Assembly: GCA_963795085.1 (NCBI GenBank)
Contig: CAWCFX010000003.1
Coordinates: 96,001-160,000, forward strand
Source: an uncultured Gemmatimonadales bacterium
Lineage (GTDB): Bacteria; Gemmatimonadota; Gemmatimonadetes; Gemmatimonadales; GWC2-71-9
Direction of reading: 5' to 3'
DNA length: 64,000 bases
Below the pieces are notes generated by a model. It was given only the letters and a program-made list of their open reading frames with translations, did not search any database and had not been told where the DNA came from. A program made the translations under genes and the position numbers. This document shows, piece after piece, positions 1-64,000 of the stretch. The stretch's first letter is position 1, and each line of letters begins with the position of its first letter.

Positions 1-150
1 CTGGACGACGCCTTCCAGGAAATCCGGGGCGTTGGGCAGCGAGGCCGGCCGCTCGTAGCGAAGGATGCGTTCGATCTGAAAGATATCGAGCGCGAACTCC
101 TGGGAACCTACCCGGAAGATGACTACCTGGATTTCGTCTGCTGCCGTCAC
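1..150 (-). CDS. cheW: CheW coupling protein (partial, runs off the window)
   Basis: Manual translation from GTG at 150, which overlaps the upstream [53 protein letters not shown], a typical CheW N-terminus. Confidence 0.85.
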   Translation of the reverse strand, partial: MTAADEIQVVIFRVGSQEFALDIFQIERILRYERPASLPNAPDFLEGVVQ

Positions 151-569
151 GCGGGTGCCTCCGGAATGGTGAGACGATCGCCGACCCTGGCCAGGTCCAG
201 CAGGGGCACCAGGCCGGTTGGAAGCCGGACCACGCCGGATGCCCACGGCAGCTTCTCCCCGGGAGGTGCCTCCATGGCCGTCCCCGCTACGATGGCTTCG
301 GCATCGTCGACCTCGAGGCAGACTTCCCGGCCGCCCAGGGAGAGCACGACCGAGGTTCCCCCGGTATCCCCCGCGCCGGTGCCAATCAAGGTGCCCAGGG
401 CGACCACCGGCAGGATGCGGCCCCGGGCGGCCGTCACTCCGCGGCAGGCAGCGGCGCTCGTCGGTACCGGATGCACCGTCCCCAGCGCCTCCACGGCGAC
501 CACGAACTCGACCGGCAGACCCACCCGCCGGGACCCGAGGCGGACCAGGAGAAACTGCACCCCGCTCAT
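147..569 (-). CDS. cheW: CheW-like protein (divergent)
   Basis: [38 protein letters not shown] and PLLDL match the CheW pattern. Confidence 0.8.
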
Positions 570-1633
570 TGGCGAGCCATCCGGGCCAGGACATCAGTGA
601 CCCGCCGCGCCAGCAGGCCCAGCGGCAGGACGTGGTCCACGCCTCCCGCCTGCACCGCCGCGTTGGGCATCCCGTAGACCGTGGACGTGGAGCGATCCTG
701 GGCCAGTCCGCATCCGCCCGCATCGTGAATGGCTCGAAGCCCCACCGCGCCATCCCGGCCCAGCCCGGTCAGCACCACGCCGACGGTGGCCGGGCCATAG
801 GTATCCGCGACGGAACGAAAGAGCGGATCGGCGGCGGGCCGAACCCCCCAGACCGCAGGAGACTGGTCCAGTACGATGACCGGCCCGCCTTCGCGCATTT
901 CCACTCTCATATGATAATCGCCCGGCGCCACGAAGGCGGTGTCCGCCTGGAGGGGCGCACCGTCCCACGCTTCCACGACGGAGAGCCGGCTCTGTCCATC
1001 CAGCCGTTCGGCCAGTCCGCGGGTAAACGCCGCCGGCATGTGCTGGACGATAAGAATCGCGGCACCCTGCCCCGGCGCCAGCTGGGGCACCACCTCGGCC
1101 AGCGCGCGAGGCCCGCCGGTCGAGGCGGCGATCGCAACGCAGCGGCCGGCGAGCCCCGCGGCGACCAGATCGCGCCGCCCCCGCTGGGGAGGCCGGGCCA
1201 GCACCGGGATCCTGGAGACATCCGCCACCGCCGCCGCGCGGAGGGCCTGCAGCAGCCGGGGACCGAGCCGTTGGAGACCCTCCCGGCTGGGGCGCTGTTC
1301 CTTGTCGACAATCTCCACCGCGCCCAGTTCCAGCGCCCGGATCGCGCCGCTGCTGCCGGCTCCCGCGTGCGCGCTTACCACGACGATGGGGCGCGGAATT
1401 TCCGACATGATGTACCCGATCGCCGCCGGGCCATCCAGTTCCGGCATGTCGAGGTCCATCGTGATCAGGTCGGGAAGGTGCTGGTGCACCTTCTGGAGGC
1501 CATCGTGGCCGTTGCGGGCGGTGGCGGTGACCAGGAACTCACCCGAGGAATTGATGATCTCCGTCAGCACCTGGCGGACCAGGGCGCTGTCGTCGACCAC
1601 CAGGACCCGGAGGACTCTAGAGTCGGTGTTCAC
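566..1633 (-). CDS. cheB: Chemotaxis methylesterase/response regulator CheB
   Basis: REC domain ([15 protein letters not shown]) plus catalytic motifs ASTGGP, VQHMP and TGLGRDG; start re-assigned to GTG at 1633. Confidence 0.95.
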
Positions 1634-2108
1634 TCTGATTGGCCGCTGACCGCACCACGACGGCCCCGTCGGACGGGTAAAACCAGACGGAGCGACCCGA
1701 CTCCCCGCCGACCAGCTCGCCGATGATCGGCACCCCAAGCTGGTTCAGCACGTCCCGGGTGGCCACCACGTTGCGCTCGCCCATCTGGATCGACCCGGGG
1801 GGGGACAGCGCCGCGAACAGGCTGGCCCCGCCGACCAGCCGGGCGCTCACCCGGCGGGGGACCGCACCGAGACCGGTGAGCCGGTCCAGGAGCGCCGGCA
1901 CCGCCCCCTGCGGGGTCTTGGCGGGATTGTCATCCTTCCGCACCAGTGAGCGGGAGGGCAACATGATGTGGGCCATGCCTCCCACCTTCTTGACCGGATC
2001 GTAGAGCACGATCGCGACGCAACTGCCGAGCCCGTAGGTCACCAGCACTTCGCCGCTCACGCCGGTATTCAGGTCGGCGACCCGGACGATGATCTCGCGG
2101 CCCGTCAT
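1617..2108 (-). CDS. cheD: Chemoreceptor glutamine deamidase CheD
   Basis: [23 protein letters not shown] and MGERN motifs. Confidence 0.95.
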
Positions 2109-2926
2109 GCCGGCCGCCGATAGACGCGCTCCCGGGCGTCCACCAGCTCGAGCCGGTCACGCATGGGCCCGAGAATCGTTTCCACCTTGCCCAGCACCAG
2201 GATTCCGCCGGGACGCAGCGATTCGGTAAACAGGGTAAAGAGCCGTTCCTGCATGGCCCGGTCGAAGTAGATCAGCACGTTGCGGCAAACGATGAGGTCG
2301 TAGGGAGCATGGCGGGGAGTATCCCGGGTCAGGTCCAGCCGGTTGACGTGGACCACCCGCCGAATCGGATCGGTAACGAGGCGGCTGCCCGGATCGGCCG
2401 GTTCAGTGTACCGGTCGATGTACTCTTCCGGCGCCTCGCTGAAGGCGCCCAGCGGATAGGCCCCGATGCGGGCCCGGTCGAGGCTGACCCGGTCGATGTC
2501 GGTCGCGTCGATGGCCAGCCGGTGCATCCATTCCGGGTGCCCCGCCTTGAGCGCGACTTCCGCAAACAGCATCGCCAGGGAGTACGGCTCCTCGCCGCTG
2601 GCGCATCCGGCGCTCCAGACCCGGAGCACGCGGCCGGCGTCCCGCCACAGCCCGGCTACGACGTCCTGCTGCAGCCGCTGCCACAGTTCGATGTTGCGGA
2701 AGAACTTGGTGACGTTGATGGTGAGCACATCGGAAAGCTTCTGCAGTTCGTCCGGCGTGCGCTCCAGGATGGCGAGATACTCGTCGTAGGTCGCCACGTT
2801 GTGGGCCCGCATCCGGACCGCGATGCGGCGCTTGAGGCAGCGCGGCTTGTATGCCTCGGTGGAGAGGCCGGCGACTTCGCTGATACGGCGGGTCAACTGG
2901 GCAAAGCTCGCATCGTCCGTGGTCAT
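2105..2926 (-). CDS. cheR: Chemotaxis methyltransferase CheR
   Basis: LTINVTKFFRN, VWSAGCASGEEPYSLAM and CRNVLIYF; start at ATG 2926 overlaps the upstream stop. Confidence 0.95.
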   Translation of the reverse strand: MTTDDASFAQLTRRISEVAGLSTEAYKPRCLKRRIAVRMRAHNVATYDEYLAILERTPDELQKLSDVLTINVTKFFRNIELWQRLQQDVVAGLWRDAGRVLRVWSAGCASGEEPYSLAMLFAEVALKAGHPEWMHRLAIDATDIDRVSLDRARIGAYPLGAFSEAPEEYIDRYTEPADPGSRLVTDPIRRVVHVNRLDLTRDTPRHAPYDLIVCRNVLIYFDRAMQERLFTLFTESLRPGGILVLGKVETILGPMRDRLELVDARERVYRRPA

Positions 2927-4545
2927 GACGCGACGTTCCCCAGGGTTTCCAGATTGGTCCGGGCCAGCTGGTGCCCGGGGTTCAGCACCGTCGCCTGCTG
3001 CCACCAGGCGCGGGCCCGCTCCTGGTCCCGACGGCGAAAGGCGATATTGCCCATCTTGAAATAGAGGTCGTCACCCAGGTCGGGATTGAGTTTGGCGGCC
3101 CGCTCGTAGGCATCGAGAGCCTCGTCGTACCGGCCGGCGCGGTACAGCAGGTCGCCCAGGTTCTTGGATATCTGGGAGTACGACGGCTCCTCCGCCAGCG
3201 CCGATCGGGCCATGACCTCGGCGCCGGCCAGGTCGCCGGTGAGCTCGAGCAGCACCGCCAGGTTATTGCGAATGACGGCGTTCCCGGGGTGGGCCTGGAC
3301 ACCTTCCTGCGCGGTGCGCACCGCGCCGCCGAGGTCGTCCGCGCCGGCCGCCGCCAGCGACGCGGCCCAGAACCAGGTGGCCGGCGGTGGCCGCTCCCCC
3401 CAGACCTCGCGGGCCCGGGCCAGCCGGGCCACCGCCACCCCCGGGTCGCCCCGCTTGAGGGCGGCAATGCCCCAGCTCAGCATGTACCGGGCATCGTCGC
3501 GGGCCCGGCTCACCGCGTCGGCGTAGGCGGCTTCCGCGTCGTCGAGCCGTCCCATCTGCTCCAGCGCGAAGCCCAGATTGTGCAGCACCGAGGGCCGGGC
3601 TCCCCCCAGGTCGGCCGCCTGCCGCAGGCAGGACACCGCCTCGGGCCAGCGGGCTTGCCGGAGAGCGATCAGGCCCAGGTAGAACGCGGCGCTGGGTTCC
3701 CGGGGCCGCAGTTCCGCCACCCGGCGGAACTCCCGCAACGCTTCGTCCAGCATTCCGGTCTTGTAGAAAGCGATCCCCAGGTTCCGGTGCTCGTCCACCC
3801 GGCCTTCGGGCGCCTGGGGTGCCGGGTTCGGCACCGAGGACCCGGTGCGGTGGGCAAACCCGGCCGTGATCAGGCCGTACAGGGCCTTGCCGGCCTCGAA
3901 CTCAATCAGCCCGGAATCCTCGAAGACCTGCTGCACGTCCCGGGATCCATCGAGCAGGGGGAGGATCCGCTCCTGGCTCGGCGACAGCCGCACATCGGAC
4001 TGGGCCAGGTGCTCGCGGTCCAGCGCGAAGATCAGGTCCAGGGCCGGGATTTTTTTCTCGATCAGGCTCCACTCGTCCACCCGGCGGGCGCCTTCCAGGA
4101 GGAGCGACTCCGGGTTGATCTGGACCAGGAAGTCTTCCCGCTCAGGGCGGACCCCCGCCTCGAAGTTGAAAGTCCCCGAGTTCCAGGTGAAAAGGAAGTA
4201 CACCGCTTCCTCGATCTGGAGGCGCATGTATTCCTCCAGCTCTTCACGCGAGATCGCATTGATCTCGACCAGGATCTGACCCAGTTTGGTGTCCCGCTTC
4301 TCGGTCTGCATGTCCACCGCCTGTTGCAGCTGGGCGGCCGAGATGCGGTTGTTCTTCACCAGGATGTCGCCCAGCCGGTCCCGGCGGTTGACGATCGAGG
4401 CGTAGCAGATCTTGCCCAGGTCGAAGTAGATATAGCCGAAGTTGTGGCGGTCGGCGACAGCGAGCAGGCCGGTCTTGCGGCCCAGCGCCAGCAGCTGCAG
4501 CACGTCGGGCAGACTGGCTTCCTTGAGACTCCCCTTGATGGCCAT
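2923..4545 (-). CDS. DUF4388 (PatA_N-like) domain + MshEN-like motifs + TPR protein
   Basis: GSLKEASLPDVLQLL..RKTG, W..GTFNF and LLLEGARRVDEW signature; C-terminal TPRs. Confidence 0.85.
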   Translation of the reverse strand: MAIKGSLKEASLPDVLQLLALGRKTGLLAVADRHNFGYIYFDLGKICYASIVNRRDRLGDILVKNNRISAAQLQQAVDMQTEKRDTKLGQILVEINAISREELEEYMRLQIEEAVYFLFTWNSGTFNFEAGVRPEREDFLVQINPESLLLEGARRVDEWSLIEKKIPALDLIFALDREHLAQSDVRLSPSQERILPLLDGSRDVQQVFEDSGLIEFEAGKALYGLITAGFAHRTGSSVPNPAPQAPEGRVDEHRNLGIAFYKTGMLDEALREFRRVAELRPREPSAAFYLGLIALRQARWPEAVSCLRQAADLGGARPSVLHNLGFALEQMGRLDDAEAAYADAVSRARDDARYMLSWGIAALKRGDPGVAVARLARAREVWGERPPPATWFWAASLAAAGADDLGGAVRTAQEGVQAHPGNAVIRNNLAVLLELTGDLAGAEVMARSALAEEPSYSQISKNLGDLLYRAGRYDEALDAYERAAKLNPDLGDDLYFKMGNIAFRRRDQERARAWWQQATVLNPGHQLARTNLETLGNVAS

Positions 4546-6475
4546 CAGCGCAGGTCCTCCACGATCCGGTCGGCGGAGTCGGGCCAGTCCCAGATCATCT
4601 TCTCGGAACTGCGAACCGTCCCGGAGGGCAAGGCGACCACGCCGCTCACCCGGTTCCCCCCGCTCCGCCTGGGGGGCTTGGGGGCGGACCTTCGAGGAGC
4701 TCGCGGGCGAGCGCGGCGGTGGGCGGCTCCTGGCGGGTTTCGGCGGCGCTCACCACCCGCTGCAGGATCCCCTGCAGCGTCCGCACGGAGTCCACCGACC
4801 GTCCCGCCAGGTATTCTGCCAGCTCCTGATTACCGCCGCCGGTGCCTTGCCGCACCAGACGCTCCAGCACCGCGACCCGCACTTCCCGCTCCGGGGGCGG
4901 CAGGTGCACCACCAACCCCCCCTCAAGGCGGCTGATCAGGCGGGGTTCCACTCCCGTCAGTTCACCCAGCGGCATCGGGCTGGTGAAGACCATCTGCCGG
5001 CCTTCCTTCAACAGGTGGTTGAAGAGCCAGAAGAACTCTTCCTGCGTCCGCTCCTTACTGTGCAGCAACTGGATATCGTCGAGCAGAAACGCGGTCACCC
5101 GGCGATACCGGGATCGCCACCAGGCCACCCGGTCGCGGTCGATGGCCGCGATGAGGTCGTCGACCAGCTCCTGGGTGTTGAGACAGGCCACCAGCGCCCC
5201 ATCGTGCCGGGCCAGCCCGTTGCCGATGGCGTGGAGGAGGTGGGTCTTGCCGGTCCCGCTGGGGCCGACCACCACCAGCGGGTTGTATTTGAGCGCCGGA
5301 TGCTCCACCGCCATGAGCGCCGCGCGTACCGCGATCCGGTTTCCGGGTCCCTCGGCGAAATCGGAGAGTTGCCAGAAAGGCGAGGGCCCCGGCGGCGGGG
5401 TCGCCCCTTCCCGGGCCCGGGCCAGCAGTGCGGCGGCATCATCGACCCGGTCGGGATCGCGGAACACCGCCTCGCCGCCGAGGCTGGCGTCGATGTCCAC
5501 GGCATCGGCCTCGATCGCGCGAAGCCGCTCGACATCCTCCGCAAACTGGCGCAGGGTGGCGTCGGGGTCGGCGGGGGAGTCCTGTTCCAGAAGCGCGCTC
5601 AGCCGGCTGACCCGGTACCCTTCGCCTTCCCACCGCATCACCGCCTCGGCCACCCGGGTGCGCCAGGCCTCCACCTGCTGGGCGACGGTGTGGGAAATCT
5701 CGGACAGGAAGCTGCCGAACTCGTCGGCCTCGGGGGGCGGCGGGGTGACGCCCAGGGGCACCCCGCCGAGCACCACCCGGGCCTGGGCCGGGTCGAGCGG
5801 CTGATCACTCACCGCCTGGAACGCGATCAACCGGTTGAGCGCGCCGATCAGCTCGCGCACGTTGGTGATCGCCAGCGATGCGACCGCTTCCAGCACACCG
5901 GCGGCGAATTCCGCCCGCCGCTCCTCGGCGTGGCGCCGCACGATGGCCACCCGGGTCTCGTAGTCGGGGGCGGCGATGTCGATCACCAGGCCGCCGGCGA
6001 ACCGCTGGATCAACCGCTCGTCCAGTGACTCGATGTCCGCCGGGCTCCGATCGCTGGTCAGGACGATCTGCCGGCTCGCGGTCTGCATCGCGTTGATGAC
6101 CCGGAGCAATTCGGCCTGCATCTCGCGCCGCCGGTCAAGGAACTGGACATCGTCGACCAGCAGCAGGTCCACCTCGGTGAATCGGCGGCGGTAGGCCTCG
6201 CCCTGGCCGGCGGCGACGGCGGCGTGGAAGGACTCCATGAAATCGTCGAGGGTGAGGTACTCGACGGCGAGGGCGGGATTGATCAGCCGCGCGGCATGAG
6301 CTACGGCCATGAGCAGGTGGGTCTTGCCCAGTCCGGGGCCGCTGTAGATGAACAGCGGGTTGTAGGCCACGCCGGGGCTCTCGGCCACCGACTTGGCGGC
6401 CGAGACCGCCAGCCGGTTGGCGGAGCCCACCACGAACGTATCGAAGCGGAACCGGGGATTCAGGTCCGCGGTCAC
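4545..6475 (-). CDS. Tandem DnaA/Hda-like AAA+ ATPase with no domain I or IV; apparent frameshift near 4680 (as sequenced the ORF stops at 4646)
   Basis: Two modules, each with YNPL..G..G.GKTHLL and DD(V/I)Q plus Arg-finger and sensor II regions; the alternative frame ends in a TGA overlapping the next ATG. Confidence 0.85.
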
Positions 6476-7074
6476 TTCAAGGCGCCCCCGGCGGCCAGTT
6501 TCTTGAGCACGGCCTCGCTGATGCCTTTCAAGGTTTCGAACACCCCGCCCCCGTGGAGCGCATCAGCGCTGAAACTCCGCACCATCCGGAAGTTGAGCGC
6601 ATCGTCCAGCTCGGCCTGGGTGAGAATGAGATCCCGCGGCAGGTCCTGCTTGTTGTACTGGAGGACGACCGGGAATGTCCGGACGTCGATACCCTGCTGC
6701 AGGAGATTACCGTGGAGGTTCTGCAGGCTCTCCAGGTTCTCTTCGAAGCGGCGGGCCTGGCTGTCGGCGACGAACACCACGCCGTCGGCGCCCTGCAGGA
6801 CCAGCTGCCGGGTCGCATTGTAGTAGACCTGCCCCGGCACCGTGTAGATCTGGAACCGGGTCTTGAACCCCGAGATCACGCCCAGGTCGATGGGCAGGAA
6901 ATCGAAGAACAGGGTGCGGTCCGTCTGGGTCGCGAGCGATACCATGCGGCCGCGCCGCGATTCCGGCACCCGGCCATACACGTACTGCAGGTTGGTCGTC
7001 TTGCCCGAGCGTCCCGGCCCGTAGTAGACGATCTTGCAGGTGATCTCGCGAGTGGTGAAGTTGACGAGTGACAT
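6472..7074 (-). CDS. mglA: MglA-family small Ras-like GTPase
   Basis: [38 protein letters not shown] and YNKQD. Confidence 0.95.
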
Positions 7075-7107
7075 TCAGTCCGGTCTCTGGGTCACGGCGG
7101 TCTCCGG

Positions 7108-7569
7108 CTATCGGCCGAACAGGGTGCGCAGACTGGTGTTGAGTTCCCGCTCGAAATCGGCGGCCAGCACCTCGCGGGGCTTGTCTTCTCCCGGGGTGGC
7201 GGCCTGCAGCGCCTGCACCAGCCGGCTGAAGAACAGCTGGACCAGTCCCAGGGTGGTTTCCGGCCCGAAGACCACCAGCCCGATCCAGGCCCCGCGCGGT
7301 GTGTCGAAGCGGGCCAGGAAGTGCCCCTGCCGGGTACCCTGGTGAACCATGATCGTGAAGGCCGGCCAGGTCATGGTGCGGGCCAGTTCCTGCGCGGAGG
7401 CGACGATGCCGGCCCCCAGCGCCGCCGCGGACATCACGTCCAGGGCCCGCGTGAACCCGTGCTGGGCAATGACCTGCCCCGACCCGGTCATGATCAGGAC
7501 CAGCCGGGCGGAGGACTCAGCCAGGAAATCATTGAGGGGCTCCACCACCCAGGGCTCGACTGAGCGCAT
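7108..7569 (-). CDS. mglB: MglB-like Roadblock/LC7 protein (putative GAP)
   Basis: Adjacent to mglA; GQVIAQHG, VVFGPETTLGLVQL and an amphipathic C-terminal helix FERELNTSLRTLF. Confidence 0.8.
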   Translation of the reverse strand: MRSVEPWVVEPLNDFLAESSARLVLIMTGSGQVIAQHGFTRALDVMSAAALGAGIVASAQELARTMTWPAFTIMVHQGTRQGHFLARFDTPRGAWIGLVVFGPETTLGLVQLFFSRLVQALQAATPGEDKPREVLAADFERELNTSLRTLFGR

Positions 7570-7916
7570 CAGGAGCCGCCCTCCGCGACCCGCGCCATTT
7601 CCAGCCGCGCCCGCCCCACGTTGACGCCCTTGTCCGCAATCACGATGAGCAGAAGCCCGGCGCCAGCCGGGGCCAGCAACAGCGCGCCACCGGTCGCCTG
7701 CAGGTGCAGAAACCCGGCGCTCCCGCCGCGGGCGGTCATCGCCGCCGTCTCCAGTTTCCGGGCCAGGCTGCTCGCCAACGCGGCCAGGGCGGCGCTCTCG
7801 ACGTCTTCCCGAATCGATTCCGCGACCACGATGCCGTCATCCCGGCTGGCCAGCATGGCCCCGCGGACGCCGGCGATGCCGGTGAGACGGTCCAGGGCCG
7901 CCGGTGTCAGGGTCAT
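7569..7916 (-). CDS. Roadblock/LC7 protein (MglC-like paralog)
   Basis: From ATG 7916: LDRLTGIAGVRGAMLASRDDGIVVAE..ALAALASSL..VNVGRARLEM. Confidence 0.8.
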   Translation of the reverse strand: MTLTPAALDRLTGIAGVRGAMLASRDDGIVVAESIREDVESAALAALASSLARKLETAAMTARGGSAGFLHLQATGGALLLAPAGAGLLLIVIADKGVNVGRARLEMARVAEGGS

Positions 7917-8791
7917 GCGCCTGCCTCCAACCAGCGGCGGGCGGCTTCCAGCGCCCGCCCGGTCCCGATGGCTACCCGTCCCATTGGCATCGAGGGATCC
8001 CGCATTACCATCAGGAGCGTTTCCGCCGTCGGCGGCACCAGGAAGTAGTTGGCGGCGCCGGTTTCCACCGCGATACTCCGCCATTCCCCGAGGTCCAGTA
8101 TCCGGGCCGCTCGAGCCGCCTCCCGGGAAACGCCCGCGAGTTCCGCCGCCACCTGGTCGGCGACGCCTTCCCCCAGTTCCCCCAGGGATCCGAGCAGGCG
8201 CATCCCGGCGGAATCCACCAGCAACAGTCCGTCGTCCTCCAGCACCGCATCGCCGGCCGCCGCGGGCCGGGGAGAGGAGGGCGGGATGGACGGTTGCTCG
8301 ACCTCGAAGCGAATGGCGGCCGGCGCGGCGGGAGTCCCGATCCGCGGGGGTTCCTCCGGGACCGGCGTGGCCGGCTCCGCTTCCCGCGCGGCGAGTTGGG
8401 CCCTGACCCGCTCGAGGGCGCTCTCCACCTGGGCATCGCCCGGCAAGTCCGCCGCCGCCGCATTCAGATGGCGAAGCGCCGACGGAAGGTCGCCCGCTTT
8501 CCAGAACAGGAAGGCGAGGCCCTTGTGAGCGCCGCCATGGGCTGGGTCCAGCCGGAGCGTCATGTCCCACTCATCGAACGCCCCTTCGAGGTCCTGGTGA
8601 TCCACCAGCACCCGGGCATACAGGTCGTGGGCCTCCGGGAGATTGGGATAGCGCACCAGCCCCTGGAGGGCCACCTTGGCGGCGGGCTCGAGCCGGCCGG
8701 CCTGGCGCAGGGCTTCCCCCAGCCGGAGAAACACCAGGCTGGTGGAATCGGCGGCCAGTTCGGCGGTCATCCGGCGGATGTCGTCAGTCAC
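7913..8791 (-). CDS. TPR + Roadblock/LC7 fusion protein
   Basis: N-terminal TPRs (FLRLGEALRQAG), a Pro-rich linker, then a roadblock domain (LLLVDSAGMRLLG..LDLGEW..PMGRV); GTG start at 8791. Confidence 0.75.
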   Translation of the reverse strand: MTDDIRRMTAELAADSTSLVFLRLGEALRQAGRLEPAAKVALQGLVRYPNLPEAHDLYARVLVDHQDLEGAFDEWDMTLRLDPAHGGAHKGLAFLFWKAGDLPSALRHLNAAAADLPGDAQVESALERVRAQLAAREAEPATPVPEEPPRIGTPAAPAAIRFEVEQPSIPPSSPRPAAAGDAVLEDDGLLLVDSAGMRLLGSLGELGEGVADQVAAELAGVSREAARAARILDLGEWRSIAVETGAANYFLVPPTAETLLMVMRDPSMPMGRVAIGTGRALEAARRWLEAGA

Positions 8792-9929
8792 CCGGCCCTC
8801 GCAGTGCCTGGTCCAGAGTCGCGACCGCTTCTCGCACCGCCCGGACCGTGGCGGAATGCGCCGCCTCTTCGGGCGGCATGCCGGCGGTGGCGTTCCAGCG
8901 GTCGCAGGCGTCCGTGGCCTCGCGGAAGCGACCCTGGGCGGCCAGGCAGAGGCCCCACAACCGCCAGGCGGGGATAAAATCCGGGTCCAGCTGGAGCGCC
9001 CGGTGAATCGCGGTCCCGGCCTCGGCGTAGCGGCTGCTTCGCAGCAGCGTCCGCCCCAGCACGACATGGGCCAGCGGCTGGTCGGGATAGTGGGTCGCGG
9101 CTTCCTCCGCGATCTGGCGCGCGACATCGGTTTCCCCGTTGAACAGCTCGTTCTCCGCCCGGCTGATCATGATGGCCAGTTCCCTCCCGCCAGGCTGCTC
9201 CCGGGGGTGCTGGGCCGGGTCCTCGAGCTGGATGATGCCGGCGCTGGCCAGCCCGAAGAGAGTCTTGGCGACCTCGAACTCGGAGCGCACCAGCGCCAGC
9301 GAAATACCCCGTACGTCCTGGGCTCCGTCGATCGCCGCCAGCACTTCCCACTCGAACGGGATCAGGTCCAGCGGCGCCTCGGACGAGGGGAGGGCCAGCC
9401 GTGGCAGGATGCCGAGGTGAGGAATCTTGGTTTCGATGCGCGACCACTCGTCGATCCGGCGTGCCGCTTCCATGACCAGCGCCTCGGTGGTGATCCGGAT
9501 ATCCGCCTCGGCGGGAGACTCGGCCACTTCGCCTTCCTCGAATGAGAAGTAGCCCTCCGCCCAGCTCAGCAATTCGAAAATGACTTCCTCGACCTGGGAA
9601 CGGACCTGCCGGTCCAGTTCACGCCGGGTGATGGAGCCCATGGCGATCAGGATCTCACCCAGCCGGCGGGGGTCGCCATTCTGCTGCATGGCCCGGGAAC
9701 GGGTCAGGTCCTCTTCCGAGATCTTGCCGGCCCGAAGCAGGAGGCCACCCAGCGGGTGCGGGTTGCTGCGGATCTCGGCGCCAATCACGGCGCCCTTCTC
9801 GAAAAACACCATCCCCGCGTTCTGGCGGATCTCGGAGCGCACCCTGAGCACCCCGGTCTTCCGGCTCAGGTCCAGCAGCTGGAAGACATCGTGGATGCCC
9901 AGTTCGCGGAGAGGGCCTTCGATCGCCAC
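8784..9929 (-). CDS. DUF4388 domain + MshEN-like motifs + TPR protein
   Basis: AIEGPLRELGIHDVFQLLDLSRKTG, WAEGYFSF and MEAARRIDEW; C-terminal TPRs; GTG start at 9929. Confidence 0.85.
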   Translation of the reverse strand: MAIEGPLRELGIHDVFQLLDLSRKTGVLRVRSEIRQNAGMVFFEKGAVIGAEIRSNPHPLGGLLLRAGKISEEDLTRSRAMQQNGDPRRLGEILIAMGSITRRELDRQVRSQVEEVIFELLSWAEGYFSFEEGEVAESPAEADIRITTEALVMEAARRIDEWSRIETKIPHLGILPRLALPSSEAPLDLIPFEWEVLAAIDGAQDVRGISLALVRSEFEVAKTLFGLASAGIIQLEDPAQHPREQPGGRELAIMISRAENELFNGETDVARQIAEEAATHYPDQPLAHVVLGRTLLRSSRYAEAGTAIHRALQLDPDFIPAWRLWGLCLAAQGRFREATDACDRWNATAGMPPEEAAHSATVRAVREAVATLDQALRGPGD

Positions 9930-9930
9930 G

Positions 9931-12627
9931 TCAGGATGCCCTGGACACGAGAATGCGTTCCAGGTCACGGGCCGACCGTGCCTCGTTCCTTGCCAGCTGC
10001 GCGAAGGAGGAGGCCGGGTCGGCCTGGACCACTTTTTCCCACAGCTGCAGCGCCTGGTGATAGCGGCGCATCCGGGCCAGCGCGACCCCCCCGTAATACA
10101 ATGCCCCGGTGCAGTCCGGCGCGAACTTGAGGATCCGGCTGAATGCTTCCAGCGCCCGTTCCGGGCGGCCATCGTCGATCAGGGTGCGGCCCAGCAGCTG
10201 CAGCGCTTCGAGGTCGTAGGGATCGTGAATCAGGAGCGAGACCAGGACATCCGTGGCGGCCGGTCGCGCCTCGGTCCGCCGCAGCAGGTCGGCCAGCGCC
10301 AGCCCGGCTTCCACGTAGGTGGGCAGCAGATCGAGCGCCCGTTCATAGGCCGCGCGGGCGCCGGTCCAGTTCTCCCGTTTCTCTTCCAGCGCTCCCAGTT
10401 CACACCAGACCTGGGCCAGCGACCCGTCCAACTGGAGCGCGCCCTGGTAGGCCTCGATGGCGGCGGCGGTTTCGCCCAGCCGCGCGGCGATGTTCCCCTG
10501 CAGCTGCAGCAGGTCGGGCCGGCCGGGAGCCCGGGCCTGGGCCTCCCGGGCCAGGTCCATGGCACCGACCGGGTTGCCCGCGGCCAGCCGGGTGCGCGCG
10601 GCGGCGACGAGCACCTCCACGTTGTCCCGGCAGCGCGGGATCATCGATTCCACGATGGATGCCGCTTCGCTTGCGCGGCCCAGGGCGAGCAGCGCCCGGA
10701 CTTCGCCCAGGGCCGCCCCGTCGTTGCTCCCCAGCTCCTTGCGAGCCTCGCGGTACCGTTCCAGCGCTTCGCCATGCAGGCCTCGCCGGGCGAAGATATG
10801 TCCGGCCAGCACCGCCGCCTCGGCGGGCGAGGCTCCCCGCCCGAGGGCCCGGTCCAGTTCGGCGGAGGCCCGCTCCAGCAACCCCTTGGCCACGCACTCG
10901 CGCGCCAGGGCCAGCGGATCTTCGCCGGTCGGCCCCGCCGTGGCGGGGGCCGGGACGGCGGGCGCGAGTTCCCGAAAGACCTGATCCAGGAGGCGCTGAT
11001 CGAACGTGAAATCCTCGCCCAGTTCCTCGGTGACGACATCAGCTGAAATCTCCGGAACGATGGCGATGGTCGGGTCTTCGTACTGGAGGTCGATCGTCAG
11101 CGAGTACTTCTGGGGAACATAGAACGGCTCCAGTTCCAGCGCCCGCTTGGTTTCCCGGAGAGCTCCATCGAACTCGCCCAGCTGGCTCAGGGTGAAACTC
11201 AGGTTGTAATGGGCCGACGCGCTCTCGGGATCGGATTCGACGGCCCGGGCGAAGGCATTGCGCGCATCGGGAAAGCGCTTGAGTTCAGTGAGAACCAGCC
11301 CGATCCCATTCCACGCGATGGCGTTGCCCTCCGACTGGGCCAGGACCTGCCGGTACGCCTCCAGGGAGAGTTGCAGCCGGCGCCGCTGCAGGAGCAGCAG
11401 CCCCAGGTTCAGCTGGGCCGTGATGAGGTCGCGCCTGCAGCGGAGGGCCTGGTGAAAGGATTCCTGGGCATCGTCCGAGCCGGTGTCACCGCTCTGCAGG
11501 ACCCCCAGGTTGTTCCAGCTGAGGGCATAGTTGGGATCAAGGGCGACCGCTTTGCGATAGGCGGCCGTGGCTTCCTCCCGGCGGCCGGCCTGGTGCAGGC
11601 AGACGCCGCGCTCGTTTTCCAGCTTGGGGGAGTCGGCGAACTCGGCCACCAGTCGATCATACAACTCCAGCGCCGCGCCCAGGTCCCGGCGCAGGAGGTG
11701 CACCTCGGCCATGGCCTGGAGCGTCAGGCGCCGGTCCTCCCCGCTCTCCAGGGCCAGCCGGTACTCGCGCAGCGCTTCGACATAATAGCCCTTCTGCCGG
11801 AACGCGAGGCCGAGATTGTAATGCGCCAGCGTGGATCCGCCGGCCAGGGATGGCCGCCGCAGTTGGTCGCTGCCTTCGGCGATGACCCGGGCGCCTCCGG
11901 TCCTGCGCCGGAGCGACAGGTTAGTATGGGCCCGGGCGAAGGTGGGATTGAGCGCGATGGCCCGCTTGGTCGCCGCCCGGGCCGCCTCGTGCTGGCCCAA
12001 ATCGCCGTACAGGAACGCCAGCAGATAGTGGGCGTCGGCGTTGTCCGGGTTGAGTCCCACCGCCTCCTGCAGGATGCTCCGGGCCTGGTCGTTGAGGCCG
12101 CGGTTGTACAGGGCTTCCCCGTAGTAGAACAGGGCCAGCGAGCTTTCCGGGTCCAGGTCCCGGGCCTCGCCGAACCGGTCGCAGGCCTCTTCCAGGTGGC
12201 CACTGGCCTTGAGCGCGAGGCCGAGCTGAATCAGGGCAGCCACGTCGCCGGGGGACCGCGCGAGCAGGGCTTCGAACTCCCGGACGGCGTCTTCGTGGTG
12301 GCCCAGCGACGCGTAGGTGCGGGCCAACTCCCACCGGGCATCCCGGTCGTCGGGAGCCCGGCGCACCCGCTCGTGCAGTTCCGCCACCCGGCGATCGTAG
12401 TACCCGGTGTTGCGGTAGGCGACCTCCAGGTTGGCCTGGGCCACCTGCATCTTGGGATCGAGTTCCAGCGCCCGGGAAAACGCGGCGATGGCCTCGGCGA
12501 CCAGGCCTTTCTGGTGGTAGAGGACGCCCAGGTTGTTATGGGCGCCGGCGTCGGAAGGATCGATCCGGCGGGCAAAAGAACGCAGGACCGCGAGGTCGCG
12601 TTCCGAGAGGACCGAGCCGCCGGACAT
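9931..12627 (-). CDS. Large TPR-repeat protein (898 aa)
   Basis: Many canonical TPR units (AHNNLG, AHYNLG, WNNLG, ALELDP); no signal peptide. Confidence 0.9.
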   Translation of the reverse strand: MSGGSVLSERDLAVLRSFARRIDPSDAGAHNNLGVLYHQKGLVAEAIAAFSRALELDPKMQVAQANLEVAYRNTGYYDRRVAELHERVRRAPDDRDARWELARTYASLGHHEDAVREFEALLARSPGDVAALIQLGLALKASGHLEEACDRFGEARDLDPESSLALFYYGEALYNRGLNDQARSILQEAVGLNPDNADAHYLLAFLYGDLGQHEAARAATKRAIALNPTFARAHTNLSLRRRTGGARVIAEGSDQLRRPSLAGGSTLAHYNLGLAFRQKGYYVEALREYRLALESGEDRRLTLQAMAEVHLLRRDLGAALELYDRLVAEFADSPKLENERGVCLHQAGRREEATAAYRKAVALDPNYALSWNNLGVLQSGDTGSDDAQESFHQALRCRRDLITAQLNLGLLLLQRRRLQLSLEAYRQVLAQSEGNAIAWNGIGLVLTELKRFPDARNAFARAVESDPESASAHYNLSFTLSQLGEFDGALRETKRALELEPFYVPQKYSLTIDLQYEDPTIAIVPEISADVVTEELGEDFTFDQRLLDQVFRELAPAVPAPATAGPTGEDPLALARECVAKGLLERASAELDRALGRGASPAEAAVLAGHIFARRGLHGEALERYREARKELGSNDGAALGEVRALLALGRASEAASIVESMIPRCRDNVEVLVAAARTRLAAGNPVGAMDLAREAQARAPGRPDLLQLQGNIAARLGETAAAIEAYQGALQLDGSLAQVWCELGALEEKRENWTGARAAYERALDLLPTYVEAGLALADLLRRTEARPAATDVLVSLLIHDPYDLEALQLLGRTLIDDGRPERALEAFSRILKFAPDCTGALYYGGVALARMRRYHQALQLWEKVVQADPASSFAQLARNEARSARDLERILVSRAS

Positions 12628-12634
12628 TCGGCCG

Positions 12635-13255
12635 TCAGGTCAGCCGGATGGCGTCGAACACCGCGCGGAGCGACGCGAGGTCGGGCATCAGCAGGAAGTG
12701 GCCGCGGAGACCCTTGGCTTCATCGGTGAACTGGAATTCGGTTTCCAGGCAGAAGACAAAGTCCCGTTCGTACCCGAAGTTGAGGTACGTCGTGGTGAGG
12801 ATCGCCCCGGAGAGGTCGATCACCAGCGAGGGCACCGAGGGAAGCAGCATCATCCCCATGAAATCGCTCAGCGCGGTGAGGTAGGCGCTGCTCAGAATGT
12901 TGCCGGCCTCCTTGAGCCCGGATTCTTCCATGATGCCGAATTCGACGGTGGTGCCGATGGGGCGCCGCAGCAGGATGTCGCACAGCATCCGGGCCGAGTC
13001 CCGCGGAAAAATCACCATGGTCCGGCCGGTCAGATCGCCCATCATGTGCATGAGCACCGCGGCGATCACGTCGTCCGGCTTGCCCAGGACGTCGGCGACC
13101 TGTTCCAGCCGGGTGATGTTCACCTCGGGCACCGTGATCATGATCTTGCGGCTGGTCATCTGCGACAACGCCGTCGCGGCGTGACCGGCCCCGATATTGG
13201 CCACCTCGCGGAGGGCGTCCAGTTGCAGCGCCTGCAAGTTCCGTATGTCGTCCAT
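12635..13255 (-). CDS. cheC: CheY-P phosphatase CheC
   Basis: Two ExxN motifs (DALREVANIG, KEAGNIL); ATG at 13255 has a GGAG RBS. Confidence 0.92.
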   Translation of the reverse strand: MDDIRNLQALQLDALREVANIGAGHAATALSQMTSRKIMITVPEVNITRLEQVADVLGKPDDVIAAVLMHMMGDLTGRTMVIFPRDSARMLCDILLRRPIGTTVEFGIMEESGLKEAGNILSSAYLTALSDFMGMMLLPSVPSLVIDLSGAILTTTYLNFGYERDFVFCLETEFQFTDEAKGLRGHFLLMPDLASLRAVFDAIRLT

Positions 13256-13293
13256 TGAATACTCCATTCCGGAAGCCCGCCAACCCACCCCTG

Positions 13294-13319
13294 CCCGGTA
13301 CTCAGTCCTGAGTACCGGG
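13294..13319. repeat. 12-bp perfect inverted repeat in the cheA-cheC spacer
   Basis: CCCGGTACTCAG-tc-CTGAGTACCGGG, with no U-tract. Confidence 0.7.
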
Positions 13320-13322
13320 TGC

Positions 13323-15218
13323 CTACATCAGCGCTGCCGCATCCAGGATGAGCGCCGGTTCACCGTCACCCAGGATGGTGGCCCCGGAGAACACCGGCAG
13401 CATGCCCCGGGGCGCCTCGAACGGCTCCACCACGATCTCCTGCTGGCCCAGCAGCGCGTCCACCACCAGGGCGCTCTTGCGCTCACCCGATTCGAGGATG
13501 ATGGCCGGGGGCCGCGCCGGGGCCGGGTCGCCGTTCACCCGGAGCAGGTCCCGGAGCCGGGTGGTGGGAATTACCCGATCGCGCAGGACCAGCGCCTCGC
13601 GGCCGCCGAGCGAGGTGCTCCGCCCGGGATCCCATTCGATGGTCTCGGCCACGTGGGCGAGGGGCACCGCATAGCGCTCCCGACCGACCCGGGTGAGCAG
13701 GACCCGGAGCACCGCCAGGGTGACCGGGAGCCGCAGCGTGATCGAGGTTCCCCGCCCCGGCTCCGATTCGATCGCGGCCGCCCCGCCGAGGGCCCGCACC
13801 CGGGTCAGTACAACATCAATACCCACCCCGCGTCCCGACACGTCGGTCACGGCGGCGGCGGTGCTGAACCCGGGCCGCCCCATCACTTTGAGGAGGATGT
13901 CGTCAGTCAGCTCGCCAGTCACCGATTCCATCAGGCCATCCTGCACCGCCCGTTCGGCAATCTTCCTGCGGTCGATCCCGCGGCCATCGTCGGTGACCCG
14001 GACCGCGACGCCACTGCGGTCGCGCGCCGCCGAAAGTACGATCCGTCCCATCTCGTGCTTGCCGGCCCGCCGCCGGTCGGCCGGCGACTCGATCCCGTGG
14101 TCCACCGCGTTCCGGAGCAGGTGCAGCAGCGGATCGCCGATCTCGTCCAGGATGGCCCGGTCCAGTTCGATGTCGCCGCCTTCGATCAGCAGGTCCACCC
14201 GCTTGCCCAGCTGGCGGGCGAGGTCGCGCACCAGGCGCGGATAGCGGTCGAAGACCTGCCAGACCGGGGAGAGACGGACCTGGATGACCTCGGTCTGCAT
14301 CTCACTCACCAGCCGGCTGATCCGCGCGCTCACCGCCTCGAGATCGGGGTTTGGGGCGTGCGCCACCACCTCGGCCAGCCGGCCCTTGGCCACGACCAGT
14401 TCGCCCATGTGGTTCATCAGGGCATCGAGCCGGCGCAGGTCCACCCGGATGTGCCGGGGGCCGCCCGGCGCGGCGGGATCTTCGACCGGCGCCGGGACCG
14501 GCGCCTCGCCGATGGAAACGGTATCGACGTCGCCGGCGCCCCGGATGGCTGCCTCCACCACCTGGTCGGTCACATCGGTATGGAGCCGGAACGAAAAGCG
14601 CCCGTCGAAATCCTGCTTTTCCAGGTCGGACAGCGCGGGCCGCACACCGGTCACGTGGCCCAGCGCCTCGGCCCGCTTGAGGGCCAGGGCGGCGCGGCCG
14701 CCCCGCATGACCGCCTCCGAGCGAATCGCCACCCGGACCAGCCGGCCGGTGGCGACCGGCTCGGCCGTCCCCGCGGCCGTGGCCTCGATGGTCTGCCGGG
14801 CGGAGCGCACCGCGCGCATTTCGCCGGTGCGGGACTGGGCCTGGCTGGCGGCCGCGTCGAGGTCGGCGATCAGGGCGGCAAAATCGAGCCGATCATCGCG
14901 CCCCCCGGTGGCCTCCTCCAACGACTGCTCCAGGGTGTCCACCGCCCGGAAGAGCAGGTCGATCAGGTCCGCCTCGGCCGATGCTACCCGTTCCCGGAGC
15001 AGCGAGAGCAGGCTTTCCGCGCGGTGAGCCAGCGCCGCAAGGTTGGCATAGCCCATGGTGGCCGCCATCCCCTTGAGCGTGTGCATCGCGCGGAAGATCC
15101 CCACCACCGGCTCCGCGGCGTGGGGCGAGCGTTCAAGTTCCAGCAGCAGGCGGTTGCACGCCTGGAGATGCTCACGGCCTTCCGCGAGAAAGAGGTTGGC
15201 GTACCGGGAAAGGTCCAT
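13323..15218 (-). CDS. cheA: Chemotaxis histidine kinase CheA
   Basis: HPt (FRAMHTLKG), HATPase (HLLRNAVDHG, DDGRG, GRGVG) and a C-terminal CheW domain. Confidence 0.97.
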   Translation of the reverse strand: MDLSRYANLFLAEGREHLQACNRLLLELERSPHAAEPVVGIFRAMHTLKGMAATMGYANLAALAHRAESLLSLLRERVASAEADLIDLLFRAVDTLEQSLEEATGGRDDRLDFAALIADLDAAASQAQSRTGEMRAVRSARQTIEATAAGTAEPVATGRLVRVAIRSEAVMRGGRAALALKRAEALGHVTGVRPALSDLEKQDFDGRFSFRLHTDVTDQVVEAAIRGAGDVDTVSIGEAPVPAPVEDPAAPGGPRHIRVDLRRLDALMNHMGELVVAKGRLAEVVAHAPNPDLEAVSARISRLVSEMQTEVIQVRLSPVWQVFDRYPRLVRDLARQLGKRVDLLIEGGDIELDRAILDEIGDPLLHLLRNAVDHGIESPADRRRAGKHEMGRIVLSAARDRSGVAVRVTDDGRGIDRRKIAERAVQDGLMESVTGELTDDILLKVMGRPGFSTAAAVTDVSGRGVGIDVVLTRVRALGGAAAIESEPGRGTSITLRLPVTLAVLRVLLTRVGRERYAVPLAHVAETIEWDPGRSTSLGGREALVLRDRVIPTTRLRDLLRVNGDPAPARPPAIILESGERKSALVVDALLGQQEIVVEPFEAPRGMLPVFSGATILGDGEPALILDAAALM

Positions 15219-15222
15219 CCGG

Positions 15223-15585
15223 TCAGCCGAGGACGCGCTGGACGGCCTCGAGGACGCGGGAGGGCTGGAACGGCTTCACAACAAAGTCCTTGGCGCCGGC
15301 CTGGATGGCCTCGACGACCAGGGCCTGCTGCCCCATCGCGCTGCACATGAGGACCTTGGCATCGGGATCGGTCCGGCAGATTTCCCGGACGGCGTCGATC
15401 CCGCCCATATCGGGCATGACGATATCCATGGTGACCAGGTCCGGTTTGAGCTGCCGGTATTTCTCCACCGCCTGCCGGCCGGTTTCGGCTTCACCGACCA
15501 CCTCGAACCCTGCCTGGGCGAGAATGTCGCTGATCATCGTGCGCATGAAGATCGCGTCGTCGCATACCAGAACCGTATGACCCAC
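15223..15585 (-). CDS. cheY: Response regulator CheY (Bacillus/Thermotoga-like)
   Basis: VLVCDDAIFMR, VTMDIVMP, CSAMGQ and FVVKPF. Confidence 0.93.
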   Translation of the reverse strand: MGHTVLVCDDAIFMRTMISDILAQAGFEVVGEAETGRQAVEKYRQLKPDLVTMDIVMPDMGGIDAVREICRTDPDAKVLMCSAMGQQALVVEAIQAGAKDFVVKPFQPSRVLEAVQRVLG

Positions 15586-15644
15586 GAAAGCTCCTTTCCT
15601 TGACCTGTCCAGCGTCCCCCTGCCCGGAAGAGAAGGGGGAACGA

Positions 15645-16097
15645 CTACCTGGCCTTCACCGGCGCAAGCACGGGACCCAGCACGACGTCCGGATCGAGTA
15701 CCACGAACACCAGCGATTCCCAGCGTCCGACTGCGCGTACGATTTGCGGATCCACGCCCGGCAGGGTGCCGCGGTCCTCCAGGGCACTGGCGGGAACGTG
15801 GACGAGATCGTGAACCTGGTCAACGAGAAGGCCGAGGGGCCGGCCGTGAACCTGCAGGAGAAGGATCGAGGGCTCGGCACCGGGCTCCCCCGCCGCCCGC
15901 CCCAGCATCCGCCGCCCATCCACCACCGTGACCAGCCGACCCCGCACATTCACGAGCCCTTCGACGCCGTCAACCGCCCCGGGAATACGGGCGGCACCCA
16001 GCGCGGGGACGATCTCCCGGACAGCCGCCACCGGGAGGGCACAGATCAGGTCGCCCACCCGGAAGATGACCAGGCTCGCCGCGGTAGTTTCAGCCAT
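15645..16097 (-). CDS. cheW: CheW coupling protein
   Basis: LVIFRVG..ALPVAAVREIV..GLVNVRGRLVTVVD..GLLVDQV; ATG at 16097. Confidence 0.9.
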   Translation of the reverse strand: MAETTAASLVIFRVGDLICALPVAAVREIVPALGAARIPGAVDGVEGLVNVRGRLVTVVDGRRMLGRAAGEPGAEPSILLLQVHGRPLGLLVDQVHDLVHVPASALEDRGTLPGVDPQIVRAVGRWESLVFVVLDPDVVLGPVLAPVKAR

Positions 16098-17091
16098 GTC
16101 CTTCAAAGAAACCAAGATACCGAAGACTGGGGTGTTCAGCAACGGGAGTTGACGCCCCTGCCAAGGCCAGCGCGGTAGCCAAATCGGCAGGCCACTCGGA
16201 GGTAAAGGCCACCGGCACTCCGGACACCGGATGGTGAAACGACAAATAGGCAGCGTGCAAAGCTTGGCGTTTCGTGACGGCTTCGAGACGGTCGGCAAGG
16301 GGCCGGCCGATCCCGGAAATGCGCCGGGCCCCCCCGCCCCCGTACACCGGGTCTCCCACGATGGGGTGCCCGATATGGGCCAGGTGAACCCGGATCTGGT
16401 GGGTCCGGCCTGAATGCAACTCCAGGCGCAGCAGATCACACACCGAAAATCGTGCCACCACGTAGGCATCGGTCCGTGCGCTTCGCCCCCCGGCCACCAC
16501 GGCCATCCGTTTCCGGTCTCCTTCGTGCCGGGCGACCGGGGCGTCGATGGTGGTGGGGCTCTGGTCGAGGTGCCCCCAGGCAAGCGCCGCGTACCGGCGG
16601 GTGACCCGGCGGGCAGCCAGGGCGGCGCCCAGCCGGCGGTGAGCGAGGTCGGTCTTGGCCACCACCATCAGGCCGGAGGTATCCCGGTCAAGGCGGTGGA
16701 CGATCCCGGGACGCCCTCCCCCGCCCTCGGAGAGCGGAGTGCCCCGGGCCGCCAGCGCATTGACGAGGGTATCGTCCCAGTGACCCGGGGCCGGGTGCAC
16801 CACGAGGCCGGCGGGCTTGTCCAGGACCAGCAGCTGATCATCCTCGAATACCACGGCGAGCGGAATGTCGGCGGGCTGGATGTGACGGGGCGGAGCCTCG
16901 TCCGGCAGGTCGATCCGCACGGTGTCGCCGCGGGCGAGGAGCCGGGACGCCCGGGCGATGGCGCCGCCGACATCGACCCGCCTGTCGGCGATCAGCCGGG
17001 CGGCCTGGGTGCGGGAAATCGACAGCTGGTCCGCCAGAAACCGATCGAGCCGCTCGGTGGTGCCGGAGAGGACGGTGAACTCGATCAGCAT
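16090..17091 (-). CDS. rluD: RluA/RluD-family pseudouridine synthase
   Basis: S4 domain (ERLDRFL), KPAGLVVHP, HRLDRDTSG and GRTHQIRVH; ATG at 17091. Confidence 0.92.
   Translation of the reverse strand: MLIEFTVLSGTTERLDRFLADQLSISRTQAARLIADRRVDVGGAIARASRLLARGDTVRIDLPDEAPPRHIQPADIPLAVVFEDDQLLVLDKPAGLVVHPAPGHWDDTLVNALAARGTPLSEGGGGRPGIVHRLDRDTSGLMVVAKTDLAHRRLGAALAARRVTRRYAALAWGHLDQSPTTIDAPVARHEGDRKRMAVVAGGRSARTDAYVVARFSVCDLLRLELHSGRTHQIRVHLAHIGHPIVGDPVYGGGGARRISGIGRPLADRLEAVTKRQALHAAYLSFHHPVSGVPVAFTSEWPADLATALALAGASTPVAEHPSLRYLGFFEGHG
16114..16142 (-). promoter_or_regulatory. Putative sigma70 promoter for the che/mgl operon, inside the 3' end of rluD
   Basis: TTGCTG-17 nt-TATCTT followed by a GAAGGA RBS and the cheW ATG. 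Confidence 0.5.
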
Positions 17092-17112
17092 GGGGACGCG
17101 GCGGCAGACAGA

Positions 17113-17259
17113 GTGCAGAGTGCCGGGTGCAGAGTGCAGAGTGCCGGGTGCAGAGTGCAGAGTGCCGGGTGCAGAGTGCAGAGTGCAGGGTGCAGAGTGC
17201 AGAGTGCAGAGTGCAGAGTGCAGAGTGCAGAGTACAGGGTGGAGGGTGCAGCGTACCGG
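17113..17259. repeat. Heptamer tandem array, about 21 units of GTGCAGA and variants
   Basis: Read directly: GTGCAGA/GTGCCGG/GTGCAGG units with a 21-bp higher-order period at the left end. Confidence 0.95.
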
Positions 17260-17335
17260 CTGCGGGCCGCTGGGTACTGCGTACCGCACGGGCCGGGGAG
17301 TGACGGGCCCGGCACCCGACCGCGCATTTGGATTA

Positions 17336-17857
17336 TCAGGGCGGGGTGGGCGTGGTGACGGTTTCCGGTTGGCCGGCCCGCCGGGCATCCTCCCGCCAGA
17401 GCGAAATGGCGAGAGCCACAGCGCCACAGCTCACCGCGATGTCCGCCACGTTGAAGGTCGGCCACCGGAGGGTCCCGACCCCCACATCAATGAAGTCCAC
17501 CACGCCGCGGGCACTGCGAACCCGGTCCACCAGGTTGCCGGCCGCACCGCCGGAGATGAGCCCGAGGGCGAGCTGGCGAAACCAGTCCCCCGCGGGGGTG
17601 GTCCGCGACATCCGGTTGAGCAGGACCACGGCGAACAGGGCCACCGTGAAAAAGATCCACCGGGACCAGGGTCCGAGGTGTAACCCGAAGGCCGCACCCG
17701 GATTGTAGACCAGCCGCAACTGCAGCCACTCCCCGGCCACCGACACGCCGGCGGTCCGCAGCAGCATCGCTTCGGCCACCATCTTGGTGATGAAATCCAC
17801 GATCAGCACCGAGATCATGGCCGCCCAGAAGAGGCGGCGGTCAGCGGCGCTTGGCAT
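17336..17857 (-). CDS. lspA: Lipoprotein signal peptidase II
   Basis: YNPGAAFG, GAAGNLVDR, VVDFI and FNVAD; ATG at 17857. Confidence 0.95.
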   Translation of the reverse strand: MPSAADRRLFWAAMISVLIVDFITKMVAEAMLLRTAGVSVAGEWLQLRLVYNPGAAFGLHLGPWSRWIFFTVALFAVVLLNRMSRTTPAGDWFRQLALGLISGGAAGNLVDRVRSARGVVDFIDVGVGTLRWPTFNVADIAVSCGAVALAISLWREDARRAGQPETVTTPTPP

Positions 17858-18224
17858 CCTCTTCCTTTTCCTTGCAGGTGATGCAGAGCCGGGCGTGGGG
17901 CAGCGCATCCAGCCGCTCGAAGTTGATCTCGGTCCCGCACTGGTGGCAGAGGCCGAACTTGTCGGGCGTCTTGTAGAGCCGCCGCAACGCCTCGTTCACG
18001 TGCCAGAGATAGCGGCCCTCCTGGGAGGCGAAGAGAAACTGCTTCTCGCGCTCCATGGCGTCGGTGCCCTGGTCCGCCATGTGGAAGGAGTAGGACGAGA
18101 GGTCCCCATCGGAGGACTGCAGGGTCGCGTTGAACGACTCGTCGTAATAACCCAGTTCCTTCATCACCCGAGCGCGTTCTTCCAGCAGCCGCTTCTCGAA
18201 GTGCGCGAGGTTCTTCTTGTTCAT
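17841..18224 (-). CDS. TraR/DksA C4 zinc-finger protein
   Basis: HMADQGTD coiled-coil tip and CHQC..ERLDALPHARLCITC; ATG at 18224. Confidence 0.9.
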   Translation of the reverse strand: MNKKNLAHFEKRLLEERARVMKELGYYDESFNATLQSSDGDLSSYSFHMADQGTDAMEREKQFLFASQEGRYLWHVNEALRRLYKTPDKFGLCHQCGTEINFERLDALPHARLCITCKEKEEDAKRR

Positions 18225-18237
18225 GGCTTTCCGTCCG

Positions 18238-21200
18238 TTATGAGTCATGTTGCCGGACACCGATGGTAATGGGGTGGCCGTCGATATCAATCGCCTGCTC
18301 CAGCCGCGCTTCCGGCAACCGCGCTCCGAGGACCAGTTCCCGGGCCAGCGTTTCCTCACGAATGAAGGCCTGGTGCGGCTGCAGCGCCGCGACCACGCCA
18401 TTGGGGCCGTCGATGGCCAGGCGGATCCGGGTCGTAAAGGTGAACCCGGCCTCTTTCCGCAGCCGCTGTACCCGGTTGACGACTTCCCGGGCCAGCCCTT
18501 CGGCCTTGAGATCCTCGGTCAGGGCCTGGTCCAGCGCCACCACGTAGGCGCCATCGCTTTCGGTCGGCCAGTCGGTGGCCACCTTGCGCTCGACCAGGAT
18601 GGCGCCGGGCTGATAGGTATAGCCCTCCCCGCCCTCCTCCAGGGTGACCGCCTGGCCCGCCTCCAGGGCCCGCAACTGCGCCTGGCTCAGCCGGGCCGCG
18701 GCGGCGGCCGCCTTCGGCGTACTCTTGCCGAACACCTTGCCGAGGGCCCGGAAGTCGGGCCGGGCCGCCAGCCGCACCAGGTCGGCGTCCGATTCGACGA
18801 TCTCCACCGACTTGACGTTGACCTCGGTGCGGAGCAACGCCAGCAGTTCCCGAAACAGCGGCCCCGGCAGGTGGCCGGGAACCGCGACCTTCACCCGGGC
18901 CACCGGCTGCCGCACGTTCAGCCCCACGGTCTCGCGCACCGCGCGGGTCATCGAGGTAAGCCGGCGCACCGCGTCCATCGCGAGGTGGAGGTCCCGGTCG
19001 TGCCCGAACGGCTGCGGAAAGGACGCCAGGTGCACCGAGGTGCCCACCAGTTGCCGGTGGATCCAGTCGCTCATGAACGGCGCGACCGGCGCCAGCAGCC
19101 GGGCCACGGTGACCAGCACGGTATGCAGCGTGGCGAGCGCCGCCGGGTCGGCCGAGCTGTCCACCGCCCAGAACCGCTTCCGGTTGATCCGGACATACCA
19201 GTTGGAGACGTCATCCACCAGGAACCGGACCAGTTCCCGGGTCCCGGTGGTGACGTCATACCCCAGGAGCGACCGGTTGACCGCGGCCACCGTGGCGTCC
19301 AGCCGCCCCAGAATCCACTCATCGGACCGATCCGGCCGGCCCCCGCCCCGCGCGGGAGTCCAGTCTCCCGCGTACCGCGCGAAGAACTCGTAGGTGTTCC
19401 GGAGCGTGTCCACGAACTTGCCGGTCGCCGGCTGGATGGCCGCGCGGTCAAACCGCTTGGGCAACCAGACCTGGCTCGAAGTGACGAGGTACAGGCGGAT
19501 GACATCCGCCCCGAACTCGGTGAGAACATCCCAGGGGTCCACCACGTTCCCCCGGCTCTTCGACATCTTGAGCCCCTCGGCGTCCAGCACCAGGTCGTTG
19601 ACGATCACATTGCGGTAGGCGGGCCGGTCGAAGGCCATGGTTCCGATGGCCAGGAGGGAATAGAACCAACCCCGGGTCTGGTCCACGCCCTCGCAAATGT
19701 AGTCAGCCGGAAAATGCCGCTCGAAATCCTCCCGGTGCTCGAAGGGGTAATGCCACTGGGCGTAGGGCATGGAACCCGAATCGAACCAGGTGTCGATGAC
19801 CTCCGGCGTCCGGCGCATGATGCCCCCACAGGCGCAGGTCCACTCGTAGCGGTCGATGAACGGCTTGTGCGGATCGAAATCCGCCGGCAGCGCGCCGCCC
19901 CAGGCCTGGGCCAGCTCGGCGAAGCTGCCGATGACCTGGACGTGCTCCGGCCGCTCTGAGCAGACCCATACCGGGAGCGGGGTACCCCAGTAGCGGTCGC
20001 GGGACAGGGCCCAATCCACGTTGTTCTCCAGCCACTCGCCGAACCGCTTCGCGCCGACTTCGGGCGGGTTCCAGTTGACCTGGCGGTTGAACTCCAGCAT
20101 CCGCTCCTTGACCGCCGAGGTGCGGGCGAACCAGGAATCCCGGGCGTAGTAGATGAGCTTGCTCCGGCACCGCCAGCAGTGGGGATAGGAATGGCGGTGC
20201 TGTTCGATGCCCAGCAACCGCCCGTCCTGCTTGAGCCGGCGGGTAATGAGATCATTGGTCTCCCGGGCGGTGACGAGCTGGCCTTCCAGTTCCGGCCAGT
20301 GTGTCCCCAGGAACGTGCCGTCCGCCGCCACCGGCCGGACCAGCGCGAGATCGTGCTCCCGGCCCGCGGCATGGTCGTCCGACCCGAACGCCGGCGCCAG
20401 GTGGACAATGCCGGAGCCGTCATCGGCGGTCACGAACTCGCCGGGGATGACCACCGAGTGGCGGCGTCCCTCCGGCAACTCCACGATGTCGAACGGGCGC
20501 CGGTAGCGGAGGCCGACCAGCGCCTGCCCGGGAAATGCGGCGCCCTCCTCCAGCCGTTCGGCCCCCAGCAGCTGCGCCAGCCGGGGGGCCCGGGTCGTGG
20601 CGACGACGAACCGCCGCGCCGGCTCGCCCGGCGTCCAGTAGGTGTTGTAGGCCAGCTCCGGATGCACCGCCGCGGCCACGTTGCTGGGGAGCGTCCATGG
20701 CGTCGTCGTCCACACTACCAGTTCACGGCCGCTGCCGTCCTCCAGCGGGAAGGTGACGTAGATGGACTTGTCGTCAACGTCCTCGTACCCCAGCGCCAGT
20801 TCGTGGCTCGACAGCACGGTGCCGCAGCGGGGACAGTAGGGCAGCACCCGGTGACCCCGGAACAGCAGGTCCTTCTGGTGCAGCCGCTGCAGCAGCCACC
20901 AGACGGTCTCGACGTAGTCGTTGCTGAACGTGATGTAGGGATGCTCGTAGTCGAGCCAGTAGGCAATCCGGTCGGACAGGTTCTCCCACTCGCCCTTGTA
21001 CCGAAACACGTTTTCCCGGCAAAGGGCGTTGAACGCTTCCACCCCGTACGCCTCGATGTCCTTCTTGCCCTTGAGGTCGAGTTGTTTTTCGACTTCGATC
21101 TCGACCGGCAGACCATGGGTATCCCAGCCGGCGATCCGGGTGATGGACTCCCCCCGCATCGCGTGGTAGCGGCAGACCAGGTCCTTGATGGTCCGGGAAA

Positions 21201-21375
21201 AGACGTGGTGAATGCCGGGCCGCCCGTTGGCGGTGGGCGGGCCCTCGAAGAAGACGTAGGGCGCGCCTCCCCGGGTCTGCTCCAGGGTCTGCTGAAACAG
21301 CCGCTCTTCCTTCCAGCGGTTGAGGAGGCTTCGTTCCAGCTCATCAGGCGTACCGGCAGGCCACGACGGGTACAT
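18238..21375 (-). CDS. ileS: Isoleucyl-tRNA synthetase, type 2
   Basis: EGPPTANGRPGIHH, GWDTHGLPVE, WTTTPWTLPSN, DQTRGWFY and KMSKS, with an IleRS2-type C-terminus; ATG at 21375. Confidence 0.97.
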   Translation of the reverse strand: MYPSWPAGTPDELERSLLNRWKEERLFQQTLEQTRGGAPYVFFEGPPTANGRPGIHHVFSRTIKDLVCRYHAMRGESITRIAGWDTHGLPVEIEVEKQLDLKGKKDIEAYGVEAFNALCRENVFRYKGEWENLSDRIAYWLDYEHPYITFSNDYVETVWWLLQRLHQKDLLFRGHRVLPYCPRCGTVLSSHELALGYEDVDDKSIYVTFPLEDGSGRELVVWTTTPWTLPSNVAAAVHPELAYNTYWTPGEPARRFVVATTRAPRLAQLLGAERLEEGAAFPGQALVGLRYRRPFDIVELPEGRRHSVVIPGEFVTADDGSGIVHLAPAFGSDDHAAGREHDLALVRPVAADGTFLGTHWPELEGQLVTARETNDLITRRLKQDGRLLGIEQHRHSYPHCWRCRSKLIYYARDSWFARTSAVKERMLEFNRQVNWNPPEVGAKRFGEWLENNVDWALSRDRYWGTPLPVWVCSERPEHVQVIGSFAELAQAWGGALPADFDPHKPFIDRYEWTCACGGIMRRTPEVIDTWFDSGSMPYAQWHYPFEHREDFERHFPADYICEGVDQTRGWFYSLLAIGTMAFDRPAYRNVIVNDLVLDAEGLKMSKSRGNVVDPWDVLTEFGADVIRLYLVTSSQVWLPKRFDRAAIQPATGKFVDTLRNTYEFFARYAGDWTPARGGGRPDRSDEWILGRLDATVAAVNRSLLGYDVTTGTRELVRFLVDDVSNWYVRINRKRFWAVDSSADPAALATLHTVLVTVARLLAPVAPFMSDWIHRQLVGTSVHLASFPQPFGHDRDLHLAMDAVRRLTSMTRAVRETVGLNVRQPVARVKVAVPGHLPGPLFRELLALLRTEVNVKSVEIVESDADLVRLAARPDFRALGKVFGKSTPKAAAAAARLSQAQLRALEAGQAVTLEEGGEGYTYQPGAILVERKVATDWPTESDGAYVVALDQALTEDLKAEGLAREVVNRVQRLRKEAGFTFTTRIRLAIDGPNGVVAALQPHQAFIREETLARELVLGARLPEARLEQAIDIDGHPITIGVRQHDS

Positions 21376-21377
21376 GG

Positions 21378-22211
21378 TCAGTCGAGCCGTTCGACGATGC
21401 GGCTGACCAGCCGGGTGAGCGAGGGTTCGGCCCGGCTGGCCGTCTCGATGATCCGACCGATATCCGCCGGCTCCAGGGCATCGGGCAGGCATTGGTCGGT
21501 AATGATGGACAGACCGACAACCCGCATGCCGCTGTGGACCGCGACGATCACTTCGGGCACGGTGGACATGCCGACCACGTCCGCACCCATCGTCCGGAGC
21601 ATGCGGTACTCCGCACGGGTTTCCAGATTGGGACCCGGCACCGCCACGTAGACCCCTTCCCGTAACATGATGCCCAGCTCGGTCGCCGCCTGCCGGGCCA
21701 GCACCCGCAGGCCCTGGTCGTACGGCATGGACATGTCGGGAAATCGCGGCCCCAGCGATTCCTCGTTCGGCCCGATGAGGGGATTGTCTCCCAACAGGTT
21801 GATGTGGTCGGAGATCAGCACCAGGTCGCCCGGCGCCCAGAGCGGGTGCATGCCGCCGCAGGCATTGGACACAACCAGCGTCGTCACCCCCAGGGCCCGC
21901 AGCACCCGGACGGGAAAGGTTACCTGCTGGAGGTCATAACCCTCGTACCGGTGAAACCGGCCCTGCATGGCCACGACCGGCCTGCCGCCCAGGCGCCCCA
22001 CGAGGAGCTGGCCCGCGTGGCTCTCCACCGTCGACAGCGGAAACCCGGGAATGGTCTCGTAGGGAATCCGGGTTTCGACCTCGATCTCGCCCGCCAGCCC
22101 CCCCAGCCCGGTGCCCAGGATGATGCCCACGGCCGGTGTAGCGGCGGTGCGGGACCGGACGGCGGCTGCGGCCGCGGCGATGCGGTCGAGCAGTGGCTGG
22201 GTCGTGGTCAT
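21378..22211 (-). CDS. Purine-nucleoside phosphorylase (trimeric type)
   Basis: [26 protein letters not shown] and VGMSTVPE. Confidence 0.93.
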
Positions 22212-22723
22212 GCCTGGCGCTTGAGAACCATTTCGGTCTGCACCTGGGAAAGGGTCTGCGCGTGGGCCTGCAGCCCGTCGATCTCCGCCAGCTGCCGCTC
22301 CAGCAGGGCCCGGAAGTTCGCCACGTACGCGGCGAACTGGCGTTGGGCCGAGTCGTACCGCTCCCGCACGGTCTGCTCATCCTGCTGGGCCGCGGACACC
22401 ATGAGCATCGCCTGGCCCCTGGCCTCCCGGATGATGCCTTCGGCTTCCTTGTCGGCTTGCACCCGGGCGTCCGCGCGCAGTTGCTGGGCGGCGATCAACG
22501 CCTCGTTCATGGCCCGCTCCCGCTCCCGGAACGCCCGCAGCTGTTCCTGCATGTTCTTGAGCCGCTCCTCCCACTGGAGCCGCTCTCGCAGCAGCCGCTC
22601 CACTTCCTCCGAGACCCGGAGCTTGAACTCGTCTACCTGTACCTTGTTGTACCCCCGCATCGCAGCCTGGAACTCCTGGGCACGAATGTCGTGGGGCGTG
22701 AGATGAAACGCGTCGTCGGTCAT
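22208..22723 (-). CDS. DivIVA domain protein
   Basis: [23 protein letters not shown] followed by a coiled coil. Confidence 0.9.
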
Positions 22724-23406
22724 CGGCTTCGCTCTCCGAACAACAGGGTCCCCAGCCGCACCATGGTGGCGCCTTCTTCAATCGCAACGAGATAATCGCC
22801 CGACATGCCCATCGAGAGGACGGGACCGGCGTGGCCCCGCGCGACCGCCTCATCCCGGAGGCGCCGGAGGAGAGCAAACGCCCGGCGCTGGTCGTCGGCC
22901 TGTCCGGTCAGCGCCGCCATAGTCATAAGGCCCCTGACCTCGAGCCGGGCCAGCCCGGCCAGGCCGTCCAGCAGGGCCGGTACCTCCGCGGGCGTACAGC
23001 CGCCCTTCTGCGGCTCGGCCGAACAATTGACCTGCACCAGCACCGGCTGGCGGCCCCCCTCGGCGGTCCGCCGGTCCAGTTCCGCACCGAGCTCGAGCCG
23101 ATCCACGGAGTGGATCAGCGCGAAGTGCCCGGCCGCGTTTTTCGCCTTGTTGCGCTGGAGTGAACCGATCAGGTGCCAATCCACCGGCACGGCCGCCGCA
23201 TAGGCCTGCTTCGCCAGCGCCTCCTGCACCCGGTTTTCTCCTACCACCTCGAGCCCCGCCGCATGCGCAACGCGAACCGCTTCCGGCCCATGCCCCTTGG
23301 TCACGGCCACGATGGTGACCGGGTGACTCAGGCCGGCCGCCCGCTGGCGCTCGGCGATCGCCCTGCGCACCCGTCCAAGCCGTTCGGCCAAGCCGGGGAA
23401 GTCCAT
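22720..23406 (-). CDS. yggS: YggS/PLPBP pyridoxal phosphate homeostasis protein
   Basis: VAVTK, GENRVQE, WHLIGSLQRNK, LSMGMSGDY and VRLGT. Confidence 0.95.
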   Translation of the reverse strand: MDFPGLAERLGRVRRAIAERQRAAGLSHPVTIVAVTKGHGPEAVRVAHAAGLEVVGENRVQEALAKQAYAAAVPVDWHLIGSLQRNKAKNAAGHFALIHSVDRLELGAELDRRTAEGGRQPVLVQVNCSAEPQKGGCTPAEVPALLDGLAGLARLEVRGLMTMAALTGQADDQRRAFALLRRLRDEAVARGHAGPVLSMGMSGDYLVAIEEGATMVRLGTLLFGERSR

Positions 23407-23463
23407 AGCCCTAGAATTTACTTGGGGTTACGTGCGGGGGGCTAGGGGCGGGGGGGAGGGCAG

Positions 23464-23538
23464 GTACAGAGTGCAGAGTGCAGGGTGCGGGTGCAGGCGT
23501 GCGGGTGCGGGCTGCGGGCTGCGGGCTGCGGGCTGCGA
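23464..23538. repeat. Degenerate hepta/hexamer array (GTGCAGA grading to GCTGCGG)
   Basis: Read directly; shares units with the array at 17113. Confidence 0.85.
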
Positions 23539-23546
23539 AACCGCAG

Positions 23547-24014
23547 CTAGCACCTCAGGGTATAAACCCGGAAGGTCTGGTCCATAACGTACCCCAGCGA
23601 TTCATAGAGCCTTTGCGCCGGACGGTTCGTGTGAGCGGTGGACAATTCAATGCCCGCTGCCCCGGTCTCGATCGCGTGTTTCCCGGCGGCCTCCATCAGG
23701 GCCCGCCCGACTCCCCTGCCCCGAGCCGATTCGGTGACATACAGATCATTCAAGAGCCAGAGCGGCCGGCACACGACCGAGGACCACAGTGGATAGAGTT
23801 GGGTGAACCCGAGGCCGGCTCCCGCCTTCTCGGCCAGGAAGATCACCGAATCGCCGCTGGTCAGCCGTTCCCGGATAAACTCCCGCGACTTGTCAAGGTC
23901 CGCCGGTTGCTCGTAGAAACGCCGGTACGATTCAAACAGGGCGGCCAGCGGTTCGAGATCGCGTGGCTCCGCGCGCCGCACCCGCGACGGCGGTTCGTCT
24001 GCCCGGGCCGGCAT
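23547..24014 (-). CDS. GNAT N-acetyltransferase
   Basis: LNDLYV..RGRGVGRALM..N..AQRLYESLGY. Confidence 0.9.
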   Translation of the reverse strand: MPARADEPPSRVRRAEPRDLEPLAALFESYRRFYEQPADLDKSREFIRERLTSGDSVIFLAEKAGAGLGFTQLYPLWSSVVCRPLWLLNDLYVTESARGRGVGRALMEAAGKHAIETGAAGIELSTAHTNRPAQRLYESLGYVMDQTFRVYTLRC

Positions 24015-24017
24015 CCG

Positions 24018-24986
24018 TCAGGAACCCCGCAACTGGCGAAGCTTCTCCCGGGCCGATTTGCCCTCGGGATTGAGGGCCAGCGAGCGCTCATAGCTGGCGA
24101 TCGCACGGGTGGAGTCGCCGTTCGCCAGGTATCCCTCGCCCAGGCTATCCCAGGCGTTGGCGCTGGCGGGGAACTCCCGGACGCCCAGGGAGAATACCGC
24201 GATGGCCTGGTCGGGCCGCTTTTCGTCCAGCAGGCCGTAGCCGATCGTGTTGAGCAGGTTCTCGTTCACCGGCGGGCCATACGTTGCCCGCAGGGCCCGG
24301 AATGCCGCCGCGCCACTGTCGGCGCCGACGGCCACGAAGGCCCGGGTTATCGCAAATCTGGCATGCCCGCGCCGGGCGAAGTTGGAGGCCGGGTTCACTT
24401 CAACATTCAGGGCGGCGAGACGTTCCGCGTCAGGAAGGTTTCCCTGCCGGTTGATCCGGTCAGCCACATCCGCGAGGGGTACTTCCGAGAAATCGTACGT
24501 GAACCGTCCGTAGTACCGTTCCCGGAGCGACCGGTACGCCGTCATGGTAGAATCGAGCCCTCCGGCCTGGTAGGCCAGGAGGAGCAGGTCCTGCAGCATG
24601 CGGGGGGTTGTGGTCCCGCGGTGGCAGGTGGCGCATTCCACGCTCACGGAGGGTGTCACCCGCTGCTCGACATCGGCCAGGTGTTCGTGGTTGATGTGAT
24701 GCACCATCTGCATCATGACGCGGGCCGTCCGCTTGGCTGGTTTATCGTCGGCGGCGAAATCGTAGGTGGCAAGCGGCCTCCCCTCCTCGCCCACGTGGCA
24801 ATGGGTGCAGCGCACGCCCAGCGCCCGGGTAAACCCGCCCATCAGTTGAACCAGGCTGTCGGCGGGAATGGTCCTGGGCAGAACCCGGAGATTGGTGAAT
24901 GAATCCGGGGGAAACTGCGCGCCGGCCGCGCCGGCAGACAGGAGGAGGACAGCCAGTGCGGCAGCGACGCGGATGGAGCGATGCAT
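24018..24986 (-). CDS. Exported di-heme c-type cytochrome (RC cytochrome c-like family) with C-terminal TPR
   Basis: Signal peptide, NLRVL, CTHCH and CATCH heme motifs, and a TPR (NAWDSLGEGY). Confidence 0.85.
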   Translation of the reverse strand: MHRSIRVAAALAVLLLSAGAAGAQFPPDSFTNLRVLPRTIPADSLVQLMGGFTRALGVRCTHCHVGEEGRPLATYDFAADDKPAKRTARVMMQMVHHINHEHLADVEQRVTPSVSVECATCHRGTTTPRMLQDLLLLAYQAGGLDSTMTAYRSLRERYYGRFTYDFSEVPLADVADRINRQGNLPDAERLAALNVEVNPASNFARRGHARFAITRAFVAVGADSGAAAFRALRATYGPPVNENLLNTIGYGLLDEKRPDQAIAVFSLGVREFPASANAWDSLGEGYLANGDSTRAIASYERSLALNPEGKSAREKLRQLRGS

Positions 24987-25048
24987 GGGAAGGCAGCTCC
25001 TGAAATGGGAAGACTCCCCGTCTGTACGGGGCGAGTCACCCTGAAGTT

Positions 25049-27442
25049 CTACCGGTCAACGGCCGTGGTATCAGGCCGCTGGCTGTCCGGCCCCGTGAGA
25101 GGCTCCATCCGGATCTGCTGCAAGGCCTGCTTGATTTGCGGATCCGCCACCAGCTTCGCGGCCCGTTCCAGGTTGGCAAGAGTCCGATCCCGGTCACCGC
25201 GGGCCTGGTAGGCCAGCGCCAGTTGGGTGAATGGCAGTCCCAGGTTGAACGCCATGCCCCGCGCCGTGGGTTCCAGGTTGCTCACCGCTTCTTCACTCGC
25301 CTCCAGCAACCCGCTGTACCGGTACGTGTGCCAGGCCAGGCTATCGGTCACGATCAGGTCCATCAGCGTCCCGGTGAGCCTGCCGATCTCGAGCCCGGGA
25401 TTGGTAGTATCCGGGGCGGTAGGACTCACCAGATAGGCCATCCCCTGCTGGATCATGAATGGATCGAGCCCCCGGAAGTCCCGCCCGGTGGTCATGCTCC
25501 AACTGACGGGGCGCTTGCCCACATTTTCCTGGAGAATGCGGGCCAGCACGATCTGGTTGGGATTGATATAGACGTTGGCCGGCAAGGTGTAGCGTCCCGC
25601 TCCGGCCGGGACCGCCCGGGGCTCCCGGAGGACGGTAAAGCTGCCGGTGATCTGGTCGATCTGGGCATCGGTCATCGAATGCACCGGCCAGTCGGGCATC
25701 GGGCCGGCTTTACCCCGCCAGATGGCCGGCGCGCTGGCCTCGTCAAAGGCGCGCTGCGGGTTGTCCCGCAGTTGCCTGATGTACCACGGCGTCTGCGCCA
25801 GGGCGAGACAGACCAACGTCACGTCCTGCCGGATCCCCGCCACTTCCTGGGCCCACCACAGGGGGAAGGTGTCGTTGTCCCCAAACGTAAAGAGGACCCC
25901 GTACGGCGGGACCGAGTTGAGCAGGTCGTAGGCGAAATCCGCGGCCAGCCGGGGCGCCGGGCCGTGCGCCCGCGATGCCGCCGTGAAATTGGCGGCGAAG
26001 GGAACGGCCGCCACCAGGAACAGCGCGTAGGGCGCGGCCCCCGTAAGCGCCCGCCTCGCCAGCCCGCGGGCCAGGACCGCCAGTCCCATCCCGGCCCACA
26101 GCCCCCAGATGATGAAACTGATGACGAAGAAGTAGTCCCGGTCGCGGACCTCGTGATCGGACGGATCCGGCCACTGCTTGAAGGTGTACTCGAGGCTGTA
26201 CCCCGGCTTGAAATTCATGTAGAGGACCAGCCCGATACCGGTGACCGCGAACACGCCGGCGAGCAGCCACCAGGATGGCCGTTCCATTCGTCGGTGCCAG
26301 TCGAATCCGCGCATGCCGAGAAAGAAAAACGCCAGCGTCATTGCCACCTTCAGGGCCATGGCCGGCAGGCCGTTTCCCCACTGCCAGATGAAGTACTGGA
26401 AGTAGTTGGCGAACTGCGCCGTGACCAGCGAAAAACTCCGCCCCGGGTTGTCGGGCCCGCTCATCTCGGTCGGATCGTCCAGCGGAGTCCGGGGAGGATA
26501 CTGTTTCCGCTGGATGACTTCGAGCAGCGACGTGAAATTGTCGGGCTGGGCCTCACTGATCATCGGGTGCTGCTGGGAGCGGTAATACGGGTATCCGTAA
26601 CTGGTGATGCCTACCACGGCGATCACCAGCGCCACCAGGGCGAAACGACCGACGGATGCGGAGACGGCGAGCGCCGCGGCGGCCAGGTAGCAGATCCCTC
26701 CCCCGGTGATCAGGGTCGTGCTGCCCAGGCCGAGCCCGATCAGGAGCGCCCAGGTGCCGCCGACGACGGCCACTTCCGCCCACTCCCGCCGCTGCCGTAC
26801 CGGGTCGGCCGACGGCTCCAGCCGCAGGGTGGCGGCCATGAACAGGATGACGCCGGGCCCCACCAGTAGCGTGAGCAGGTGGTTGCCGCTGGAGAGGCCC
26901 GCGATGTAGAGCATGAGCCAGAGGGTCCGGGGTGCCCGGTCGCCACCCCGCTGGCGCCGCCAGACCAGGGCCAGCCAGCAGATCAGCGCGGCCATGAACG
27001 TGGCCACTCCGTACACCTCGGTCTCGTTGGAGTTCTGCCAATGGGTGAAGGTGAACGCGCCGATCACCGCCGCGGCCATGCCGCCTCCAATGCGGAGACC
27101 CGCGGCATTTCCCTCGCCATTCCCGCCCAGCGGCCGCAGTGATTCCCAGATCACCAGGAAGAAGGCTCCCGCTGCGAGGGCGCTGAAGAAGGCGCTCATC
27201 AGGTTGAGCCGGAAGGCATACTCCCCGAAAGGAAAGATGCTGCCCCAGACGTGGCCCAGGATGACGAAGAGCGGCGTCCCCGGCGGATGCGGGATGCCCA
27301 GGATGTGGGCCGATGCGATAAACTCGCCGGCGTCCCAGAATGTCACCGTCGGCGCCAGGCTGACGAGGTAGCCCAGGAGCACAATGGCCGTGGTCGCCAG
27401 GGCGTAGCGATAGGGCGGAGCGTCGGGTAATCGGGAATTCAT
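25049..27442 (-). CDS. DUF2723/TMEM260-like membrane glycosyltransferase
   Basis: TVTFWDAGEF, GIPHPPGTPLF, EVRDRDYFF and GDNDTFPLW; multiple TM segments. Confidence 0.85.
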   Translation of the reverse strand: MNSRLPDAPPYRYALATTAIVLLGYLVSLAPTVTFWDAGEFIASAHILGIPHPPGTPLFVILGHVWGSIFPFGEYAFRLNLMSAFFSALAAGAFFLVIWESLRPLGGNGEGNAAGLRIGGGMAAAVIGAFTFTHWQNSNETEVYGVATFMAALICWLALVWRRQRGGDRAPRTLWLMLYIAGLSSGNHLLTLLVGPGVILFMAATLRLEPSADPVRQRREWAEVAVVGGTWALLIGLGLGSTTLITGGGICYLAAAALAVSASVGRFALVALVIAVVGITSYGYPYYRSQQHPMISEAQPDNFTSLLEVIQRKQYPPRTPLDDPTEMSGPDNPGRSFSLVTAQFANYFQYFIWQWGNGLPAMALKVAMTLAFFFLGMRGFDWHRRMERPSWWLLAGVFAVTGIGLVLYMNFKPGYSLEYTFKQWPDPSDHEVRDRDYFFVISFIIWGLWAGMGLAVLARGLARRALTGAAPYALFLVAAVPFAANFTAASRAHGPAPRLAADFAYDLLNSVPPYGVLFTFGDNDTFPLWWAQEVAGIRQDVTLVCLALAQTPWYIRQLRDNPQRAFDEASAPAIWRGKAGPMPDWPVHSMTDAQIDQITGSFTVLREPRAVPAGAGRYTLPANVYINPNQIVLARILQENVGKRPVSWSMTTGRDFRGLDPFMIQQGMAYLVSPTAPDTTNPGLEIGRLTGTLMDLIVTDSLAWHTYRYSGLLEASEEAVSNLEPTARGMAFNLGLPFTQLALAYQARGDRDRTLANLERAAKLVADPQIKQALQQIRMEPLTGPDSQRPDTTAVDR

Positions 27443-27479
27443 CAGAATCGAGGGATCGAGTTGGGGCGAAACGTAACGA

Positions 27480-28645
27480 CTACATCTGGCGGACGGCTAC
27501 CGCCAGCTGGAGGGCCTCACGGACGCCGCGCACTTCATGCACCCGGAAGAGCTGGGCCCCCCGTTCGAAGGCCATGACGCAGGCGATTGCCGTGGCGCGA
27601 TCCCGGTCCTCGACCGGACGCCCGGTCGCCGTGCCCAGGAACCGTTTTCGGGACGGCCCCACCAGGACCGGCCGGCCCAGGCTTCCCAGGGCACCCAACC
27701 CGTCGAGCAGAGCCAGGCTTTCTTCTGCCGTCTTCCCAAAGCCAAGGCCGGGGTCAACCACCTGGCGCTCGGCCGCGATGCCGGCCGTCAAGGCCACTTC
27801 GACCGATGCGCGAAGTTCCCGGGTGACCGTGTTCACCACCCCCTGGCCATAGGAACCGGCGCCCTCGGTCGCCAGGCCGCCGGGGCCGCCCCGCGAATGC
27901 ATGAGAATGGCGCCGGCCCCGGCCTCGGCGAGGGTCCGACCCATGTCCGGGTCCAGCCGCAGCCCGGACACATCGTTTACCACCGCGGCGCCGGCGGCGA
28001 GTGCCGCCTGAGCCACCGATGCCTTCACGGTATCCACGGAGACGAGGAGCGAAGGGTGGCGCTGCACCAGCGCGGAAAGCACCGGGAGCAGCCGTCGCGA
28101 CTCTTCCTCGCCGTCGACCGGCGTGGCTTCAGGACGGGTGGATTCGGCCCCGAGGTCCACCAGGTCGGCGCCGGCGGCCAGCAGCGAGTCGGCCTGCTCC
28201 AGCGCCGCATCCACCGTAAGAAACCGGCCTCCGTCGCTGAACGAATCGGGGGTGACGTTGAGCACGCCGAGGAGGATAGGATGGTCCAGCGCGATGGCAC
28301 CGCGGGCGGTGACCCAGGTCTCGGCCCGCTCGGCCGGCAGCGCGAGGCCGACCTCCTGGGCCAGCCCGACCAGGTGGGGAGGAAACACCCAGGGCCGTGC
28401 GAAGGCGGCCAGGCGGGAACGGCTGCCGGCGAGGAGGACCCACCCTTCGCCGGTCAGAAGGTCGATGCCGAGTTTTCGGTTGTGAATGACCAGCGCTTCG
28501 ATGGCGTCGTCGGGAACCTGTTCCAGCAGAATGGCGACCGGCTGCACACTGCCGGCCGCCGATGCGGCACGCATGGCATCCCAGCCATGGCGGAGAAGCG
28601 CCTCCTGCACCGCCCGCGCCGAGTGGGCCGCGAGGGACCGCGCGA

Positions 28646-28649
<4 letters not shown>
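27480..28649 (-). CDS. folP: Dihydropteroate synthase with N-terminal extension
   Basis: GVLNVTPDSFSDGG, GAESTRP, DPGLGFGK, SRKRF and RVHEV; GTG at 28649 overlaps the ftsH stop. Confidence 0.93.
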
Positions 28650-30631
<1,982 letters not shown>

Positions 30632-31189
30632 TTATTCCAAGTCCGCGATAAACGGGAGATGCCGGTAATTCTCCGCGTGATCCAATCCGTAGCCCACCAG
30701 AAATGCCGGGGGAGCCTGGAAACCGACGAACCTGATTTCAGGTGGCGGCTCCGGGGCAATCTGCTTGTCCAGCAGGGCGCAGATCGCCAGGCTCCGGGGC
30801 TCACGAGCTTTTAGAACCGAACAGAGACGCTTGAGCGTCTTTCCACTATCAATTATATCCTCGACCAGCAGAATATGTTTCCCCTCCAGGCGGGTCTCAG
30901 GGTCGTAAAGCAGCCGGACATGGCCACTTGAGACCTTTCCAGCCCCGTAGGAACTGGCGACCAGGAAGTCCACCTGCAGGGGCCGTTCCACCTGCCGGAC
31001 CAGGTCGCTCAGGAAGATAAAACTCCCCTTGAGCAGGCCCAGCACCAGCAGGTGCCCGTCCGGGTAGGCCTCGGTGATCTCGGCGCCCAGCTCGCGAACC
31101 CGGCTGGCGATGGTCGCCTCGTCGTAGACGATGGACTTGACCGCCTTGCCGCCGGTGCGGCGGAGGACTTCAGACGACCTGAGCGTCAA
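30632..31189 (-). CDS. hpt: Hypoxanthine phosphoribosyltransferase
   Basis: LLKGSFIF, LLVEDIIDSG and FLVGYGLD; start codon uncertain. Confidence 0.93.
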   Translation of the reverse strand: MTLRSSEVLRRTGGKAVKSIVYDEATIASRVRELGAEITEAYPDGHLLVLGLLKGSFIFLSDLVRQVERPLQVDFLVASSYGAGKVSSGHVRLLYDPETRLEGKHILLVEDIIDSGKTLKRLCSVLKAREPRSLAICALLDKQIAPEPPPEIRFVGFQAPPAFLVGYGLDHAENYRHLPFIADLE

Positions 31190-32501
31190 CACGCAGAGCC
31201 TCCGCCCCCGGGGGGGGCACCAGACGGTTGGAGCGGCAGATCCCGGGCACCCAGACAACGTCCCCGCCCTCGTCCACCAGGACGGGCCAACTCTCCCGAT
31301 CACGGCGGGCCACCCGCGCGTCCTGCAAGCACCTTACCACCAGGCGATGCCCCGGGCCGCCCAGGGGATGCACCCGGTCGCCGGCCCGGAACGCCCGGGC
31401 CGCCAGCGGCGCGGGACTGAACCAGGCGGTGAGCCCGTCACGGTCCTGGACGGGCAAGGCCGGCTCGCGTCGCCAGCAGAGCCGCCAGCGACCCAGGACT
31501 CCGTCGCCCTCGTCGCCGTCCATGGTGAGGGGCGCACCGGCGCCTCCGGCGGCACACTGGCTGGTGGGGACGAAGTCGATCCGTCCGAAGGCCGCCTCCA
31601 GAATCCAGCCACCGCCCGCCTCGAAGCGCTGGCCGCTCGCCGCGGTGGCCATGAACCGGGCCGCCCGGCCGGCCTGGTCCCGGCCGATGGTGCCGCCCAG
31701 CCGGCGGATGATCGCGCGCACCAGTGCCTGGGCGAAGGTGGAATCATACCGGGCGAAGGGGGCCGCAGCAACGGAACCTTCGCCCCGGTCCGTCCGCCAG
31801 TCCACCTCGCCCAGCGCATCGATCACCAGGTCCCACGCCCGGCGATCGTCGGCCGCCTGGGCGGCAACCTCGCGCAGTGCCCCGCTGACGCCCGGCAGGC
31901 GCTGGCCCAGCAGCGGGAGCACGGCGTGGCGGACCCAGGACCGGAGATGCCGCGCGTCCCGGTTGGCTGGATCATCCCACCCGGCGAGGCCGCGCCGCTC
32001 GAAATAGCCGCGGATCTCGTCCCGGGTGAAGAGCAGCAACGGCCGGACGATGTTGCCGCGCCGTGCGGCCATGCCCGCGAGGCCGGCCGGGCCGGTGCCG
32101 TGAAGCAGGCGGATGAGCACGGTCTCCGCCTGGTCGTCGGCGTGGTGGGCCGTCATGACGTAGCGGGCCGACTCGGCCTCACGCATGGCTTCGAGGGCGG
32201 CATAGCGCGCTTCCCGGGACAGCGTTTCGCCAGCGTCGGCGCCGAGCCCAAGCCGGGCGGTCAGACAGCGGAGCCCGTAGCTGCCGGCCTGGCGCTCCAC
32301 CTCGGCCGCGACCCGGCCACTGTCGGGGTGGATACCATGATCGACATGGCCCACGACCAGGTAAAGCCCATGTCCCTCGACGCCCCGAACCAGGAGATCG
32401 AGCAGGGCTACCGAGTCGGGGCCACCCGATACGGCAACGATGGCCCGGGCGCCCGGCGCCAGGCCGAGCGCGTCGAGGTGGCGCAGGAAGTTGTCCAGCA
32501 T
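31170..32501 (-). CDS. tilS: tRNA(Ile)-lysidine synthetase
   Basis: AVSGGPDS PP-loop, TAHHADDQAET and VRPLL; tilS-hpt-ftsH gene order. Confidence 0.95.
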   Translation of the reverse strand: MLDNFLRHLDALGLAPGARAIVAVSGGPDSVALLDLLVRGVEGHGLYLVVGHVDHGIHPDSGRVAAEVERQAGSYGLRCLTARLGLGADAGETLSREARYAALEAMREAESARYVMTAHHADDQAETVLIRLLHGTGPAGLAGMAARRGNIVRPLLLFTRDEIRGYFERRGLAGWDDPANRDARHLRSWVRHAVLPLLGQRLPGVSGALREVAAQAADDRRAWDLVIDALGEVDWRTDRGEGSVAAAPFARYDSTFAQALVRAIIRRLGGTIGRDQAGRAARFMATAASGQRFEAGGGWILEAAFGRIDFVPTSQCAAGGAGAPLTMDGDEGDGVLGRWRLCWRREPALPVQDRDGLTAWFSPAPLAARAFRAGDRVHPLGGPGHRLVVRCLQDARVARRDRESWPVLVDEGGDVVWVPGICRSNRLVPPPGAEALRVDAQVV

Positions 32502-32582
32502 GGCTGAAAAATATAAGTCATTATCTGGTTAGCGCTGGCGGGGACACCGGGGTAACTTGAATTATTAGGAGCCTAACGTGGA

Positions 32583-34142
32583 ATGACTGAAACCAAGGGA
32601 CCCAGCTTTATTCAGGACCCCATGGCCGCCGCCAAGCTGGCGGCCATCGTGGAGTCGTCGGTCGATGCGATTGTGAGCAAAACGCTTGATGGAACGGTTC
32701 TCAGCTGGAATCGGGCTGCAGAACGGATTTTCGGGTACGCGGCGGACGAGATGGTCGGGCAGACAATTTACCGATTGATTCCACCAGATCTGCATGACGA
32801 GGAATCTGACATCCTGGAGCGGATCGGCCGTGGCGAGCAGATCCAGCACTACGAAACCACCAGGATGCGCAAGGATGGTGTCCGGATCACGATCTCCCTG
32901 ACGGTATCGCCGGTACTCGACCGCGACGGCCGAATCGTCGGCGCTGCCTCCATCAAGCGCGACATCACGGAAGCCAAGCGAACCGAGGAGGCCCTGCGCC
33001 AGGCAGCCAAGATGGAATCGATCGGCCGGCTGGCTGGAGGCCTGGCACACGACTTCAACAATCACCTGCACGCGCTGACCGGGTTTCTCCATTTTCTCAC
33101 CCGGGATCCAGGGCTGTCCCCAGGGTCCCAGGAGGATCTGGCCGAGGTCCGCCGGGTAACCGAGCGCATGGCGACTCTGACCCACCAGTTGCTGGCCTTC
33201 GCCCGGCAACAGGTGCTCTCCGTCGAGAATGTCGAGCTGTGCCAGATCATCGATGAGGCCGTCCCCATGCTGCGGCGCCTGATCGGGAGCAATTATTCCA
33301 TCGTGGCGACCCACCAGCCGGGGGAACGCTGGATCCGGCTCGACCGGGGACAGCTGGTCCAGGTTCTCATGAACCTGGTGACCAACGCCCGCGATTCCAT
33401 GGATGAAGGCGGCATCATCCGGATCTCGACCTCGACCCGGGCGGTAGCCCCCAACGAGTTTCGGGACGTGGCCCGGGATCCGATCGCCCCGGGCCGGTAT
33501 GCGGTTCTGGAGATCACCGACCAGGGCACCGGGATTGCGGCAGAAGACCTGCCCCGCATCTTCGAGCCTTTTTTTACCACGAAGGAGATCGGCCGGGGAA
33601 CCGGCCTGGGGTTGGCGACCGTCGAAGGCATCGTCTCGCAAAGCGGGGGTCACATCCAGCTTCAAAGCCGTCCGGGCGAGGGGGCGACATTTCGGATCTT
33701 CTTCCCGCTGGCGGAAACCGGGACCAGGACGCCACTACTCGAACATACTTCAGTCCGCAGCGGAACCGGCCGGGGGCGAATCCTGGTCGTCGATGACGAC
33801 GATAACGTGCGGCCCATCGTCGCCCGGCTCCTGGCCTCCGAGGGCTACGATGTCGCGGTCGCCGCCAGCGGTTTCGAAGCCCTGGCGCACCTGGAGCGCA
33901 CCGCCGGGGGCGTGGATCTCCTGATCACCGACATGGTTATGCCCGGGATGGGTGGGCGGGAATTGACCCGGCGAGTTGCGGCCAGCTACCCGGACCTCCC
34001 GGTGATCTGGATGTCAGGCTATCCCCGTGGAAGCGGGCCGCTGGCGGTACCCGAAGAAGCATCGGTGCACTTTCTTCCCAAGCCAATCGCGCCGGACCTG
34101 CTGTTCGCCGCAGCCCGGGTGGCCCTCCGCCAACCTGCCTAG
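32583..34142 (+). CDS. Cytoplasmic PAS hybrid histidine kinase/receiver
   Basis: PAS domain, GGLAHDFNN, FEPFFTTK..GTGLGL and REC (TDMVMP). Confidence 0.93.
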   Translation: MTETKGPSFIQDPMAAAKLAAIVESSVDAIVSKTLDGTVLSWNRAAERIFGYAADEMVGQTIYRLIPPDLHDEESDILERIGRGEQIQHYETTRMRKDGVRITISLTVSPVLDRDGRIVGAASIKRDITEAKRTEEALRQAAKMESIGRLAGGLAHDFNNHLHALTGFLHFLTRDPGLSPGSQEDLAEVRRVTERMATLTHQLLAFARQQVLSVENVELCQIIDEAVPMLRRLIGSNYSIVATHQPGERWIRLDRGQLVQVLMNLVTNARDSMDEGGIIRISTSTRAVAPNEFRDVARDPIAPGRYAVLEITDQGTGIAAEDLPRIFEPFFTTKEIGRGTGLGLATVEGIVSQSGGHIQLQSRPGEGATFRIFFPLAETGTRTPLLEHTSVRSGTGRGRILVVDDDDNVRPIVARLLASEGYDVAVAASGFEALAHLERTAGGVDLLITDMVMPGMGGRELTRRVAASYPDLPVIWMSGYPRGSGPLAVPEEASVHFLPKPIAPDLLFAAARVALRQPA

Positions 34143-34151
34143 GAGTTTTCG

Positions 34152-35543
34152 ATGCGCCGCATCCTGCTGAGTGTGCTGGTGACGGTTTTCGTGCTGCCCC
34201 TCCACGCCCAGGCGGGGTCCCCCCGCGAACGCGAGCGGAGCCTCCTCCGCGAACTGGTCGAGATCAACACCAGCGATTCGGCCCGTCACACGGGGGAGGC
34301 GGCCCAGGCCATGGCCCGGCACCTGCTCGCGGCGGGGTTCCCGGCTGCCGACGTCCAGGTGCTGGAACTCTCGCCCGGGATTCACAGCCTGGTGGCCCGG
34401 CTGCGGGGACGGAACCCGTCGGCCAAGGCGATCCTCCTGATGGCCCATATCGACGTGGTGGACGCCCGAAAGGAGGACTGGTCGGTCGAGCCATACACGT
34501 TCCTTGAACGCGACGGGTACTACTACGGCCGGGGCAGCAGCGACAACAAGGCGGGGGCCGCGACACTGGTGGCCAATTTTCTTCGCTACCGGCGGGAGGG
34601 TTACCTGCCGGAGCGCGACCTGGTCATCGTTCTCACCGGTGACGAAGAGACCACCAGCGATGCCATCGCCACCCTGCTGTCGCAGCATCGCCCGCTGGTG
34701 GATGCCGAGTACGCCCTCAATACCGATGCGGGCGGCGGTGAGATCCACGACGGCAAGGCCACCCAGTTCGTGGTCCAGACCGCTGAGAAGGTGTACCTCT
34801 CGTTTCAGCTGGAAGTGCGCAACAAGGGCGGCCACAGTTCGCTCCCCGAGCCGGACAACGCCATTTACCGGCTGAGCCAGGCGCTCACCCGGCTCGCCGG
34901 CCACCAGTTTCCGGTCCGGCTTAACCCCACCACGCGGGCCTATCTCGAGCGGGCCTCTGCCAACCAGCTGCCCGCCATCGGGGCCGACATGCGAGCCGTG
35001 GCCCGGTCCGGCAGCCGGGACGCCGCGCGCCGGCTGGCCCAGGTGCCGTACTACAACTCGATTCTCCGCACCACCTGCGTGGCCACCCGGCTCTTCGCCG
35101 GGCACGCCGACAACGCCCTGCCCCAGTTGGCCCGCGCGACGGTGAATTGCCGGCTGCTGCCGGACGAATCGCCGGACAGCGTGGCGGCGACCCTGTCCCG
35201 GGTCTTCGCGGACACCGCCGTGCATCTCAGCCAGATCGCCCCGCCCACCCCCAGTCCCGCCTCGCCCCTGCGGCCCGACGTCATGGGGGCCGTCGAGGCG
35301 CTGGCCCGGGAACAGTGGCCCGACGCCGCGATCGTGCCGGAGATGTCCACTGGCGCCACCGACGGGCTCTATGTCCGGAACGCGGGGATCCCGGTGTATG
35401 GGGTGAGCGCGGTATTCGAGCGAATTGACGATGTCCGGGCCCACGGGCGGGACGAGCGGATCGGGGTCGAGGCCTTTCACGACGCCGCCAATTTCTGGTA
35501 TCGGCTGGTGAAGACACTGGGGTCTTCGGTTGCTTCCCCCTGA
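34152..35543 (+). CDS. Exported M20/M25/M40 metallopeptidase
   Basis: Signal peptide, AHIDVV, GRGSSDNK, GDEE and HGRDE. Confidence 0.9.
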   Translation: MRRILLSVLVTVFVLPLHAQAGSPRERERSLLRELVEINTSDSARHTGEAAQAMARHLLAAGFPAADVQVLELSPGIHSLVARLRGRNPSAKAILLMAHIDVVDARKEDWSVEPYTFLERDGYYYGRGSSDNKAGAATLVANFLRYRREGYLPERDLVIVLTGDEETTSDAIATLLSQHRPLVDAEYALNTDAGGGEIHDGKATQFVVQTAEKVYLSFQLEVRNKGGHSSLPEPDNAIYRLSQALTRLAGHQFPVRLNPTTRAYLERASANQLPAIGADMRAVARSGSRDAARRLAQVPYYNSILRTTCVATRLFAGHADNALPQLARATVNCRLLPDESPDSVAATLSRVFADTAVHLSQIAPPTPSPASPLRPDVMGAVEALAREQWPDAAIVPEMSTGATDGLYVRNAGIPVYGVSAVFERIDDVRAHGRDERIGVEAFHDAANFWYRLVKTLGSSVASP

Positions 35544-35604
35544 CTTCACCCCTCCCCCTCGCCACGAGCGGAGCGAGCGGGGGCGGCGACAGTCCGTCGG
35601 TCTA

Positions 35605-35633
35605 TTGCGCCCCCCCGCGGCGTTGGGTATGGT
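35605..35633 (+). promoter_or_regulatory. Putative sigma70 promoter
   Basis: TTGCGC-17 nt-TATGGT upstream of the outer-membrane protein gene. Confidence 0.5.
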
Positions 35634-35681
35634 ATTGCAGTCCCTGTAACCCCTGAATCCAGCTGATCGTTTCTTTCACCT

Positions 35682-36386
35682 ATGCCGGGAGGTACTGTGC
35701 CTAGAAGTCACAGGTTTGTTCGGATGGCGGCGTTGAGCCTGGGTGTGGCGCTGGTGGCGAGCTTCGCGGCGCGGCCCGCCGCCGCGCAGGGCATCACCTT
35801 TACGCCCTTTGTGGGCAGCTTCTATTCGCTCGGCAAGTACTTCGATGCCGACATCGACCTGGGCAACTTTGGCGGCTCCGGCACCGCGAACTTCACCATG
35901 GAACAGACCAACACGGTGGCCTTCGGCGCCCGGCTGGCCTTCCCGATCGGCGCGACCCTGTCGCTCGAGGGCGAGGGAACCTATTCCAGCAGCGAGGTCC
36001 GCTTTACCGGCACCGACGCGGCCGGCCCCGGGGTGGACCTGGCGACCAACCTCAAGGGCAGCGTGATCACCGGCAGCCTGCGCGGCGTGCTGCGCCCCCG
36101 GCGGAGCAACCTGAACCTGATCGCCGGCGTGGCGGTGGTCAGCCACGGGGGTGACGCGTGGGATTTCGACACCAACGACAAACTGACCAATATCGGCGGC
36201 GTGGTGGGATTCGGGCTCCGGGCCAACGTCACGCCCAAGCTGGCCCTGAACATCACGGCGGAGGCGTTCCTCTACTCCTTCGACCCCGATGAGTCCGACG
36301 ACACCCAGAACGGGTTCTTCAAGGAGAAGATGCAGTCGGACCTGATCGTGTCGATCGGAATTCCGATTCAGTTGACGGGGAGATGA
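35682..36386 (+). CDS. Outer-membrane beta-barrel protein
   Basis: Signal peptide (AAAQ) and alternating amphipathic beta strands; start uncertain. Confidence 0.7.
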   Translation: MPGGTVPRSHRFVRMAALSLGVALVASFAARPAAAQGITFTPFVGSFYSLGKYFDADIDLGNFGGSGTANFTMEQTNTVAFGARLAFPIGATLSLEGEGTYSSSEVRFTGTDAAGPGVDLATNLKGSVITGSLRGVLRPRRSNLNLIAGVAVVSHGGDAWDFDTNDKLTNIGGVVGFGLRANVTPKLALNITAEAFLYSFDPDESDDTQNGFFKEKMQSDLIVSIGIPIQLTGR

Positions 36387-36451
36387 TCGACGAGTGACCA
36401 GTAGCCATTGACGCGGGATTCCCGACGTGCGACCGGGATGACGATCAACAA

Positions 36452-36497
36452 AAGTGACAGGTGGCCGGGGGCAGCCTGCCCCGGTTTCCTGTCACTT
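36452..36497. terminator. Long hairpin between convergent genes
   Basis: AAGTGACAGG...CCTGTCACTT enclosing a GC-rich inner stem (CCGGGG..CCCCGG). Confidence 0.6.
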
Positions 36498-36526
36498 GTC
36501 ACATGTCAGCCGTCACGGGCTGGGGC

Positions 36527-39500
36527 CTACTGGGGGTTCACCACTGGCGCCGGCGCCGGCCTGGCCGCGAGGCTGCCATCGCCCAGTTGGCCCCGGGCGT
36601 TCTCGCCCCAGCAGAAAACCTGGGACGCCGTCGCCGCGCAGGTGTGGTTCCCCCCCGCCGTGATCCCCGTGAAGGAGCCTTCGGCCGCGACCTTCACTGG
36701 CCGGCCCCGGTTCCCGCGAGACCCGTCGCCCACCTGGCCCCGGCCGTTACCGCCCCAACAGTAGATCGCGCCTCCGCCGGTCCGCCCGCACGTGTGGGAG
36801 GTGCCGAGGCTCAGCTCTTCGAAACTGAGCCCGGTCGCCACCTCGACCGGCTTGGTGCGGTCGCTGCTGCTGCCATCGCCGACCTGCCCCGCCCGGTTGT
36901 CGCCCCAGCAATAGGCCTTGCCCCCCGCGGCCAGCGCGCAGGAATGGGTTCCTCCAGCATAGATCTTCGAGAACTTGACGCCGGCAGCATCGACTTCGAT
37001 GGGGCTCCGCTCATTGCTCAGCTGGCCGTATCCCAGCTGGCCGGAGAAACCATCTCCCCAGCAATAGGCCTTGCCATCGGTGCTGATTCCGCAGGAGTGG
37101 CTCCCCCCAGCAGCCACGTCGCTGAACGCCAGGTTGGGCACCGGAGTCGGCCGGGTGCGACCGCTGGTGGTGCCATCGCCCAGTTGGCCGCTGCCGTTGT
37201 CGCCCCAGCAGAGGACTCGTCCCCCACCAGCCAGCCCGCAGGCATGGCGTCCTCCCGCGCGGATGGAGCGGAAGCTGGTACCCCCGGCCACCGCCACCGG
37301 GTTCACCCTGGTGTTATTGGTGCTCCCATCGCCAATCTGGCCCTTGTTGTTCTGGCCCCAGCACCAGGCCTCGCCGCCGGAGGTGAGGCCGCAGGTAAAG
37401 GCGCCGCCGGAACTCAGGCGGTTGAACCGCACGCCGGATTCCAGCACGGTCGGGGACTGGGCACCGCCGCCCCAGCAGGCGGCCGCCCCGCCGGGCAGCA
37501 ACCCGCAGGTATGCACACCGCCCGCTGCGAGAGATCCGCGCGGGGCGGCGCCACCGCTGACGGGTGGCGGATTGTCGGGAGGAGGCTGGGCCCGGCCGGT
37601 ATCGACGGCCGCGATGGCGGGGCGCGTAACCGCCAGGTTGGCGGTGAGGCTTTTCCCTTCGCTGGTCGCGGTGATCCGCGCCGTGCCCGCCCCGATGGCC
37701 GTGACCCGGCCGGTGGACGTCACGGTCGCGACCTGAGTATTGCTGGAACTCCAGGCCACCGGCCGGTCGCTGAGCGGTGCGCCGCGGCTGTCACGAACGG
37801 TGACGGCGAGCTGAAACGCCTCACCCACCGGGAGGGAGGCGGGGAGCGAGGTAAGCACCAGGGATCCCACCGGGACGCGTGCTACCACCACCCGCACGGC
37901 GGTCCGCTTGTCATCGCTCGCCGCGGTGATCGTGGTGTTCCCGGAACCAACGGCGGTCACCTGTCCGGTCGGCGACACCGTCGCCACGGCAGGATCGCTG
38001 GACACCCAGCTCGGGGTCCGGTCCCGGATGGCGCCGCCCCGGGCGTCCTTCAATTCGGCGGCCAGCTGCAGCCGCTCGCCCACCTCCAGTTCACCGCCGT
38101 TGGGACTCACCGACACCGTGGCGACATCCTGCCGGGTGAGCACGACAGTGACACTGGCCGTGGCCGACTTGCCGTCCGCCGTGGCGGTGAGGGTCGCGGT
38201 GCCCACGGCGACGCCGGTCACCGTCCCGTTCGCCGCCACGTCGGCGACGCCGCGGCTGCTGCTGGTCCATTGGACCGGCCGGTCCAGGGCGTTGCCCCGG
38301 GCGTCGCGCGGCTCGGCGGCCAGCTGGACCGTCCCGCCCACTTCCAGGGAACTGCGAGAGGGAGTGACCGACACGGCGGCCACCGCGGCGGGGGCAACCG
38401 TCAGATTGACGACGGCGCTCTTGCCCTCGCTGCTCGCGGTGATTGCCACGGTGCCCGCGCTCCGCGCGGTGAGGAGGCCCGCGGTCGAAACCTGGGCCAC
38501 CGCCGGGTTGCTGCTGGTCCAGGTTACCGGACGGCCCGTCAGCGGGGCACCGGCCTGGTCCTTGAGATCGACCGCCAGCTGCCGGGATTCCCCCTCCTGC
38601 ATGGACGAGGGGACCCGGGGGATGGCGAGCGTTGCCACGGGGACGTGACCGGCCGCCTGGGTTCCCTGCACCGTCAGGCTGGCGGTTCCCCGTAACCCTC
38701 CGGCATCGACGATGATGGTCGCGCTGCCGCCGCCCACCGCCCTGATGTAGTTGCCCGACACCACCGCGACGGCAGGGTTGTCGGACGTCCAGGCCACTGG
38801 ACGTGGATCGGCGACTTCCTGGTTGGAAGAGTCCCGAAACTGCGCCTGCATCAGCACCGAGTCGCCCACGTTCAAGCTGGCGGCGGCGGGCCGGGCCTCC
38901 ACCGCGACCGCGACGCCGGGGGCTGCCGCCGATGTCCCACCCCGGCCGGGGGCAAAACCGAACTTCCATACCGCCGCGGCCACGAGGAGCGCGCCCACCA
39001 CCCCGCCCACCAGGGGCATCCGGGACTTCTTCGCGGGGGCGGCGACGGGAACCGGCCGGGGAACCGGTGCGGGTTCTACCAACGGCGTGGGAACCGCGTC
39101 GATGCGCTGGGTCGACGCCTCCGGTACGGAGACAACGGGGACCTCCGCCGGGGGCGGTGGAGCCACCGGCACGGCGACCGGCGCCGCCACCCGGACTTCC
39201 GCGGTTGCCTTTTTCCCCTCGGCGGCCGCGCTGATAATCGATGTCCCTGCCGCCAGTCCCGCGACCGACCCGTCCCCGCTGACCGAGGCCACGGCGGCAT
39301 TGCTCGAGGTCCAGGCGATCGCCCGTTCCGGAAGCGCCTTGCCCCGTTCGTCCCGCGCCTCGGCGGCAAACCGGAAGTGCTCGCCGACCTTGATTGAGCC
39401 GTTTCTGGGCGTCAGCTCGATGGTCGCGACGGGGACCGGAATGACGTTGACGGCGGCCCGGGCACTCCGGCCTTCCGCCGTCGCCTGGATCTCGGTGCTT

Positions 39501-41305
39501 CCCGGACTTACCGCGGTCACTTCGCCAGCACCGGTCACCTTGGCGACGGCGGGATTCCGCGAGATCCATTCGACCTGACGCCCGGCAAGCAGGTGGCCCC
39601 GCTGGTCCTTGAGTACCGCGGTCAGCCGTTCGCTCCGGCCCACGGTGAGCCCCAGCACCGCCGAAGAGAGTTCCACCACCGCCACCGGCGCCGCGACCAC
39701 CGCGATCTCGCCGGTTCCCTGCTTGCCTTCACAGGCGGCGGTGATGCGGGCGGTACCGGGCGCCGCCGCCGCGACCAGCCCGGCCGCGGACACGGTCGCC
39801 ACGGCGGGCTGGCTGGAACTCCAGGTGATGGATCGGCCGGTGATGGCCTTGCCCTGCGGGTCGCGCAGCGTCGCGCTCAGTTGCAGCGTCGCGCCGGTCT
39901 CCACGGAGCCGGTGGCGGGCGCCACCACTACCGCGGCAACCGGAACCGGAGCGATCAGCAGCTGGCAAGTGGCGGAGTGCGCCTCGACCGAGCCCGTCAC
40001 CACCACGTCGCCGGGCGCCAGCGCCGTCACCAGTCCGGTCGCCGATACCGTCGCCAGCGCCGGGTTGCCGCTGCTCCAGGCCACCTCGCGGCCGGCCACG
40101 GTATCGCCATTCATGTCCTGAATCATCGCCGACAGCTGCAGGGTGTCGCCCGCCGCCAGGTTGGCGCTCCGAGGGGAGACCGCGACAGAACCTACGGCCG
40201 CGATGACCTCGGTCCTCGCCTTGCCGCTGGCGCGGGTCGGTGGCACCAGGCTGGTGGGGGTTTTCATTTCGTCCAGCAGCCGCTGGTTGAGGCTGCTCTT
40301 GGCCAGGCCCACCATCTGCTGGTGAATGGGGTCGTCGTGCGCCAGGGCCGAGGCGCCCATTGCCGCAATGGCCTCCTCGATACTGGGCCAACGGGCGTCC
40401 GGCTGCTTTTCGATCATGCGGAGCACCGCCGCCTCCAGGTCGGGCGGGCAATCAGGACGGTGTTCGCGGATCGGGCGGGGCGGATCGTTAAAGTGCTGCC
40501 ACATGATCGCCATCGCGGTATCGGCGACAAAGGGCTGCTTGCCGGTGATCATCTCGTAGGCGACGATGCCGAGCGAGTACTGGTCGGACCGGCCGGTCAC
40601 TTCCTTGGCGGCGCACTGCTCCGGGCTCATGTAGGAGGGAGTCCCCACCGCCACTCCGGTCATGGTGAGGCCCTGGGTCTCGGCGACCTTGGCGATGCCG
40701 AAGTCGGTCACCACCGGCCAGCCTTCATCGTCGATCATGATGTTGGCGGGCTTGATGTCCCGATGAATGATTCCGCGGCGATGGGCGTAGCCGAGGGCAC
40801 TCCCCACCTGGGAGAGGACGGCACGGGCCATGGGAATCGGCAGCGGGCCCACCTGCCGGATGATGTCGTCGAGCGGCCGCCCGGCCACGAACTTCATCAC
40901 GAAATAGAGAACCCGCCCGGCTTCCTTGACGGCGTAGATCGGAATGATGTGGGGGTGGCTGAGCGACGCGGCAGTGCGGGCTTCCCGGCGGAAACGTTCG
41001 GCCATACCCTCGCCGAACATGAGTTGCGGCGCCATGACCTTGATGGCGACTTTGCGATCGAGCGAGATCTCGTGGGCCAGGTACACCGTGGCCATGCCGC
41101 CGCGGCCCAGTTCGGCCAGAACCTCGTACTCGCCCAGGGTGGCGCGACGGAGGATCTCCAGGCCGGACTCTTCCGGGGGCATGGAGGGCATGCGGGCGGT
41201 GGCGACGTTGCCCTGTTCGCCGGAAACGTCGGAACCGCACCGGGTGCAGAACCGGGCGCCAGGAGTAATGGGCTGGCCACAACGCGCGCAGGCCTGAGCG
41301 TTCAT
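36527..41305 (-). CDS. Hanks-type Ser/Thr kinase: Zn-ribbon, kinase, 4 Ig, TM, 5 Ig, RCC1/BLIP-II propeller
   Basis: CARC..CTRC; LGRGGMATVY, VAIK, HRDIKPAN, DFG and YMSPEQ; repeated W.SSNPAVA.V Ig units; repeated CWG.N..GQLG blades. Confidence 0.92.
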   Translation of the reverse strand: MNAQACARCGQPITPGARFCTRCGSDVSGEQGNVATARMPSMPPEESGLEILRRATLGEYEVLAELGRGGMATVYLAHEISLDRKVAIKVMAPQLMFGEGMAERFRREARTAASLSHPHIIPIYAVKEAGRVLYFVMKFVAGRPLDDIIRQVGPLPIPMARAVLSQVGSALGYAHRRGIIHRDIKPANIMIDDEGWPVVTDFGIAKVAETQGLTMTGVAVGTPSYMSPEQCAAKEVTGRSDQYSLGIVAYEMITGKQPFVADTAMAIMWQHFNDPPRPIREHRPDCPPDLEAAVLRMIEKQPDARWPSIEEAIAAMGASALAHDDPIHQQMVGLAKSSLNQRLLDEMKTPTSLVPPTRASGKARTEVIAAVGSVAVSPRSANLAAGDTLQLSAMIQDMNGDTVAGREVAWSSGNPALATVSATGLVTALAPGDVVVTGSVEAHSATCQLLIAPVPVAAVVVAPATGSVETGATLQLSATLRDPQGKAITGRSITWSSSQPAVATVSAAGLVAAAAPGTARITAACEGKQGTGEIAVVAAPVAVVELSSAVLGLTVGRSERLTAVLKDQRGHLLAGRQVEWISRNPAVAKVTGAGEVTAVSPGSTEIQATAEGRSARAAVNVIPVPVATIELTPRNGSIKVGEHFRFAAEARDERGKALPERAIAWTSSNAAVASVSGDGSVAGLAAGTSIISAAAEGKKATAEVRVAAPVAVPVAPPPPAEVPVVSVPEASTQRIDAVPTPLVEPAPVPRPVPVAAPAKKSRMPLVGGVVGALLVAAAVWKFGFAPGRGGTSAAAPGVAVAVEARPAAASLNVGDSVLMQAQFRDSSNQEVADPRPVAWTSDNPAVAVVSGNYIRAVGGGSATIIVDAGGLRGTASLTVQGTQAAGHVPVATLAIPRVPSSMQEGESRQLAVDLKDQAGAPLTGRPVTWTSSNPAVAQVSTAGLLTARSAGTVAITASSEGKSAVVNLTVAPAAVAAVSVTPSRSSLEVGGTVQLAAEPRDARGNALDRPVQWTSSSRGVADVAANGTVTGVAVGTATLTATADGKSATASVTVVLTRQDVATVSVSPNGGELEVGERLQLAAELKDARGGAIRDRTPSWVSSDPAVATVSPTGQVTAVGSGNTTITAASDDKRTAVRVVVARVPVGSLVLTSLPASLPVGEAFQLAVTVRDSRGAPLSDRPVAWSSSNTQVATVTSTGRVTAIGAGTARITATSEGKSLTANLAVTRPAIAAVDTGRAQPPPDNPPPVSGGAAPRGSLAAGGVHTCGLLPGGAAACWGGGAQSPTVLESGVRFNRLSSGGAFTCGLTSGGEAWCWGQNNKGQIGDGSTNNTRVNPVAVAGGTSFRSIRAGGRHACGLAGGGRVLCWGDNGSGQLGDGTTSGRTRPTPVPNLAFSDVAAGGSHSCGISTDGKAYCWGDGFSGQLGYGQLSNERSPIEVDAAGVKFSKIYAGGTHSCALAAGGKAYCWGDNRAGQVGDGSSSDRTKPVEVATGLSFEELSLGTSHTCGRTGGGAIYCWGGNGRGQVGDGSRGNRGRPVKVAAEGSFTGITAGGNHTCAATASQVFCWGENARGQLGDGSLAARPAPAPVVNPQ

Positions 41306-41547
41306 GGATCGTGATCGAAAGTGATAGAACAGAATAGCTTAGCACCCAGGGCCGCGCCAGTGTGGCGAGGCCGAGGTGGGATTGATCTAGCCGGCGCGGG
41401 AGGGGTCGATGAGCGAGGCTACGGAAAACGCCAGCGGCTGCCGGCTGAAAGCCGGGCACCCGAAAACCCGGCGCTCAACAAGGGACCGACTGATCCAGAC
41501 CGAAGGCCAGGAGCGCAGGGCTCGACTGACCTTCCCGGATCGGAGAC

Positions 41548-41748
41548 CTAGAACTCGGCGCCGCCGCCGACGGGGGTGCTGTCGGCCGTCTCGTCCGAGC
41601 CGCCTAGCAGGCTCTTCCAGCTGACCTCGTTACCCTTGCGATGTCCCTTCTGGGTGATCTTGAGGCCCTCGGGCGAGATCGCGATCATGTACGCCTGACC
41701 GTCTATTTCCAGCTCCCGCTTGATCGTCTTGTCCAGTTTCGTTGCCAT
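41548..41748 (-). CDS. Small hypothetical protein (66 aa)
   Basis: Protein-like composition (MATKLDKTIKRELEIDG..) and an RBS-like GAAAGG. Confidence 0.7.
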   Translation of the reverse strand: MATKLDKTIKRELEIDGQAYMIAISPEGLKITQKGHRKGNEVSWKSLLGGSDETADSTPVGGGAEF

Positions 41749-42051
41749 GGTTTAGCCTTTCCATCTTCGGAGGATCGTGGTCGGGTGGAGCGAAACCCCA
41801 ACAACTAAACCCTTTCCGAAGTCCACGGCAACCCACCCAATCGGCACTTAACCCCCGACCCCGGGCCCAAAAGGGCCCTCACCCAGGTCATTGCGAGGGC
41901 CAGCCTAACGCCGTTCCCACTCCGGAGCCCGATCGTTCCGCCCGAAGGCGCCGCGCTCCAGCACCCTCATGCCCGTTGCCAACCTACGTTAATGTTGATT
42001 CTCGGCATGTGAAGCCAAGTGCTTTAGGCACAAAGGCTTTGACTTTCAACA

Positions 42052-42591
42052 CTAGCCGTTTGCAGGCTGTGCTCCAATCGACCCAACCCCGGAGACCAAG
42101 GGGGCCACGTCGCCCCGGCGGCCGGGCTTGGTACGCTCGGCTCGCGAGGTCCGGAAAGCCGCAATACCCAACCAGAGGCAGGCAATGATACCAAAGACAT
42201 ACTTGGTCAGGGCGCGCACGGTCGACATGTAGAAGGGAAGCCGATCGTTTTCCGGCAGGTCGGCCCGGAGTTGGATGATGTCGAGCCCGTACAGGGCAGT
42301 GAGGCCCAGCAGCGCGATTACCACCAGCAGGTTGAGGATCGCAATGACCCGCAGGGTCAGGCGATCCTCGAGCTCGGCGGCCACGAAAGCCACGAGGATG
42401 ATGGCAAAAAGCGGGGTGAAGAAGAACCCGGAAAGCAGCCCCAGGGCGGACCAGCGCCAGCGAAGGTTGCCGGGATCCAGGGGTAGGATGCTGAGGGCGA
42501 AGTCCGCCAGAGGAATCAGAGCTAAGCCTATGGCAATAAAATAGATAGGCCAACGAAGCCGGGTCAGGATATCGTGCGTGGACAGGGCCAT
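42052..42591 (-). CDS. Hypothetical membrane protein (about 4 TM)
   Basis: Four hydrophobic segments. Confidence 0.7.
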   Translation of the reverse strand: MALSTHDILTRLRWPIYFIAIGLALIPLADFALSILPLDPGNLRWRWSALGLLSGFFFTPLFAIILVAFVAAELEDRLTLRVIAILNLLVVIALLGLTALYGLDIIQLRADLPENDRLPFYMSTVRALTKYVFGIIACLWLGIAAFRTSRAERTKPGRRGDVAPLVSGVGSIGAQPANG

Positions 42592-42661
42592 GGGCTGGTC
42601 GGGTAAGAGATCAGAATGGAAGAACCCAGAGCTTCCTAGGCAAAAGTGCTGCCGTAAATGC

Positions 42662-42698
42662 GAAGACGGCGGAGGGCCCGTGGCCCTCCGCCGTCTTC
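42662..42698 (-). terminator. 17-bp perfect hairpin downstream of the PEP-CTERM gene
   Basis: GAAGACGGCGGAGGGCC-cgt-GGCCCTCCGCCGTCTTC; weak U-tract. Confidence 0.6.
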
Positions 42699-42777
42699 CC
42701 CGTGGCGGTCGTCATCCCGGCCGGCGAATCAGGCGCCCATGGGGCCGCCCTCATGCCAGTCCGAGATGACAACCATG

Positions 42778-43434
42778 TCAGCCCATGCGCCGATACCCTA
42801 CCAGAAGCACGCCCGCCAGTCCAGTGCCCAGCAGGATGATGGTCGCCGGTTCCGGCGTCACCACAATGAACTCCTGGACCCCGCCGGTGCGGATTCCGTT
42901 GTTGCCGGCGGCTCCCATGTTCACGTCGCTGAGGATCTGGAACTGATCGTAGAACTTCGAATTGGTGTTGGTAAGATAGAAATTCTGCGCCGCGGCGAGC
43001 CAGGTGGAACTGGGCTGGTAGCTCGGCGAGCTGGGCGTCATCAGGTGCCAGATGGTCGCGTGGATATCCCCCCACTGGGTGGTCGGGGTGGCGGCGAACT
43101 GGGTGGTGAGCCAGGCGGCCTGTTGGTACCGGGCCAGGGCGTCGGTCATCCCGCCGAACCGGGTGGAGCTGAGATTGGTATTGCCGAACCCGAGATTGGT
43201 CTTGTTGACGTTCCAGGTCTGGCCGACCTTGCTGTGATTGAGATAGTCCACGCAGAAAATGTCCACGGTCGCCGCGCCGGGGCCGGACCCGATCTGGCCC
43301 CGGTACGGTCCCACCCGCACACCGAAGGCTGTCGTACTGCCGGCGTTGACCAGCTTGACCGGCGTCTGGGCCGAGAGAGGAGCGGCCGTGAGGAACAGGG
43401 CGGCCGCGAGAAGCAGACCTCGGATTGGCGTCAT
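42778..43434 (-). CDS. PEP-CTERM sorting domain protein
   Basis: Signal peptide; C-terminal VTPEPATIILLGTGLAGVLLVGYRR. Confidence 0.92.
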   Translation of the reverse strand: MTPIRGLLLAAALFLTAAPLSAQTPVKLVNAGSTTAFGVRVGPYRGQIGSGPGAATVDIFCVDYLNHSKVGQTWNVNKTNLGFGNTNLSSTRFGGMTDALARYQQAAWLTTQFAATPTTQWGDIHATIWHLMTPSSPSYQPSSTWLAAAQNFYLTNTNSKFYDQFQILSDVNMGAAGNNGIRTGGVQEFIVVTPEPATIILLGTGLAGVLLVGYRRMG

Positions 43435-43498
43435 ATAGTGGTGTCGGAGTGATAAGGTTGAGGACCCACCGGTCCGGGACCATCTGGGCCTCGGTTAG

Positions 43499-43514
43499 AG
43501 CAACCGCTGTACCA
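43499..43514 (-). promoter_or_regulatory. Sigma54 -24/-12 promoter
   Basis: TGGTACAGCGGTTGCT has the GG-N10-GC geometry, about 65 nt upstream of the PEP-CTERM ATG. Confidence 0.7.
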
Positions 43515-43658
43515 AATTCGACAATGTGCGGAAACGATGCACCTCACCTCCGGGCCGAGTGGCCCAACAGCAGGAAGGAGAACAAGTTGAGCATCTCGCT
43601 GCAGTTCCGTTCACTCCGGAATTGCCGGAGGCCTGCGCCGGCGCCGGCACCGCACGAG

Positions 43659-43679
43659 TGCTGTGGCATTCCCACAGCA
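43659..43679. promoter_or_regulatory. Palindrome, candidate enhancer (UAS) for a sigma54 activator
   Basis: TGCTGTGG-N5-CCACAGCA about 145 nt upstream of the -24 element. Confidence 0.5.
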
Positions 43680-43688
43680 GGCAAAGCA

Positions 43689-43712
43689 AAGCGGCCCCTC
43701 GCGGGGCCGCTT
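43689..43712 (-). terminator. Intrinsic terminator-like hairpin
   Basis: AAGCGGCCCC-gcga-GGGGCCGCTT-TGCTTT after the second PEP-CTERM gene. Confidence 0.6.
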
Positions 43713-43734
43713 GTCACGCTCACCAAGCATGCGG

Positions 43735-44214
43735 TCAGGCAATCGAAGCCCCTGCCCGCTTGTTCATCCGCCGGCGGATACCGCTGACACCGCCCATCCC
43801 CACGAGCCCGCTGGCCAGCAGCGCCATCGTCACGGGTTCGGGAGTCACTGTCGCCGGGTTGTCCACCTCCCGGCAATCCAGCCCGCCCGGCTTGCACTCG
43901 ACTTGCCTCCACGCCGCGATGATCTGCGGGGTGGTGAATGCTGCCCCGACGCTGCCGGAGGTATTCTGAAATCTGGAGCGACCCCGCACCAGCAGCGAGG
44001 GCTGTTCCATGCCCTGCAGACCTCGAAGGCTCACCGAGAGGATGCCATCGGCGGTCTGGGTAAAGTGCCCAAACCGAACCTGTACACTGGCACAGGTCAC
44101 CAGCGCGCCGCCCGTGCATCCGGGGTTTGTCCCTTCCGACCAGACTGACGCCTGGCTCTCGACGGCCGTGAAGGCAAGAGCCATCGCGCCGACCAACAGA
44201 GAACGAGTATGCAT
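43735..44214 (-). CDS. PEP-CTERM sorting domain protein
   Basis: Signal peptide; VTPEPVTMALLASGLVGMGG..RRR. Confidence 0.88.
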   Translation of the reverse strand: MHTRSLLVGAMALAFTAVESQASVWSEGTNPGCTGGALVTCASVQVRFGHFTQTADGILSVSLRGLQGMEQPSLLVRGRSRFQNTSGSVGAAFTTPQIIAAWRQVECKPGGLDCREVDNPATVTPEPVTMALLASGLVGMGGVSGIRRRMNKRAGASIA

Positions 44215-44385
44215 TACTCACCTCACAATCGGGAATGCCCGGGAGCTCCGCACCGGGTCGAAAGACAAGGCCCAACATTCCCGTTACGACCGGGCCTGAC
44301 CTGCAGCTATGAAGATGGCTCTTTTGTGGGGTTTGGCGGTGACGGGCGGCACGAGCGAAGCAGCGGTGGGATCACAGTCGGAGGG

Positions 44386-45108
44386 TCAGGGCTGGGGCCG
44401 CACCGGGCCTCCCACCCCGTGGATGGCCCGGTCGCCGGATGGGGGCGGGACATGACGAAGCAGGTCATACGTCCGTGCGGCGAGCAGCATCCCCGCGACG
44501 GGCGCCACCCAGTACAACCAGTGGCCGGTCCACTGCCCTGCGGCCAGTGCCGGCCCCAACGACCGAGCCGGGTTCATGCTGGCCCCGGTAAGAGGTCCCA
44601 GCAGGGCAGCGAAGCCGACCGTGAGACCGATCGCCACCGGGGCGAGCCCGGCCCGGACGCGCCCCTCGGTCGCGACTGCCATGATGACAAACATGAGCGC
44701 GAACGAAAGGAGAGTTTCGAGCAGCATTGAGCGCGGGATGCCGATTCGCGGCAGCGTCGCGCCCATGTGGCCGAGGGATCCCAGCATTGCCTTCAGCGTG
44801 AATGCTGCGAGCACCGCACCGACACACTGCGCGGCCACGTAGGCGGGGACATCCCGGCGGGGAAACCGGCCCACCGACCAGAACGCGATGGTCACGGCCG
44901 GATTGATATGGGCGCCGGAGATGTGCCCGACCGCAAAGACCATCGCGGTCACCACGAACGCGAAGGCGAGGGCAATCCCGGCCGGGCCCAGCGCGCCCGC
45001 GGTAAAGTCGTTCACCATGACCGCCCCGGGGCCCACCAGCACCAGGAAATAGGTGCCGATCCCTTCGGCCACGGCCCGGCGCACGCGCCCGCCGGATTCC
45101 GGAGTCAC
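44386..45108 (-). CDS. MIP family aquaporin/aquaglyceroporin (ars-linked)
   Basis: HISGAHINPAVT and GASMNPARS (two NPA motifs); GTG at 45108 overlaps the upstream stop. Confidence 0.92.
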   Translation of the reverse strand: MTPESGGRVRRAVAEGIGTYFLVLVGPGAVMVNDFTAGALGPAGIALAFAFVVTAMVFAVGHISGAHINPAVTIAFWSVGRFPRRDVPAYVAAQCVGAVLAAFTLKAMLGSLGHMGATLPRIGIPRSMLLETLLSFALMFVIMAVATEGRVRAGLAPVAIGLTVGFAALLGPLTGASMNPARSLGPALAAGQWTGHWLYWVAPVAGMLLAARTYDLLRHVPPPSGDRAIHGVGGPVRPQP

Positions 45109-45851
45109 TTCCGCCCGCCGGTCGCCAGGAACCCGGCGAACTCCCCGGGCAACCCGCTGTCCCGGATGCCCGCCGCCGCGCGGTCCAGGTCGTACGCCAC
45201 CCGCACCTGCTCGACGCTGGAGCTTTCGGGCCCGATGGTGAGCAATGCATAGCCGGCCCGCGGATCGCCGTCCTTGGGACGGCCTACGCTGCCGGTGTTG
45301 ACGAAACGGATACCATGGATCTCCCGCTGCCATGGCAGGTGGGTATGGCCGAAGGCGATGACGTCGCCTGGACCGGCACCCGCCCGGCCCGCCATCTTGA
45401 GGCAGAAGTCGTCCGGCCGGTCCTCGGTCCAGTACAGCGTGTTGAGCGTGGGGGTCCCATGCACCAGGATGAGAGTGGGCCGGGAGGTGTGCCCGCCGAC
45501 CGGCCGGAGGTCGAGCCGGAACGGCAGCCGGCCCAGAAAGGCCTTGCCCGCGGGCGATATATGCCGGCGCGTCCAGTCGTAACTCAGGTGACTGAGGGCT
45601 TCCTGATCTGAATCTTCATACCGGCAGCCGCAGTGCGGGTAGTCGGTGGCAACCGTCGAGTCGTAGTTTCCGGCCACGCCGCCAATGTGCCGCTCGCGGA
45701 TCAGGTGGATCACTTCGTCGGGCCAGGGCGCGTACCCGACCAGGTCGCCCAGATGGTAGGTGGCGTCAACTTCCCGCCGCTCGATGTCCTCCAGCACCGC
45801 CTCCAGCGCGGGGAGATTGGCGTGGATATCGGATATCAGGGCGTAGCGCAC
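45105..45851 (-). CDS. Calcineurin-like metallophosphoesterase (ars-linked)
   Basis: SDIHAN, LGDLVGY, GNYD, GHTH and NTGSVG; GTG at 45851. Confidence 0.9.
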   Translation of the reverse strand: MRYALISDIHANLPALEAVLEDIERREVDATYHLGDLVGYAPWPDEVIHLIRERHIGGVAGNYDSTVATDYPHCGCRYEDSDQEALSHLSYDWTRRHISPAGKAFLGRLPFRLDLRPVGGHTSRPTLILVHGTPTLNTLYWTEDRPDDFCLKMAGRAGAGPGDVIAFGHTHLPWQREIHGIRFVNTGSVGRPKDGDPRAGYALLTIGPESSSVEQVRVAYDLDRAAAGIRDSGLPGEFAGFLATGGRK

Positions 45852-45852
45852 G

Positions 45853-46308
45853 CTAGCGGGCGGCATCCAGGGGCCGCCGCATGACCGTCGCCGAGGCAGG
45901 ACACGCCTCCCGGAACTCCACTGACCCGCGCACGCCCGCCGGCACCTGGTCCCTCCCGCAGACGGCAAACCCCAAACGGGGGAAATAGCTGTCGGCCGTC
46001 GTCGTCAGCAGGAAAATTTCCCGGGCGCCGGCCTCCTGGGCGGCCGCCATGGCCCGGGCAACCAGCCGGGCACCCAACCCCGAGTTCCGCCATTCAGGCT
46101 CCACCCCAACCGAGCGCAGCAGCGCCCCGTCCCCGTAGAGCTCCACACCTGCAACCCCGACCACCCGCTCCTCGGCCTCCGCGATCCAGAAATGGTCCAC
46201 CCATTCGGCCACGCCGGCGGTCGGCAGTTCCTGCCCCTCGAGCAGCCGTTCGATTGCCGCCCGGTCCTTCGGCAGGGCCAGGCGGATCGCCTTGTCTTCG
46301 CAGATCAT
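45853..46308 (-). CDS. arsN2: Arsenic resistance N-acetyltransferase, ArsN2-type
   Basis: LLRSV, LLTTTA..YF..LGF and EFREACPASA; ars gene context; ATG at 46308. Confidence 0.8.
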   Translation of the reverse strand: MICEDKAIRLALPKDRAAIERLLEGQELPTAGVAEWVDHFWIAEAEERVVGVAGVELYGDGALLRSVGVEPEWRNSGLGARLVARAMAAAQEAGAREIFLLTTTADSYFPRLGFAVCGRDQVPAGVRGSVEFREACPASATVMRRPLDAAR

Positions 46309-46325
46309 ACATCCTCCATGGAGAG

Positions 46326-47249
46326 TCACTGACAACACTCCGCTCCGCAGCAGGGCGCGGCCGCCGCCGGTGCCGCCACCGTTGCCGCGGCGGGTTTCAA
46401 CGGCTTGGTGGCCCGGACGAAGGCGCCCATGACCCGGCCCGCAACATCGCGGGCCAGCCGCTCCAACTCCGGCCCTTCCGCACCAAGGAAAGCCCTGGCG
46501 TCCTCGAAGTCGTAGATCCGGGTTGGCTCAATGGCAGGGTTCTCAAAACCAGCCTCGACCAGCAGGCGCTTGAACTCGGCTTCTTCGAGGGCTCCCGCCA
46601 CGCACCCGACCCAGAGCTCCATGCTCCGGCGGACCGGATCGGGAATCTCGCCGCGCACCACCACGTCCGACACGGCGAACCGCCCGCCCGGCTTGAGCAC
46701 CCGGAACGCCTCGGCCAGGACCTGGCGCTTGTCTCCGGAGAGGTTGATGACGCAATTGGAGATGATCACGTCCACCGACGCATCCGGCAAGGGGATGCTT
46801 TCGATGTCTCCCCGGAGGAACTCCACGTTGGTTGCCCCCGCCCGGGCGGCATTGGCGCGCGCCAGGTCCAGCATCTCATCCGTCATGTCCAGGCCATAGG
46901 CCTTGCCGGCCGGACCCACACGCCTGGCACTCAGCAGGACGTCGATGCCTCCGCCGGAACCCAGATCAAGCACCGTCTCGCCGGGCGCCAGCTCCGCCAG
47001 GGCGGTCGGATTGCCGCAGCCCAGCGAGGCCAGCAGGGCTTCGCCCGGAAGCTGGCCGGCCTGGACCTCGTCGTACAGACCCGAGGTGATGGGGTCATGG
47101 CCGGTCCCGGCCGCGGCCCCGCAGCAGCTGCTGACCGGCCCGCAACTCCCGGCCTTCCCGTCCGATACACGACGCGCGGCCTTCGCATAGCGCTCCCTGA
47201 CCGTTTCCTTGAGCGCGGTCTCGTTGAGTCCTGCGGGTTGTTCCGGCAT
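46326..47249 (-). CDS. arsM: Arsenite S-adenosylmethionine methyltransferase
   Basis: SLGCGNP, LDLGSGGGID, ISNCVINL and WVGCVAGA; ATG at 47249. Confidence 0.95.
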   Translation of the reverse strand: MPEQPAGLNETALKETVRERYAKAARRVSDGKAGSCGPVSSCCGAAAGTGHDPITSGLYDEVQAGQLPGEALLASLGCGNPTALAELAPGETVLDLGSGGGIDVLLSARRVGPAGKAYGLDMTDEMLDLARANAARAGATNVEFLRGDIESIPLPDASVDVIISNCVINLSGDKRQVLAEAFRVLKPGGRFAVSDVVVRGEIPDPVRRSMELWVGCVAGALEEAEFKRLLVEAGFENPAIEPTRIYDFEDARAFLGAEGPELERLARDVAGRVMGAFVRATKPLKPAAATVAAPAAAAPCCGAECCQ

Positions 47250-47318
47250 GATGATGGTCCTCCCCGTGCACGTTGTGAATAATACACCAAGAAACGTTGA
47301 TATGTCAGTCAAAAAAAC

Positions 47319-47639
47319 TCAGCCGCAACAGGCCTTCTGGCTGGCGATGGCGGCCCGGGTCGGACGCAGGCCGGCCGCGGCGGTCGCCAGCTCGTCAAAG
47401 GCCTCGGGCCGGAGCCAGTAGTAGGCCCAGCGGCCTTCCCGGCGGGAATCCACCAGCCCCGCGTCGCGGAGCACCTTGAGGTGAAAGCTCAGCCGGGACT
47501 GGGCCGCATCCAGGAGATCGGTCAGTTCGCAGACGCACTGCTCTCCGGTGCGCAGCCGCTCGACAATGGCGAGACGGGTCTCGTCTGAGAGGGCATGGAA
47601 GAGACGGGCAGTCGAGGCGCGTTCGGTCGTGATGGTCAT
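47319..47639 (-). CDS. arsR: ArsR/SmtB repressor
   Basis: ALSDETRL, EQCVCEL, SFHLKVL and a C-terminal CCG. Confidence 0.93.
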   Translation of the reverse strand: MTITTERASTARLFHALSDETRLAIVERLRTGEQCVCELTDLLDAAQSRLSFHLKVLRDAGLVDSRREGRWAYYWLRPEAFDELATAAAGLRPTRAAIASQKACCG

Positions 47640-47645
47640 GAGACA

Positions 47646-47673
47646 ATTGTATCAACTTTTCTTGATATGTCAA
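47646..47673 (-). promoter_or_regulatory. arsR promoter with overlapping operator palindrome
   Basis: TTGACA-16 nt-TACAAT; the TATCAA-N6-TTGATA inverted repeat lies in the spacer and overlaps the -10. Confidence 0.8.
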
Positions 47674-47729
47674 CGGCCGCCGGAATTGCTGTAGGTGGGG
47701 ATGGGTTTGTGGGAACTCTCAGGGGGGCA

Positions 47730-47755
47730 TAAAAAAGCCCGAGGGTGCCTCGGGC
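47730..47755 (-). terminator. Rho-independent terminator after the tRNA
   Basis: GCCCGAGG-cac-CCTCGGGC-TTTTTT. Confidence 0.9.
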
Positions 47756-47756
47756 A

Positions 47757-47830
47757 TAGCAGGGGCGGGACTCGAACCCGCGACCCCGGCATTATGAGTG
47801 CCGTGCTCTAACCACCTGAGCTACCCTGCC
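47757..47830 (-). tRNA. tRNA with CAT anticodon, probably elongator tRNA-Met; CCA not encoded
   Basis: GGCAGGGTAGCTCAGGTGGTTAGAGCACGGCACTCATAATGCCGGGGTCGCGGGTTCGAGTCCCGCCCCTGCTA folds as a cloverleaf. Confidence 0.95.
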
Positions 47831-47852
47831 TTAGTGCGCTTTGCAGGGGGCA

Positions 47853-47881
47853 ATCCTACTCATTCGGCAGGCCGAACTCAA
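47853..47881 (-). promoter_or_regulatory. Putative tRNA promoter
   Basis: TTGAGT-17 nt-TAGGAT followed by a GC-rich discriminator. Confidence 0.55.
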
Positions 47882-47916
47882 GCCCAACTCCACCGCACGC
47901 CGCTCCCCACGACCCC

Positions 47917-49526
<1,610 letters not shown>

Positions 49527-49548
49527 TTAGTCCGCCGCGAAGGGTCCG

Positions 49549-50529
49549 TCAACGAACCGGACCCGCGGGCGGGCGGAAATGATCGTATCCATGGAGCGAA
49601 ACATCCCGGCCGTCCAGCAGGAAGCGAACACCCTCACCCGCCCCGACGCTCCCAATGCGGGTCAGCGGCACGCTGGCCACTTCCTGGAGTTCTCCGAGCA
49701 GTTGCGCGTCGATTCCCGGCGGCAGGGCGACCAGCAGCTCATAGTCCTCGCCGCCCCGGGCGGCGAACTGGCGAGGATCTTCGCTCAGCCGCGCGGCCTC
49801 CTCCTGGACGCCCGCGCCGATGGGAACCCGATCGAGATCTACCTGGATGGAGACCCCGGATGCCGCCGCCAGGTGCCAAACGTCGCCCGCCAGCCCGTCG
49901 CTCAGGTCGATCATCGCGCTGGCCCCATGCCGGGCCAGCCAGCTGCCGGCAACGACCCGCGGCTGGGGCCGCAGAAACGCGGCCAACGCCTGCGCGCCCG
50001 GAGACCGCTTCGCCTCAAGGCCGAGCAGCCCGGCCCGGGCTCCACCCAGCCAACCGGTCACCCACAACTCATCGCCGGGCATGGCTCCCGACCGGCGCAC
50101 CGGGGTGTCGGCCTGACCCAGTACGGCCAGGTCAATCGTCCACACGGGACCCGCGGCGAGATCTCCGCCCAGCACCTTGCCGCCCACGGAGTCTGCCGCT
50201 TCCGCGATCCCATCCATCACCAGGACGGTGTCCGCCTCGCTGGTCGAGGCGGGAAGGACCAGGGACGCGAGCACGCCGACGGGGCGGGCGCCCACCGCGG
50301 CCAGATCCGAGAGCGCGCCGGCCGCGGCCCGCCACCCGATCTCGTGAGGCGTCATGTAGCCGCGGCGGAAGTGAACGTTCTCGACAGAGATGTCGATGCT
50401 GATGGCGAGCGTTGTGTGGCCCAGCGGAACCAGGGCGCAGTCATCGCCGAGTCCCTCCGCTCGTTTCCCCAGCGAGGCCGCGATGGCCCGGATGCGGTCA
50501 AACTCGGCCCCGGGCGCCAGCCGCGGCAT
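49549..50529 (-). CDS. thiL: Thiamine-phosphate kinase
   Basis: GLGDDCA, LSDLAAVG, GGD, DLSDGL and GGEDYEL. Confidence 0.93.
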   Translation of the reverse strand: MPRLAPGAEFDRIRAIAASLGKRAEGLGDDCALVPLGHTTLAISIDISVENVHFRRGYMTPHEIGWRAAAGALSDLAAVGARPVGVLASLVLPASTSEADTVLVMDGIAEAADSVGGKVLGGDLAAGPVWTIDLAVLGQADTPVRRSGAMPGDELWVTGWLGGARAGLLGLEAKRSPGAQALAAFLRPQPRVVAGSWLARHGASAMIDLSDGLAGDVWHLAAASGVSIQVDLDRVPIGAGVQEEAARLSEDPRQFAARGGEDYELLVALPPGIDAQLLGELQEVASVPLTRIGSVGAGEGVRFLLDGRDVSLHGYDHFRPPAGPVR

Positions 50530-52106
50530 CACGGCCGGATAGCGTCGAGCCGGAACCGGGCGACTCCCCCGTCGGTGGCCACCCAGAGAAACTGGTCATC
50601 CGCGGCGACGTCGAGAGGATTTCCCGGAATGTCGGTGGGGGCGTAGAAGATCCGGACCGGCATGGCGTTGAAGGGGACGAAGGCGACCCCCCGTTCGGCG
50701 GCCACCCAGAGTCCACCGTCCCCGCTGGTGAAGGCGCGGAGCCGGCCCAGCGACGCGGAGATGGTCGGGCCCAGCCACCAGCTCTTGAGCCGCCCATCGC
50801 GCCAGATGACGCGGTCTTCGGTGAGTCCCACCAGCGTGTCGGCATGCCACCCGATGGCCACCACCGGCTCGGCCAGCGCCGCGACGGTACTGAGTTCCTG
50901 GGGCAGCAGCAGGTTGGGTTCGTTCTCCAGCGCGATCCGCAGGCCCCGCGGGGTTCCCACCCACACGGTGTCGGCTCCGGCGGAGAGCCCCAGGGCATAC
51001 ACCGGCTCCACATACTCCGGCGCCAGCGGCGCCAGGCGCTCCCCCCGGAGCACCGACACGCCGCGCGCCGTCCCGGCGACCAGGGTGCCCCGGCGGGCCG
51101 CGAGGGAATAGACCCGGTTATCGGCCAGGCCATCGCCCTCATCGAGCATGGCAATGTCCCCGTTATCAGGATTCACCCTGGTGAGGCCGGCGTCGGTCGC
51201 CAGCCAGAGATCGCGATTGAGACCGATGATCCGGCGCACCCGGGAGAATGGCAGGCCGAAGCCGGGCTGCCCCTGCAGCCAGGTGAACCCGCTGAGATCG
51301 GAGGCAACGAAGGTCAGGGCGGAGGTGGCGATATTGGTGCGATCGGTGGAGACCCAGACCCCGCCCGGAGCGCTGAAGAGGGCACTGGCCAGAGACCCGG
51401 GCAGGCCGAAGGTGAGCCGGTCCGGGATGATCCCGCCTTCCTGCAGGTAGAGCAGGCCTACCCCCTCGGTCCCGAGGTACCAGCCTAACCCGTCGAAGGA
51501 GCGTGCGGCGGCGGTGAAACGGGCGGCCGAGAGCCGGTTATCGAGCAGGACCTGGGCGCTCACGCTCTGGAGGGAGGGGTTGGCGCGGATGGCGTCCTGC
51601 ACCGACGTGGGGCGGAGGGGGCGCACCGGCGCGTTACCGGGGAGAGCGGCGAGTCCGCCGCGGGGGACGAGGTACCAACTGCCGCCGCTTCGCAGGTAAA
51701 GCCCATCGGCCGGCGCGTTCAGATCGAAGGCGATCTCCTGCACCCCCTGGGGCACCCGCCCCTGGTCCCACAGGCGGATATTGGGGTCGTAGTGGACCCA
51801 GCCATCCACCCGGGCGAGCCAGAGCGAATTATCGAGCGGATCCACCATGGCGGCGAAGACCCGGTCCAGGGTGCCCGGTTCCGGAGGAGTGACGGGTCCG
51901 GACCAGCGGCGAAACTGGGGATTCCAGATAAGCAGCCCGCTGGGGGACACCGCATAGACCCGGTCCTGCGCCGCGGCCACCGCCGACACCCGGGTAAAAT
52001 CGCCGATGACCGTGCGATCCTCGGGGGCCCAGTCCCTGCCCCGCGACTGGGCCAGGGCGGTGCCGGAGGCCAGGGCGGTCAGCAGGAGCAGGGTCGCGCG
52101 GATCAT
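50529..52106 (-). CDS. Exported hypothetical beta-propeller-like protein
   Basis: Signal peptide and repeated LW.AT..G blades. Confidence 0.7.
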   Translation of the reverse strand: MIRATLLLLTALASGTALAQSRGRDWAPEDRTVIGDFTRVSAVAAAQDRVYAVSPSGLLIWNPQFRRWSGPVTPPEPGTLDRVFAAMVDPLDNSLWLARVDGWVHYDPNIRLWDQGRVPQGVQEIAFDLNAPADGLYLRSGGSWYLVPRGGLAALPGNAPVRPLRPTSVQDAIRANPSLQSVSAQVLLDNRLSAARFTAAARSFDGLGWYLGTEGVGLLYLQEGGIIPDRLTFGLPGSLASALFSAPGGVWVSTDRTNIATSALTFVASDLSGFTWLQGQPGFGLPFSRVRRIIGLNRDLWLATDAGLTRVNPDNGDIAMLDEGDGLADNRVYSLAARRGTLVAGTARGVSVLRGERLAPLAPEYVEPVYALGLSAGADTVWVGTPRGLRIALENEPNLLLPQELSTVAALAEPVVAIGWHADTLVGLTEDRVIWRDGRLKSWWLGPTISASLGRLRAFTSGDGGLWVAAERGVAFVPFNAMPVRIFYAPTDIPGNPLDVAADDQFLWVATDGGVARFRLDAIRP

Positions 52107-52115
52107 GCGGGGAAG

Positions 52116-53666
52116 TTAATAGAGTCGAGGGACGTCGAGCTCCAGCAGGACCGGGATGCGGGGGACAGCGGGGGCGACCCGCTCCACCTCCCAGGCGCGC
52201 CAGACGTCGGGCAGGGCGGCGATGACATCCAGTGGGCGGAGCGAGCGGGCGCCGGTGCGGCGAGCGGCGAAGTCGGCGGCTCGGCCCAGCGCCTGGGCGC
52301 CCGCCGCCGCGGCCGCCCGGGGCGCGAGGCCCTGGGCCAGGAGGCCGCCGATCAGTCCGCTCAGCAGATCCCCGCTCCCGCCAGTGGCAAGCCCGGGGTT
52401 GCCCGCGGCGATGCTCACCAGGGTCCCGTCGGGGCTCGCCACGACGGTCGGCACGCCTTTCAGCAACACTGTCGAGCCCGACTCACTGGCGGCGCCCGCC
52501 GCGGCCAGCCACGGGTTGGTCTCCGGCTGGCCCGCATGCCCGGGAAAGAGGGTGCGAAATTCGCCATGATGGGGGGTGAGCACGATGTTGCGCCCGTCGG
52601 CGAGCCCCTTGAGGCCATCCGATTTTCCCTGGAGCATCGTGAGTCCGTCGGCGTCGATGACGGCGCGCCGAGCCAGCCGCACCACGGCCAGGATGAACTC
52701 GGCGGCACCGGGATGGCGGCCCAGTCCGGGACCGATGACCACGGCGTCGGCTTTCTCGAGGAGGGAGGCCAGGTCATCCGACAGGGGGAGCTCGAGCCCG
52801 TGTTCCCGCGTCTGCAAGTCCGGCTCCGCGGTGATCAGAGCCGCCACCGATGGGGACGGTGCTACCGCGTGCACCAGCCCGGCCCCGGCGCCGAAGGCGG
52901 CCCGCGCGGCCATCCGGACCGCACCGCTCATCCCGGTGTTGCCCCCCACGATGACGACCCGGCCGCGATCTCCCTTGTGGCTCGCGGCGCGAAAGGGCGG
53001 CAGCATCAGGGCGGCCCCCCGGTCAGACAAGAGGATGGGCCAGGCCGGGTCGGCCGGGGGGTGGCCGATGTCCACGACCACGATGATGCCCGCCTCGTCC
53101 CGCGCGAGGAGGTGTCCCCGGCGGATGCCGCCGAACGTGATGCTCATGTCGGCGCGCGTCGGAAGGTACGCGACGCCCGTTTCCAGATCGAGGCCGGTAG
53201 GGCCATCGATGGCCACGACGGGCACCGCGAGGTCCGCCAGACGTTCGACCAGCGACGCGACCGGCGGGCGGGGCGTCCCCCGGGCGCCGGTCCCGAGCAG
53301 CGCGTCCACCGCCAGACCGGCGTTGGGCCAGGGGCCGTCACCCTGGACGGTCCGGACTCCGGCGGCCCTCGCGATTGAAGCCATCTGCCCCTGCAGCGGG
53401 GTGCCCTCCCCCGGCACCGGCGCCACCCACACCGGGATACCCGCCTGGTGCAGCGCGCGGGCGGCCACCCAACCGTCCCCGCCGTTGTGGCCCAGCCCGG
53501 CCGCCACCAGCACCCCATCGGACAGGTGCTCCCGGAAGCGCTGGGTCATCACCGCTGCCACGGCGCGGCCGGCCGATTCCATGAGCGTGGCGGGGGCGAT
53601 GCCCAGGGCCTCGGCAGACCGATCCCAATCCCGGCTGTGCGAGGGCGAGAGGACGGGAATGGGCAT
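52116..53666 (-). CDS. nnr: Bifunctional NAD(P)H-hydrate epimerase/dehydratase
   Basis: LMESAG, GHNGGDG, DALLGTG, HKGDRG, LTPHHGE and GGSGDLL. Confidence 0.93.
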   Translation of the reverse strand: MPIPVLSPSHSRDWDRSAEALGIAPATLMESAGRAVAAVMTQRFREHLSDGVLVAAGLGHNGGDGWVAARALHQAGIPVWVAPVPGEGTPLQGQMASIARAAGVRTVQGDGPWPNAGLAVDALLGTGARGTPRPPVASLVERLADLAVPVVAIDGPTGLDLETGVAYLPTRADMSITFGGIRRGHLLARDEAGIIVVVDIGHPPADPAWPILLSDRGAALMLPPFRAASHKGDRGRVVIVGGNTGMSGAVRMAARAAFGAGAGLVHAVAPSPSVAALITAEPDLQTREHGLELPLSDDLASLLEKADAVVIGPGLGRHPGAAEFILAVVRLARRAVIDADGLTMLQGKSDGLKGLADGRNIVLTPHHGEFRTLFPGHAGQPETNPWLAAAGAASESGSTVLLKGVPTVVASPDGTLVSIAAGNPGLATGGSGDLLSGLIGGLLAQGLAPRAAAAAGAQALGRAADFAARRTGARSLRPLDVIAALPDVWRAWEVERVAPAVPRIPVLLELDVPRLY

Positions 53667-53787
53667 CAGGCAGCGAGCGGTGAACGAGAAGTGAGACGGG
53701 CGGCGCCAACCATCAGGCGTGACCGGAGACGGGTGAGGTGACCAGTGACCGTATTCACCTCGCGCTTCTTGCGCTCACTCGCACGCG

Positions 53788-53985
53788 TTACTTGTGGCTG
53801 GGACCCACGGTACGGCCGAGGGAGATCTCGCCGTTGTCGATCCGGAGATTGAAACCGCACTCCGGGTTGGTGCAGACCCAGGCCTTGTACATGATCGGCG
53901 CGCCATCCCGCCCGTAGTCGGACAGGGGAATCAGCACGCCGTGACTGCACTTGCGGCACTCGGGCCACGCGCGTCCTTCCATCAT
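53788..53985 (-). CDS. Small zinc-ribbon-like protein
   Basis: CRKC...CTNPEC; GGAGG RBS. Confidence 0.7.
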   Translation of the reverse strand: MMEGRAWPECRKCSHGVLIPLSDYGRDGAPIMYKAWVCTNPECGFNLRIDNGEISLGRTVGPSHK

Positions 53986-54000
53986 ACCCTCCCTGCCGGC

Positions 54001-54387
54001 TCAGGCGCCGGCGACTCTATCCCATATATGGTCGGCGCTGAAAGCGTCGGTAAACTGGTACACGTTCAGGAAATCCTCGAGCCGATCCTCGGGCTGGGTC
54101 ATGAGAAGGCCCACGTCCACCAGCGCGAACACGATGCGGCCAAAGTCCTCGGTGCTGGTGATCTTCCAGTAATCCAGGACGGCCGGCGCCAGCAGGCCGA
54201 ACTGCCGAATGGCCAGGTCGCGGCAGGCCCAGGCCAGTTCCGCGCCGGTCACGTGGCGGCGGGCCGGCAACTGGGTCTGGATGTATTCTATCCCTGCCAG
54301 GACGAAGAAGTATGCCCGCTCGGGATACCGCGGCTCCCGGGCGAGGATCCGATCGAGCATCCCTTCGGCGAACTGCAGGTCATTCAT
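54001..54387 (-). CDS. Minf_1886-family conserved hypothetical protein
   Basis: [33 protein letters not shown] and D..EDF. Confidence 0.75.
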
Positions 54388-55655
54388 ACCGGCGCGCCCG
54401 CGCCCTGGCCGTAGAGGGGAAACGCGGCGGCGAGTTCTTCGACATCGCGTTTCACCGCTTCGATGGTGGGCTCGTCGTCCGGCCGGGTCAGCACCCGGTC
54501 GATGAGTGCGGCAATACGGGTCATTTCGGCCGGGCCCATGCCCCGGGTCGTGAGCGCCGGCGTCCCCAAACGAATGCCGCTGGTCACGAAGGGCGACTGG
54601 GGATCGTCGGGAATGGTGTTCTTGTTGACGGTGATGCCGGCACGGTCGAGCGCCTTCTCCGCCACCTTGCCGGTCAGACCCTTGGGACGCAGGTCGACCA
54701 GCATCAGGTGGGTGTCGGTGCCGCCGGAGACGATGGCGAAACCGTGGTCGATCAGCCCCGCCGCCAGCGCCTTGGCATTGAGAACGATGGTGCCGGCATA
54801 GTCCCGGAACTCGGGCTCCAGGGCTTCGAGGAAGGCTACCGCCTTGGCGGCGATCACGTGCTCCAGGGGGCCGCCCTGGGCGCCGGGGAATACCGATTTG
54901 TCCACCGCCTTGGCGAGTTCGGCCCCGCAGAGAATAAGCCCGCCGCGGGGGCCGCGGAGTGTCTTGTGGGTGGTACTGGTGACGAGGTGCGCGTGGGGCA
55001 CCGGCGACGGGTACACCCCGCCGGCCACCAGCCCGGCAAAATGCGCCATGTCCACCAGCAGCAGGGCTCCGACCTCGTCGGCGATGGACCGGAAGATGCC
55101 GAAATCGATGAACCGGGCATAGGCACTGCCGCCGGCCACGAGAAGCCGGGGGCGGTCCTTGCGGGCCTGGGCTCGGACCGCCTCGTAGTCGATCCGGCCC
55201 GAGGCAGGATCTACGCCGTAGTGGGTCGCCCGCCAGATGACCCCGCTGTGGTTGACCGAGGCCCCGTGGGAGAGATGGCCGCCATGGGGCAGCGACATGC
55301 CGAGGAGCGGCTCTCCCGGCTGCAGGACGGCCATGAAGGCCGCGAAGTTAGCCTGGGCGCCCGAGTGCGGCTGCACGTTGGCGTGTTCCGCCTGGAAGAG
55401 CCGCTTCAGCCGGTCGATGGCGATCTGTTCGACCTGGTCCACGACCTCGCACCCGCCGTAGTACCGGCGGCCGGGATATCCCTCGGCGTACTTGTTGGTG
55501 AGCGGGGTACCCATGGCCTCCAGGACGGCCCGGCTGGCGAAGTTCTCGCTGGCGATGAGTTCGAGGCCCTGCTGCTGCCGGGCGACTTCCTGCTGGACCA
55601 GCCCCGCGATGGTGGGGTCGGCGGCGCGGAGCGGGGCTTCGTGGTCGAACGTCAT
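54384..55655 (-). CDS. glyA: Serine hydroxymethyltransferase
   Basis: [14 protein letters not shown] and [13 protein letters not shown]. Confidence 0.98.
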
Positions 55656-56098
55656 GATGGCGTCGCTTTCTCGATCTTTTCGACCCGCCGGGCGTGGCGG
55701 CCGCCTTCGAACTTTGTCTCCAGCCAGCGGCGCAGGATCTCGACGCCCTGTTCCTCGCTCACGAACCGCGCCGGGACCACCAGTACGTTGGCGTCGTTAT
55801 GGCTCCGGGCCAGTTCGGCCACTTCGGGCGTCCATGCCACCGCCGCGCGAACCCCGGAGTGCCGGTTGGCGGCATAGGCCATGCCGAGCCCGGTGCCACA
55901 CAACAGGACGCCGCGGCGGGCCTCGCCGCGTTCGACCTGGTCCGCCACCGAGTGGGCAAAGTCAGGATAGTCAACCGAGTCTGCGGAGGTGGTCCCCACG
56001 TCGAGCGGCTGGAACCCGAGCGCGGCCAGTTCCCGGACCAGGCGCTGCTTGAGGTCGAACCCCGCGTGATCGGCACCGATTGGAATGATCTCAGCCAT
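55652..56098 (-). CDS. rpiB: Ribose-5-phosphate isomerase B
   Basis: GADHAG, DYPD, CGTGLG and RH.RR. Confidence 0.95.
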
Positions 56099-56145
56099 GC
56101 TGGAATCTAGGGCCTGGTGGAAGGAGGCGAAAGGAAACGGGGACC

Positions 56146-57210
56146 TTACCGGTCCCCGACGTAGATCTGGTTGAGGTGGGAAACCCGGGCGATCCGCTCC
56201 TCGGCCAGCCGGTCAGCCGCCAGGGAGGTGGGGATGCCGTCCCGCTCGGCGACGGCAAACACCGAGAGAATGGTTTCGTAGATTTCGCCGGCCTTGCGCT
56301 TGGCGCGGTCGATCTCCCAGCCCTGGACTTCGCCGTACACGTTGATCAGGCCGCCGCCGTTGATCACGTAATCAGGAGCGTAGGACAACCCGCGCTTTTC
56401 CAGTTCTTCGCCGTGGCGCTCCTCGGCCAGCTGGTTGTTGGCGCCCCCGGCGATGATCTCGACCTTGAGCCGCTTGAGGGTGTCGTCGTTGATGCCGCCG
56501 CCCAGCGCGTTGGGGGAAAAGATGTCCGCTTTCTGGTCGTAGATCTCTTCCGGCTTGACCGGGGTGGCCCCGGTGTCCTCCACGACCCGTTTCACTTTGT
56601 CGGCATCGATGTCGGTTGCGATCAGGCGGACGCCCTCCTCCCGCAGGTGCTTCATCAGGTAATAGCCGACCTTGCCGCACCCCTGCACCGCCACCGTCTT
56701 CCCGGTGAGGCTGTCGCTGCCCCAGCGGGCCCGGGCCGCCGCTTTCATGCCCATATAGACCCCGTACCCGGTGACCGGCGAGGGGTCGCCGGAAAGGCCG
56801 TGGAGTCCGGCGACGTGGGTGGTCTCCATCCGGACGAATTCCATGTCGTTGGGACTGGTGCCGACGTCTTCCGCCGTGATGTAGCGCCCGCCCAGCGATT
56901 CCACGAACCGCCCGTGAGCCCGGAACACCGCCTCCCGGTCCTTGCGCTTGTTGTCGCCGATGATGACCGATTTACCGCCGCCCAGGTTGAGCCCGGCGAC
57001 GGCGGCCTTGTACGTCATGCCCCGCGCCAGCCGCAGCGCGTCGGTGATGGCTTCATCGGTGCTGCCATAATTCCAGAACCGGGTCCCTCCGAGCGAGGGC
57101 CCCAGCGTGGTGTCGTGGACGGCGATAATGCCGAAGTAGTCGCAGGAGGGCTCGTGGCAGAGCACCACCTGTTCATGACCGAACTGCTTCATTTCCCGAA
57201 AGGCGTCCAT
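56146..57210 (-). CDS. Leucine dehydrogenase (Glu/Leu/Phe/Val family)
   Basis: GGTR, GMTYK, GGGKSV, TAEDVG and GANNQL. Confidence 0.92.
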   Translation of the reverse strand: MDAFREMKQFGHEQVVLCHEPSCDYFGIIAVHDTTLGPSLGGTRFWNYGSTDEAITDALRLARGMTYKAAVAGLNLGGGKSVIIGDNKRKDREAVFRAHGRFVESLGGRYITAEDVGTSPNDMEFVRMETTHVAGLHGLSGDPSPVTGYGVYMGMKAAARARWGSDSLTGKTVAVQGCGKVGYYLMKHLREEGVRLIATDIDADKVKRVVEDTGATPVKPEEIYDQKADIFSPNALGGGINDDTLKRLKVEIIAGGANNQLAEERHGEELEKRGLSYAPDYVINGGGLINVYGEVQGWEIDRAKRKAGEIYETILSVFAVAERDGIPTSLAADRLAEERIARVSHLNQIYVGDR

Positions 57211-57259
57211 GGCCGTTCCTCGTGTGGGGCCAGCAGGGAGTCATGGCGAATGGCCATGG

Positions 57260-58102
57260 CTAATAGGTGTAGAAGCCTCGTCCCGTTTTCCGTCCCAGCT
57301 GTCCCGCCGCGACCATCCGGCGGAGCAGCGGGCAGGGCCGGTACTTGTCGTCGCCGAGGCCGCGGTGCAGCACTTCCAGGATGGCGAGGCAGGTGTCCAG
57401 GCCGATGAGATCGGCCAGCGTGAGCGGGCCCATTGGATGGGCCATGCCCAGTTTCATGACGGTGTCGATCGCCTCCGGGCTGGCTACCCCTTCCATGACG
57501 CAGAAGATGGCCTCGTTGACCATCGGCATCAGTACCCGGTTGGAGACGAACCCGGGATAGTCGTTGACCTCCACCGGTGTCTTGCCCAGCGCCCTGGCGG
57601 TTTCCATCACCGTCCGGGTCGTGAGCGGGTCGGTGGCCTGCCCCCGGATGACCTCGACCAGCTGCATCACCGGGACCGGGTTCATGAAGTGCATCCCAAT
57701 CACCTTTTCAGGCCGGCCGGTCCGTGCCGCGATCTCGGTGATCGAGATCGAACTGGTATTGGTCGCGAGGACGGCACCCGGTGCGGCGAGTCGGTCCAGG
57801 TCCTGGAACAGGGCAAACTTGAGTTCGCTCCGCTCGCTGGCCGCCTCGACCACCAGCGACGCCCCGGCCACCGCATCGAGGGCGGTGGTGGTCGCGATGC
57901 GGGGAGGAACCGCGGCGGCCGCCTCGACCGTGAGGGTTCCCTTCTTGACCATGCGGTCCAGGTTTGCCTGGATGGTGGCGGTGGCCCTGGCCAGGGCCGC
58001 CTCGGCGACGTCCACCAGGGTCACGTTCCATTCGTACTGGGCGAAGACCTGGGCGATCCCGTTGCCCATGGTGCCACTGCCGATCACCGCAACTTGTTTC
58101 AT
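57260..58102 (-). CDS. hbd: 3-hydroxybutyryl-CoA dehydrogenase
   Basis: [20 protein letters not shown] and HPMGP. Confidence 0.92.
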
Positions 58103-58114
58103 GACGTCATCCGG

Positions 58115-59023
58115 CTAGGGCCGGGGCTCCGGGTCCGGGGAAGAATGCAGCAGGTACAACCGGGCGGCGACGACCGTGGCCAGTCCCAGCACTATGGTGG
58201 CGAGTACCCCGCCTTCGGGACCGAAGGCTCCGCCGGTCAGCCAGACGGGGTGGCCCGGGTCGTAGTCCAGGGACGGAATGTTGAGCGCCAGTCCGCTGAC
58301 CGGCGCGTCGAGGGCCGCAAGCGCCCAGTTCCATCCGAGATGCAGGCCGCTGGCCGTCCAGATCCCGCCGGGGGCAAAGAATACCACGCCGAGAAGCAGG
58401 CCGGCGATGCAGATGTTGCCGATGCTCAGCGTGGTAACCGACGGGTTCGCCGAGTGAGTAAGGGCAAACGCCAGCGCGGTGATGCCGACCGCGACGCCGC
58501 GGCCGTAGGCCCGATCCAGCACCACCATCGGCGCGCCGCGGAACATCAACTCCTCGGCCAGTGCCGCCGGGGCCAGCATGACCAGGATGAACAGTACCCG
58601 ACCGGCGTAGTCCGCCAGACCGCCCTCGTCCGCCACCCAGCGCGCGCTGCCGAGCAGGGGTGCCAGCGCCATGGCCAGGCCGGCCAGCAGGGCTCCCGCG
58701 GCAAACGCCGCCAGGGCGCCGCGCGCCGGCCGCCCGGTGCCCCGCCAGCGGAGATCCACGGGCGAGAGTCCGAAGACCCGGCGGCCGATGAAGAGATTGG
58801 CCACGACGAAGCCCGCACTGATGGCGATACCGACGAGAAAGATCGCGCCGGTGGCCTGGTCCCGGGCCCAGGCCGCGACCGGATCGCCGGCCCAGGTAGC
58901 CGCCGTGAACAGCAGGATCGCCGCAACCTGGGCCAGCGAGTATCCCAGCAGGCCGTACGCCAATATCCCGATGATTACCCGGACGAGCGGTGGCCGGGCC
59001 GCAGGGGCTGCCGGACCGTTCAA
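58115..59023 (-). CDS. CPBP (CAAX/Abi) intramembrane metalloprotease
   Basis: EELMFRG, FALTH, HLGWN and GPEG; TTG at 59023 overlaps the bioY stop. Confidence 0.88.
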   Translation of the reverse strand: MNGPAAPAARPPLVRVIIGILAYGLLGYSLAQVAAILLFTAATWAGDPVAAWARDQATGAIFLVGIAISAGFVVANLFIGRRVFGLSPVDLRWRGTGRPARGALAAFAAGALLAGLAMALAPLLGSARWVADEGGLADYAGRVLFILVMLAPAALAEELMFRGAPMVVLDRAYGRGVAVGITALAFALTHSANPSVTTLSIGNICIAGLLLGVVFFAPGGIWTASGLHLGWNWALAALDAPVSGLALNIPSLDYDPGHPVWLTGGAFGPEGGVLATIVLGLATVVAARLYLLHSSPDPEPRP

Positions 59024-59595
59024 GCTTCGCGGGGGCTGCCCGGGCGGAGTCGGGACACCACCAGGGCCGCCAGCGCGACCTTGACCAGGTCGGCTACGAT
59101 GAGGGGCGTGGTGGCGCGGAAGGGAAGGTCCAGGCTCCCGGTGAGCAGTGAGAGCTGGGCTATTCCCCCGAGATGAATCATCACCATGCCAGCCAAAGCG
59201 GCCAGGGCACAGCGTCCGAGCTGGTGCCGACGGGCGAGGGCGCCGACGAGGGCCGCGCCGACCGGGAATGCCAGCAGGTAGCCGCCGGTCGGCCCGAGGA
59301 GCCACGCGGCCCCGGCCCGGCCTCCGGCGAAGACGGGGAGGCCGGCCATCCCCAGCGCGAGGTACAGCACCAGCGCGGCGGCCCCGCCCCGGGCGCCGAG
59401 GATGCCGCCGACCAGCAGCACCGCGAGTCCCTGCAGCGTGACCGGTACCGGGGACCCCGGCAGGCCAATCGCAAATTGGGCCGAGACCGCGACCACCACG
59501 GCGCCGAGGGCGATGGCCAGGGCGCGCTTCCGGGTGAGCAAAGCGGCGCGGGAGTCTGTACCGGCCAGCGCCGGGGTTGTTGGGGACGACGACAT
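59020..59595 (-). CDS. bioY: Biotin transporter BioY
   Basis: PVPVTLQ, G.PVFAG and GPTGGYL; ATG at 59595. Confidence 0.92.
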   Translation of the reverse strand: MSSSPTTPALAGTDSRAALLTRKRALAIALGAVVVAVSAQFAIGLPGSPVPVTLQGLAVLLVGGILGARGGAAALVLYLALGMAGLPVFAGGRAGAAWLLGPTGGYLLAFPVGAALVGALARRHQLGRCALAALAGMVMIHLGGIAQLSLLTGSLDLPFRATTPLIVADLVKVALAALVVSRLRPGSPREA

Positions 59596-60782
59596 CAGTC
59601 TCTCTCCACGGTAAGGGCCACAGCGTTTCCGCCACCCAGGCACAAGGTCGCCAGACCGGTGGAGGCGTCCCGGTCTTTCATTCCATAGATCAGGGTCGTC
59701 AGCACCCGGGCGCCGCTGGCGCCGATCGGGTGCCCCAGCGCGACCGCGCCGCCATTCACGTTGACGCGGTCCCAATCCCAGTTGAGCCCCCGGCCATCGG
59801 CCAGGGCCTGCACCGCGAAGGCCTCGTTGGCTTCGATCAGGTCATAGTCGCCGATGCTGGTGCCGGCCTTGGCCATGAGATTCTGGACCGCGATGATCGG
59901 CGCGAAGAAGAGATCGCGGGGTTCTCCTCCGCCGGTGGCATAGTGCGTGATGCGGGCCATGACCTCGAGGCCGTGCGATTCGGCGAAGGCCTGGGAGGTC
60001 ACCAGCAGCGCACTCGCCCCGTCGTTGAGGCCCGGCGCGTTGCCGGCGGTCACGGTGCCTTCCTTGCGAAAAACGGGCTTGAGTTTGGCCAGCGTGTCCG
60101 GGGTGGTGTCCCTGCGGGGCGATTCGTCCTCGGCGACCACGGTGGGGCCGCCTTTTCCTTTTACCTCGACCGGAAGAATCTCGGCCGCGAACTTCCGGGT
60201 TTCGGCGGCGGTGACCGCCTTCCGGTGGCTCTGGCAGGCGAACTCGTCCTGCTCCTTCCGGCTGATCCCTGCTTTTTCCGCGGTGTATTCGGCGTACTCG
60301 CCCATGTGATTACCGCCAAAAGAGTCCCAGAGCCCGTCGTGGATCATGCCATCCACCATCGTCTGGTTGCCGGCCTTGATGCCGTTCCGCATGCCGTAGA
60401 CGTAGTGAGGTGCGCTGGACATGGATTCCTGTCCGCCGGCCACGATACAGTGGGCGTCCCCGGCCTTGATGGCCTGGGCGGCCAGCATCACGGCCTTGAG
60501 GCCCGACCCGCAGACCTTGTTGATGGTAAGCGCGGAGATGGCACCAGGCAGGCCGGCGTGGATCATGGCCTGGCGGGCCGGCGCCTGCCCGGACCCGCCC
60601 TGGACTACCTGGCCCATGATGACTTCATCGATGGACTTTGCGTCCACCCCCGCCCGGGCCACCGCCTCGCGGATCACCATGGCGCCGAGCTGGGGGGCCG
60701 TGAAGGGACTGAGACCGCCGAGATAGCGCCCGATGGGCGTACGAACGGCAGACACGATGACGGGGGTTGTGGCTGGATTCAC
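59595..60782 (-). CDS. Acetyl-CoA C-acetyltransferase (thiolase)
   Basis: [20 protein letters not shown] and CLGGG. Confidence 0.95.
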
Positions 60783-60852
60783 CGGGACCTTGCAAGTTTG
60801 TGACGGGCGGAAAACTAACCCCGGTCGCGGTGGGACGAAACGGCGGGGGGAA

Positions 60853-61101
60853 TCAGGAAAGATCGAACGTGGGAATCTCTTCGACCGCTTCCACCAGGAC
60901 GATGGGGCAGGGATCGTCGGGGCCGTTGAGGGGCTCCCGCAATTCAGGCTCCTGGTAAATCAGCTCGAGGGCCTGTTCTGCCGCCAGCTCTCCCGTCGGG
61001 GCCTGGATGACCCGGGTGGTGACAAAGCTCTGGATCTCGCGGGTGCCACCCACCTGGCGAAGAATGTTGCGGCCCAGCAACCGCACCCGGTAGTAAGCCA
61101 T
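60853..61101 (-). CDS. Hypothetical protein
   Basis: 82-aa ORF coupled (TGATG) to the upstream ORF. Confidence 0.6.
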   Translation of the reverse strand: MAYYRVRLLGRNILRQVGGTREIQSFVTTRVIQAPTGELAAEQALELIYQEPELREPLNGPDDPCPIVLVEAVEEIPTFDLS

Positions 61102-61391
61102 CAGACGAGATAGGCCAGGACAGCCGCGCCGGCCGCGAGCAGGCCACCGGTGATGAGCGGGGACGGGGAACGGTCCACCGCCCAGAACAGGCCGCCGGCC
61201 AGCGCCCCGTACACGATGATGTGCAGCAGGACGCCGGCCGGCGGACGCAGGGCCCGGACTTCGAGGAAGACCAGCAACCCGGTGAGGACCACGGTGGCCG
61301 GCCAGGGTCGGTGATACCGGCGCACCAGCAACCCGAGCAACAGGACCGCCACCGCGATGGCGAGGTCGCCGGGGCCCCGCAGGTGGTCCAT
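61101..61391 (-). CDS. Small membrane protein
   Basis: GGAGG RBS and about 4 hydrophobic segments. Confidence 0.6.
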   Translation of the reverse strand: MDHLRGPGDLAIAVAVLLLGLLVRRYHRPWPATVVLTGLLVFLEVRALRPPAGVLLHIIVYGALAGGLFWAVDRSPSPLITGGLLAAGAAVLAYLV

Positions 61392-61406
61392 GCGCCCTCC
61401 CGCCGG

Positions 61407-61790
61407 CTAGAACGCCGGACGCACCGAGCGCATGGGATACTTGATCTTTTCCTTGCCCAGCGCGGTGCCCTTGTTCCGCAGCGAGTCGAGGCCGAAGTAC
61501 AGCAGGCCGCGGACCTTCTGGCCGTGGGCGATGATTTCATCGTCCTCGCAGCCGGTCGCGGAGCTGAGATATTCCATCAGCTCCTTTCGCTTCTTCGCGT
61601 TCTTGGCGGGGAGCTTCTCCGCGGTCACGATGTAGGTCGCGCAGTCGAATGCGCTCTCGAACTCGACGTCCAGCGGGCCGTAGGCCGGGCTGGTGACTTC
61701 GTCCAGCAGCCCCCCGAAGGGTACCTGGGCCGCGCGTTCGCGCTTCTCCGCCTGCTTGGAATCCTTGACCGCCTGTCGTGTCTCACTCAT
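61407..61790 (-). CDS. Hypothetical protein
   Basis: GGAGG RBS; 127 aa with protein-like composition. Confidence 0.7.
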   Translation of the reverse strand: MSETRQAVKDSKQAEKRERAAQVPFGGLLDEVTSPAYGPLDVEFESAFDCATYIVTAEKLPAKNAKKRKELMEYLSSATGCEDDEIIAHGQKVRGLLYFGLDSLRNKGTALGKEKIKYPMRSVRPAF

Positions 61791-61818
61791 GTCCTGCCTC
61801 CAGTTGAGCGTGCGCGCC

Positions 61819-63759
61819 TCACGGCGTCAATGATCGATCCTGGACTTCCCGGGCCACCCGTGCCACGAACTCCTCCACCTTGACGACTTCCTGTTTCCTG
61901 CCCGCGCCGCGAATCCGGAGCGCCAGGCTGTCCGACTCGGCTTCCCGCTGGCCGACCACGGCCATGTAGGGAACCTTTCCCACCTCTCCTTCGCGAACGC
62001 GGTAATTCAGGGTCTCGTTCCGGTCGTCGAGATGGACCCGGATCCCCGCCGCCCTGAGCCGTCCGGCCAGCGCCCGGGCCGCGTCGTTCTGGCTGTCCGA
62101 GATGGGAATCACCCGGACCTGCTCGGGCGACAGCCAGACCGGAAAGGCACCGGCGAAATGCTCGATCAGGTTGCCGGTAAACCGCTCCAGCGTTCCATAA
62201 ATGGCCCGGTGAATCATCACCGGCCGATGCGGCTTGTTGTCCGGCCCGGTGTATTCCAGCTCGAACCGTTCGGGCAGGTTGAAATCGAGCTGGATCGTGG
62301 GACCCTGCCAGAGCCGGCCGATGGCGTCCTTGAACTTGATGTCGATCTTGGGACCGTAGAACGCACCGCCGCCCTCGTCGATGCGGAACTCGATTCCCTG
62401 ACGGGTCAGGGCGCGCTGGAGAATCGCCTCGGCCCGCTCCCAGGTCGCGTCATCGCCCAGCCGCTCCGGCGGACGGGTGGAGACTTCGAAATCCAGTTCG
62501 AACCCGAAATTCTGCCGCACCAGCCGGTCCACCTGGCCCAGGCAGAGGAAGATCTCGTCCTCGACCTGGTCCAGCGTCGCGAAGATGTGGGCATCGTCCA
62601 TCGAGAGGCCCCGGACTCTGAGCAGGCCATGCAACGTCCCCGACCGTTCGTTCCGGTACACGTTGGCAACCTCGGACAGCCGGAGCGGGAGGTCCCGATA
62701 GCTGCGCTGCTGGCTCTTGTAGATGAGGCAGTGCATGGGACAGTTCATCGGCTTGACCCGGTAGCGCACGTCTTCGGCCTCTTCCTGGCCCGCCGCCATC
62801 GGGGGGTACTGGTTCGCCTCGTAGAGGGGGAGGTGCCCGGAAATCCGGAACAGTTCCTCCCGGGTCACGTTGGGCGTGGAGACCAGCTCGTAGCCGTGGG
62901 CCAGGTTGTCGTCTTCCACCGCGCGGGTGAGGAGGTGCTTGATGCGGGCCCCCTTGGGGTGCCAGAACACCAGCCCCGGCCCGACCACTTCCTGGATGGA
63001 AAACAGGTCCAGCGCCTTGCCGATGACCCGGTGGTCGCGCCGGCGCGCCTCCTCCAGCCGGTGGACATATCCCTCGAGGTCTTCCTTCTTGAACCAGGCG
63101 GTGCCGTAAATCCGCTGCAGCATCTGGCGCCGCTCGTCGCCCCGCCAGTAGGCGCCCGCGGCGGTGAGCAGCTTGAAATGCTTGAGCCGTCCGGTACTGG
63201 GCACGTGGGGACCGCGACAGAGGTCCACGAAGGGACCATCGGTATAGATCGTAATGGTCTCGTGGTCGCCCAGTTCGGCGATCCGCTCCAGCTTGAGGGG
63301 GTCGTCCGCGAACCGGCGGTTGGCCTCGGCCCGGTCCACCACTTCCCGCTGGAAGGGGTAATCCCGCCCCGCCACCTCGGCCATCCGCGCCTCGATCCGC
63401 TGGAGATCATCCGGGGTGAACGGGCGATCCACCTGGAAGTCGTAATAGAACCCGTCCTCGATTGGCGGACCGAAACCGATGCCGGCGCTGGGAAACAGCT
63501 CGCGCACCGCAGTCGCCAGGATGTGCGCCGTGGAGTGGCGCAGGAGCTCAAGGGCCGCCGGGTCCTTGTCGGTGACGATCGCCAGGGTGACGTCAGAGTC
63601 GAGGGGCCGGTCCAGATCCCACAACTGGTCATTGACCCGCCCAGCCAGCGCCGCCCGGGCCAGGCCGGGGCCGATCCCTTCGGCCACCTGGCGCACCGTG
63701 GTGCCCCGCGGCACCTCCCGGTGGCTGCCGTCGGGCAGGGTGACCCGGACCTGGCTCAC
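61819..63759 (-). CDS. thrS: Threonyl-tRNA synthetase
   Basis: TGS domain, RHSTAH, KPMNCP, FYGPKID and HRAIYG. Confidence 0.98.
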   Translation of the reverse strand: MSQVRVTLPDGSHREVPRGTTVRQVAEGIGPGLARAALAGRVNDQLWDLDRPLDSDVTLAIVTDKDPAALELLRHSTAHILATAVRELFPSAGIGFGPPIEDGFYYDFQVDRPFTPDDLQRIEARMAEVAGRDYPFQREVVDRAEANRRFADDPLKLERIAELGDHETITIYTDGPFVDLCRGPHVPSTGRLKHFKLLTAAGAYWRGDERRQMLQRIYGTAWFKKEDLEGYVHRLEEARRRDHRVIGKALDLFSIQEVVGPGLVFWHPKGARIKHLLTRAVEDDNLAHGYELVSTPNVTREELFRISGHLPLYEANQYPPMAAGQEEAEDVRYRVKPMNCPMHCLIYKSQQRSYRDLPLRLSEVANVYRNERSGTLHGLLRVRGLSMDDAHIFATLDQVEDEIFLCLGQVDRLVRQNFGFELDFEVSTRPPERLGDDATWERAEAILQRALTRQGIEFRIDEGGGAFYGPKIDIKFKDAIGRLWQGPTIQLDFNLPERFELEYTGPDNKPHRPVMIHRAIYGTLERFTGNLIEHFAGAFPVWLSPEQVRVIPISDSQNDAARALAGRLRAAGIRVHLDDRNETLNYRVREGEVGKVPYMAVVGQREAESDSLALRIRGAGRKQEVVKVEEFVARVAREVQDRSLTP

Positions 63760-63911
63760 GGGGTGCCCGCTTCCGCCGGTGCCACGGCGCCGGTGGGCCG
63801 ATCCAGGTCAACCGAAAAAAACAGCCCCACGCCGAGCAGGACGAGCAGCAACGGCACCAGCCAACGGGCCATTTCCCTGGCCGGGACCCGACTCTCGTCG
63901 TCTCGTAGCAT
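63756..63911 (-). CDS. Small single-TM hypothetical protein
   Basis: WLVPLLLVLLGVGLFF; its stop overlaps the thrS start; start uncertain. Confidence 0.45.
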   Translation of the reverse strand: MLRDDESRVPAREMARWLVPLLLVLLGVGLFFSVDLDRPTGAVAPAEAGTP

Positions 63912-64000
63912 AGGGTCGAAAAAAGGACTCGAGGAGGTGGTAGAGGGCCGGCCTACGGTACCGGGTTCCCCTGAAAATAGCCGCAAAGGGGCGTCAGGTG

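Follow-up and report, generated by a model that had tools for sequence, protein, structure and literature searches.

A Gemmatimonadota chemosensory operon with an embedded MglA/MglB and tandem DnaA-type ATPase cassette, and its possible link to cell polarity

Gene string and Che set

We analysed a 64,000-nucleotide stretch of DNA from a soil Gemmatimonadales bacterium, hereafter the window, which begins with 17 co-directional genes, all on its minus strand (Pfam). Their order is cheW-cheY-cheA-cheC-(TPR, PATAN-TPR1, TPR-Robl, Robl, mglB, mglA, tandem DnaA-like ATPase, PATAN-TPR2)-cheR-cheD-cheB-cheW-cheW. An eight-gene cassette encoding MglA/MglB, two further Roadblock proteins, a TPR scaffold, two PATAN-TPR proteins and a tandem ATPase is thus bracketed by Che genes. 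An earlier note on this DNA had given the same genes in the same order, and this observation is confirmed; its account of the operon missed a canonical mglB-mglA pair elsewhere in the genome, c-di-GMP motifs, a frameshift and the fact that the string runs on towards the dcw cluster.

The string is tightly packed, as had been claimed. With start codons checked, 8 of the 16 internal junctions overlap by 1-17 nt, and at 4 more the genes lie 1-13 nt apart; an ATGA overlap joins the small Roadblock gene to its upstream gene. The remaining four gaps measure 33, 34, 59 and 100 nt, the last being an artefact of the frameshift in the tandem ATPase gene. No terminator-like sites were found between genes, and the total of such sites is at chance level (11 found, 7.1 ± 2.5 expected). 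The limits 1 to 16,097 that the earlier note had set for the string do not hold at either end. The rluD stop overlaps the ATG of the first cheW by 8 nt, and beyond window position 1 the string runs on through CheW, TPR291, an MA-type peptidase and TPR643, followed after a gap of 266 nt by rsmH-ftsL-ftsI-murE-murF-mraY of dcw.

On the upstream side of the cassette lie the first cheW (15645..16097; Pfam CheW 5.9e-25, start codon checked), cheY, which encodes a single-domain response regulator (15223..15585; Response_reg 1.7e-31) with 84-93% identity across ten relatives, cheA with the domain order P1-P2-P3-P4-P5 (13323..15218; Pfam Hpt, P2, H-kinase_dim, HATPase_c and CheW), and cheC, of the CheY-P phosphatase family (12635..13288; CheC 3.4e-23, with an alternative ATG start at 13267). 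Downstream of it are cheR (2105..2926; CheR 2.1e-46 and CheR_N), cheD (1617..2108; CheD 3.5e-22), cheB with REC and methylesterase domains (566..1633; CheB_methylest 1.4e-60 and Response_reg, GTG start at 1633 inferred), the second cheW (147..569; CheW 4.6e-17) and the third cheW (1..150), which is cut by the window edge and complete at C3:95647-96150 of the source genome (full gene, CheW 4.1e-31). The presence of CheC and CheD, together with the best NCBIfam matches (the archaeal CheA_Halo and CheY_Halo, and CheC_Thtogales at 2.7e-48, all below their equivalog cut-offs), suggests that this Che set is F1-like, F1-class chemosensory systems being defined within the Wuichet and Zhulin classes by class-specific profile HMMs of CheA, CheW and CheB. 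The operon holds three CheW genes, and no MCP gene was found in it by Pfam; we propose that MCPs encoded elsewhere feed the Che set. Pfam likewise finds no receiver domain on CheA, one stand-alone CheY, and no second receiver domain on any of the operon's genes. We therefore rejected the operon as a Frz system: the Frz cluster has the CheA-CheY fusion FrzE, the dual-receiver FrzZ and the cytoplasmic receptor FrzCD, and here CheA is without a receiver, CheY is single and MCPs are absent from the operon.

Proteins of the cassette

The first cassette gene encodes a TPR scaffold of 898 aa (9931..12627; many Pfam TPR families). Three Roadblock-type genes lie between the first PATAN-TPR gene and mglA. 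The first, at a position conserved in relatives, encodes a TPR protein with a C-terminal Roadblock-like domain (7913..8770; TPR families, and Robl_LC7 at 1.2e-3, below the Pfam cut-off). The second encodes a small Roadblock/LC7 protein (7569..7916; Robl_LC7 2.2e-8) that looks MglC-like in size and position. The third (7108..7569) encodes an MglB paralogue, judging from its Roadblock/LC7 fold, its similarity to solved MglB chains (1.6e-7 to 1e-3) and its mglA neighbour 33 nt downstream; profile matches are weak (Pfam Robl_LC7 4e-3, below cut-off; NCBIfam MglB equivalog 34.8 bits against a 200-bit cut-off). A C-terminal helix, LAADFERELNxSLxxLFGR, is present with substitutions in 23 of 23 MglB sequences.

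The GTPase encoded by the mglA paralogue (6472..7074) matches solved M. xanthus MglA (5ymx) end to end at 3.6e-73 (residues 1-198) and T. thermophilus MglA (3t12) at 6.5e-67. Its G3 motif YTVPGQ, with TVPGQ in place of DxxGQ, is invariant in all 23 cassette MglA sequences, as are R53 and T54 of the segment TDRTLFF, which place an intrinsic arginine finger beside the conserved G2 threonine. By the hallmarks defined in the available text of PMC4316618 (Wuichet & Sogaard-Andersen 2014), the G3 motif, arginine finger and full-length similarity indicate a Group 1 MglA. A canonical mglB-mglA pair is encoded elsewhere in the source genome, and the cassette therefore carries a second MglA/MglB pair, a specialised paralogue.

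The next gene encodes a tandem AAA+ protein with two modules of the DnaA domain III type (4545..6475; Pfam Bac_DnaA 4.2e-94 in two stretches), and in most of 22 loci the mglA stop overlaps its start. The source-genome copy is frameshifted at C-runs (4668-4687): the assembled ORF (4646-6475) stops at 4646, and the conserved C-terminal tail continues in another frame to 4545. The N-half matches domain III of B. subtilis DnaA at 8.8e-56, and the similarity suggests that the ATPase derives from the replication initiator. Across the 23 sequences compared, both halves always retain the Walker A lysine, the Walker B DD and the box VII arginines. For the sensor II arginine, conservation in this set is complete in the N-half and 90% or more in the C-half. 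Domain I and the DNA-binding domain IV are absent, as Pfam reports ATPase families only and the similarity to solved DnaA is confined to domain III. We rejected the protein as DnaA itself on this ground; a true DnaA gene lies separately in the source genome (C4, ~209 kb). An assignment to Hda/HdaA was also rejected, as the TIGR03420 score is 159.8 bits against a cut-off of 194.8 and the chain holds two modules with a middle domain between them. In the structure model this middle domain is helical, comprises about 110 residues between the ATPase modules and has no clear structural match.

A complex prediction for MglA with the tandem ATPase was run on the orthologues of genome G020, not on the frameshifted copy of the window. 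It scored 0.67 (runs 0.67, 0.69 and 0.64), with 0.00 for the best of three controls; the runs share at least 47% of contacts and the partner pLDDT is at least 81. Of 157 solved complexes 116 attain that mark, as do 2 of 215 mismatched pairs, a calibration that holds only roughly, because the prediction used our own alignments and riding ligands. The predicted interface involves residues 271-290 and 319-324 of the ATPase, including invariant E, F, F and W, and residues 2-11, 35-40, 64-72 and 179-194 of MglA. On the ATPase side lies an invariant middle-domain helix with the pattern DEFxxFL...W, which the model places in the MglA pocket used by the MglB C-terminal helix. That helix binds the pocket formed by helix α5 and the β2-β3 loop and drives nucleotide exchange, as the available text of PMC11016934 describes. 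The score may partly reflect model memory of the MglA-MglB structure 6IZW, in which a helix occupies the same pocket. The pairwise prediction that the earlier note had suggested for these proteins thus came out in favour of an interaction, and with its controls it supports a physical MglA-ATPase link.

The two PATAN(DUF4388)-TPR proteins (protein 1, 8784..9929, PF14332 1.6e-31; protein 2, 2923..4545, PF14332 5.8e-37) contain tandem MshEN-type motifs, which in protein 1 lie in the PATAN insert and in both are conserved in relatives. The profile NF053729 matches protein 2 at 44.2 bits over residues 57-108, above the 38-bit cut-off, and protein 1 at 35.7 bits, just under it. The source genome has 13 GGDEF matches, and the PATAN-TPR proteins are likely c-di-GMP-sensing scaffolds. 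Pfam finds no Response_reg domain in either, TPR repeats being present instead, and with PF14332 present and the REC fusion absent they were rejected as PatA-type response regulators. According to a preprint (bioRxiv 10.1101/2021.06.11.447907), PATAN serves as the output domain in Synechocystis, with PilB1 and PilC as its binding partners.

Distribution in Gemmatimonadota and alternative readings

In a sample of 151 genomes of the phylum Gemmatimonadota, the tandem DnaA-like gene is present in 98. Of the 89 genomes with both this gene and CheA, 80 have the two within about 10 kb of each other. All 10 relatives compared, drawn from three families, keep the full gene order, and collinearity extends to three further orders (G062, G128 and G076). 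The refuting outcome named in the earlier note, a cassette unlinked from the che genes in relatives, is thus not what the genomes show. The flanks ileS-dksA-lspA-rluD and dcw are equally syntenic in the ten relatives, so a shared gene order, taken by itself, argues only weakly for a functional link.

CheA has been lost and the cassette kept in 9 of the 98 carriers. G017 and G115 are without any che gene and retain the cassette intact at the same place, including the 898-aa-type TPR gene; in G069 and G092 the che genes are decaying. The nine carriers imply that the cassette functions in the absence of Che, whose input is therefore accessory and dispensable. The cassette thus appears to be the core of the system and Che its detachable input. 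The proposal in the earlier note that Che is wired to a GTPase switch and an ATPase is accordingly upheld in part: the predicted MglA-ATPase contact speaks for it, and the CheA-less carriers speak against it.

It is unlikely, though several observations would fit, that the che genes form an ordinary flagellar (F1-type) system and the cassette is an unrelated insertion at a conserved position, without a signalling link. The source genome encodes FlhA, and its CheA count is one, the one in this string (single PF02895 match); a flagellar role is for these reasons possible in the source genome. The best matches of CheA, CheY and CheC to archaeal and Thermotogales chemotaxis equivalogs, the survival of the cassette after loss of the che genes and the equal synteny of the flanks also suit this reading. 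Across the clade, however, FlhA is present in 40 of the 151 genomes and absent from 66 of the 89 carriers with CheA; these 66 keep the operon che genes, and in 52 of them this CheA is the single one. Flagellated relatives often have a second CheA 20-60 kb from flhA, and the che genes enclose the cassette, with overlapping junctions on either side. The view in the earlier note that the output is something other than a flagellar motor is therefore sustained for the clade and weakened for the source genome itself.

A role of the cassette as spatial regulator of division or polar morphogenesis (division-site choice, polar spherical appendages), in which the DnaA-derived ATPase would provide the connection to the cell cycle, with Che and c-di-GMP as modulators, we also regard as improbable. 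The string lies directly upstream of dcw in 10 of 10 relatives, at the che-less or decaying loci G017, G069, G092 and G115, and in G076 and G031, and the derivation of the ATPase from a replication initiator would agree with such a role. Gemmatimonadota are reported (PMC11271474) to have none of Min, MipZ, PomZ, MapZ and SsgAB, and to place their division sites at unusual fractions of the cell's length. MinC_C was not found in the source genome, which is 93% complete. Against the division role, the adjacency to dcw may be inherited synteny only, the 266 nt between TPR643 and rsmH separate the two, and the known functions of MglA and PATAN are in motility and polarity.

It is very unlikely that the cassette places chemosensory arrays or some other organelle at the cell pole, serving Che rather than being its output. 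Such a role would fit its location within a che operon that has three CheW genes and lacks an MCP, and the marking of poles by MglA family proteins. ParC/ParP (Vibrio) and PpfA (Rhodobacter) position arrays in this way, are encoded inside che operons and work with a ParA-type ATPase, but no protein of the operon matches a ParA/CbiA-type family (Pfam), on which ground we rejected a module of that kind. The cassette is moreover intact in the che-less G017 and G115 and in seven further CheA-less genomes, so that array positioning cannot be its only role.

Proposed mechanism and comparison with known systems

We give somewhat better than even credence to a lineage-specific Gemmatimonadota chemosensory-polarity operon, in which an F1-like Che set would feed an MglA polarity module. 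The output of that module would be non-flagellar, with type IV pili as the probable candidate. CheA would phosphorylate CheY, and CheY-P would target the Roadblock/PATAN-TPR scaffold, shifting the GTP/GDP balance or the location of the cassette MglA, much as the Frz response regulators do in Myxococcus. The MshEN-type motifs of the PATAN domains could provide an entry for c-di-GMP. The amphipathic helix of the ATPase middle domain, which resembles the MglB C-terminal helix, would occupy the helix-binding (allosteric exchange) pocket of MglA and make the ATPase a possible ATP-gated activator or competitor of nucleotide exchange. The output would be polar and non-flagellar, most likely type IV pilus activity through PATAN-PilB/PilC contacts. 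In the source genome, with its flagellar genes and single CheA, this CheY may serve the flagellar switch as well. Of the 151 genomes, 146 encode a PilT-family ATPase, among them members of every family that carries the cassette; because PilT occurs almost throughout the phylum, finding it alongside the cassette does not discriminate between outputs. If the wiring is true, one tightly packed string would link sensing to cell polarity. Taken as a whole, the interpretation in the earlier note is partly supported.

Such a sensing-polarity operon is apparently undescribed. The earlier note knew of no description, and we found none in the literature bar one neighbourhood listing, PATAN>MglA>-PATAN at Gemmatimonas aurantiaca GAU_1409, in Table S2 of PMC4316618.

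Among the closest known arrangements is that of Myxococcus xanthus, where Frz acts on the polarity module of MglA, MglB, MglC and RomR-RomX. Common to both are a Che-type pathway, a Group-1 MglA, a Roadblock GAP MglB with, in the cassette, its C-terminal helix retained, and further Roadblock and TPR partners. In Myxococcus the mglBA genes lie apart from those of their partners (PMC4316618), whereas here all are in one string. The Che set here also differs in having CheC, CheD and a stand-alone CheY, two PATAN-TPR proteins and the tandem DnaA-type ATPase are added, and the MglA/MglB pair is a second one beside the canonical pair. The cyanobacterial Tax/Pix systems with PatA-type (PATAN-REC) regulators share Che-type signalling and PATAN domains, but they are without MglA, MglB and the tandem ATPase, and here PATAN is fused to TPR and the receiver is a separate CheY. 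Likeness to the c-di-GMP-binding MshEN module of MshE and PilB-type ATPases lies in the tandem 24-residue motif of the type RLGxxL(V/I)xxGxI...Q, matched by NF053729; in contrast, the motif here forms a helical insert inside the PATAN domain of scaffold proteins, and its c-di-GMP binding is putative. The ATPase shares with DnaA domain III and Hda the Bac_DnaA match in both halves and the kept Walker A, Walker B, box VII and sensor II residues, and differs in its two modules in one chain, its helical middle domain and the absence of domains I and IV. Its helix is predicted to use the same MglA surfaces (β0, the β2-β3 loop and helix α5) as the MglB C-terminal helix in 6IZW and shares the acidic-Phe-x3-Leu amphipathic pattern, but it belongs to an AAA+ protein rather than to a Roadblock protein.

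Gene content and extent of the operon

A Pfam scan of the 17 minus-strand frames (window 1–16097) shows that the gene order read earlier from the sequence is exact. The G+C content of the window is ~69%, and by third-position G+C all real genes of the region lie on the minus strand. The order opens with CheW, CheY, CheA (P1–P5) and CheC. The cassette follows with an 898-residue TPR protein, a PATAN (DUF4388)-TPR protein (PATAN-TPR1), a TPR protein with a weak Roadblock match and a Roadblock protein. The next gene, also with a weak Roadblock match, is identified as MglB by solved MglB chains (1.6e-7), and the small GTPase after it aligns over its full length with Myxococcus xanthus MglA (3.6e-73). 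A protein with two Bac_DnaA ATPase modules and a second PATAN-TPR protein (PATAN-TPR2) complete the cassette, and CheR, CheD, CheB, CheW and CheW close the order. Eight of the 16 internal junctions are overlaps of 1–17 nt, four are gaps of 1–13 nt and four are gaps of 33–100 nt; these lengths rest on checked start codons. A promoter and terminator scan of the region found no terminator-like sites between the genes, the total being at chance level, and no promoter signal above chance with the sigma-70 consensus, which is possibly unsuited to Gemmatimonadota. A search of sequencing runs for window 4000–13999 yielded no RNA set.

The string extends beyond the 17 genes of the earlier note. The first cheW overlaps the stop codon of rluD by 8 nt, and lspA, a DksA/TraR-like gene and ileS lie upstream of rluD, all co-directional. 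The gap between lspA and rluD is filled by a 7-bp tandem array (CAGAGTG, 20.4 copies, 86% matches; window 17109–17251), one of the short-unit intergenic arrays of the genome. It lies ~1 kb upstream of the first cheW and is a possible promoter place for rluD and the che string. The window corresponds to positions 96001–160000 of contig C3 in its genome (G000), where the third cheW is complete beyond window position 1 and overlaps by 4 nt the gene for a 291-residue TPR protein (TPR291). An MA-type peptidase and a 643-residue TPR protein (TPR643) follow, and next comes the dcw cluster, with rsmH, a short frame at the place of ftsL, ftsI, murE, murF and mraY.

This neighborhood bears on the reading that the cassette acts in division or polar morphogenesis, which we regard as unlikely. 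In its favor, the string heads the dcw cluster at every locus examined, and the consulted parts of one study report Gemmatimonadota as being without known division-site systems and as having unexplained polar appendages (PMC11271474); against it, the adjacency may be inherited synteny. Budding as a link to polarity was dropped, since time-lapse work described in the same parts of that study reports binary fission in the phylum (PMC11271474). Genetic tools are reportedly missing as well (PMC11271474).

Conservation and natural losses in the phylum

Linkage of cassette and che genes in relatives, set as a test in the earlier note, was upheld. Gene order between ileS and murE, che genes and cassette included, is collinear in 10/10 relatives from three families. 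Losses among the ten comprise cheR, cheB and the last two cheW in G021, cheR in G029, and the last two cheW in G025, G032 and G034. In a phylum sample of 151 genomes, at least 85% complete and the same for all five gene counts, the tandem ATPase was found in 98, the CheA dimerisation domain in 104, FlhA in 40, an MglA-like gene in 117 and PilT-family ATPases in 146. These tallies take in two genomes flagged as unpublished (G081 and G119), and no statement rests on these two alone. ATPase and CheA occur together in 89 genomes. CheA lies on the same contig within ~10 kb of the ATPase in 80 of them, and on a different contig, mostly at contig ends, in the other nine. Among 41 genomes of the order, 38 have the tandem DnaA-like gene, each alongside a separate DnaA (~42% identity); it was not found in G031 and G035, and G008 has a fragment only. 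Three genomes from other orders (G062, G128 and G076) have the full arrangement, the ATPase hit being a single module in G128 and G076. A record titled Acidimicrobiia (locus L077) has a full cassette with 81% MglA identity and is probably a wrongly binned Gemmatimonadales contig; locus L114 (Bifidobacteriales) may likewise be mis-binned.

That the Che system is purely flagellar, with the cassette as an unrelated insertion, is improbable. G000 itself has FlhA, and this reading is contradicted by 66 non-flagellated carriers. Since 66 of the 89 genomes have no FlhA, and in 52 of those 66 the CheA is the only one, the Che system does not steer a flagellum in most carriers. Flagellated carriers often have an extra CheA 20–60 kb from flhA. 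The proposal of an output other than a flagellar motor therefore stands for most carriers; in G000 the single CheA, which is the operon copy, may also serve the flagellum. The genome of G000 (3.89 Mb, 6 contigs, 93% complete) further encodes three MCPs, all outside the operon, a true DnaA separate from the tandem ATPase, and several PilB/PilT-type ATPases; it gives 13 GGDEF hits, and MinC_C has no hit in this 93% complete genome.

Nine ATPase carriers have no CheA (G017, G132, G168, G072, G115, G069, G092, G088 and G117), and the loci of four of them were fetched. G017 and G115 have lost all che genes, and their eight cassette genes are intact between rluD and rsmH, together with TPR291, the peptidase and TPR643. 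G069 keeps cheY, with cheA and cheC degraded, and G092 keeps cheW and cheY, with cheC, cheR, cheB and cheW as fragments. As the cassette is intact at che-less loci, it is the core of the system, and the Che input can be lost. That the cassette positions the chemosensory array, in analogy to ParC/ParP, is contradicted by the same che-less carriers and is very improbable.

Other loci have lost other parts. G031 has the che genes and a cassette without the ATPase, and G136 has the ATPase, PATAN-TPR2 and the peptidase only. A Gemmatimonas-like variant (locus L110) consists of che genes, PATAN, MglA (~60% identical), ATPase and PATAN, whereas MglB and the other two Roadblock genes give no hit at that locus; similarly divergent MglA genes lie next to the ATPase in G090, G114, G125 and G155. 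This type of variant agrees with the published entry for Gemmatimonas aurantiaca GAU_1409, PATAN>MglA>-PATAN>, listed along with GAU_1115, MglB>MglA> (PMC4316618, Table S2), and cultured Gemmatimonas may therefore have a reduced cassette. A trimmed form in a record titled 'uncultured bacterium' (locus L109, with 2.3 kb of upstream sequence) has MglB, MglA (63%), a distant ATPase (30%) and PATAN-TPR2, and continues with CheR, CheD, CheB and a TPR gene. The che-less and DnaA-less natural variants offer ready comparisons.

The tandem ATPase and its predicted contact with MglA

The N-terminal half of the tandem ATPase matches domain III of Bacillus subtilis DnaA (8.8e-56), and Pfam detects no DNA-binding domain in the protein. 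Its protein-atlas neighbors are Gemmatimonadota clusters. Across 23 sequences, neither half has lost its Walker A lysine, Walker B DD or box VII arginines; the sensor II arginine never varies in the N-terminal half and is at least 90% conserved in the C-terminal half, where sensor I is altered. The structure model (mean pLDDT 88.1, pTM 0.52) has two AAA+ modules; a disordered stretch and a ~110-residue helical domain connect them, and this domain has a pLDDT of 88.0 when modeled alone. Foldseek gives no PDB match to the fold of this middle domain at E ≤ 0.001, and the best hit of a wide VIA-align search, EzrA helical repeats, has a Z-score of 6.5, too low to carry meaning for helical bundles. 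Orthologues (loci L043–L062, L027 and L029) end in a nearly invariant tail, SREKxVWxWPDxxDRxIEE, just before the start codon of PATAN-TPR2; this tail could serve as a docking peptide, a TPR domain being one conceivable partner. The window copy stops short of this tail, which is found in another frame at window 4545–4687 on the minus strand (21 residues, letters not shown) and ends in a TGATG overlap with PATAN-TPR2. The frameshift lies within C-runs (C5/C6) at 4668–4687 and could be genuine or an error of assembly; genomes of the same genus have intact ATPase frames of 656–658 residues.

Most genomes of the phylum sample have two MglA genes. In G000 the second mglB-mglA pair lies on the minus strand at C3 ~297.2–298.7 kb (locus L042, 8161–9663), between recR and pgsA, with a canonical MglB upstream of an MglA that is 52% identical to the cassette copy. 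This second MglA has 224 residues and a 32-residue insertion before α5, its last helix. An altered α5 pocket was considered, and we make no such claim, α5 itself being similar despite the insertion. Several motifs of the second MglA appear to resemble the M. xanthus sequence more than those of the cassette copy do. The cassette MglA has the Group 1 hallmarks GPGxxGKT, TDRT and TVPGQ, as Group 1 is defined in the consulted parts of PMC4316618, and its nearest loci are from Gemmatimonadales bacteria (92% MglA identity). A family survey with the MglA alignment in the species collection was sampled as the best 80 of 598 confirmed stretches. Cassette genes lie beside mglA in 48 of these 80, the loci with at least 61% MglA identity, which are titled Gemmatimonadota, unclassified or probably mis-binned; che genes are present wherever the contig extends far enough. 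Within 10 kb, none of the other 32 of the 80 gives a hit to CheA/W/C/R/D/B or the tandem ATPase, and the only signals are weak CheY-like hits (L120 and L132) and one weak PATAN hit (L114). Among these 32 are loci of Myxococcota, Desulfuromusa, Geobacteraceae, Halobacteriovorax, Thermoanaerobaculia, Nitrospirota and Eisenbacteria, as well as the canonical Gemmatimonadota paralogue. In Halobacteriovorax sp. (L122), mglA is directly upstream of rsmH-ftsI-murE, a second, unrelated mglA heading a dcw cluster.

The mglA and ATPase genes overlap in most of 22 loci. The complex of the two proteins was predicted for the intact pair of the relative G020, with 23-row alignments for each and with GTP and Mg. 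The score is 0.67 (runs 0.67, 0.69 and 0.64), and the best of three controls gives 0.00. A mark of 0.67 is reached by 116/157 solved complexes and by 2/215 mismatched pairs, counts that calibrate the score only roughly, as our prediction ran on alignments we had built ourselves and with ligands included. At least 47% of contacts are common to the runs, partner pLDDT is at least 81, and the prediction supports binding of MglA to the tandem ATPase. The predicted ATPase interface consists of residues 271–290 and 319–324, where the middle domain begins, and includes an invariant E, F, F and W (E252, F253, F256 and W271 in the window copy). The predicted MglA interface consists of residues 2–11, 35–40, 64–72 and 179–194. 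The same MglA surfaces in M. xanthus (β0, the β2–β3 loop and helix α5) take the C-terminal helix and N-terminal strand of MglB, which together form an allosteric exchange factor, according to the consulted parts of PMC11016934. Because the contact falls on MglB-receiving surfaces, the score may owe something to the solved MglA-MglB complex 6IZW. The ATPase helix DEFxxFLSxVxxTV resembles the MglB helix in its acidic-Phe-x3-Leu pattern; the cassette MglB helix, LAADFERELNxSLxxLFGR, is found with substitutions in 23/23 sequences. A binding mode like that of RomX was set aside, since helix-1 of RomX faces the nucleotide pocket, in the consulted parts of bioRxiv 10.1101/2024.02.20.581209, and the predicted ATPase contact is on the opposite face of MglA.

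Both PATAN-TPR proteins have a tandem motif in a helical insert that matches the NCBIfam MshEN-related c-di-GMP domain (44.2 bits for PATAN-TPR2, against a cut-off of 38 bits, and 35.7 bits for PATAN-TPR1). Relatives keep the motif, apart from L110 in part and the lineage that has no tandem ATPase (G031, loci L038/L039; and L100). In that lineage the insert of PATAN-TPR2 is missing, only a short stretch aligning, which suggests that the insert and the tandem ATPase were lost together.

Proposed signaling and comparison with known systems

The earlier note proposed that Che signaling is wired to an MglA polarity switch and an ATPase. The proposal is partly supported: gene content, order, conservation, phyletic pattern and motif conservation are established here, and the signaling wiring is what we infer. 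In the scheme that we find most probable, CheA–CheY signaling would act on the scaffold around the MglA/MglB pair that belongs to the cassette, the PATAN domains would bring in c-di-GMP, the tandem ATPase would depend on ATP to engage MglA at its exchange pocket, and the output would be polar but not flagellar. The most likely candidate for this output is the type IV pilus, for three reasons. Myxococcus MglA, with a TPR effector, reportedly stimulates pili. PilT is found in every cassette-carrying family, usually in 3–6 copies per genome compared to 1–2 in families without the cassette. PATAN domains of Synechocystis bind PilB1 and PilC, as stated in the consulted parts of bioRxiv 10.1101/2021.06.11.447907. 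Co-occurrence with PilT was dropped as a test of a pilus output, since PilT is near-universal in the phylum and does not discriminate between outputs.

The tandem DnaA-type ATPase appears to be a component without a described counterpart, with a specific predicted contact. Tentatively, it may be a new kind of small-GTPase regulator, an ATP-gated mimic of the MglB helix in the allosteric exchange pocket of a dedicated MglA, joining energy or cell-cycle state, CheY-P and c-di-GMP into one polarity decision; the module, at the head of the dcw cluster, might also set polar or division-site identity without Min-type systems. The DnaA ATPase fold would then have a use outside replication, in a predicted contact with a Ras-like GTPase at the pocket whose role in allosteric nucleotide exchange was shown recently. 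The PATAN-TPR proteins gain a testable role as putative c-di-GMP-sensing adaptors. As Gemmatimonadota are reportedly without known division-site systems, the polarity module is a candidate for their unexplained cell biology.

In the openly accessible full-text literature we found no described che operon enclosing mglBA, PATAN and a DnaA-like ATPase, in agreement with the earlier note, which knew of none. The consulted parts of the survey by Wuichet and Søgaard-Andersen place some Group 1 and Group 5 mglA genes near PATAN genes, and Myxococcus mglA away from its partners (PMC4316618). The operon is a variant on a known theme, the chemosensory control of an MglA polarity switch. To our knowledge such control is known from Myxococcus only, where the partners are scattered over the genome and were found by genetics. 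Here a single operon holds the whole circuit, across a major soil phylum that has hardly been studied, and provides a parts list for a second, independent example.

Follow-up and report, generated by a model that had tools for sequence, protein, structure and literature searches.

The window analysed here, a 64,000-nucleotide stretch from an uncultured Gemmatimonadales bacterium, contains a conserved minus-strand operon that includes a gene for a protein with two DnaA domain III modules (the double-DnaA gene). The operon order is CheW-like, CheY, CheA, CheC, TPR, PATAN-TPR, TPR-Roadblock, Roadblock, MglB and MglA, followed by the double-DnaA gene, PATAN-TPR, CheR, CheD, CheB and CheW, and 33 loci share this order, as do three further families. 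The locus is flanked by an ileS-lspA-rluD segment on one side and by the mraW/ftsI/mur cluster on the other. Its features are as follows:

147..16583, minus strand: the whole conserved operon, in the gene order given above
2923..4545, minus strand: PATAN (DUF4388)-TPR protein of 540 aa, in which residues 57-108 hold a c-di-GMP-binding motif of the MshE type
4545..4679, minus strand: out-of-frame remainder of the double-DnaA gene, 44 codons plus TGA, with the tail motif from 4604
4646..6475, minus strand: the double-DnaA ORF as assembled, 609 aa, consisting of an N-terminal DnaA domain III module, a helical linker domain and a C-terminal DnaA domain III module
4680..4684, minus strand: probable frame-break site, a five-C run (five G on the plus strand)
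4682..5383, minus strand: C-module, residues 365-598, a second and more divergent DnaA domain III
5396..5728, minus strand: linker domain, family-specific and helical, about residues 250-360
5768..6469, minus strand: N-module, residues 3-236, a DnaA domain III with lid
6472..7074, minus strand: mglA, for a 200-aa Ras-like GTPase, in translational coupling with the double-DnaA gene
7108..7569, minus strand: MglB-like Roadblock/LC7 protein, 153 aa, its position conserved across loci

An earlier note described the protein as a pair of DnaA domain III modules with a helical linker between them, and Pfam bears out the pair: PF00308 (Bac_DnaA) matches in two stretches (E 4.2e-94), with scores of 184.7 bits for the N-module and 133.6 bits for the C-module when these are scanned separately. 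The best score of each module is with a DnaA profile. TIGR00362 gives 272.6 bits for the N-module (profile positions 102-334) and 208 bits for the C-module, both under the curated cut-off of 343.9, while the 475 bits of the whole protein exceed this cut-off because two module scores are summed. Domain I (DnaA_N) is absent from the Pfam list at E <= 0.01, the DnaA profile match beginning at position 102, and domain IV (Bac_DnaA_C, PF08299) gives no match in the protein at the same threshold. All of the motifs quoted earlier are found in the translation. The N-module carries Walker A GPGLGKTH (residues 46-53), Walker B LLVDDVQ (105-111), box VII (152-159) and sensor II NVRELIG (205-211), and the C-module carries Walker A (404-412), Walker B LLDDIQ (464-469), box VII (510-517) and sensor II SVRTLQG (563-569). 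The N-module is 43.7% identical to the genome's own DnaA and 42.1% to E. coli DnaA, the C-module 33.5% and 41.3%, respectively, and the modules are 22-24% identical to E. coli Hda.

A structure model was made for P0002, an intact close relative (643 aa, 87% identical to the window protein), with a mean pLDDT of 86.6. The best PDB match, for the N-module, is B. subtilis DnaA domain III (8bv3_A, TM 0.96, rmsd 1.3 A), while the arrangement of the modules relative to each other is not confident (pTM 0.48). Both modules are predicted to carry the additional helices that initiator-clade AAA+ proteins insert between strands 2 and 3: in the model, helices 76-88 and 92-100 lie between strands 71-75 and 104-108 of the first module, and helices 434-446 and 450-458 lie between strands 429-433 and 462-466 of the second. 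The modules thus resemble DnaA domain III (PDB 8BV3, 8BTG, 2Z4R, 1L8Q/3R8F) in their AAA+ fold with lid, Walker A and B, box VII, sensor II and insert. In contrast to DnaA, the protein lacks domains I, II and IV, has no adjacent dnaN or origin, coexists with a normal DnaA in the same genome, and combines two modules in one chain with a new helical domain and a WxWP tail, within a signalling operon.

The linker domain comprises roughly 110 residues between the modules, preceded by a disordered Pro-rich spacer and ending in a conserved PPPGPS. It is modelled with a pLDDT of 90.1 and has 17 invariant columns among 21 sequences, and no Pfam or NCBIfam entry matches it. A Foldseek search finds no similar fold at E <= 0.001, and the best VIA-align hit (EzrA 4uy3_A, Z 6.3, rmsd 4.0 A over 113 residues) is below the level that is meaningful for helical bundles.

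The double-DnaA protein is not the replication initiator. The only Bac_DnaA_C match in the genome is in a separate 464-aa DnaA on contig C4, directly beside dnaN (C4:207905-208258), and the double-DnaA protein is therefore not the genome's only DnaA; both the exclusion of an initiator role in the earlier note and its observation that no dnaN adjoins the gene hold. Exactly one DnaA_C match was found in each of five other Gemmatimonadota genomes tested (5/5). Origin by recent duplication of the phylum's own dnaA was considered and rejected: the N-module is similarly near to its own and to the E. coli DnaA, and it falls outside the Gemmatimonadota DnaA clade in a quick tree of modules, DnaA and Hda (short search, SH-aLRT support only). 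The phylogeny that the earlier note had proposed thus places the modules outside this clade, while the tree gives no settled deep order among N-module, C-module, DnaA and Hda.

Among 33 sequences, the catalytic positions are strongly conserved in both modules: K51 and D108 of the N-module are each present in 33/33 and R207 in 31/33, and K410 and D466 of the C-module are each present in 33/33 and R565 in 30/33. The arginine fingers differ, R516 of the C-module being kept in 28/33 and R158 of the N-module in 17/33. Degeneration of motifs in homologs, which the earlier note had named as a point against its reading, is thus not seen at the ATP sites but is partly seen at the N-module finger. The C-module finger persists in variants in which the ATP site of that module is dead, which is what a donor of the finger would show. 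This would suit an Hda-like regulator, which co-assembles with true DnaA and uses its arginine finger to trigger or block hydrolysis of DnaA-bound ATP, so that polarity or motility state gates initiation. The relationship of both modules to DnaA domain III (42-44% identity for the N-module and 33-41% for the C-module, with a TM of 0.96) and the adjoining cell-division genes also fit such a role, and if it were true, replication control would be coupled to polarity through this protein. However, the Hda profile TIGR03420, whose cut-off is 194.8 bits, gives 83.3 and 81.7 for the modules and 159.8 for the full-length protein, and NF005982 and NF006571 give at most 52 bits against cut-offs of 268-300; the identity to E. 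coli Hda is low, as given above. Inspection by eye finds no QL[SD]LF-like clamp motif at the N-terminus, a weak test in which the consensus is presumed. The gene is missing from many Gemmatimonadota genomes, while DnaA, itself examined in 6, is presumed to be universal. The conserved neighbours are all signalling or polarity genes, and the modules are not nested in the phylum's DnaA clade. We therefore regard an Hda-like role as decidedly unlikely.

Hda itself consists of one module (about 230 aa) and binds the clamp through an N-terminal motif. The double-DnaA protein resembles Hda and HdaA as a DnaA-derived AAA+ protein devoid of DNA-binding domains, in which the arginine finger is predicted from sequence to be the best-kept trans-acting residue, and differs from them in scoring far below the Hda profile cut-offs and in its polarity and chemotaxis context in place of a replication context. 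It also belongs to the same initiator/loader AAA+ branch as DnaC, DnaI and IstB, with weak matches to PF01695 (82.2 bits) and NF038214 (106.7 bits). The latter is however well below its cut-off of 200, DnaC NF005931 reaches 40 against 357, and no helicase-binding or transposase partner is present at the locus.

The absence of domain IV is no proof of a DNA-free protein, because domain III of DnaA binds ssDNA alone, as a helical filament (PDB 3R8F). The protein could accordingly act on nucleic acid by forming a DnaA-like ssDNA filament through domain III, for instance when DNA is taken up or processed in connection with type IV pili. Compatible with this are the two inserted helices of both modules, which follow strand 2 and precede strand 3, and four PilT-family matches over cut-off in the genome. 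Against it, the B. subtilis DnaA isoleucine in 'efInsi', which we take to be an ssDNA-contacting position, aligns with a histidine ('sfHaav') in P0002, and the corresponding column in the family is occupied by H in 12, R in 9 and a gap in 6 of 33 sequences. Furthermore, nuclease, helicase, recombinase and competence genes are all absent from the conserved neighbourhood, and the IstB and DnaC profiles score far under their cut-offs. A function on nucleic acid therefore appears highly improbable. A defence system was also considered and rejected, since PADLOC matches are at the P-loop level only (at most 28.7 bits).

The C-terminus of the family consists of a disordered spacer running into a conserved WxWP peptide. 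The tail motif, EKxVWxWP...DRhhEE, is in frame in 31/31 relatives that reach the 3' end of the gene; among 37 sequences, its K is invariant and its E, W and P are each present in at least 90%. A six-frame regular-expression search of the genome finds the motif in the double-DnaA gene only. In the window the tail is intact but out of frame (4679-4545), and the C5 run at 4680-4684 is one base short compared with relatives; homology to the relative at locus L005 resumes in the other frame from the AAG at 4679, and the tail's TGA stop overlaps the ATG of the PATAN-TPR gene (TGATG). The extent of 4545..6475 given in the earlier note is thus right about where the gene ends in relatives (4545), but the assembled ORF stops at 4646 and the last 44 codons are in another frame; its uninterrupted reading had overlooked both the break and the conserved tail.

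Either the assembly is wrong at the break or the gene has mutated there very recently. A programmed -1 slip at GGGGGGA (about 4650-4660) was rejected as unnecessary, because homology in the other frame already starts upstream, at the AAG at 4679. Contigs from 4 sequencing runs were compared with the site: none spans 4636-4683, and one matches 4462-4629 exactly and ends there. Of the 12 runs listed for this check, none of them RNA, the best shares 0.18 of the sampled words. If the break is real, the organism makes a 609-aa protein that ends before the conserved tail, or decay of the gene has begun, and this copy would then be devoid of the docking peptide proposed below. The assembled ORF does end at 4646 with the tail in another frame, the site is a homopolymer run, where true slippage mutations also arise, and a further locus, L034, is frame-broken in the same gene at a different low-complexity spacer. 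However, all 44 downstream codons, every conserved motif residue and the TGATG junction are intact, the tail is in frame in all 31 relatives, and the other 11 operon genes each give one collinear best match to relatives with no sign of breakage. Both broken copies come from assemblies with very long contigs (6 contigs for this genome and a 3.86-Mb chromosome for L034), a pattern that suggests the homopolymer errors of long-read assemblies. A real break is thus possible though somewhat unlikely, and the out-of-frame peptide is more likely to reflect a homopolymer error than biology.

The genes flanking the double-DnaA gene are highly constant. The GTG start (6475-6473) overlaps the TGA of mglA (6474-6472), as had been noted, and a 4-nt overlap of this kind occurs in 21/28 loci in which both genes are called; of the remaining 7, three are at -1, +3 and +4 nt and four are ORF-calling artefacts. 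The coupling to mglA previously claimed is found here and mglA lies directly upstream in 35/37 loci, but the most constant neighbour is the PATAN-TPR gene, which lies directly downstream in 38/38. The MglA protein contains the P-loop, intrinsic arginine, TxPGQ and NKxD motifs, which we take to be the MglA signature, and the corresponding stretches, NKQD among them, are invariant in 20 sequences, and its profile matches are weak (Arf PF00025, 28.4 bits with a cut-off of 22.3; TIGR00231 under cut-off). The MglB-like protein likewise gives weak matches only (NF052242, 34.8 bits with a cut-off of 200; PF03259, 17.3 with a cut-off of 23). The PATAN-TPR protein matches PF14332 (126.9 bits) and NF053729 (44.2 bits, over the cut-off of 38).

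By its linker domain, the double-DnaA family is present in 199/301 sampled Gemmatimonadota genomes, and it is seen only in those Gemmatimonadota families that also give MglA matches; in families f6 and f9-f12, the linker domain is found in 0/45 genomes and MglA in 2/45. Among distant members, an organism name is attached to 1/10 sequence clusters, and is Gemmatimonadales. Judged from their sequences, deep-branching variants show which parts may be dispensable. The C-module of family f7 has its Walker A and B destroyed and no lid, with RLRxRF intact; the lid is missing in f4; and in f5 and f8 the C-module is absent while the N-module, linker and tail motif are retained. In f7 the gene is paired with PATAN-TPR, with no mglA, mglB or che neighbours, and the sole MglA-like gene (58% identical) is located elsewhere, and the roughly 9.5 kb to its left and right give no operon-query match. 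The protein therefore cannot depend strictly on MglA as a partner.

The reading that we favour, at slightly better than even chances, makes the protein a switch or scaffold that is driven by ATP, has no part in replication and belongs to the MglA/PATAN-TPR polarity module, which in this organism is wired to a Che pathway. Of the two readings offered in the earlier note, that of a signalling scaffold derived from the DnaA fold agrees with all of the context evidence, whereas the Hda-like regulator gains no positive support. The double-DnaA protein would serve as an ATP-dependent switch or assembly platform in the MglA/MglB-Roadblock-PATAN/TPR module. The N-module would be the conserved nucleotide engine, and the C-module would mainly provide an arginine finger to the N-module ATP site, within or between chains. 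DnaA protomers pair head to tail through the arginine finger; the corresponding geometry in trans is one that we infer here, because the module arrangement in the model is not confident. ATP binding and hydrolysis would set the conformational or oligomeric state of the protein, and the C-terminal peptide may serve for docking, with the TPR region of the neighbouring PATAN-TPR protein as its most plausible partner. MglA-GTP, and c-di-GMP via the PATAN-TPR protein, would feed into or read out this state. Two observations touch on c-di-GMP: the PATAN-TPR neighbour passes NF053729, and the giant proteins P0201 and P0206 fuse MshEN to DnaA-III modules. The position beside cell-division genes would also suit a cell-cycle role.

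A complex was predicted for the L005 protein with its MglA, GTP and 2 ATP, with a score of 0.36, compared with 0.01 for the best of 3 controls; contacts agree to at least 52% across runs, and the partner pLDDT is at least 77. The score mark is passed by 116/157 solved complexes and 2/215 mismatched pairs, and the passes scoring 0.60 or under comprise 18/157 solved complexes and both passing mismatches. The predicted complex is thus a weak pass, of a kind more often wrong than right unless the pairing is likely beforehand, and lends weak support to contact with MglA.

A more specific version of the switch, offered tentatively and rather unlikely in its full form, is an initiator-type AAA+ ATPase working off DNA. 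ATP-bound protomers would pair or polymerise head to tail via the arginine finger, in the manner of DnaA, into a platform at one pole of the cell held through the WxWP tail and the PATAN-TPR protein, and slow hydrolysis tuned by MglA-GTP and c-di-GMP would dismantle it, such that a DnaA-style ATP/ADP clock times polarity switching in place of replication.

The MglA/Roadblock/TPR/PATAN neighbourhood resembles those of the Myxococcus MglA accessory proteins (MglB, MglC, RomR/RomX and SgmX) and of the cyanobacterial PATAN pili regulators, for neither of which, to our knowledge, has a DnaA-type AAA+ ATPase been described. A published study (PMC4316618) associates MglA/MglB with PATAN proteins, and PATAN response regulators are reported to contact the pilus motor of cyanobacterial type IV pili (10.1101/2021.06.11.447907). 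'DnaA' has 0 occurrences in the text of PMC4316618. Among the papers listed by literature searches, none is on the double-DnaA protein. A related architecture is that of the giant proteins P0201 and P0206 (1876-1990 aa; MshEN + DnaA-III ... DnaA-III), which likewise have two DnaA domain III modules, no Bac_DnaA_C match in a Pfam scan and a link to c-di-GMP sensing, but lack the family linker and tail (chance-level BLAST), their modules being separated by about 1200 residues.

The known roles of DnaA-family ATPases are to initiate replication, to regulate the initiators (Hda) and to help helicases or transposases, and MglA-type polarity modules have, as far as we know, been described so far as GTPase, GAP and GEF systems. 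If the favoured reading is true, a phylum-wide DnaA-branch ATPase devoid of a DNA-binding domain would be a clear case of an initiator ATPase recruited to signalling, and an ATP-driven component would be added to MglA-type polarity modules. The variants found in nature, with one module, with a second module that is dead but keeps its finger, or with the full tandem, form a series of ready-made mutants in which the use of the ATP site and the finger can be compared.

The studied gene lies between mglA and a PATAN-TPR gene, and its start codon (GTG) and the stop codon of mglA overlap in the sequence GTGA.

4646-6475, (-) strand: studied ORF, GTG at 6475, TGA at 4646, 609 aa as assembled

PF00308 (Bac_DnaA) matches the 609-aa product twice (E 4.2e-94), and neither DnaA_N nor Bac_DnaA_C is detected in it (Pfam, E ≤ 0.01), as the earlier note had predicted from the sequence; all eight motifs quoted there are found in the translation. 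The DnaA model of NCBIfam also gives two matches, the best of which (residues 3-236) covers DnaA profile positions 102-335 of 437, corresponding to domain III alone. The 121 residues between the two modules (referred to here as the linker) match no family in the Pfam and NCBIfam scans. The source genome (3.89 Mb in 6 contigs) contains a sole Bac_DnaA_C match, located on contig C4 in a DnaA of 464 aa, complete with domains I to IV, with dnaN directly downstream. Since this normal DnaA is encoded, the studied protein is not the genome's only DnaA, the finding that would have weighed most against the earlier assignment as a non-initiator. In database sources the protein is annotated as "chromosomal replication initiator protein DnaA" or "DnaA/Hda family protein", names that are misleading because it lacks domains I and IV and occurs in a polarity/chemotaxis context.

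Relatives are ∼643 aa long and end in a C-terminal peptide with the consensus ...REKxVWxWPxxxDRLIEE, in which Lys is invariant and Glu, Trp and Pro are conserved in at least 90% of 37 sequences. The 609-aa ORF terminates ahead of this peptide, which is present and perfectly conserved in the window (33 residues) in another frame, with its TGA overlapping the start codon (ATG) of the following gene at 4545. The earlier placement of the gene at 4545..6475 therefore gave the real gene end, while missing the frame break by which the ORF stops at 4646. Aligned at the DNA level to its four closest loci, the window is shorter by 4 nt (three loci) or 1 nt (the fourth), with all of the differences in the Pro-rich spacer. 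Homology to one compared locus, L005, resumes in the second frame from the AAG at 4679, which places the missing base in a C run.

4680-4684, (-) strand: C5 run with missing base, L005 homology in second frame from 4679

The tail is in frame in 31/31 relatives reaching the 3' end. Contigs from four public sequencing runs do not span the break. A real mutation truncating this particular copy is the less probable explanation of the break, since the frame downstream is intact, the break falls in a homopolymer, and very long contigs also characterise the assembly of the only other frame-broken copy (L034); for the same reasons, the comparison of sequences points to an assembly error as the probable cause. 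In L034 (6001-7997 of OZ252244.1, a complete-chromosome MAG), the orthologue passes from frame 1 (residues 1-223) to frame 3 (residues 252-596) in the low-complexity spacer that follows the N-module (the first DnaA domain III), suggesting either that long-read MAGs suffer homopolymer errors or that the spacer is mutable.

An AlphaFold2 model was built on P0002, an intact close relative (87% identical), using an alignment of 37 sequences. The mean pLDDT of 86.6 and the pTM of only 0.48 indicate that the single domains are confidently predicted but their mutual arrangement is not. The best solved match of the model is domain III of B. subtilis DnaA (8bv3_A; TM 0.96 normalised to target, rmsd 1.3 Å over 234 columns, 40% identity). 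Initiator-type AAA+ proteins are marked by a two-helix insert between strands 2 and 3, which is kept in both modules of the model. The linker domain is modelled as a confident helical bundle (pLDDT 90.1), for which structure comparison found no specific fold relative, while residues 239-259 and 603-643 are predicted to be disordered, save for a short helix in the tail motif.

A word-indexed search found at least 120 relatives (63-87% identical), and the organism-named sources among the matches listed are all Gemmatimonadota. Full-length two-module forms extend down to 32-35% identity among the matches listed in an exhaustive search. Atlas rows 1-6 (593-663 aa) and one shorter row are labelled Gemmatimonadota, and three further short rows comprise one without a recorded taxon, one Pseudomonadota and one Actinomycetota. 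Within the phylum, the linker query matches 199/301 sampled genomes, distributed among families f1-f12 as follows: f1 121/125, f2 54/69, f3 3/3, f4 4/6, f5 1/1, f6 0/23, f7 11/47, f8 4/4 and f9-f12 0/22. MglA is found in 232/301 genomes (E ≤ 1e-40), including 2/23 in f6, 22/47 in f7 and 0/22 in f9-f12, and most sampled genomes have a second MglA-like match. Both tallies count four unpublished genomes (G057, G182, G097 and G157), all positive; excluding these, the linker is present in 195/297 and MglA in 228/297. One genome, G107, has the linker and no MglA at E ≤ 1e-40, and the MglA adjacent to its studied gene is very divergent (35% identity).

In 33 Gemmatimonadota loci, scored for gene order as far as each contig extends, the studied gene is preceded by genes for TPR, PATAN-TPR, TPR-Roadblock, Roadblock, MglB and MglA proteins and followed by PATAN-TPR, CheR, CheD, CheB and CheW; four further loci from the same scan are ordinary DnaA genes from other phyla. 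The window operon opens further upstream with genes for a CheW-like protein, CheY, CheA and CheC. Seven additional loci from distant genera and families were compared. The upstream MglB-MglA pair is kept in families f4, f5 and f8 and in g11, a genus of the window's family, while two f7 loci carry the studied gene and PATAN-TPR alone, between ileS-rluD and a peptidase-MA gene. The single MglA-like gene of the f7 genome (58% identical) is located elsewhere, with no operon partners detected nearby. Overall, mglA is directly upstream in 35/37 loci and PATAN-TPR directly downstream in 38/38, making PATAN-TPR the more constant partner of the studied gene.

Comparison of the operon flanks (window 16090-21492, (-) strand; locus L042, C3:80001-96000; and locus L064) places the operon between ileS-(dksA-like)-lspA-rluD and a TPR/peptidase-MA segment, followed by mraW-ftsI-murE-murF. 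These flanks recur in f7, where ileS has DivIVA and a YggS-like gene upstream of it, with nothing but the AAA+ gene and PATAN-TPR in between; either acquisition of the Che and Mgl genes around this pair or their loss from it must therefore have occurred. In two loci of genus g11 (L069 and L070), the adjacent MglA is 35-40% identical to that of the window, compared with about 61% for MglB and about 50% for the AAA+ protein, which suggests that the GTPase has evolved rapidly or been replaced inside an otherwise conserved operon. Downstream of PATAN-TPR, these two loci contain no CheR/D/B/W matches for about 7 kb.

Gene boundaries need care in this DNA of 68-70% G+C. The longest ORFs for Roadblock (7569-8570), TPR-Roadblock (7913-9127) and PATAN-TPR (8784-10172), all on the (-) strand, overlap by hundreds of bases. 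Since matches to relatives in the 333-aa Roadblock ORF are confined to approximately residues 163-330, the true starts of these overlapping ORFs are probably well downstream of the first start codons. Both PATAN (DUF4388)-TPR proteins of the operon (2923-4545 and 8784-10172, (-) strand) contain paired RLGxxL...Q-type repeats within the PATAN domain, those of the 462-aa protein (8784-10172) being read from the sequence by eye. The 540-aa protein (2923-4545, (-) strand) passes NF053729, the MshE-type c-di-GMP-binding motif (44.2 bits, cut-off 38), suggesting that c-di-GMP may be an input to the polarity module. Contigs C1 and C6 of the genome contain four PilT-family matches above the TIGR01420 cut-off, four other secretion-ATPase matches that fall below this cut-off, and a single FliG match, making type IV pili and the flagellum both candidate outputs of the Che/MglA module.

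Conservation was assessed in 33 sequences representing clusters at ≤ 50% identity, comparing the N-module with the C-module (the second DnaA domain III).

Conservation of ATPase sites in the two modules (33 sequences)
Walker A Lys: N-module K51, 33/33; C-module K410, 33/33
Walker B Asp: N-module D108, 33/33; C-module D466, 33/33
Sensor II Arg: N-module R207, 31/33; C-module R565, 30/33
Box VII arginine finger: N-module R158, 17/33; C-module R516, 28/33

Of the N-modules, 20/33 retain the sensor I Asp of DnaA, and Asp or Asn occupies this position in only 8/33 C-modules. More informative are the deep-branching variants, which retain different parts of this architecture. Those of f5 and f8 consist of the N-module, linker and tail motif without the C-module, the f5 N-module having an intact box VII (RLLSRF). 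In f4 the C-module lacks its lid, and both f7 proteins have a C-module with Walker A and B destroyed, the lid gone, and a box VII of RLRTRF or RLRSRF. Judging from these variants, the N-module ATP site, helical domain and tail peptide form the constant core, with the arginine finger the most persistent C-module feature.

The N-module shares 43.7% identity with the DnaA of its own genome and 42.1% with E. coli DnaA, and the C-module 33.5% and 41.3%, respectively; the modules are 31.1% identical to each other, and each is 22-24% identical to E. coli Hda. A quick maximum-likelihood tree (SH-aLRT support only, midpoint root) separates 33/33 N-modules from the remaining sequences by one branch (support 90) and 33/33 C-modules by another (94), with corresponding sub-clades in the two sets, and groups six Gemmatimonadota DnaAs with other DnaAs, apart from the modules. 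This topology is consistent with a single ancient fusion, after which the two modules descended together.

Other arrangements of DnaA domain III were also observed. P0201 (1876 aa) and P0206 (1990 aa) begin with an N-terminal MshEN c-di-GMP receptor domain, followed by a canonical-looking DnaA domain III and, after ∼1200 residues without Pfam matches, a second; Bac_DnaA_C is not among the Pfam matches listed. Judging from these domain matches, they represent a second, independent two-module architecture, tied to c-di-GMP and without a DNA-binding domain. P0263 (1356 aa), with 5 matched stretches in the exhaustive search, has one DnaA domain III (residues 1019-1178) and zinc ribbons (PF13248, PF12773) at its end.

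Scanned alone, the N-module (residues 1-240) scores 272.6 bits against DnaA and 83.3 bits against Hda, and the C-module (360-609) 208 and 81.7 bits, respectively; the two Hda scores are below the cut-off of 194.8 bits. These scores, the patchy distribution inside the phylum and the uniformly signalling-type neighbours make an Hda-like regulator of DnaA unlikely, despite the close relationship of the modules to DnaA, the trans-acting finger used by Hda itself, and the cell-division genes adjoining the locus. A role in binding ssDNA, for which there is no contextual support, is more improbable still.

The comparisons above show the domain anatomy, the conservation pattern and the gene partnerships; as to mechanism, we infer instead that the studied protein serves the polarity module as an ATP-dependent switch or assembly platform. 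ATP would be bound and hydrolysed by the N-module, with the C-module, where present, giving an arginine finger in trans, head-to-tail like DnaA protomers; in single-module forms the finger would be supplied between molecules. The disordered spacer would present the WxWP peptide to a partner, the obvious candidate for docking being the TPR region of the co-translated PATAN-TPR protein, and MglA-GTP and c-di-GMP may modulate or read the ATPase state. A complex predicted from the L005 protein, its own MglA, GTP and two ATP is graded "weak support" (score 0.36, best of 3 controls 0.01), with runs agreeing in at least 52% of contacts and a partner pLDDT of at least 77. The fold-score mark is reached by 116/157 solved complexes and 2/215 mismatches, but scores ≤ 0.60 reaching it include only 18/157 solved complexes plus both passing mismatches, so that this prediction is a slight nudge rather than evidence of binding.

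A survey of prokaryotic Ras-like GTPases (PMC4316618) describes PATAN genes as neighbours of MglA; "DnaA" occurs 0 times in its main text. No paper on such a DnaA-type protein was found in the literature searched. We class the studied protein as an AAA+ domain of the DnaA family placed in a new architecture and a putative new role.
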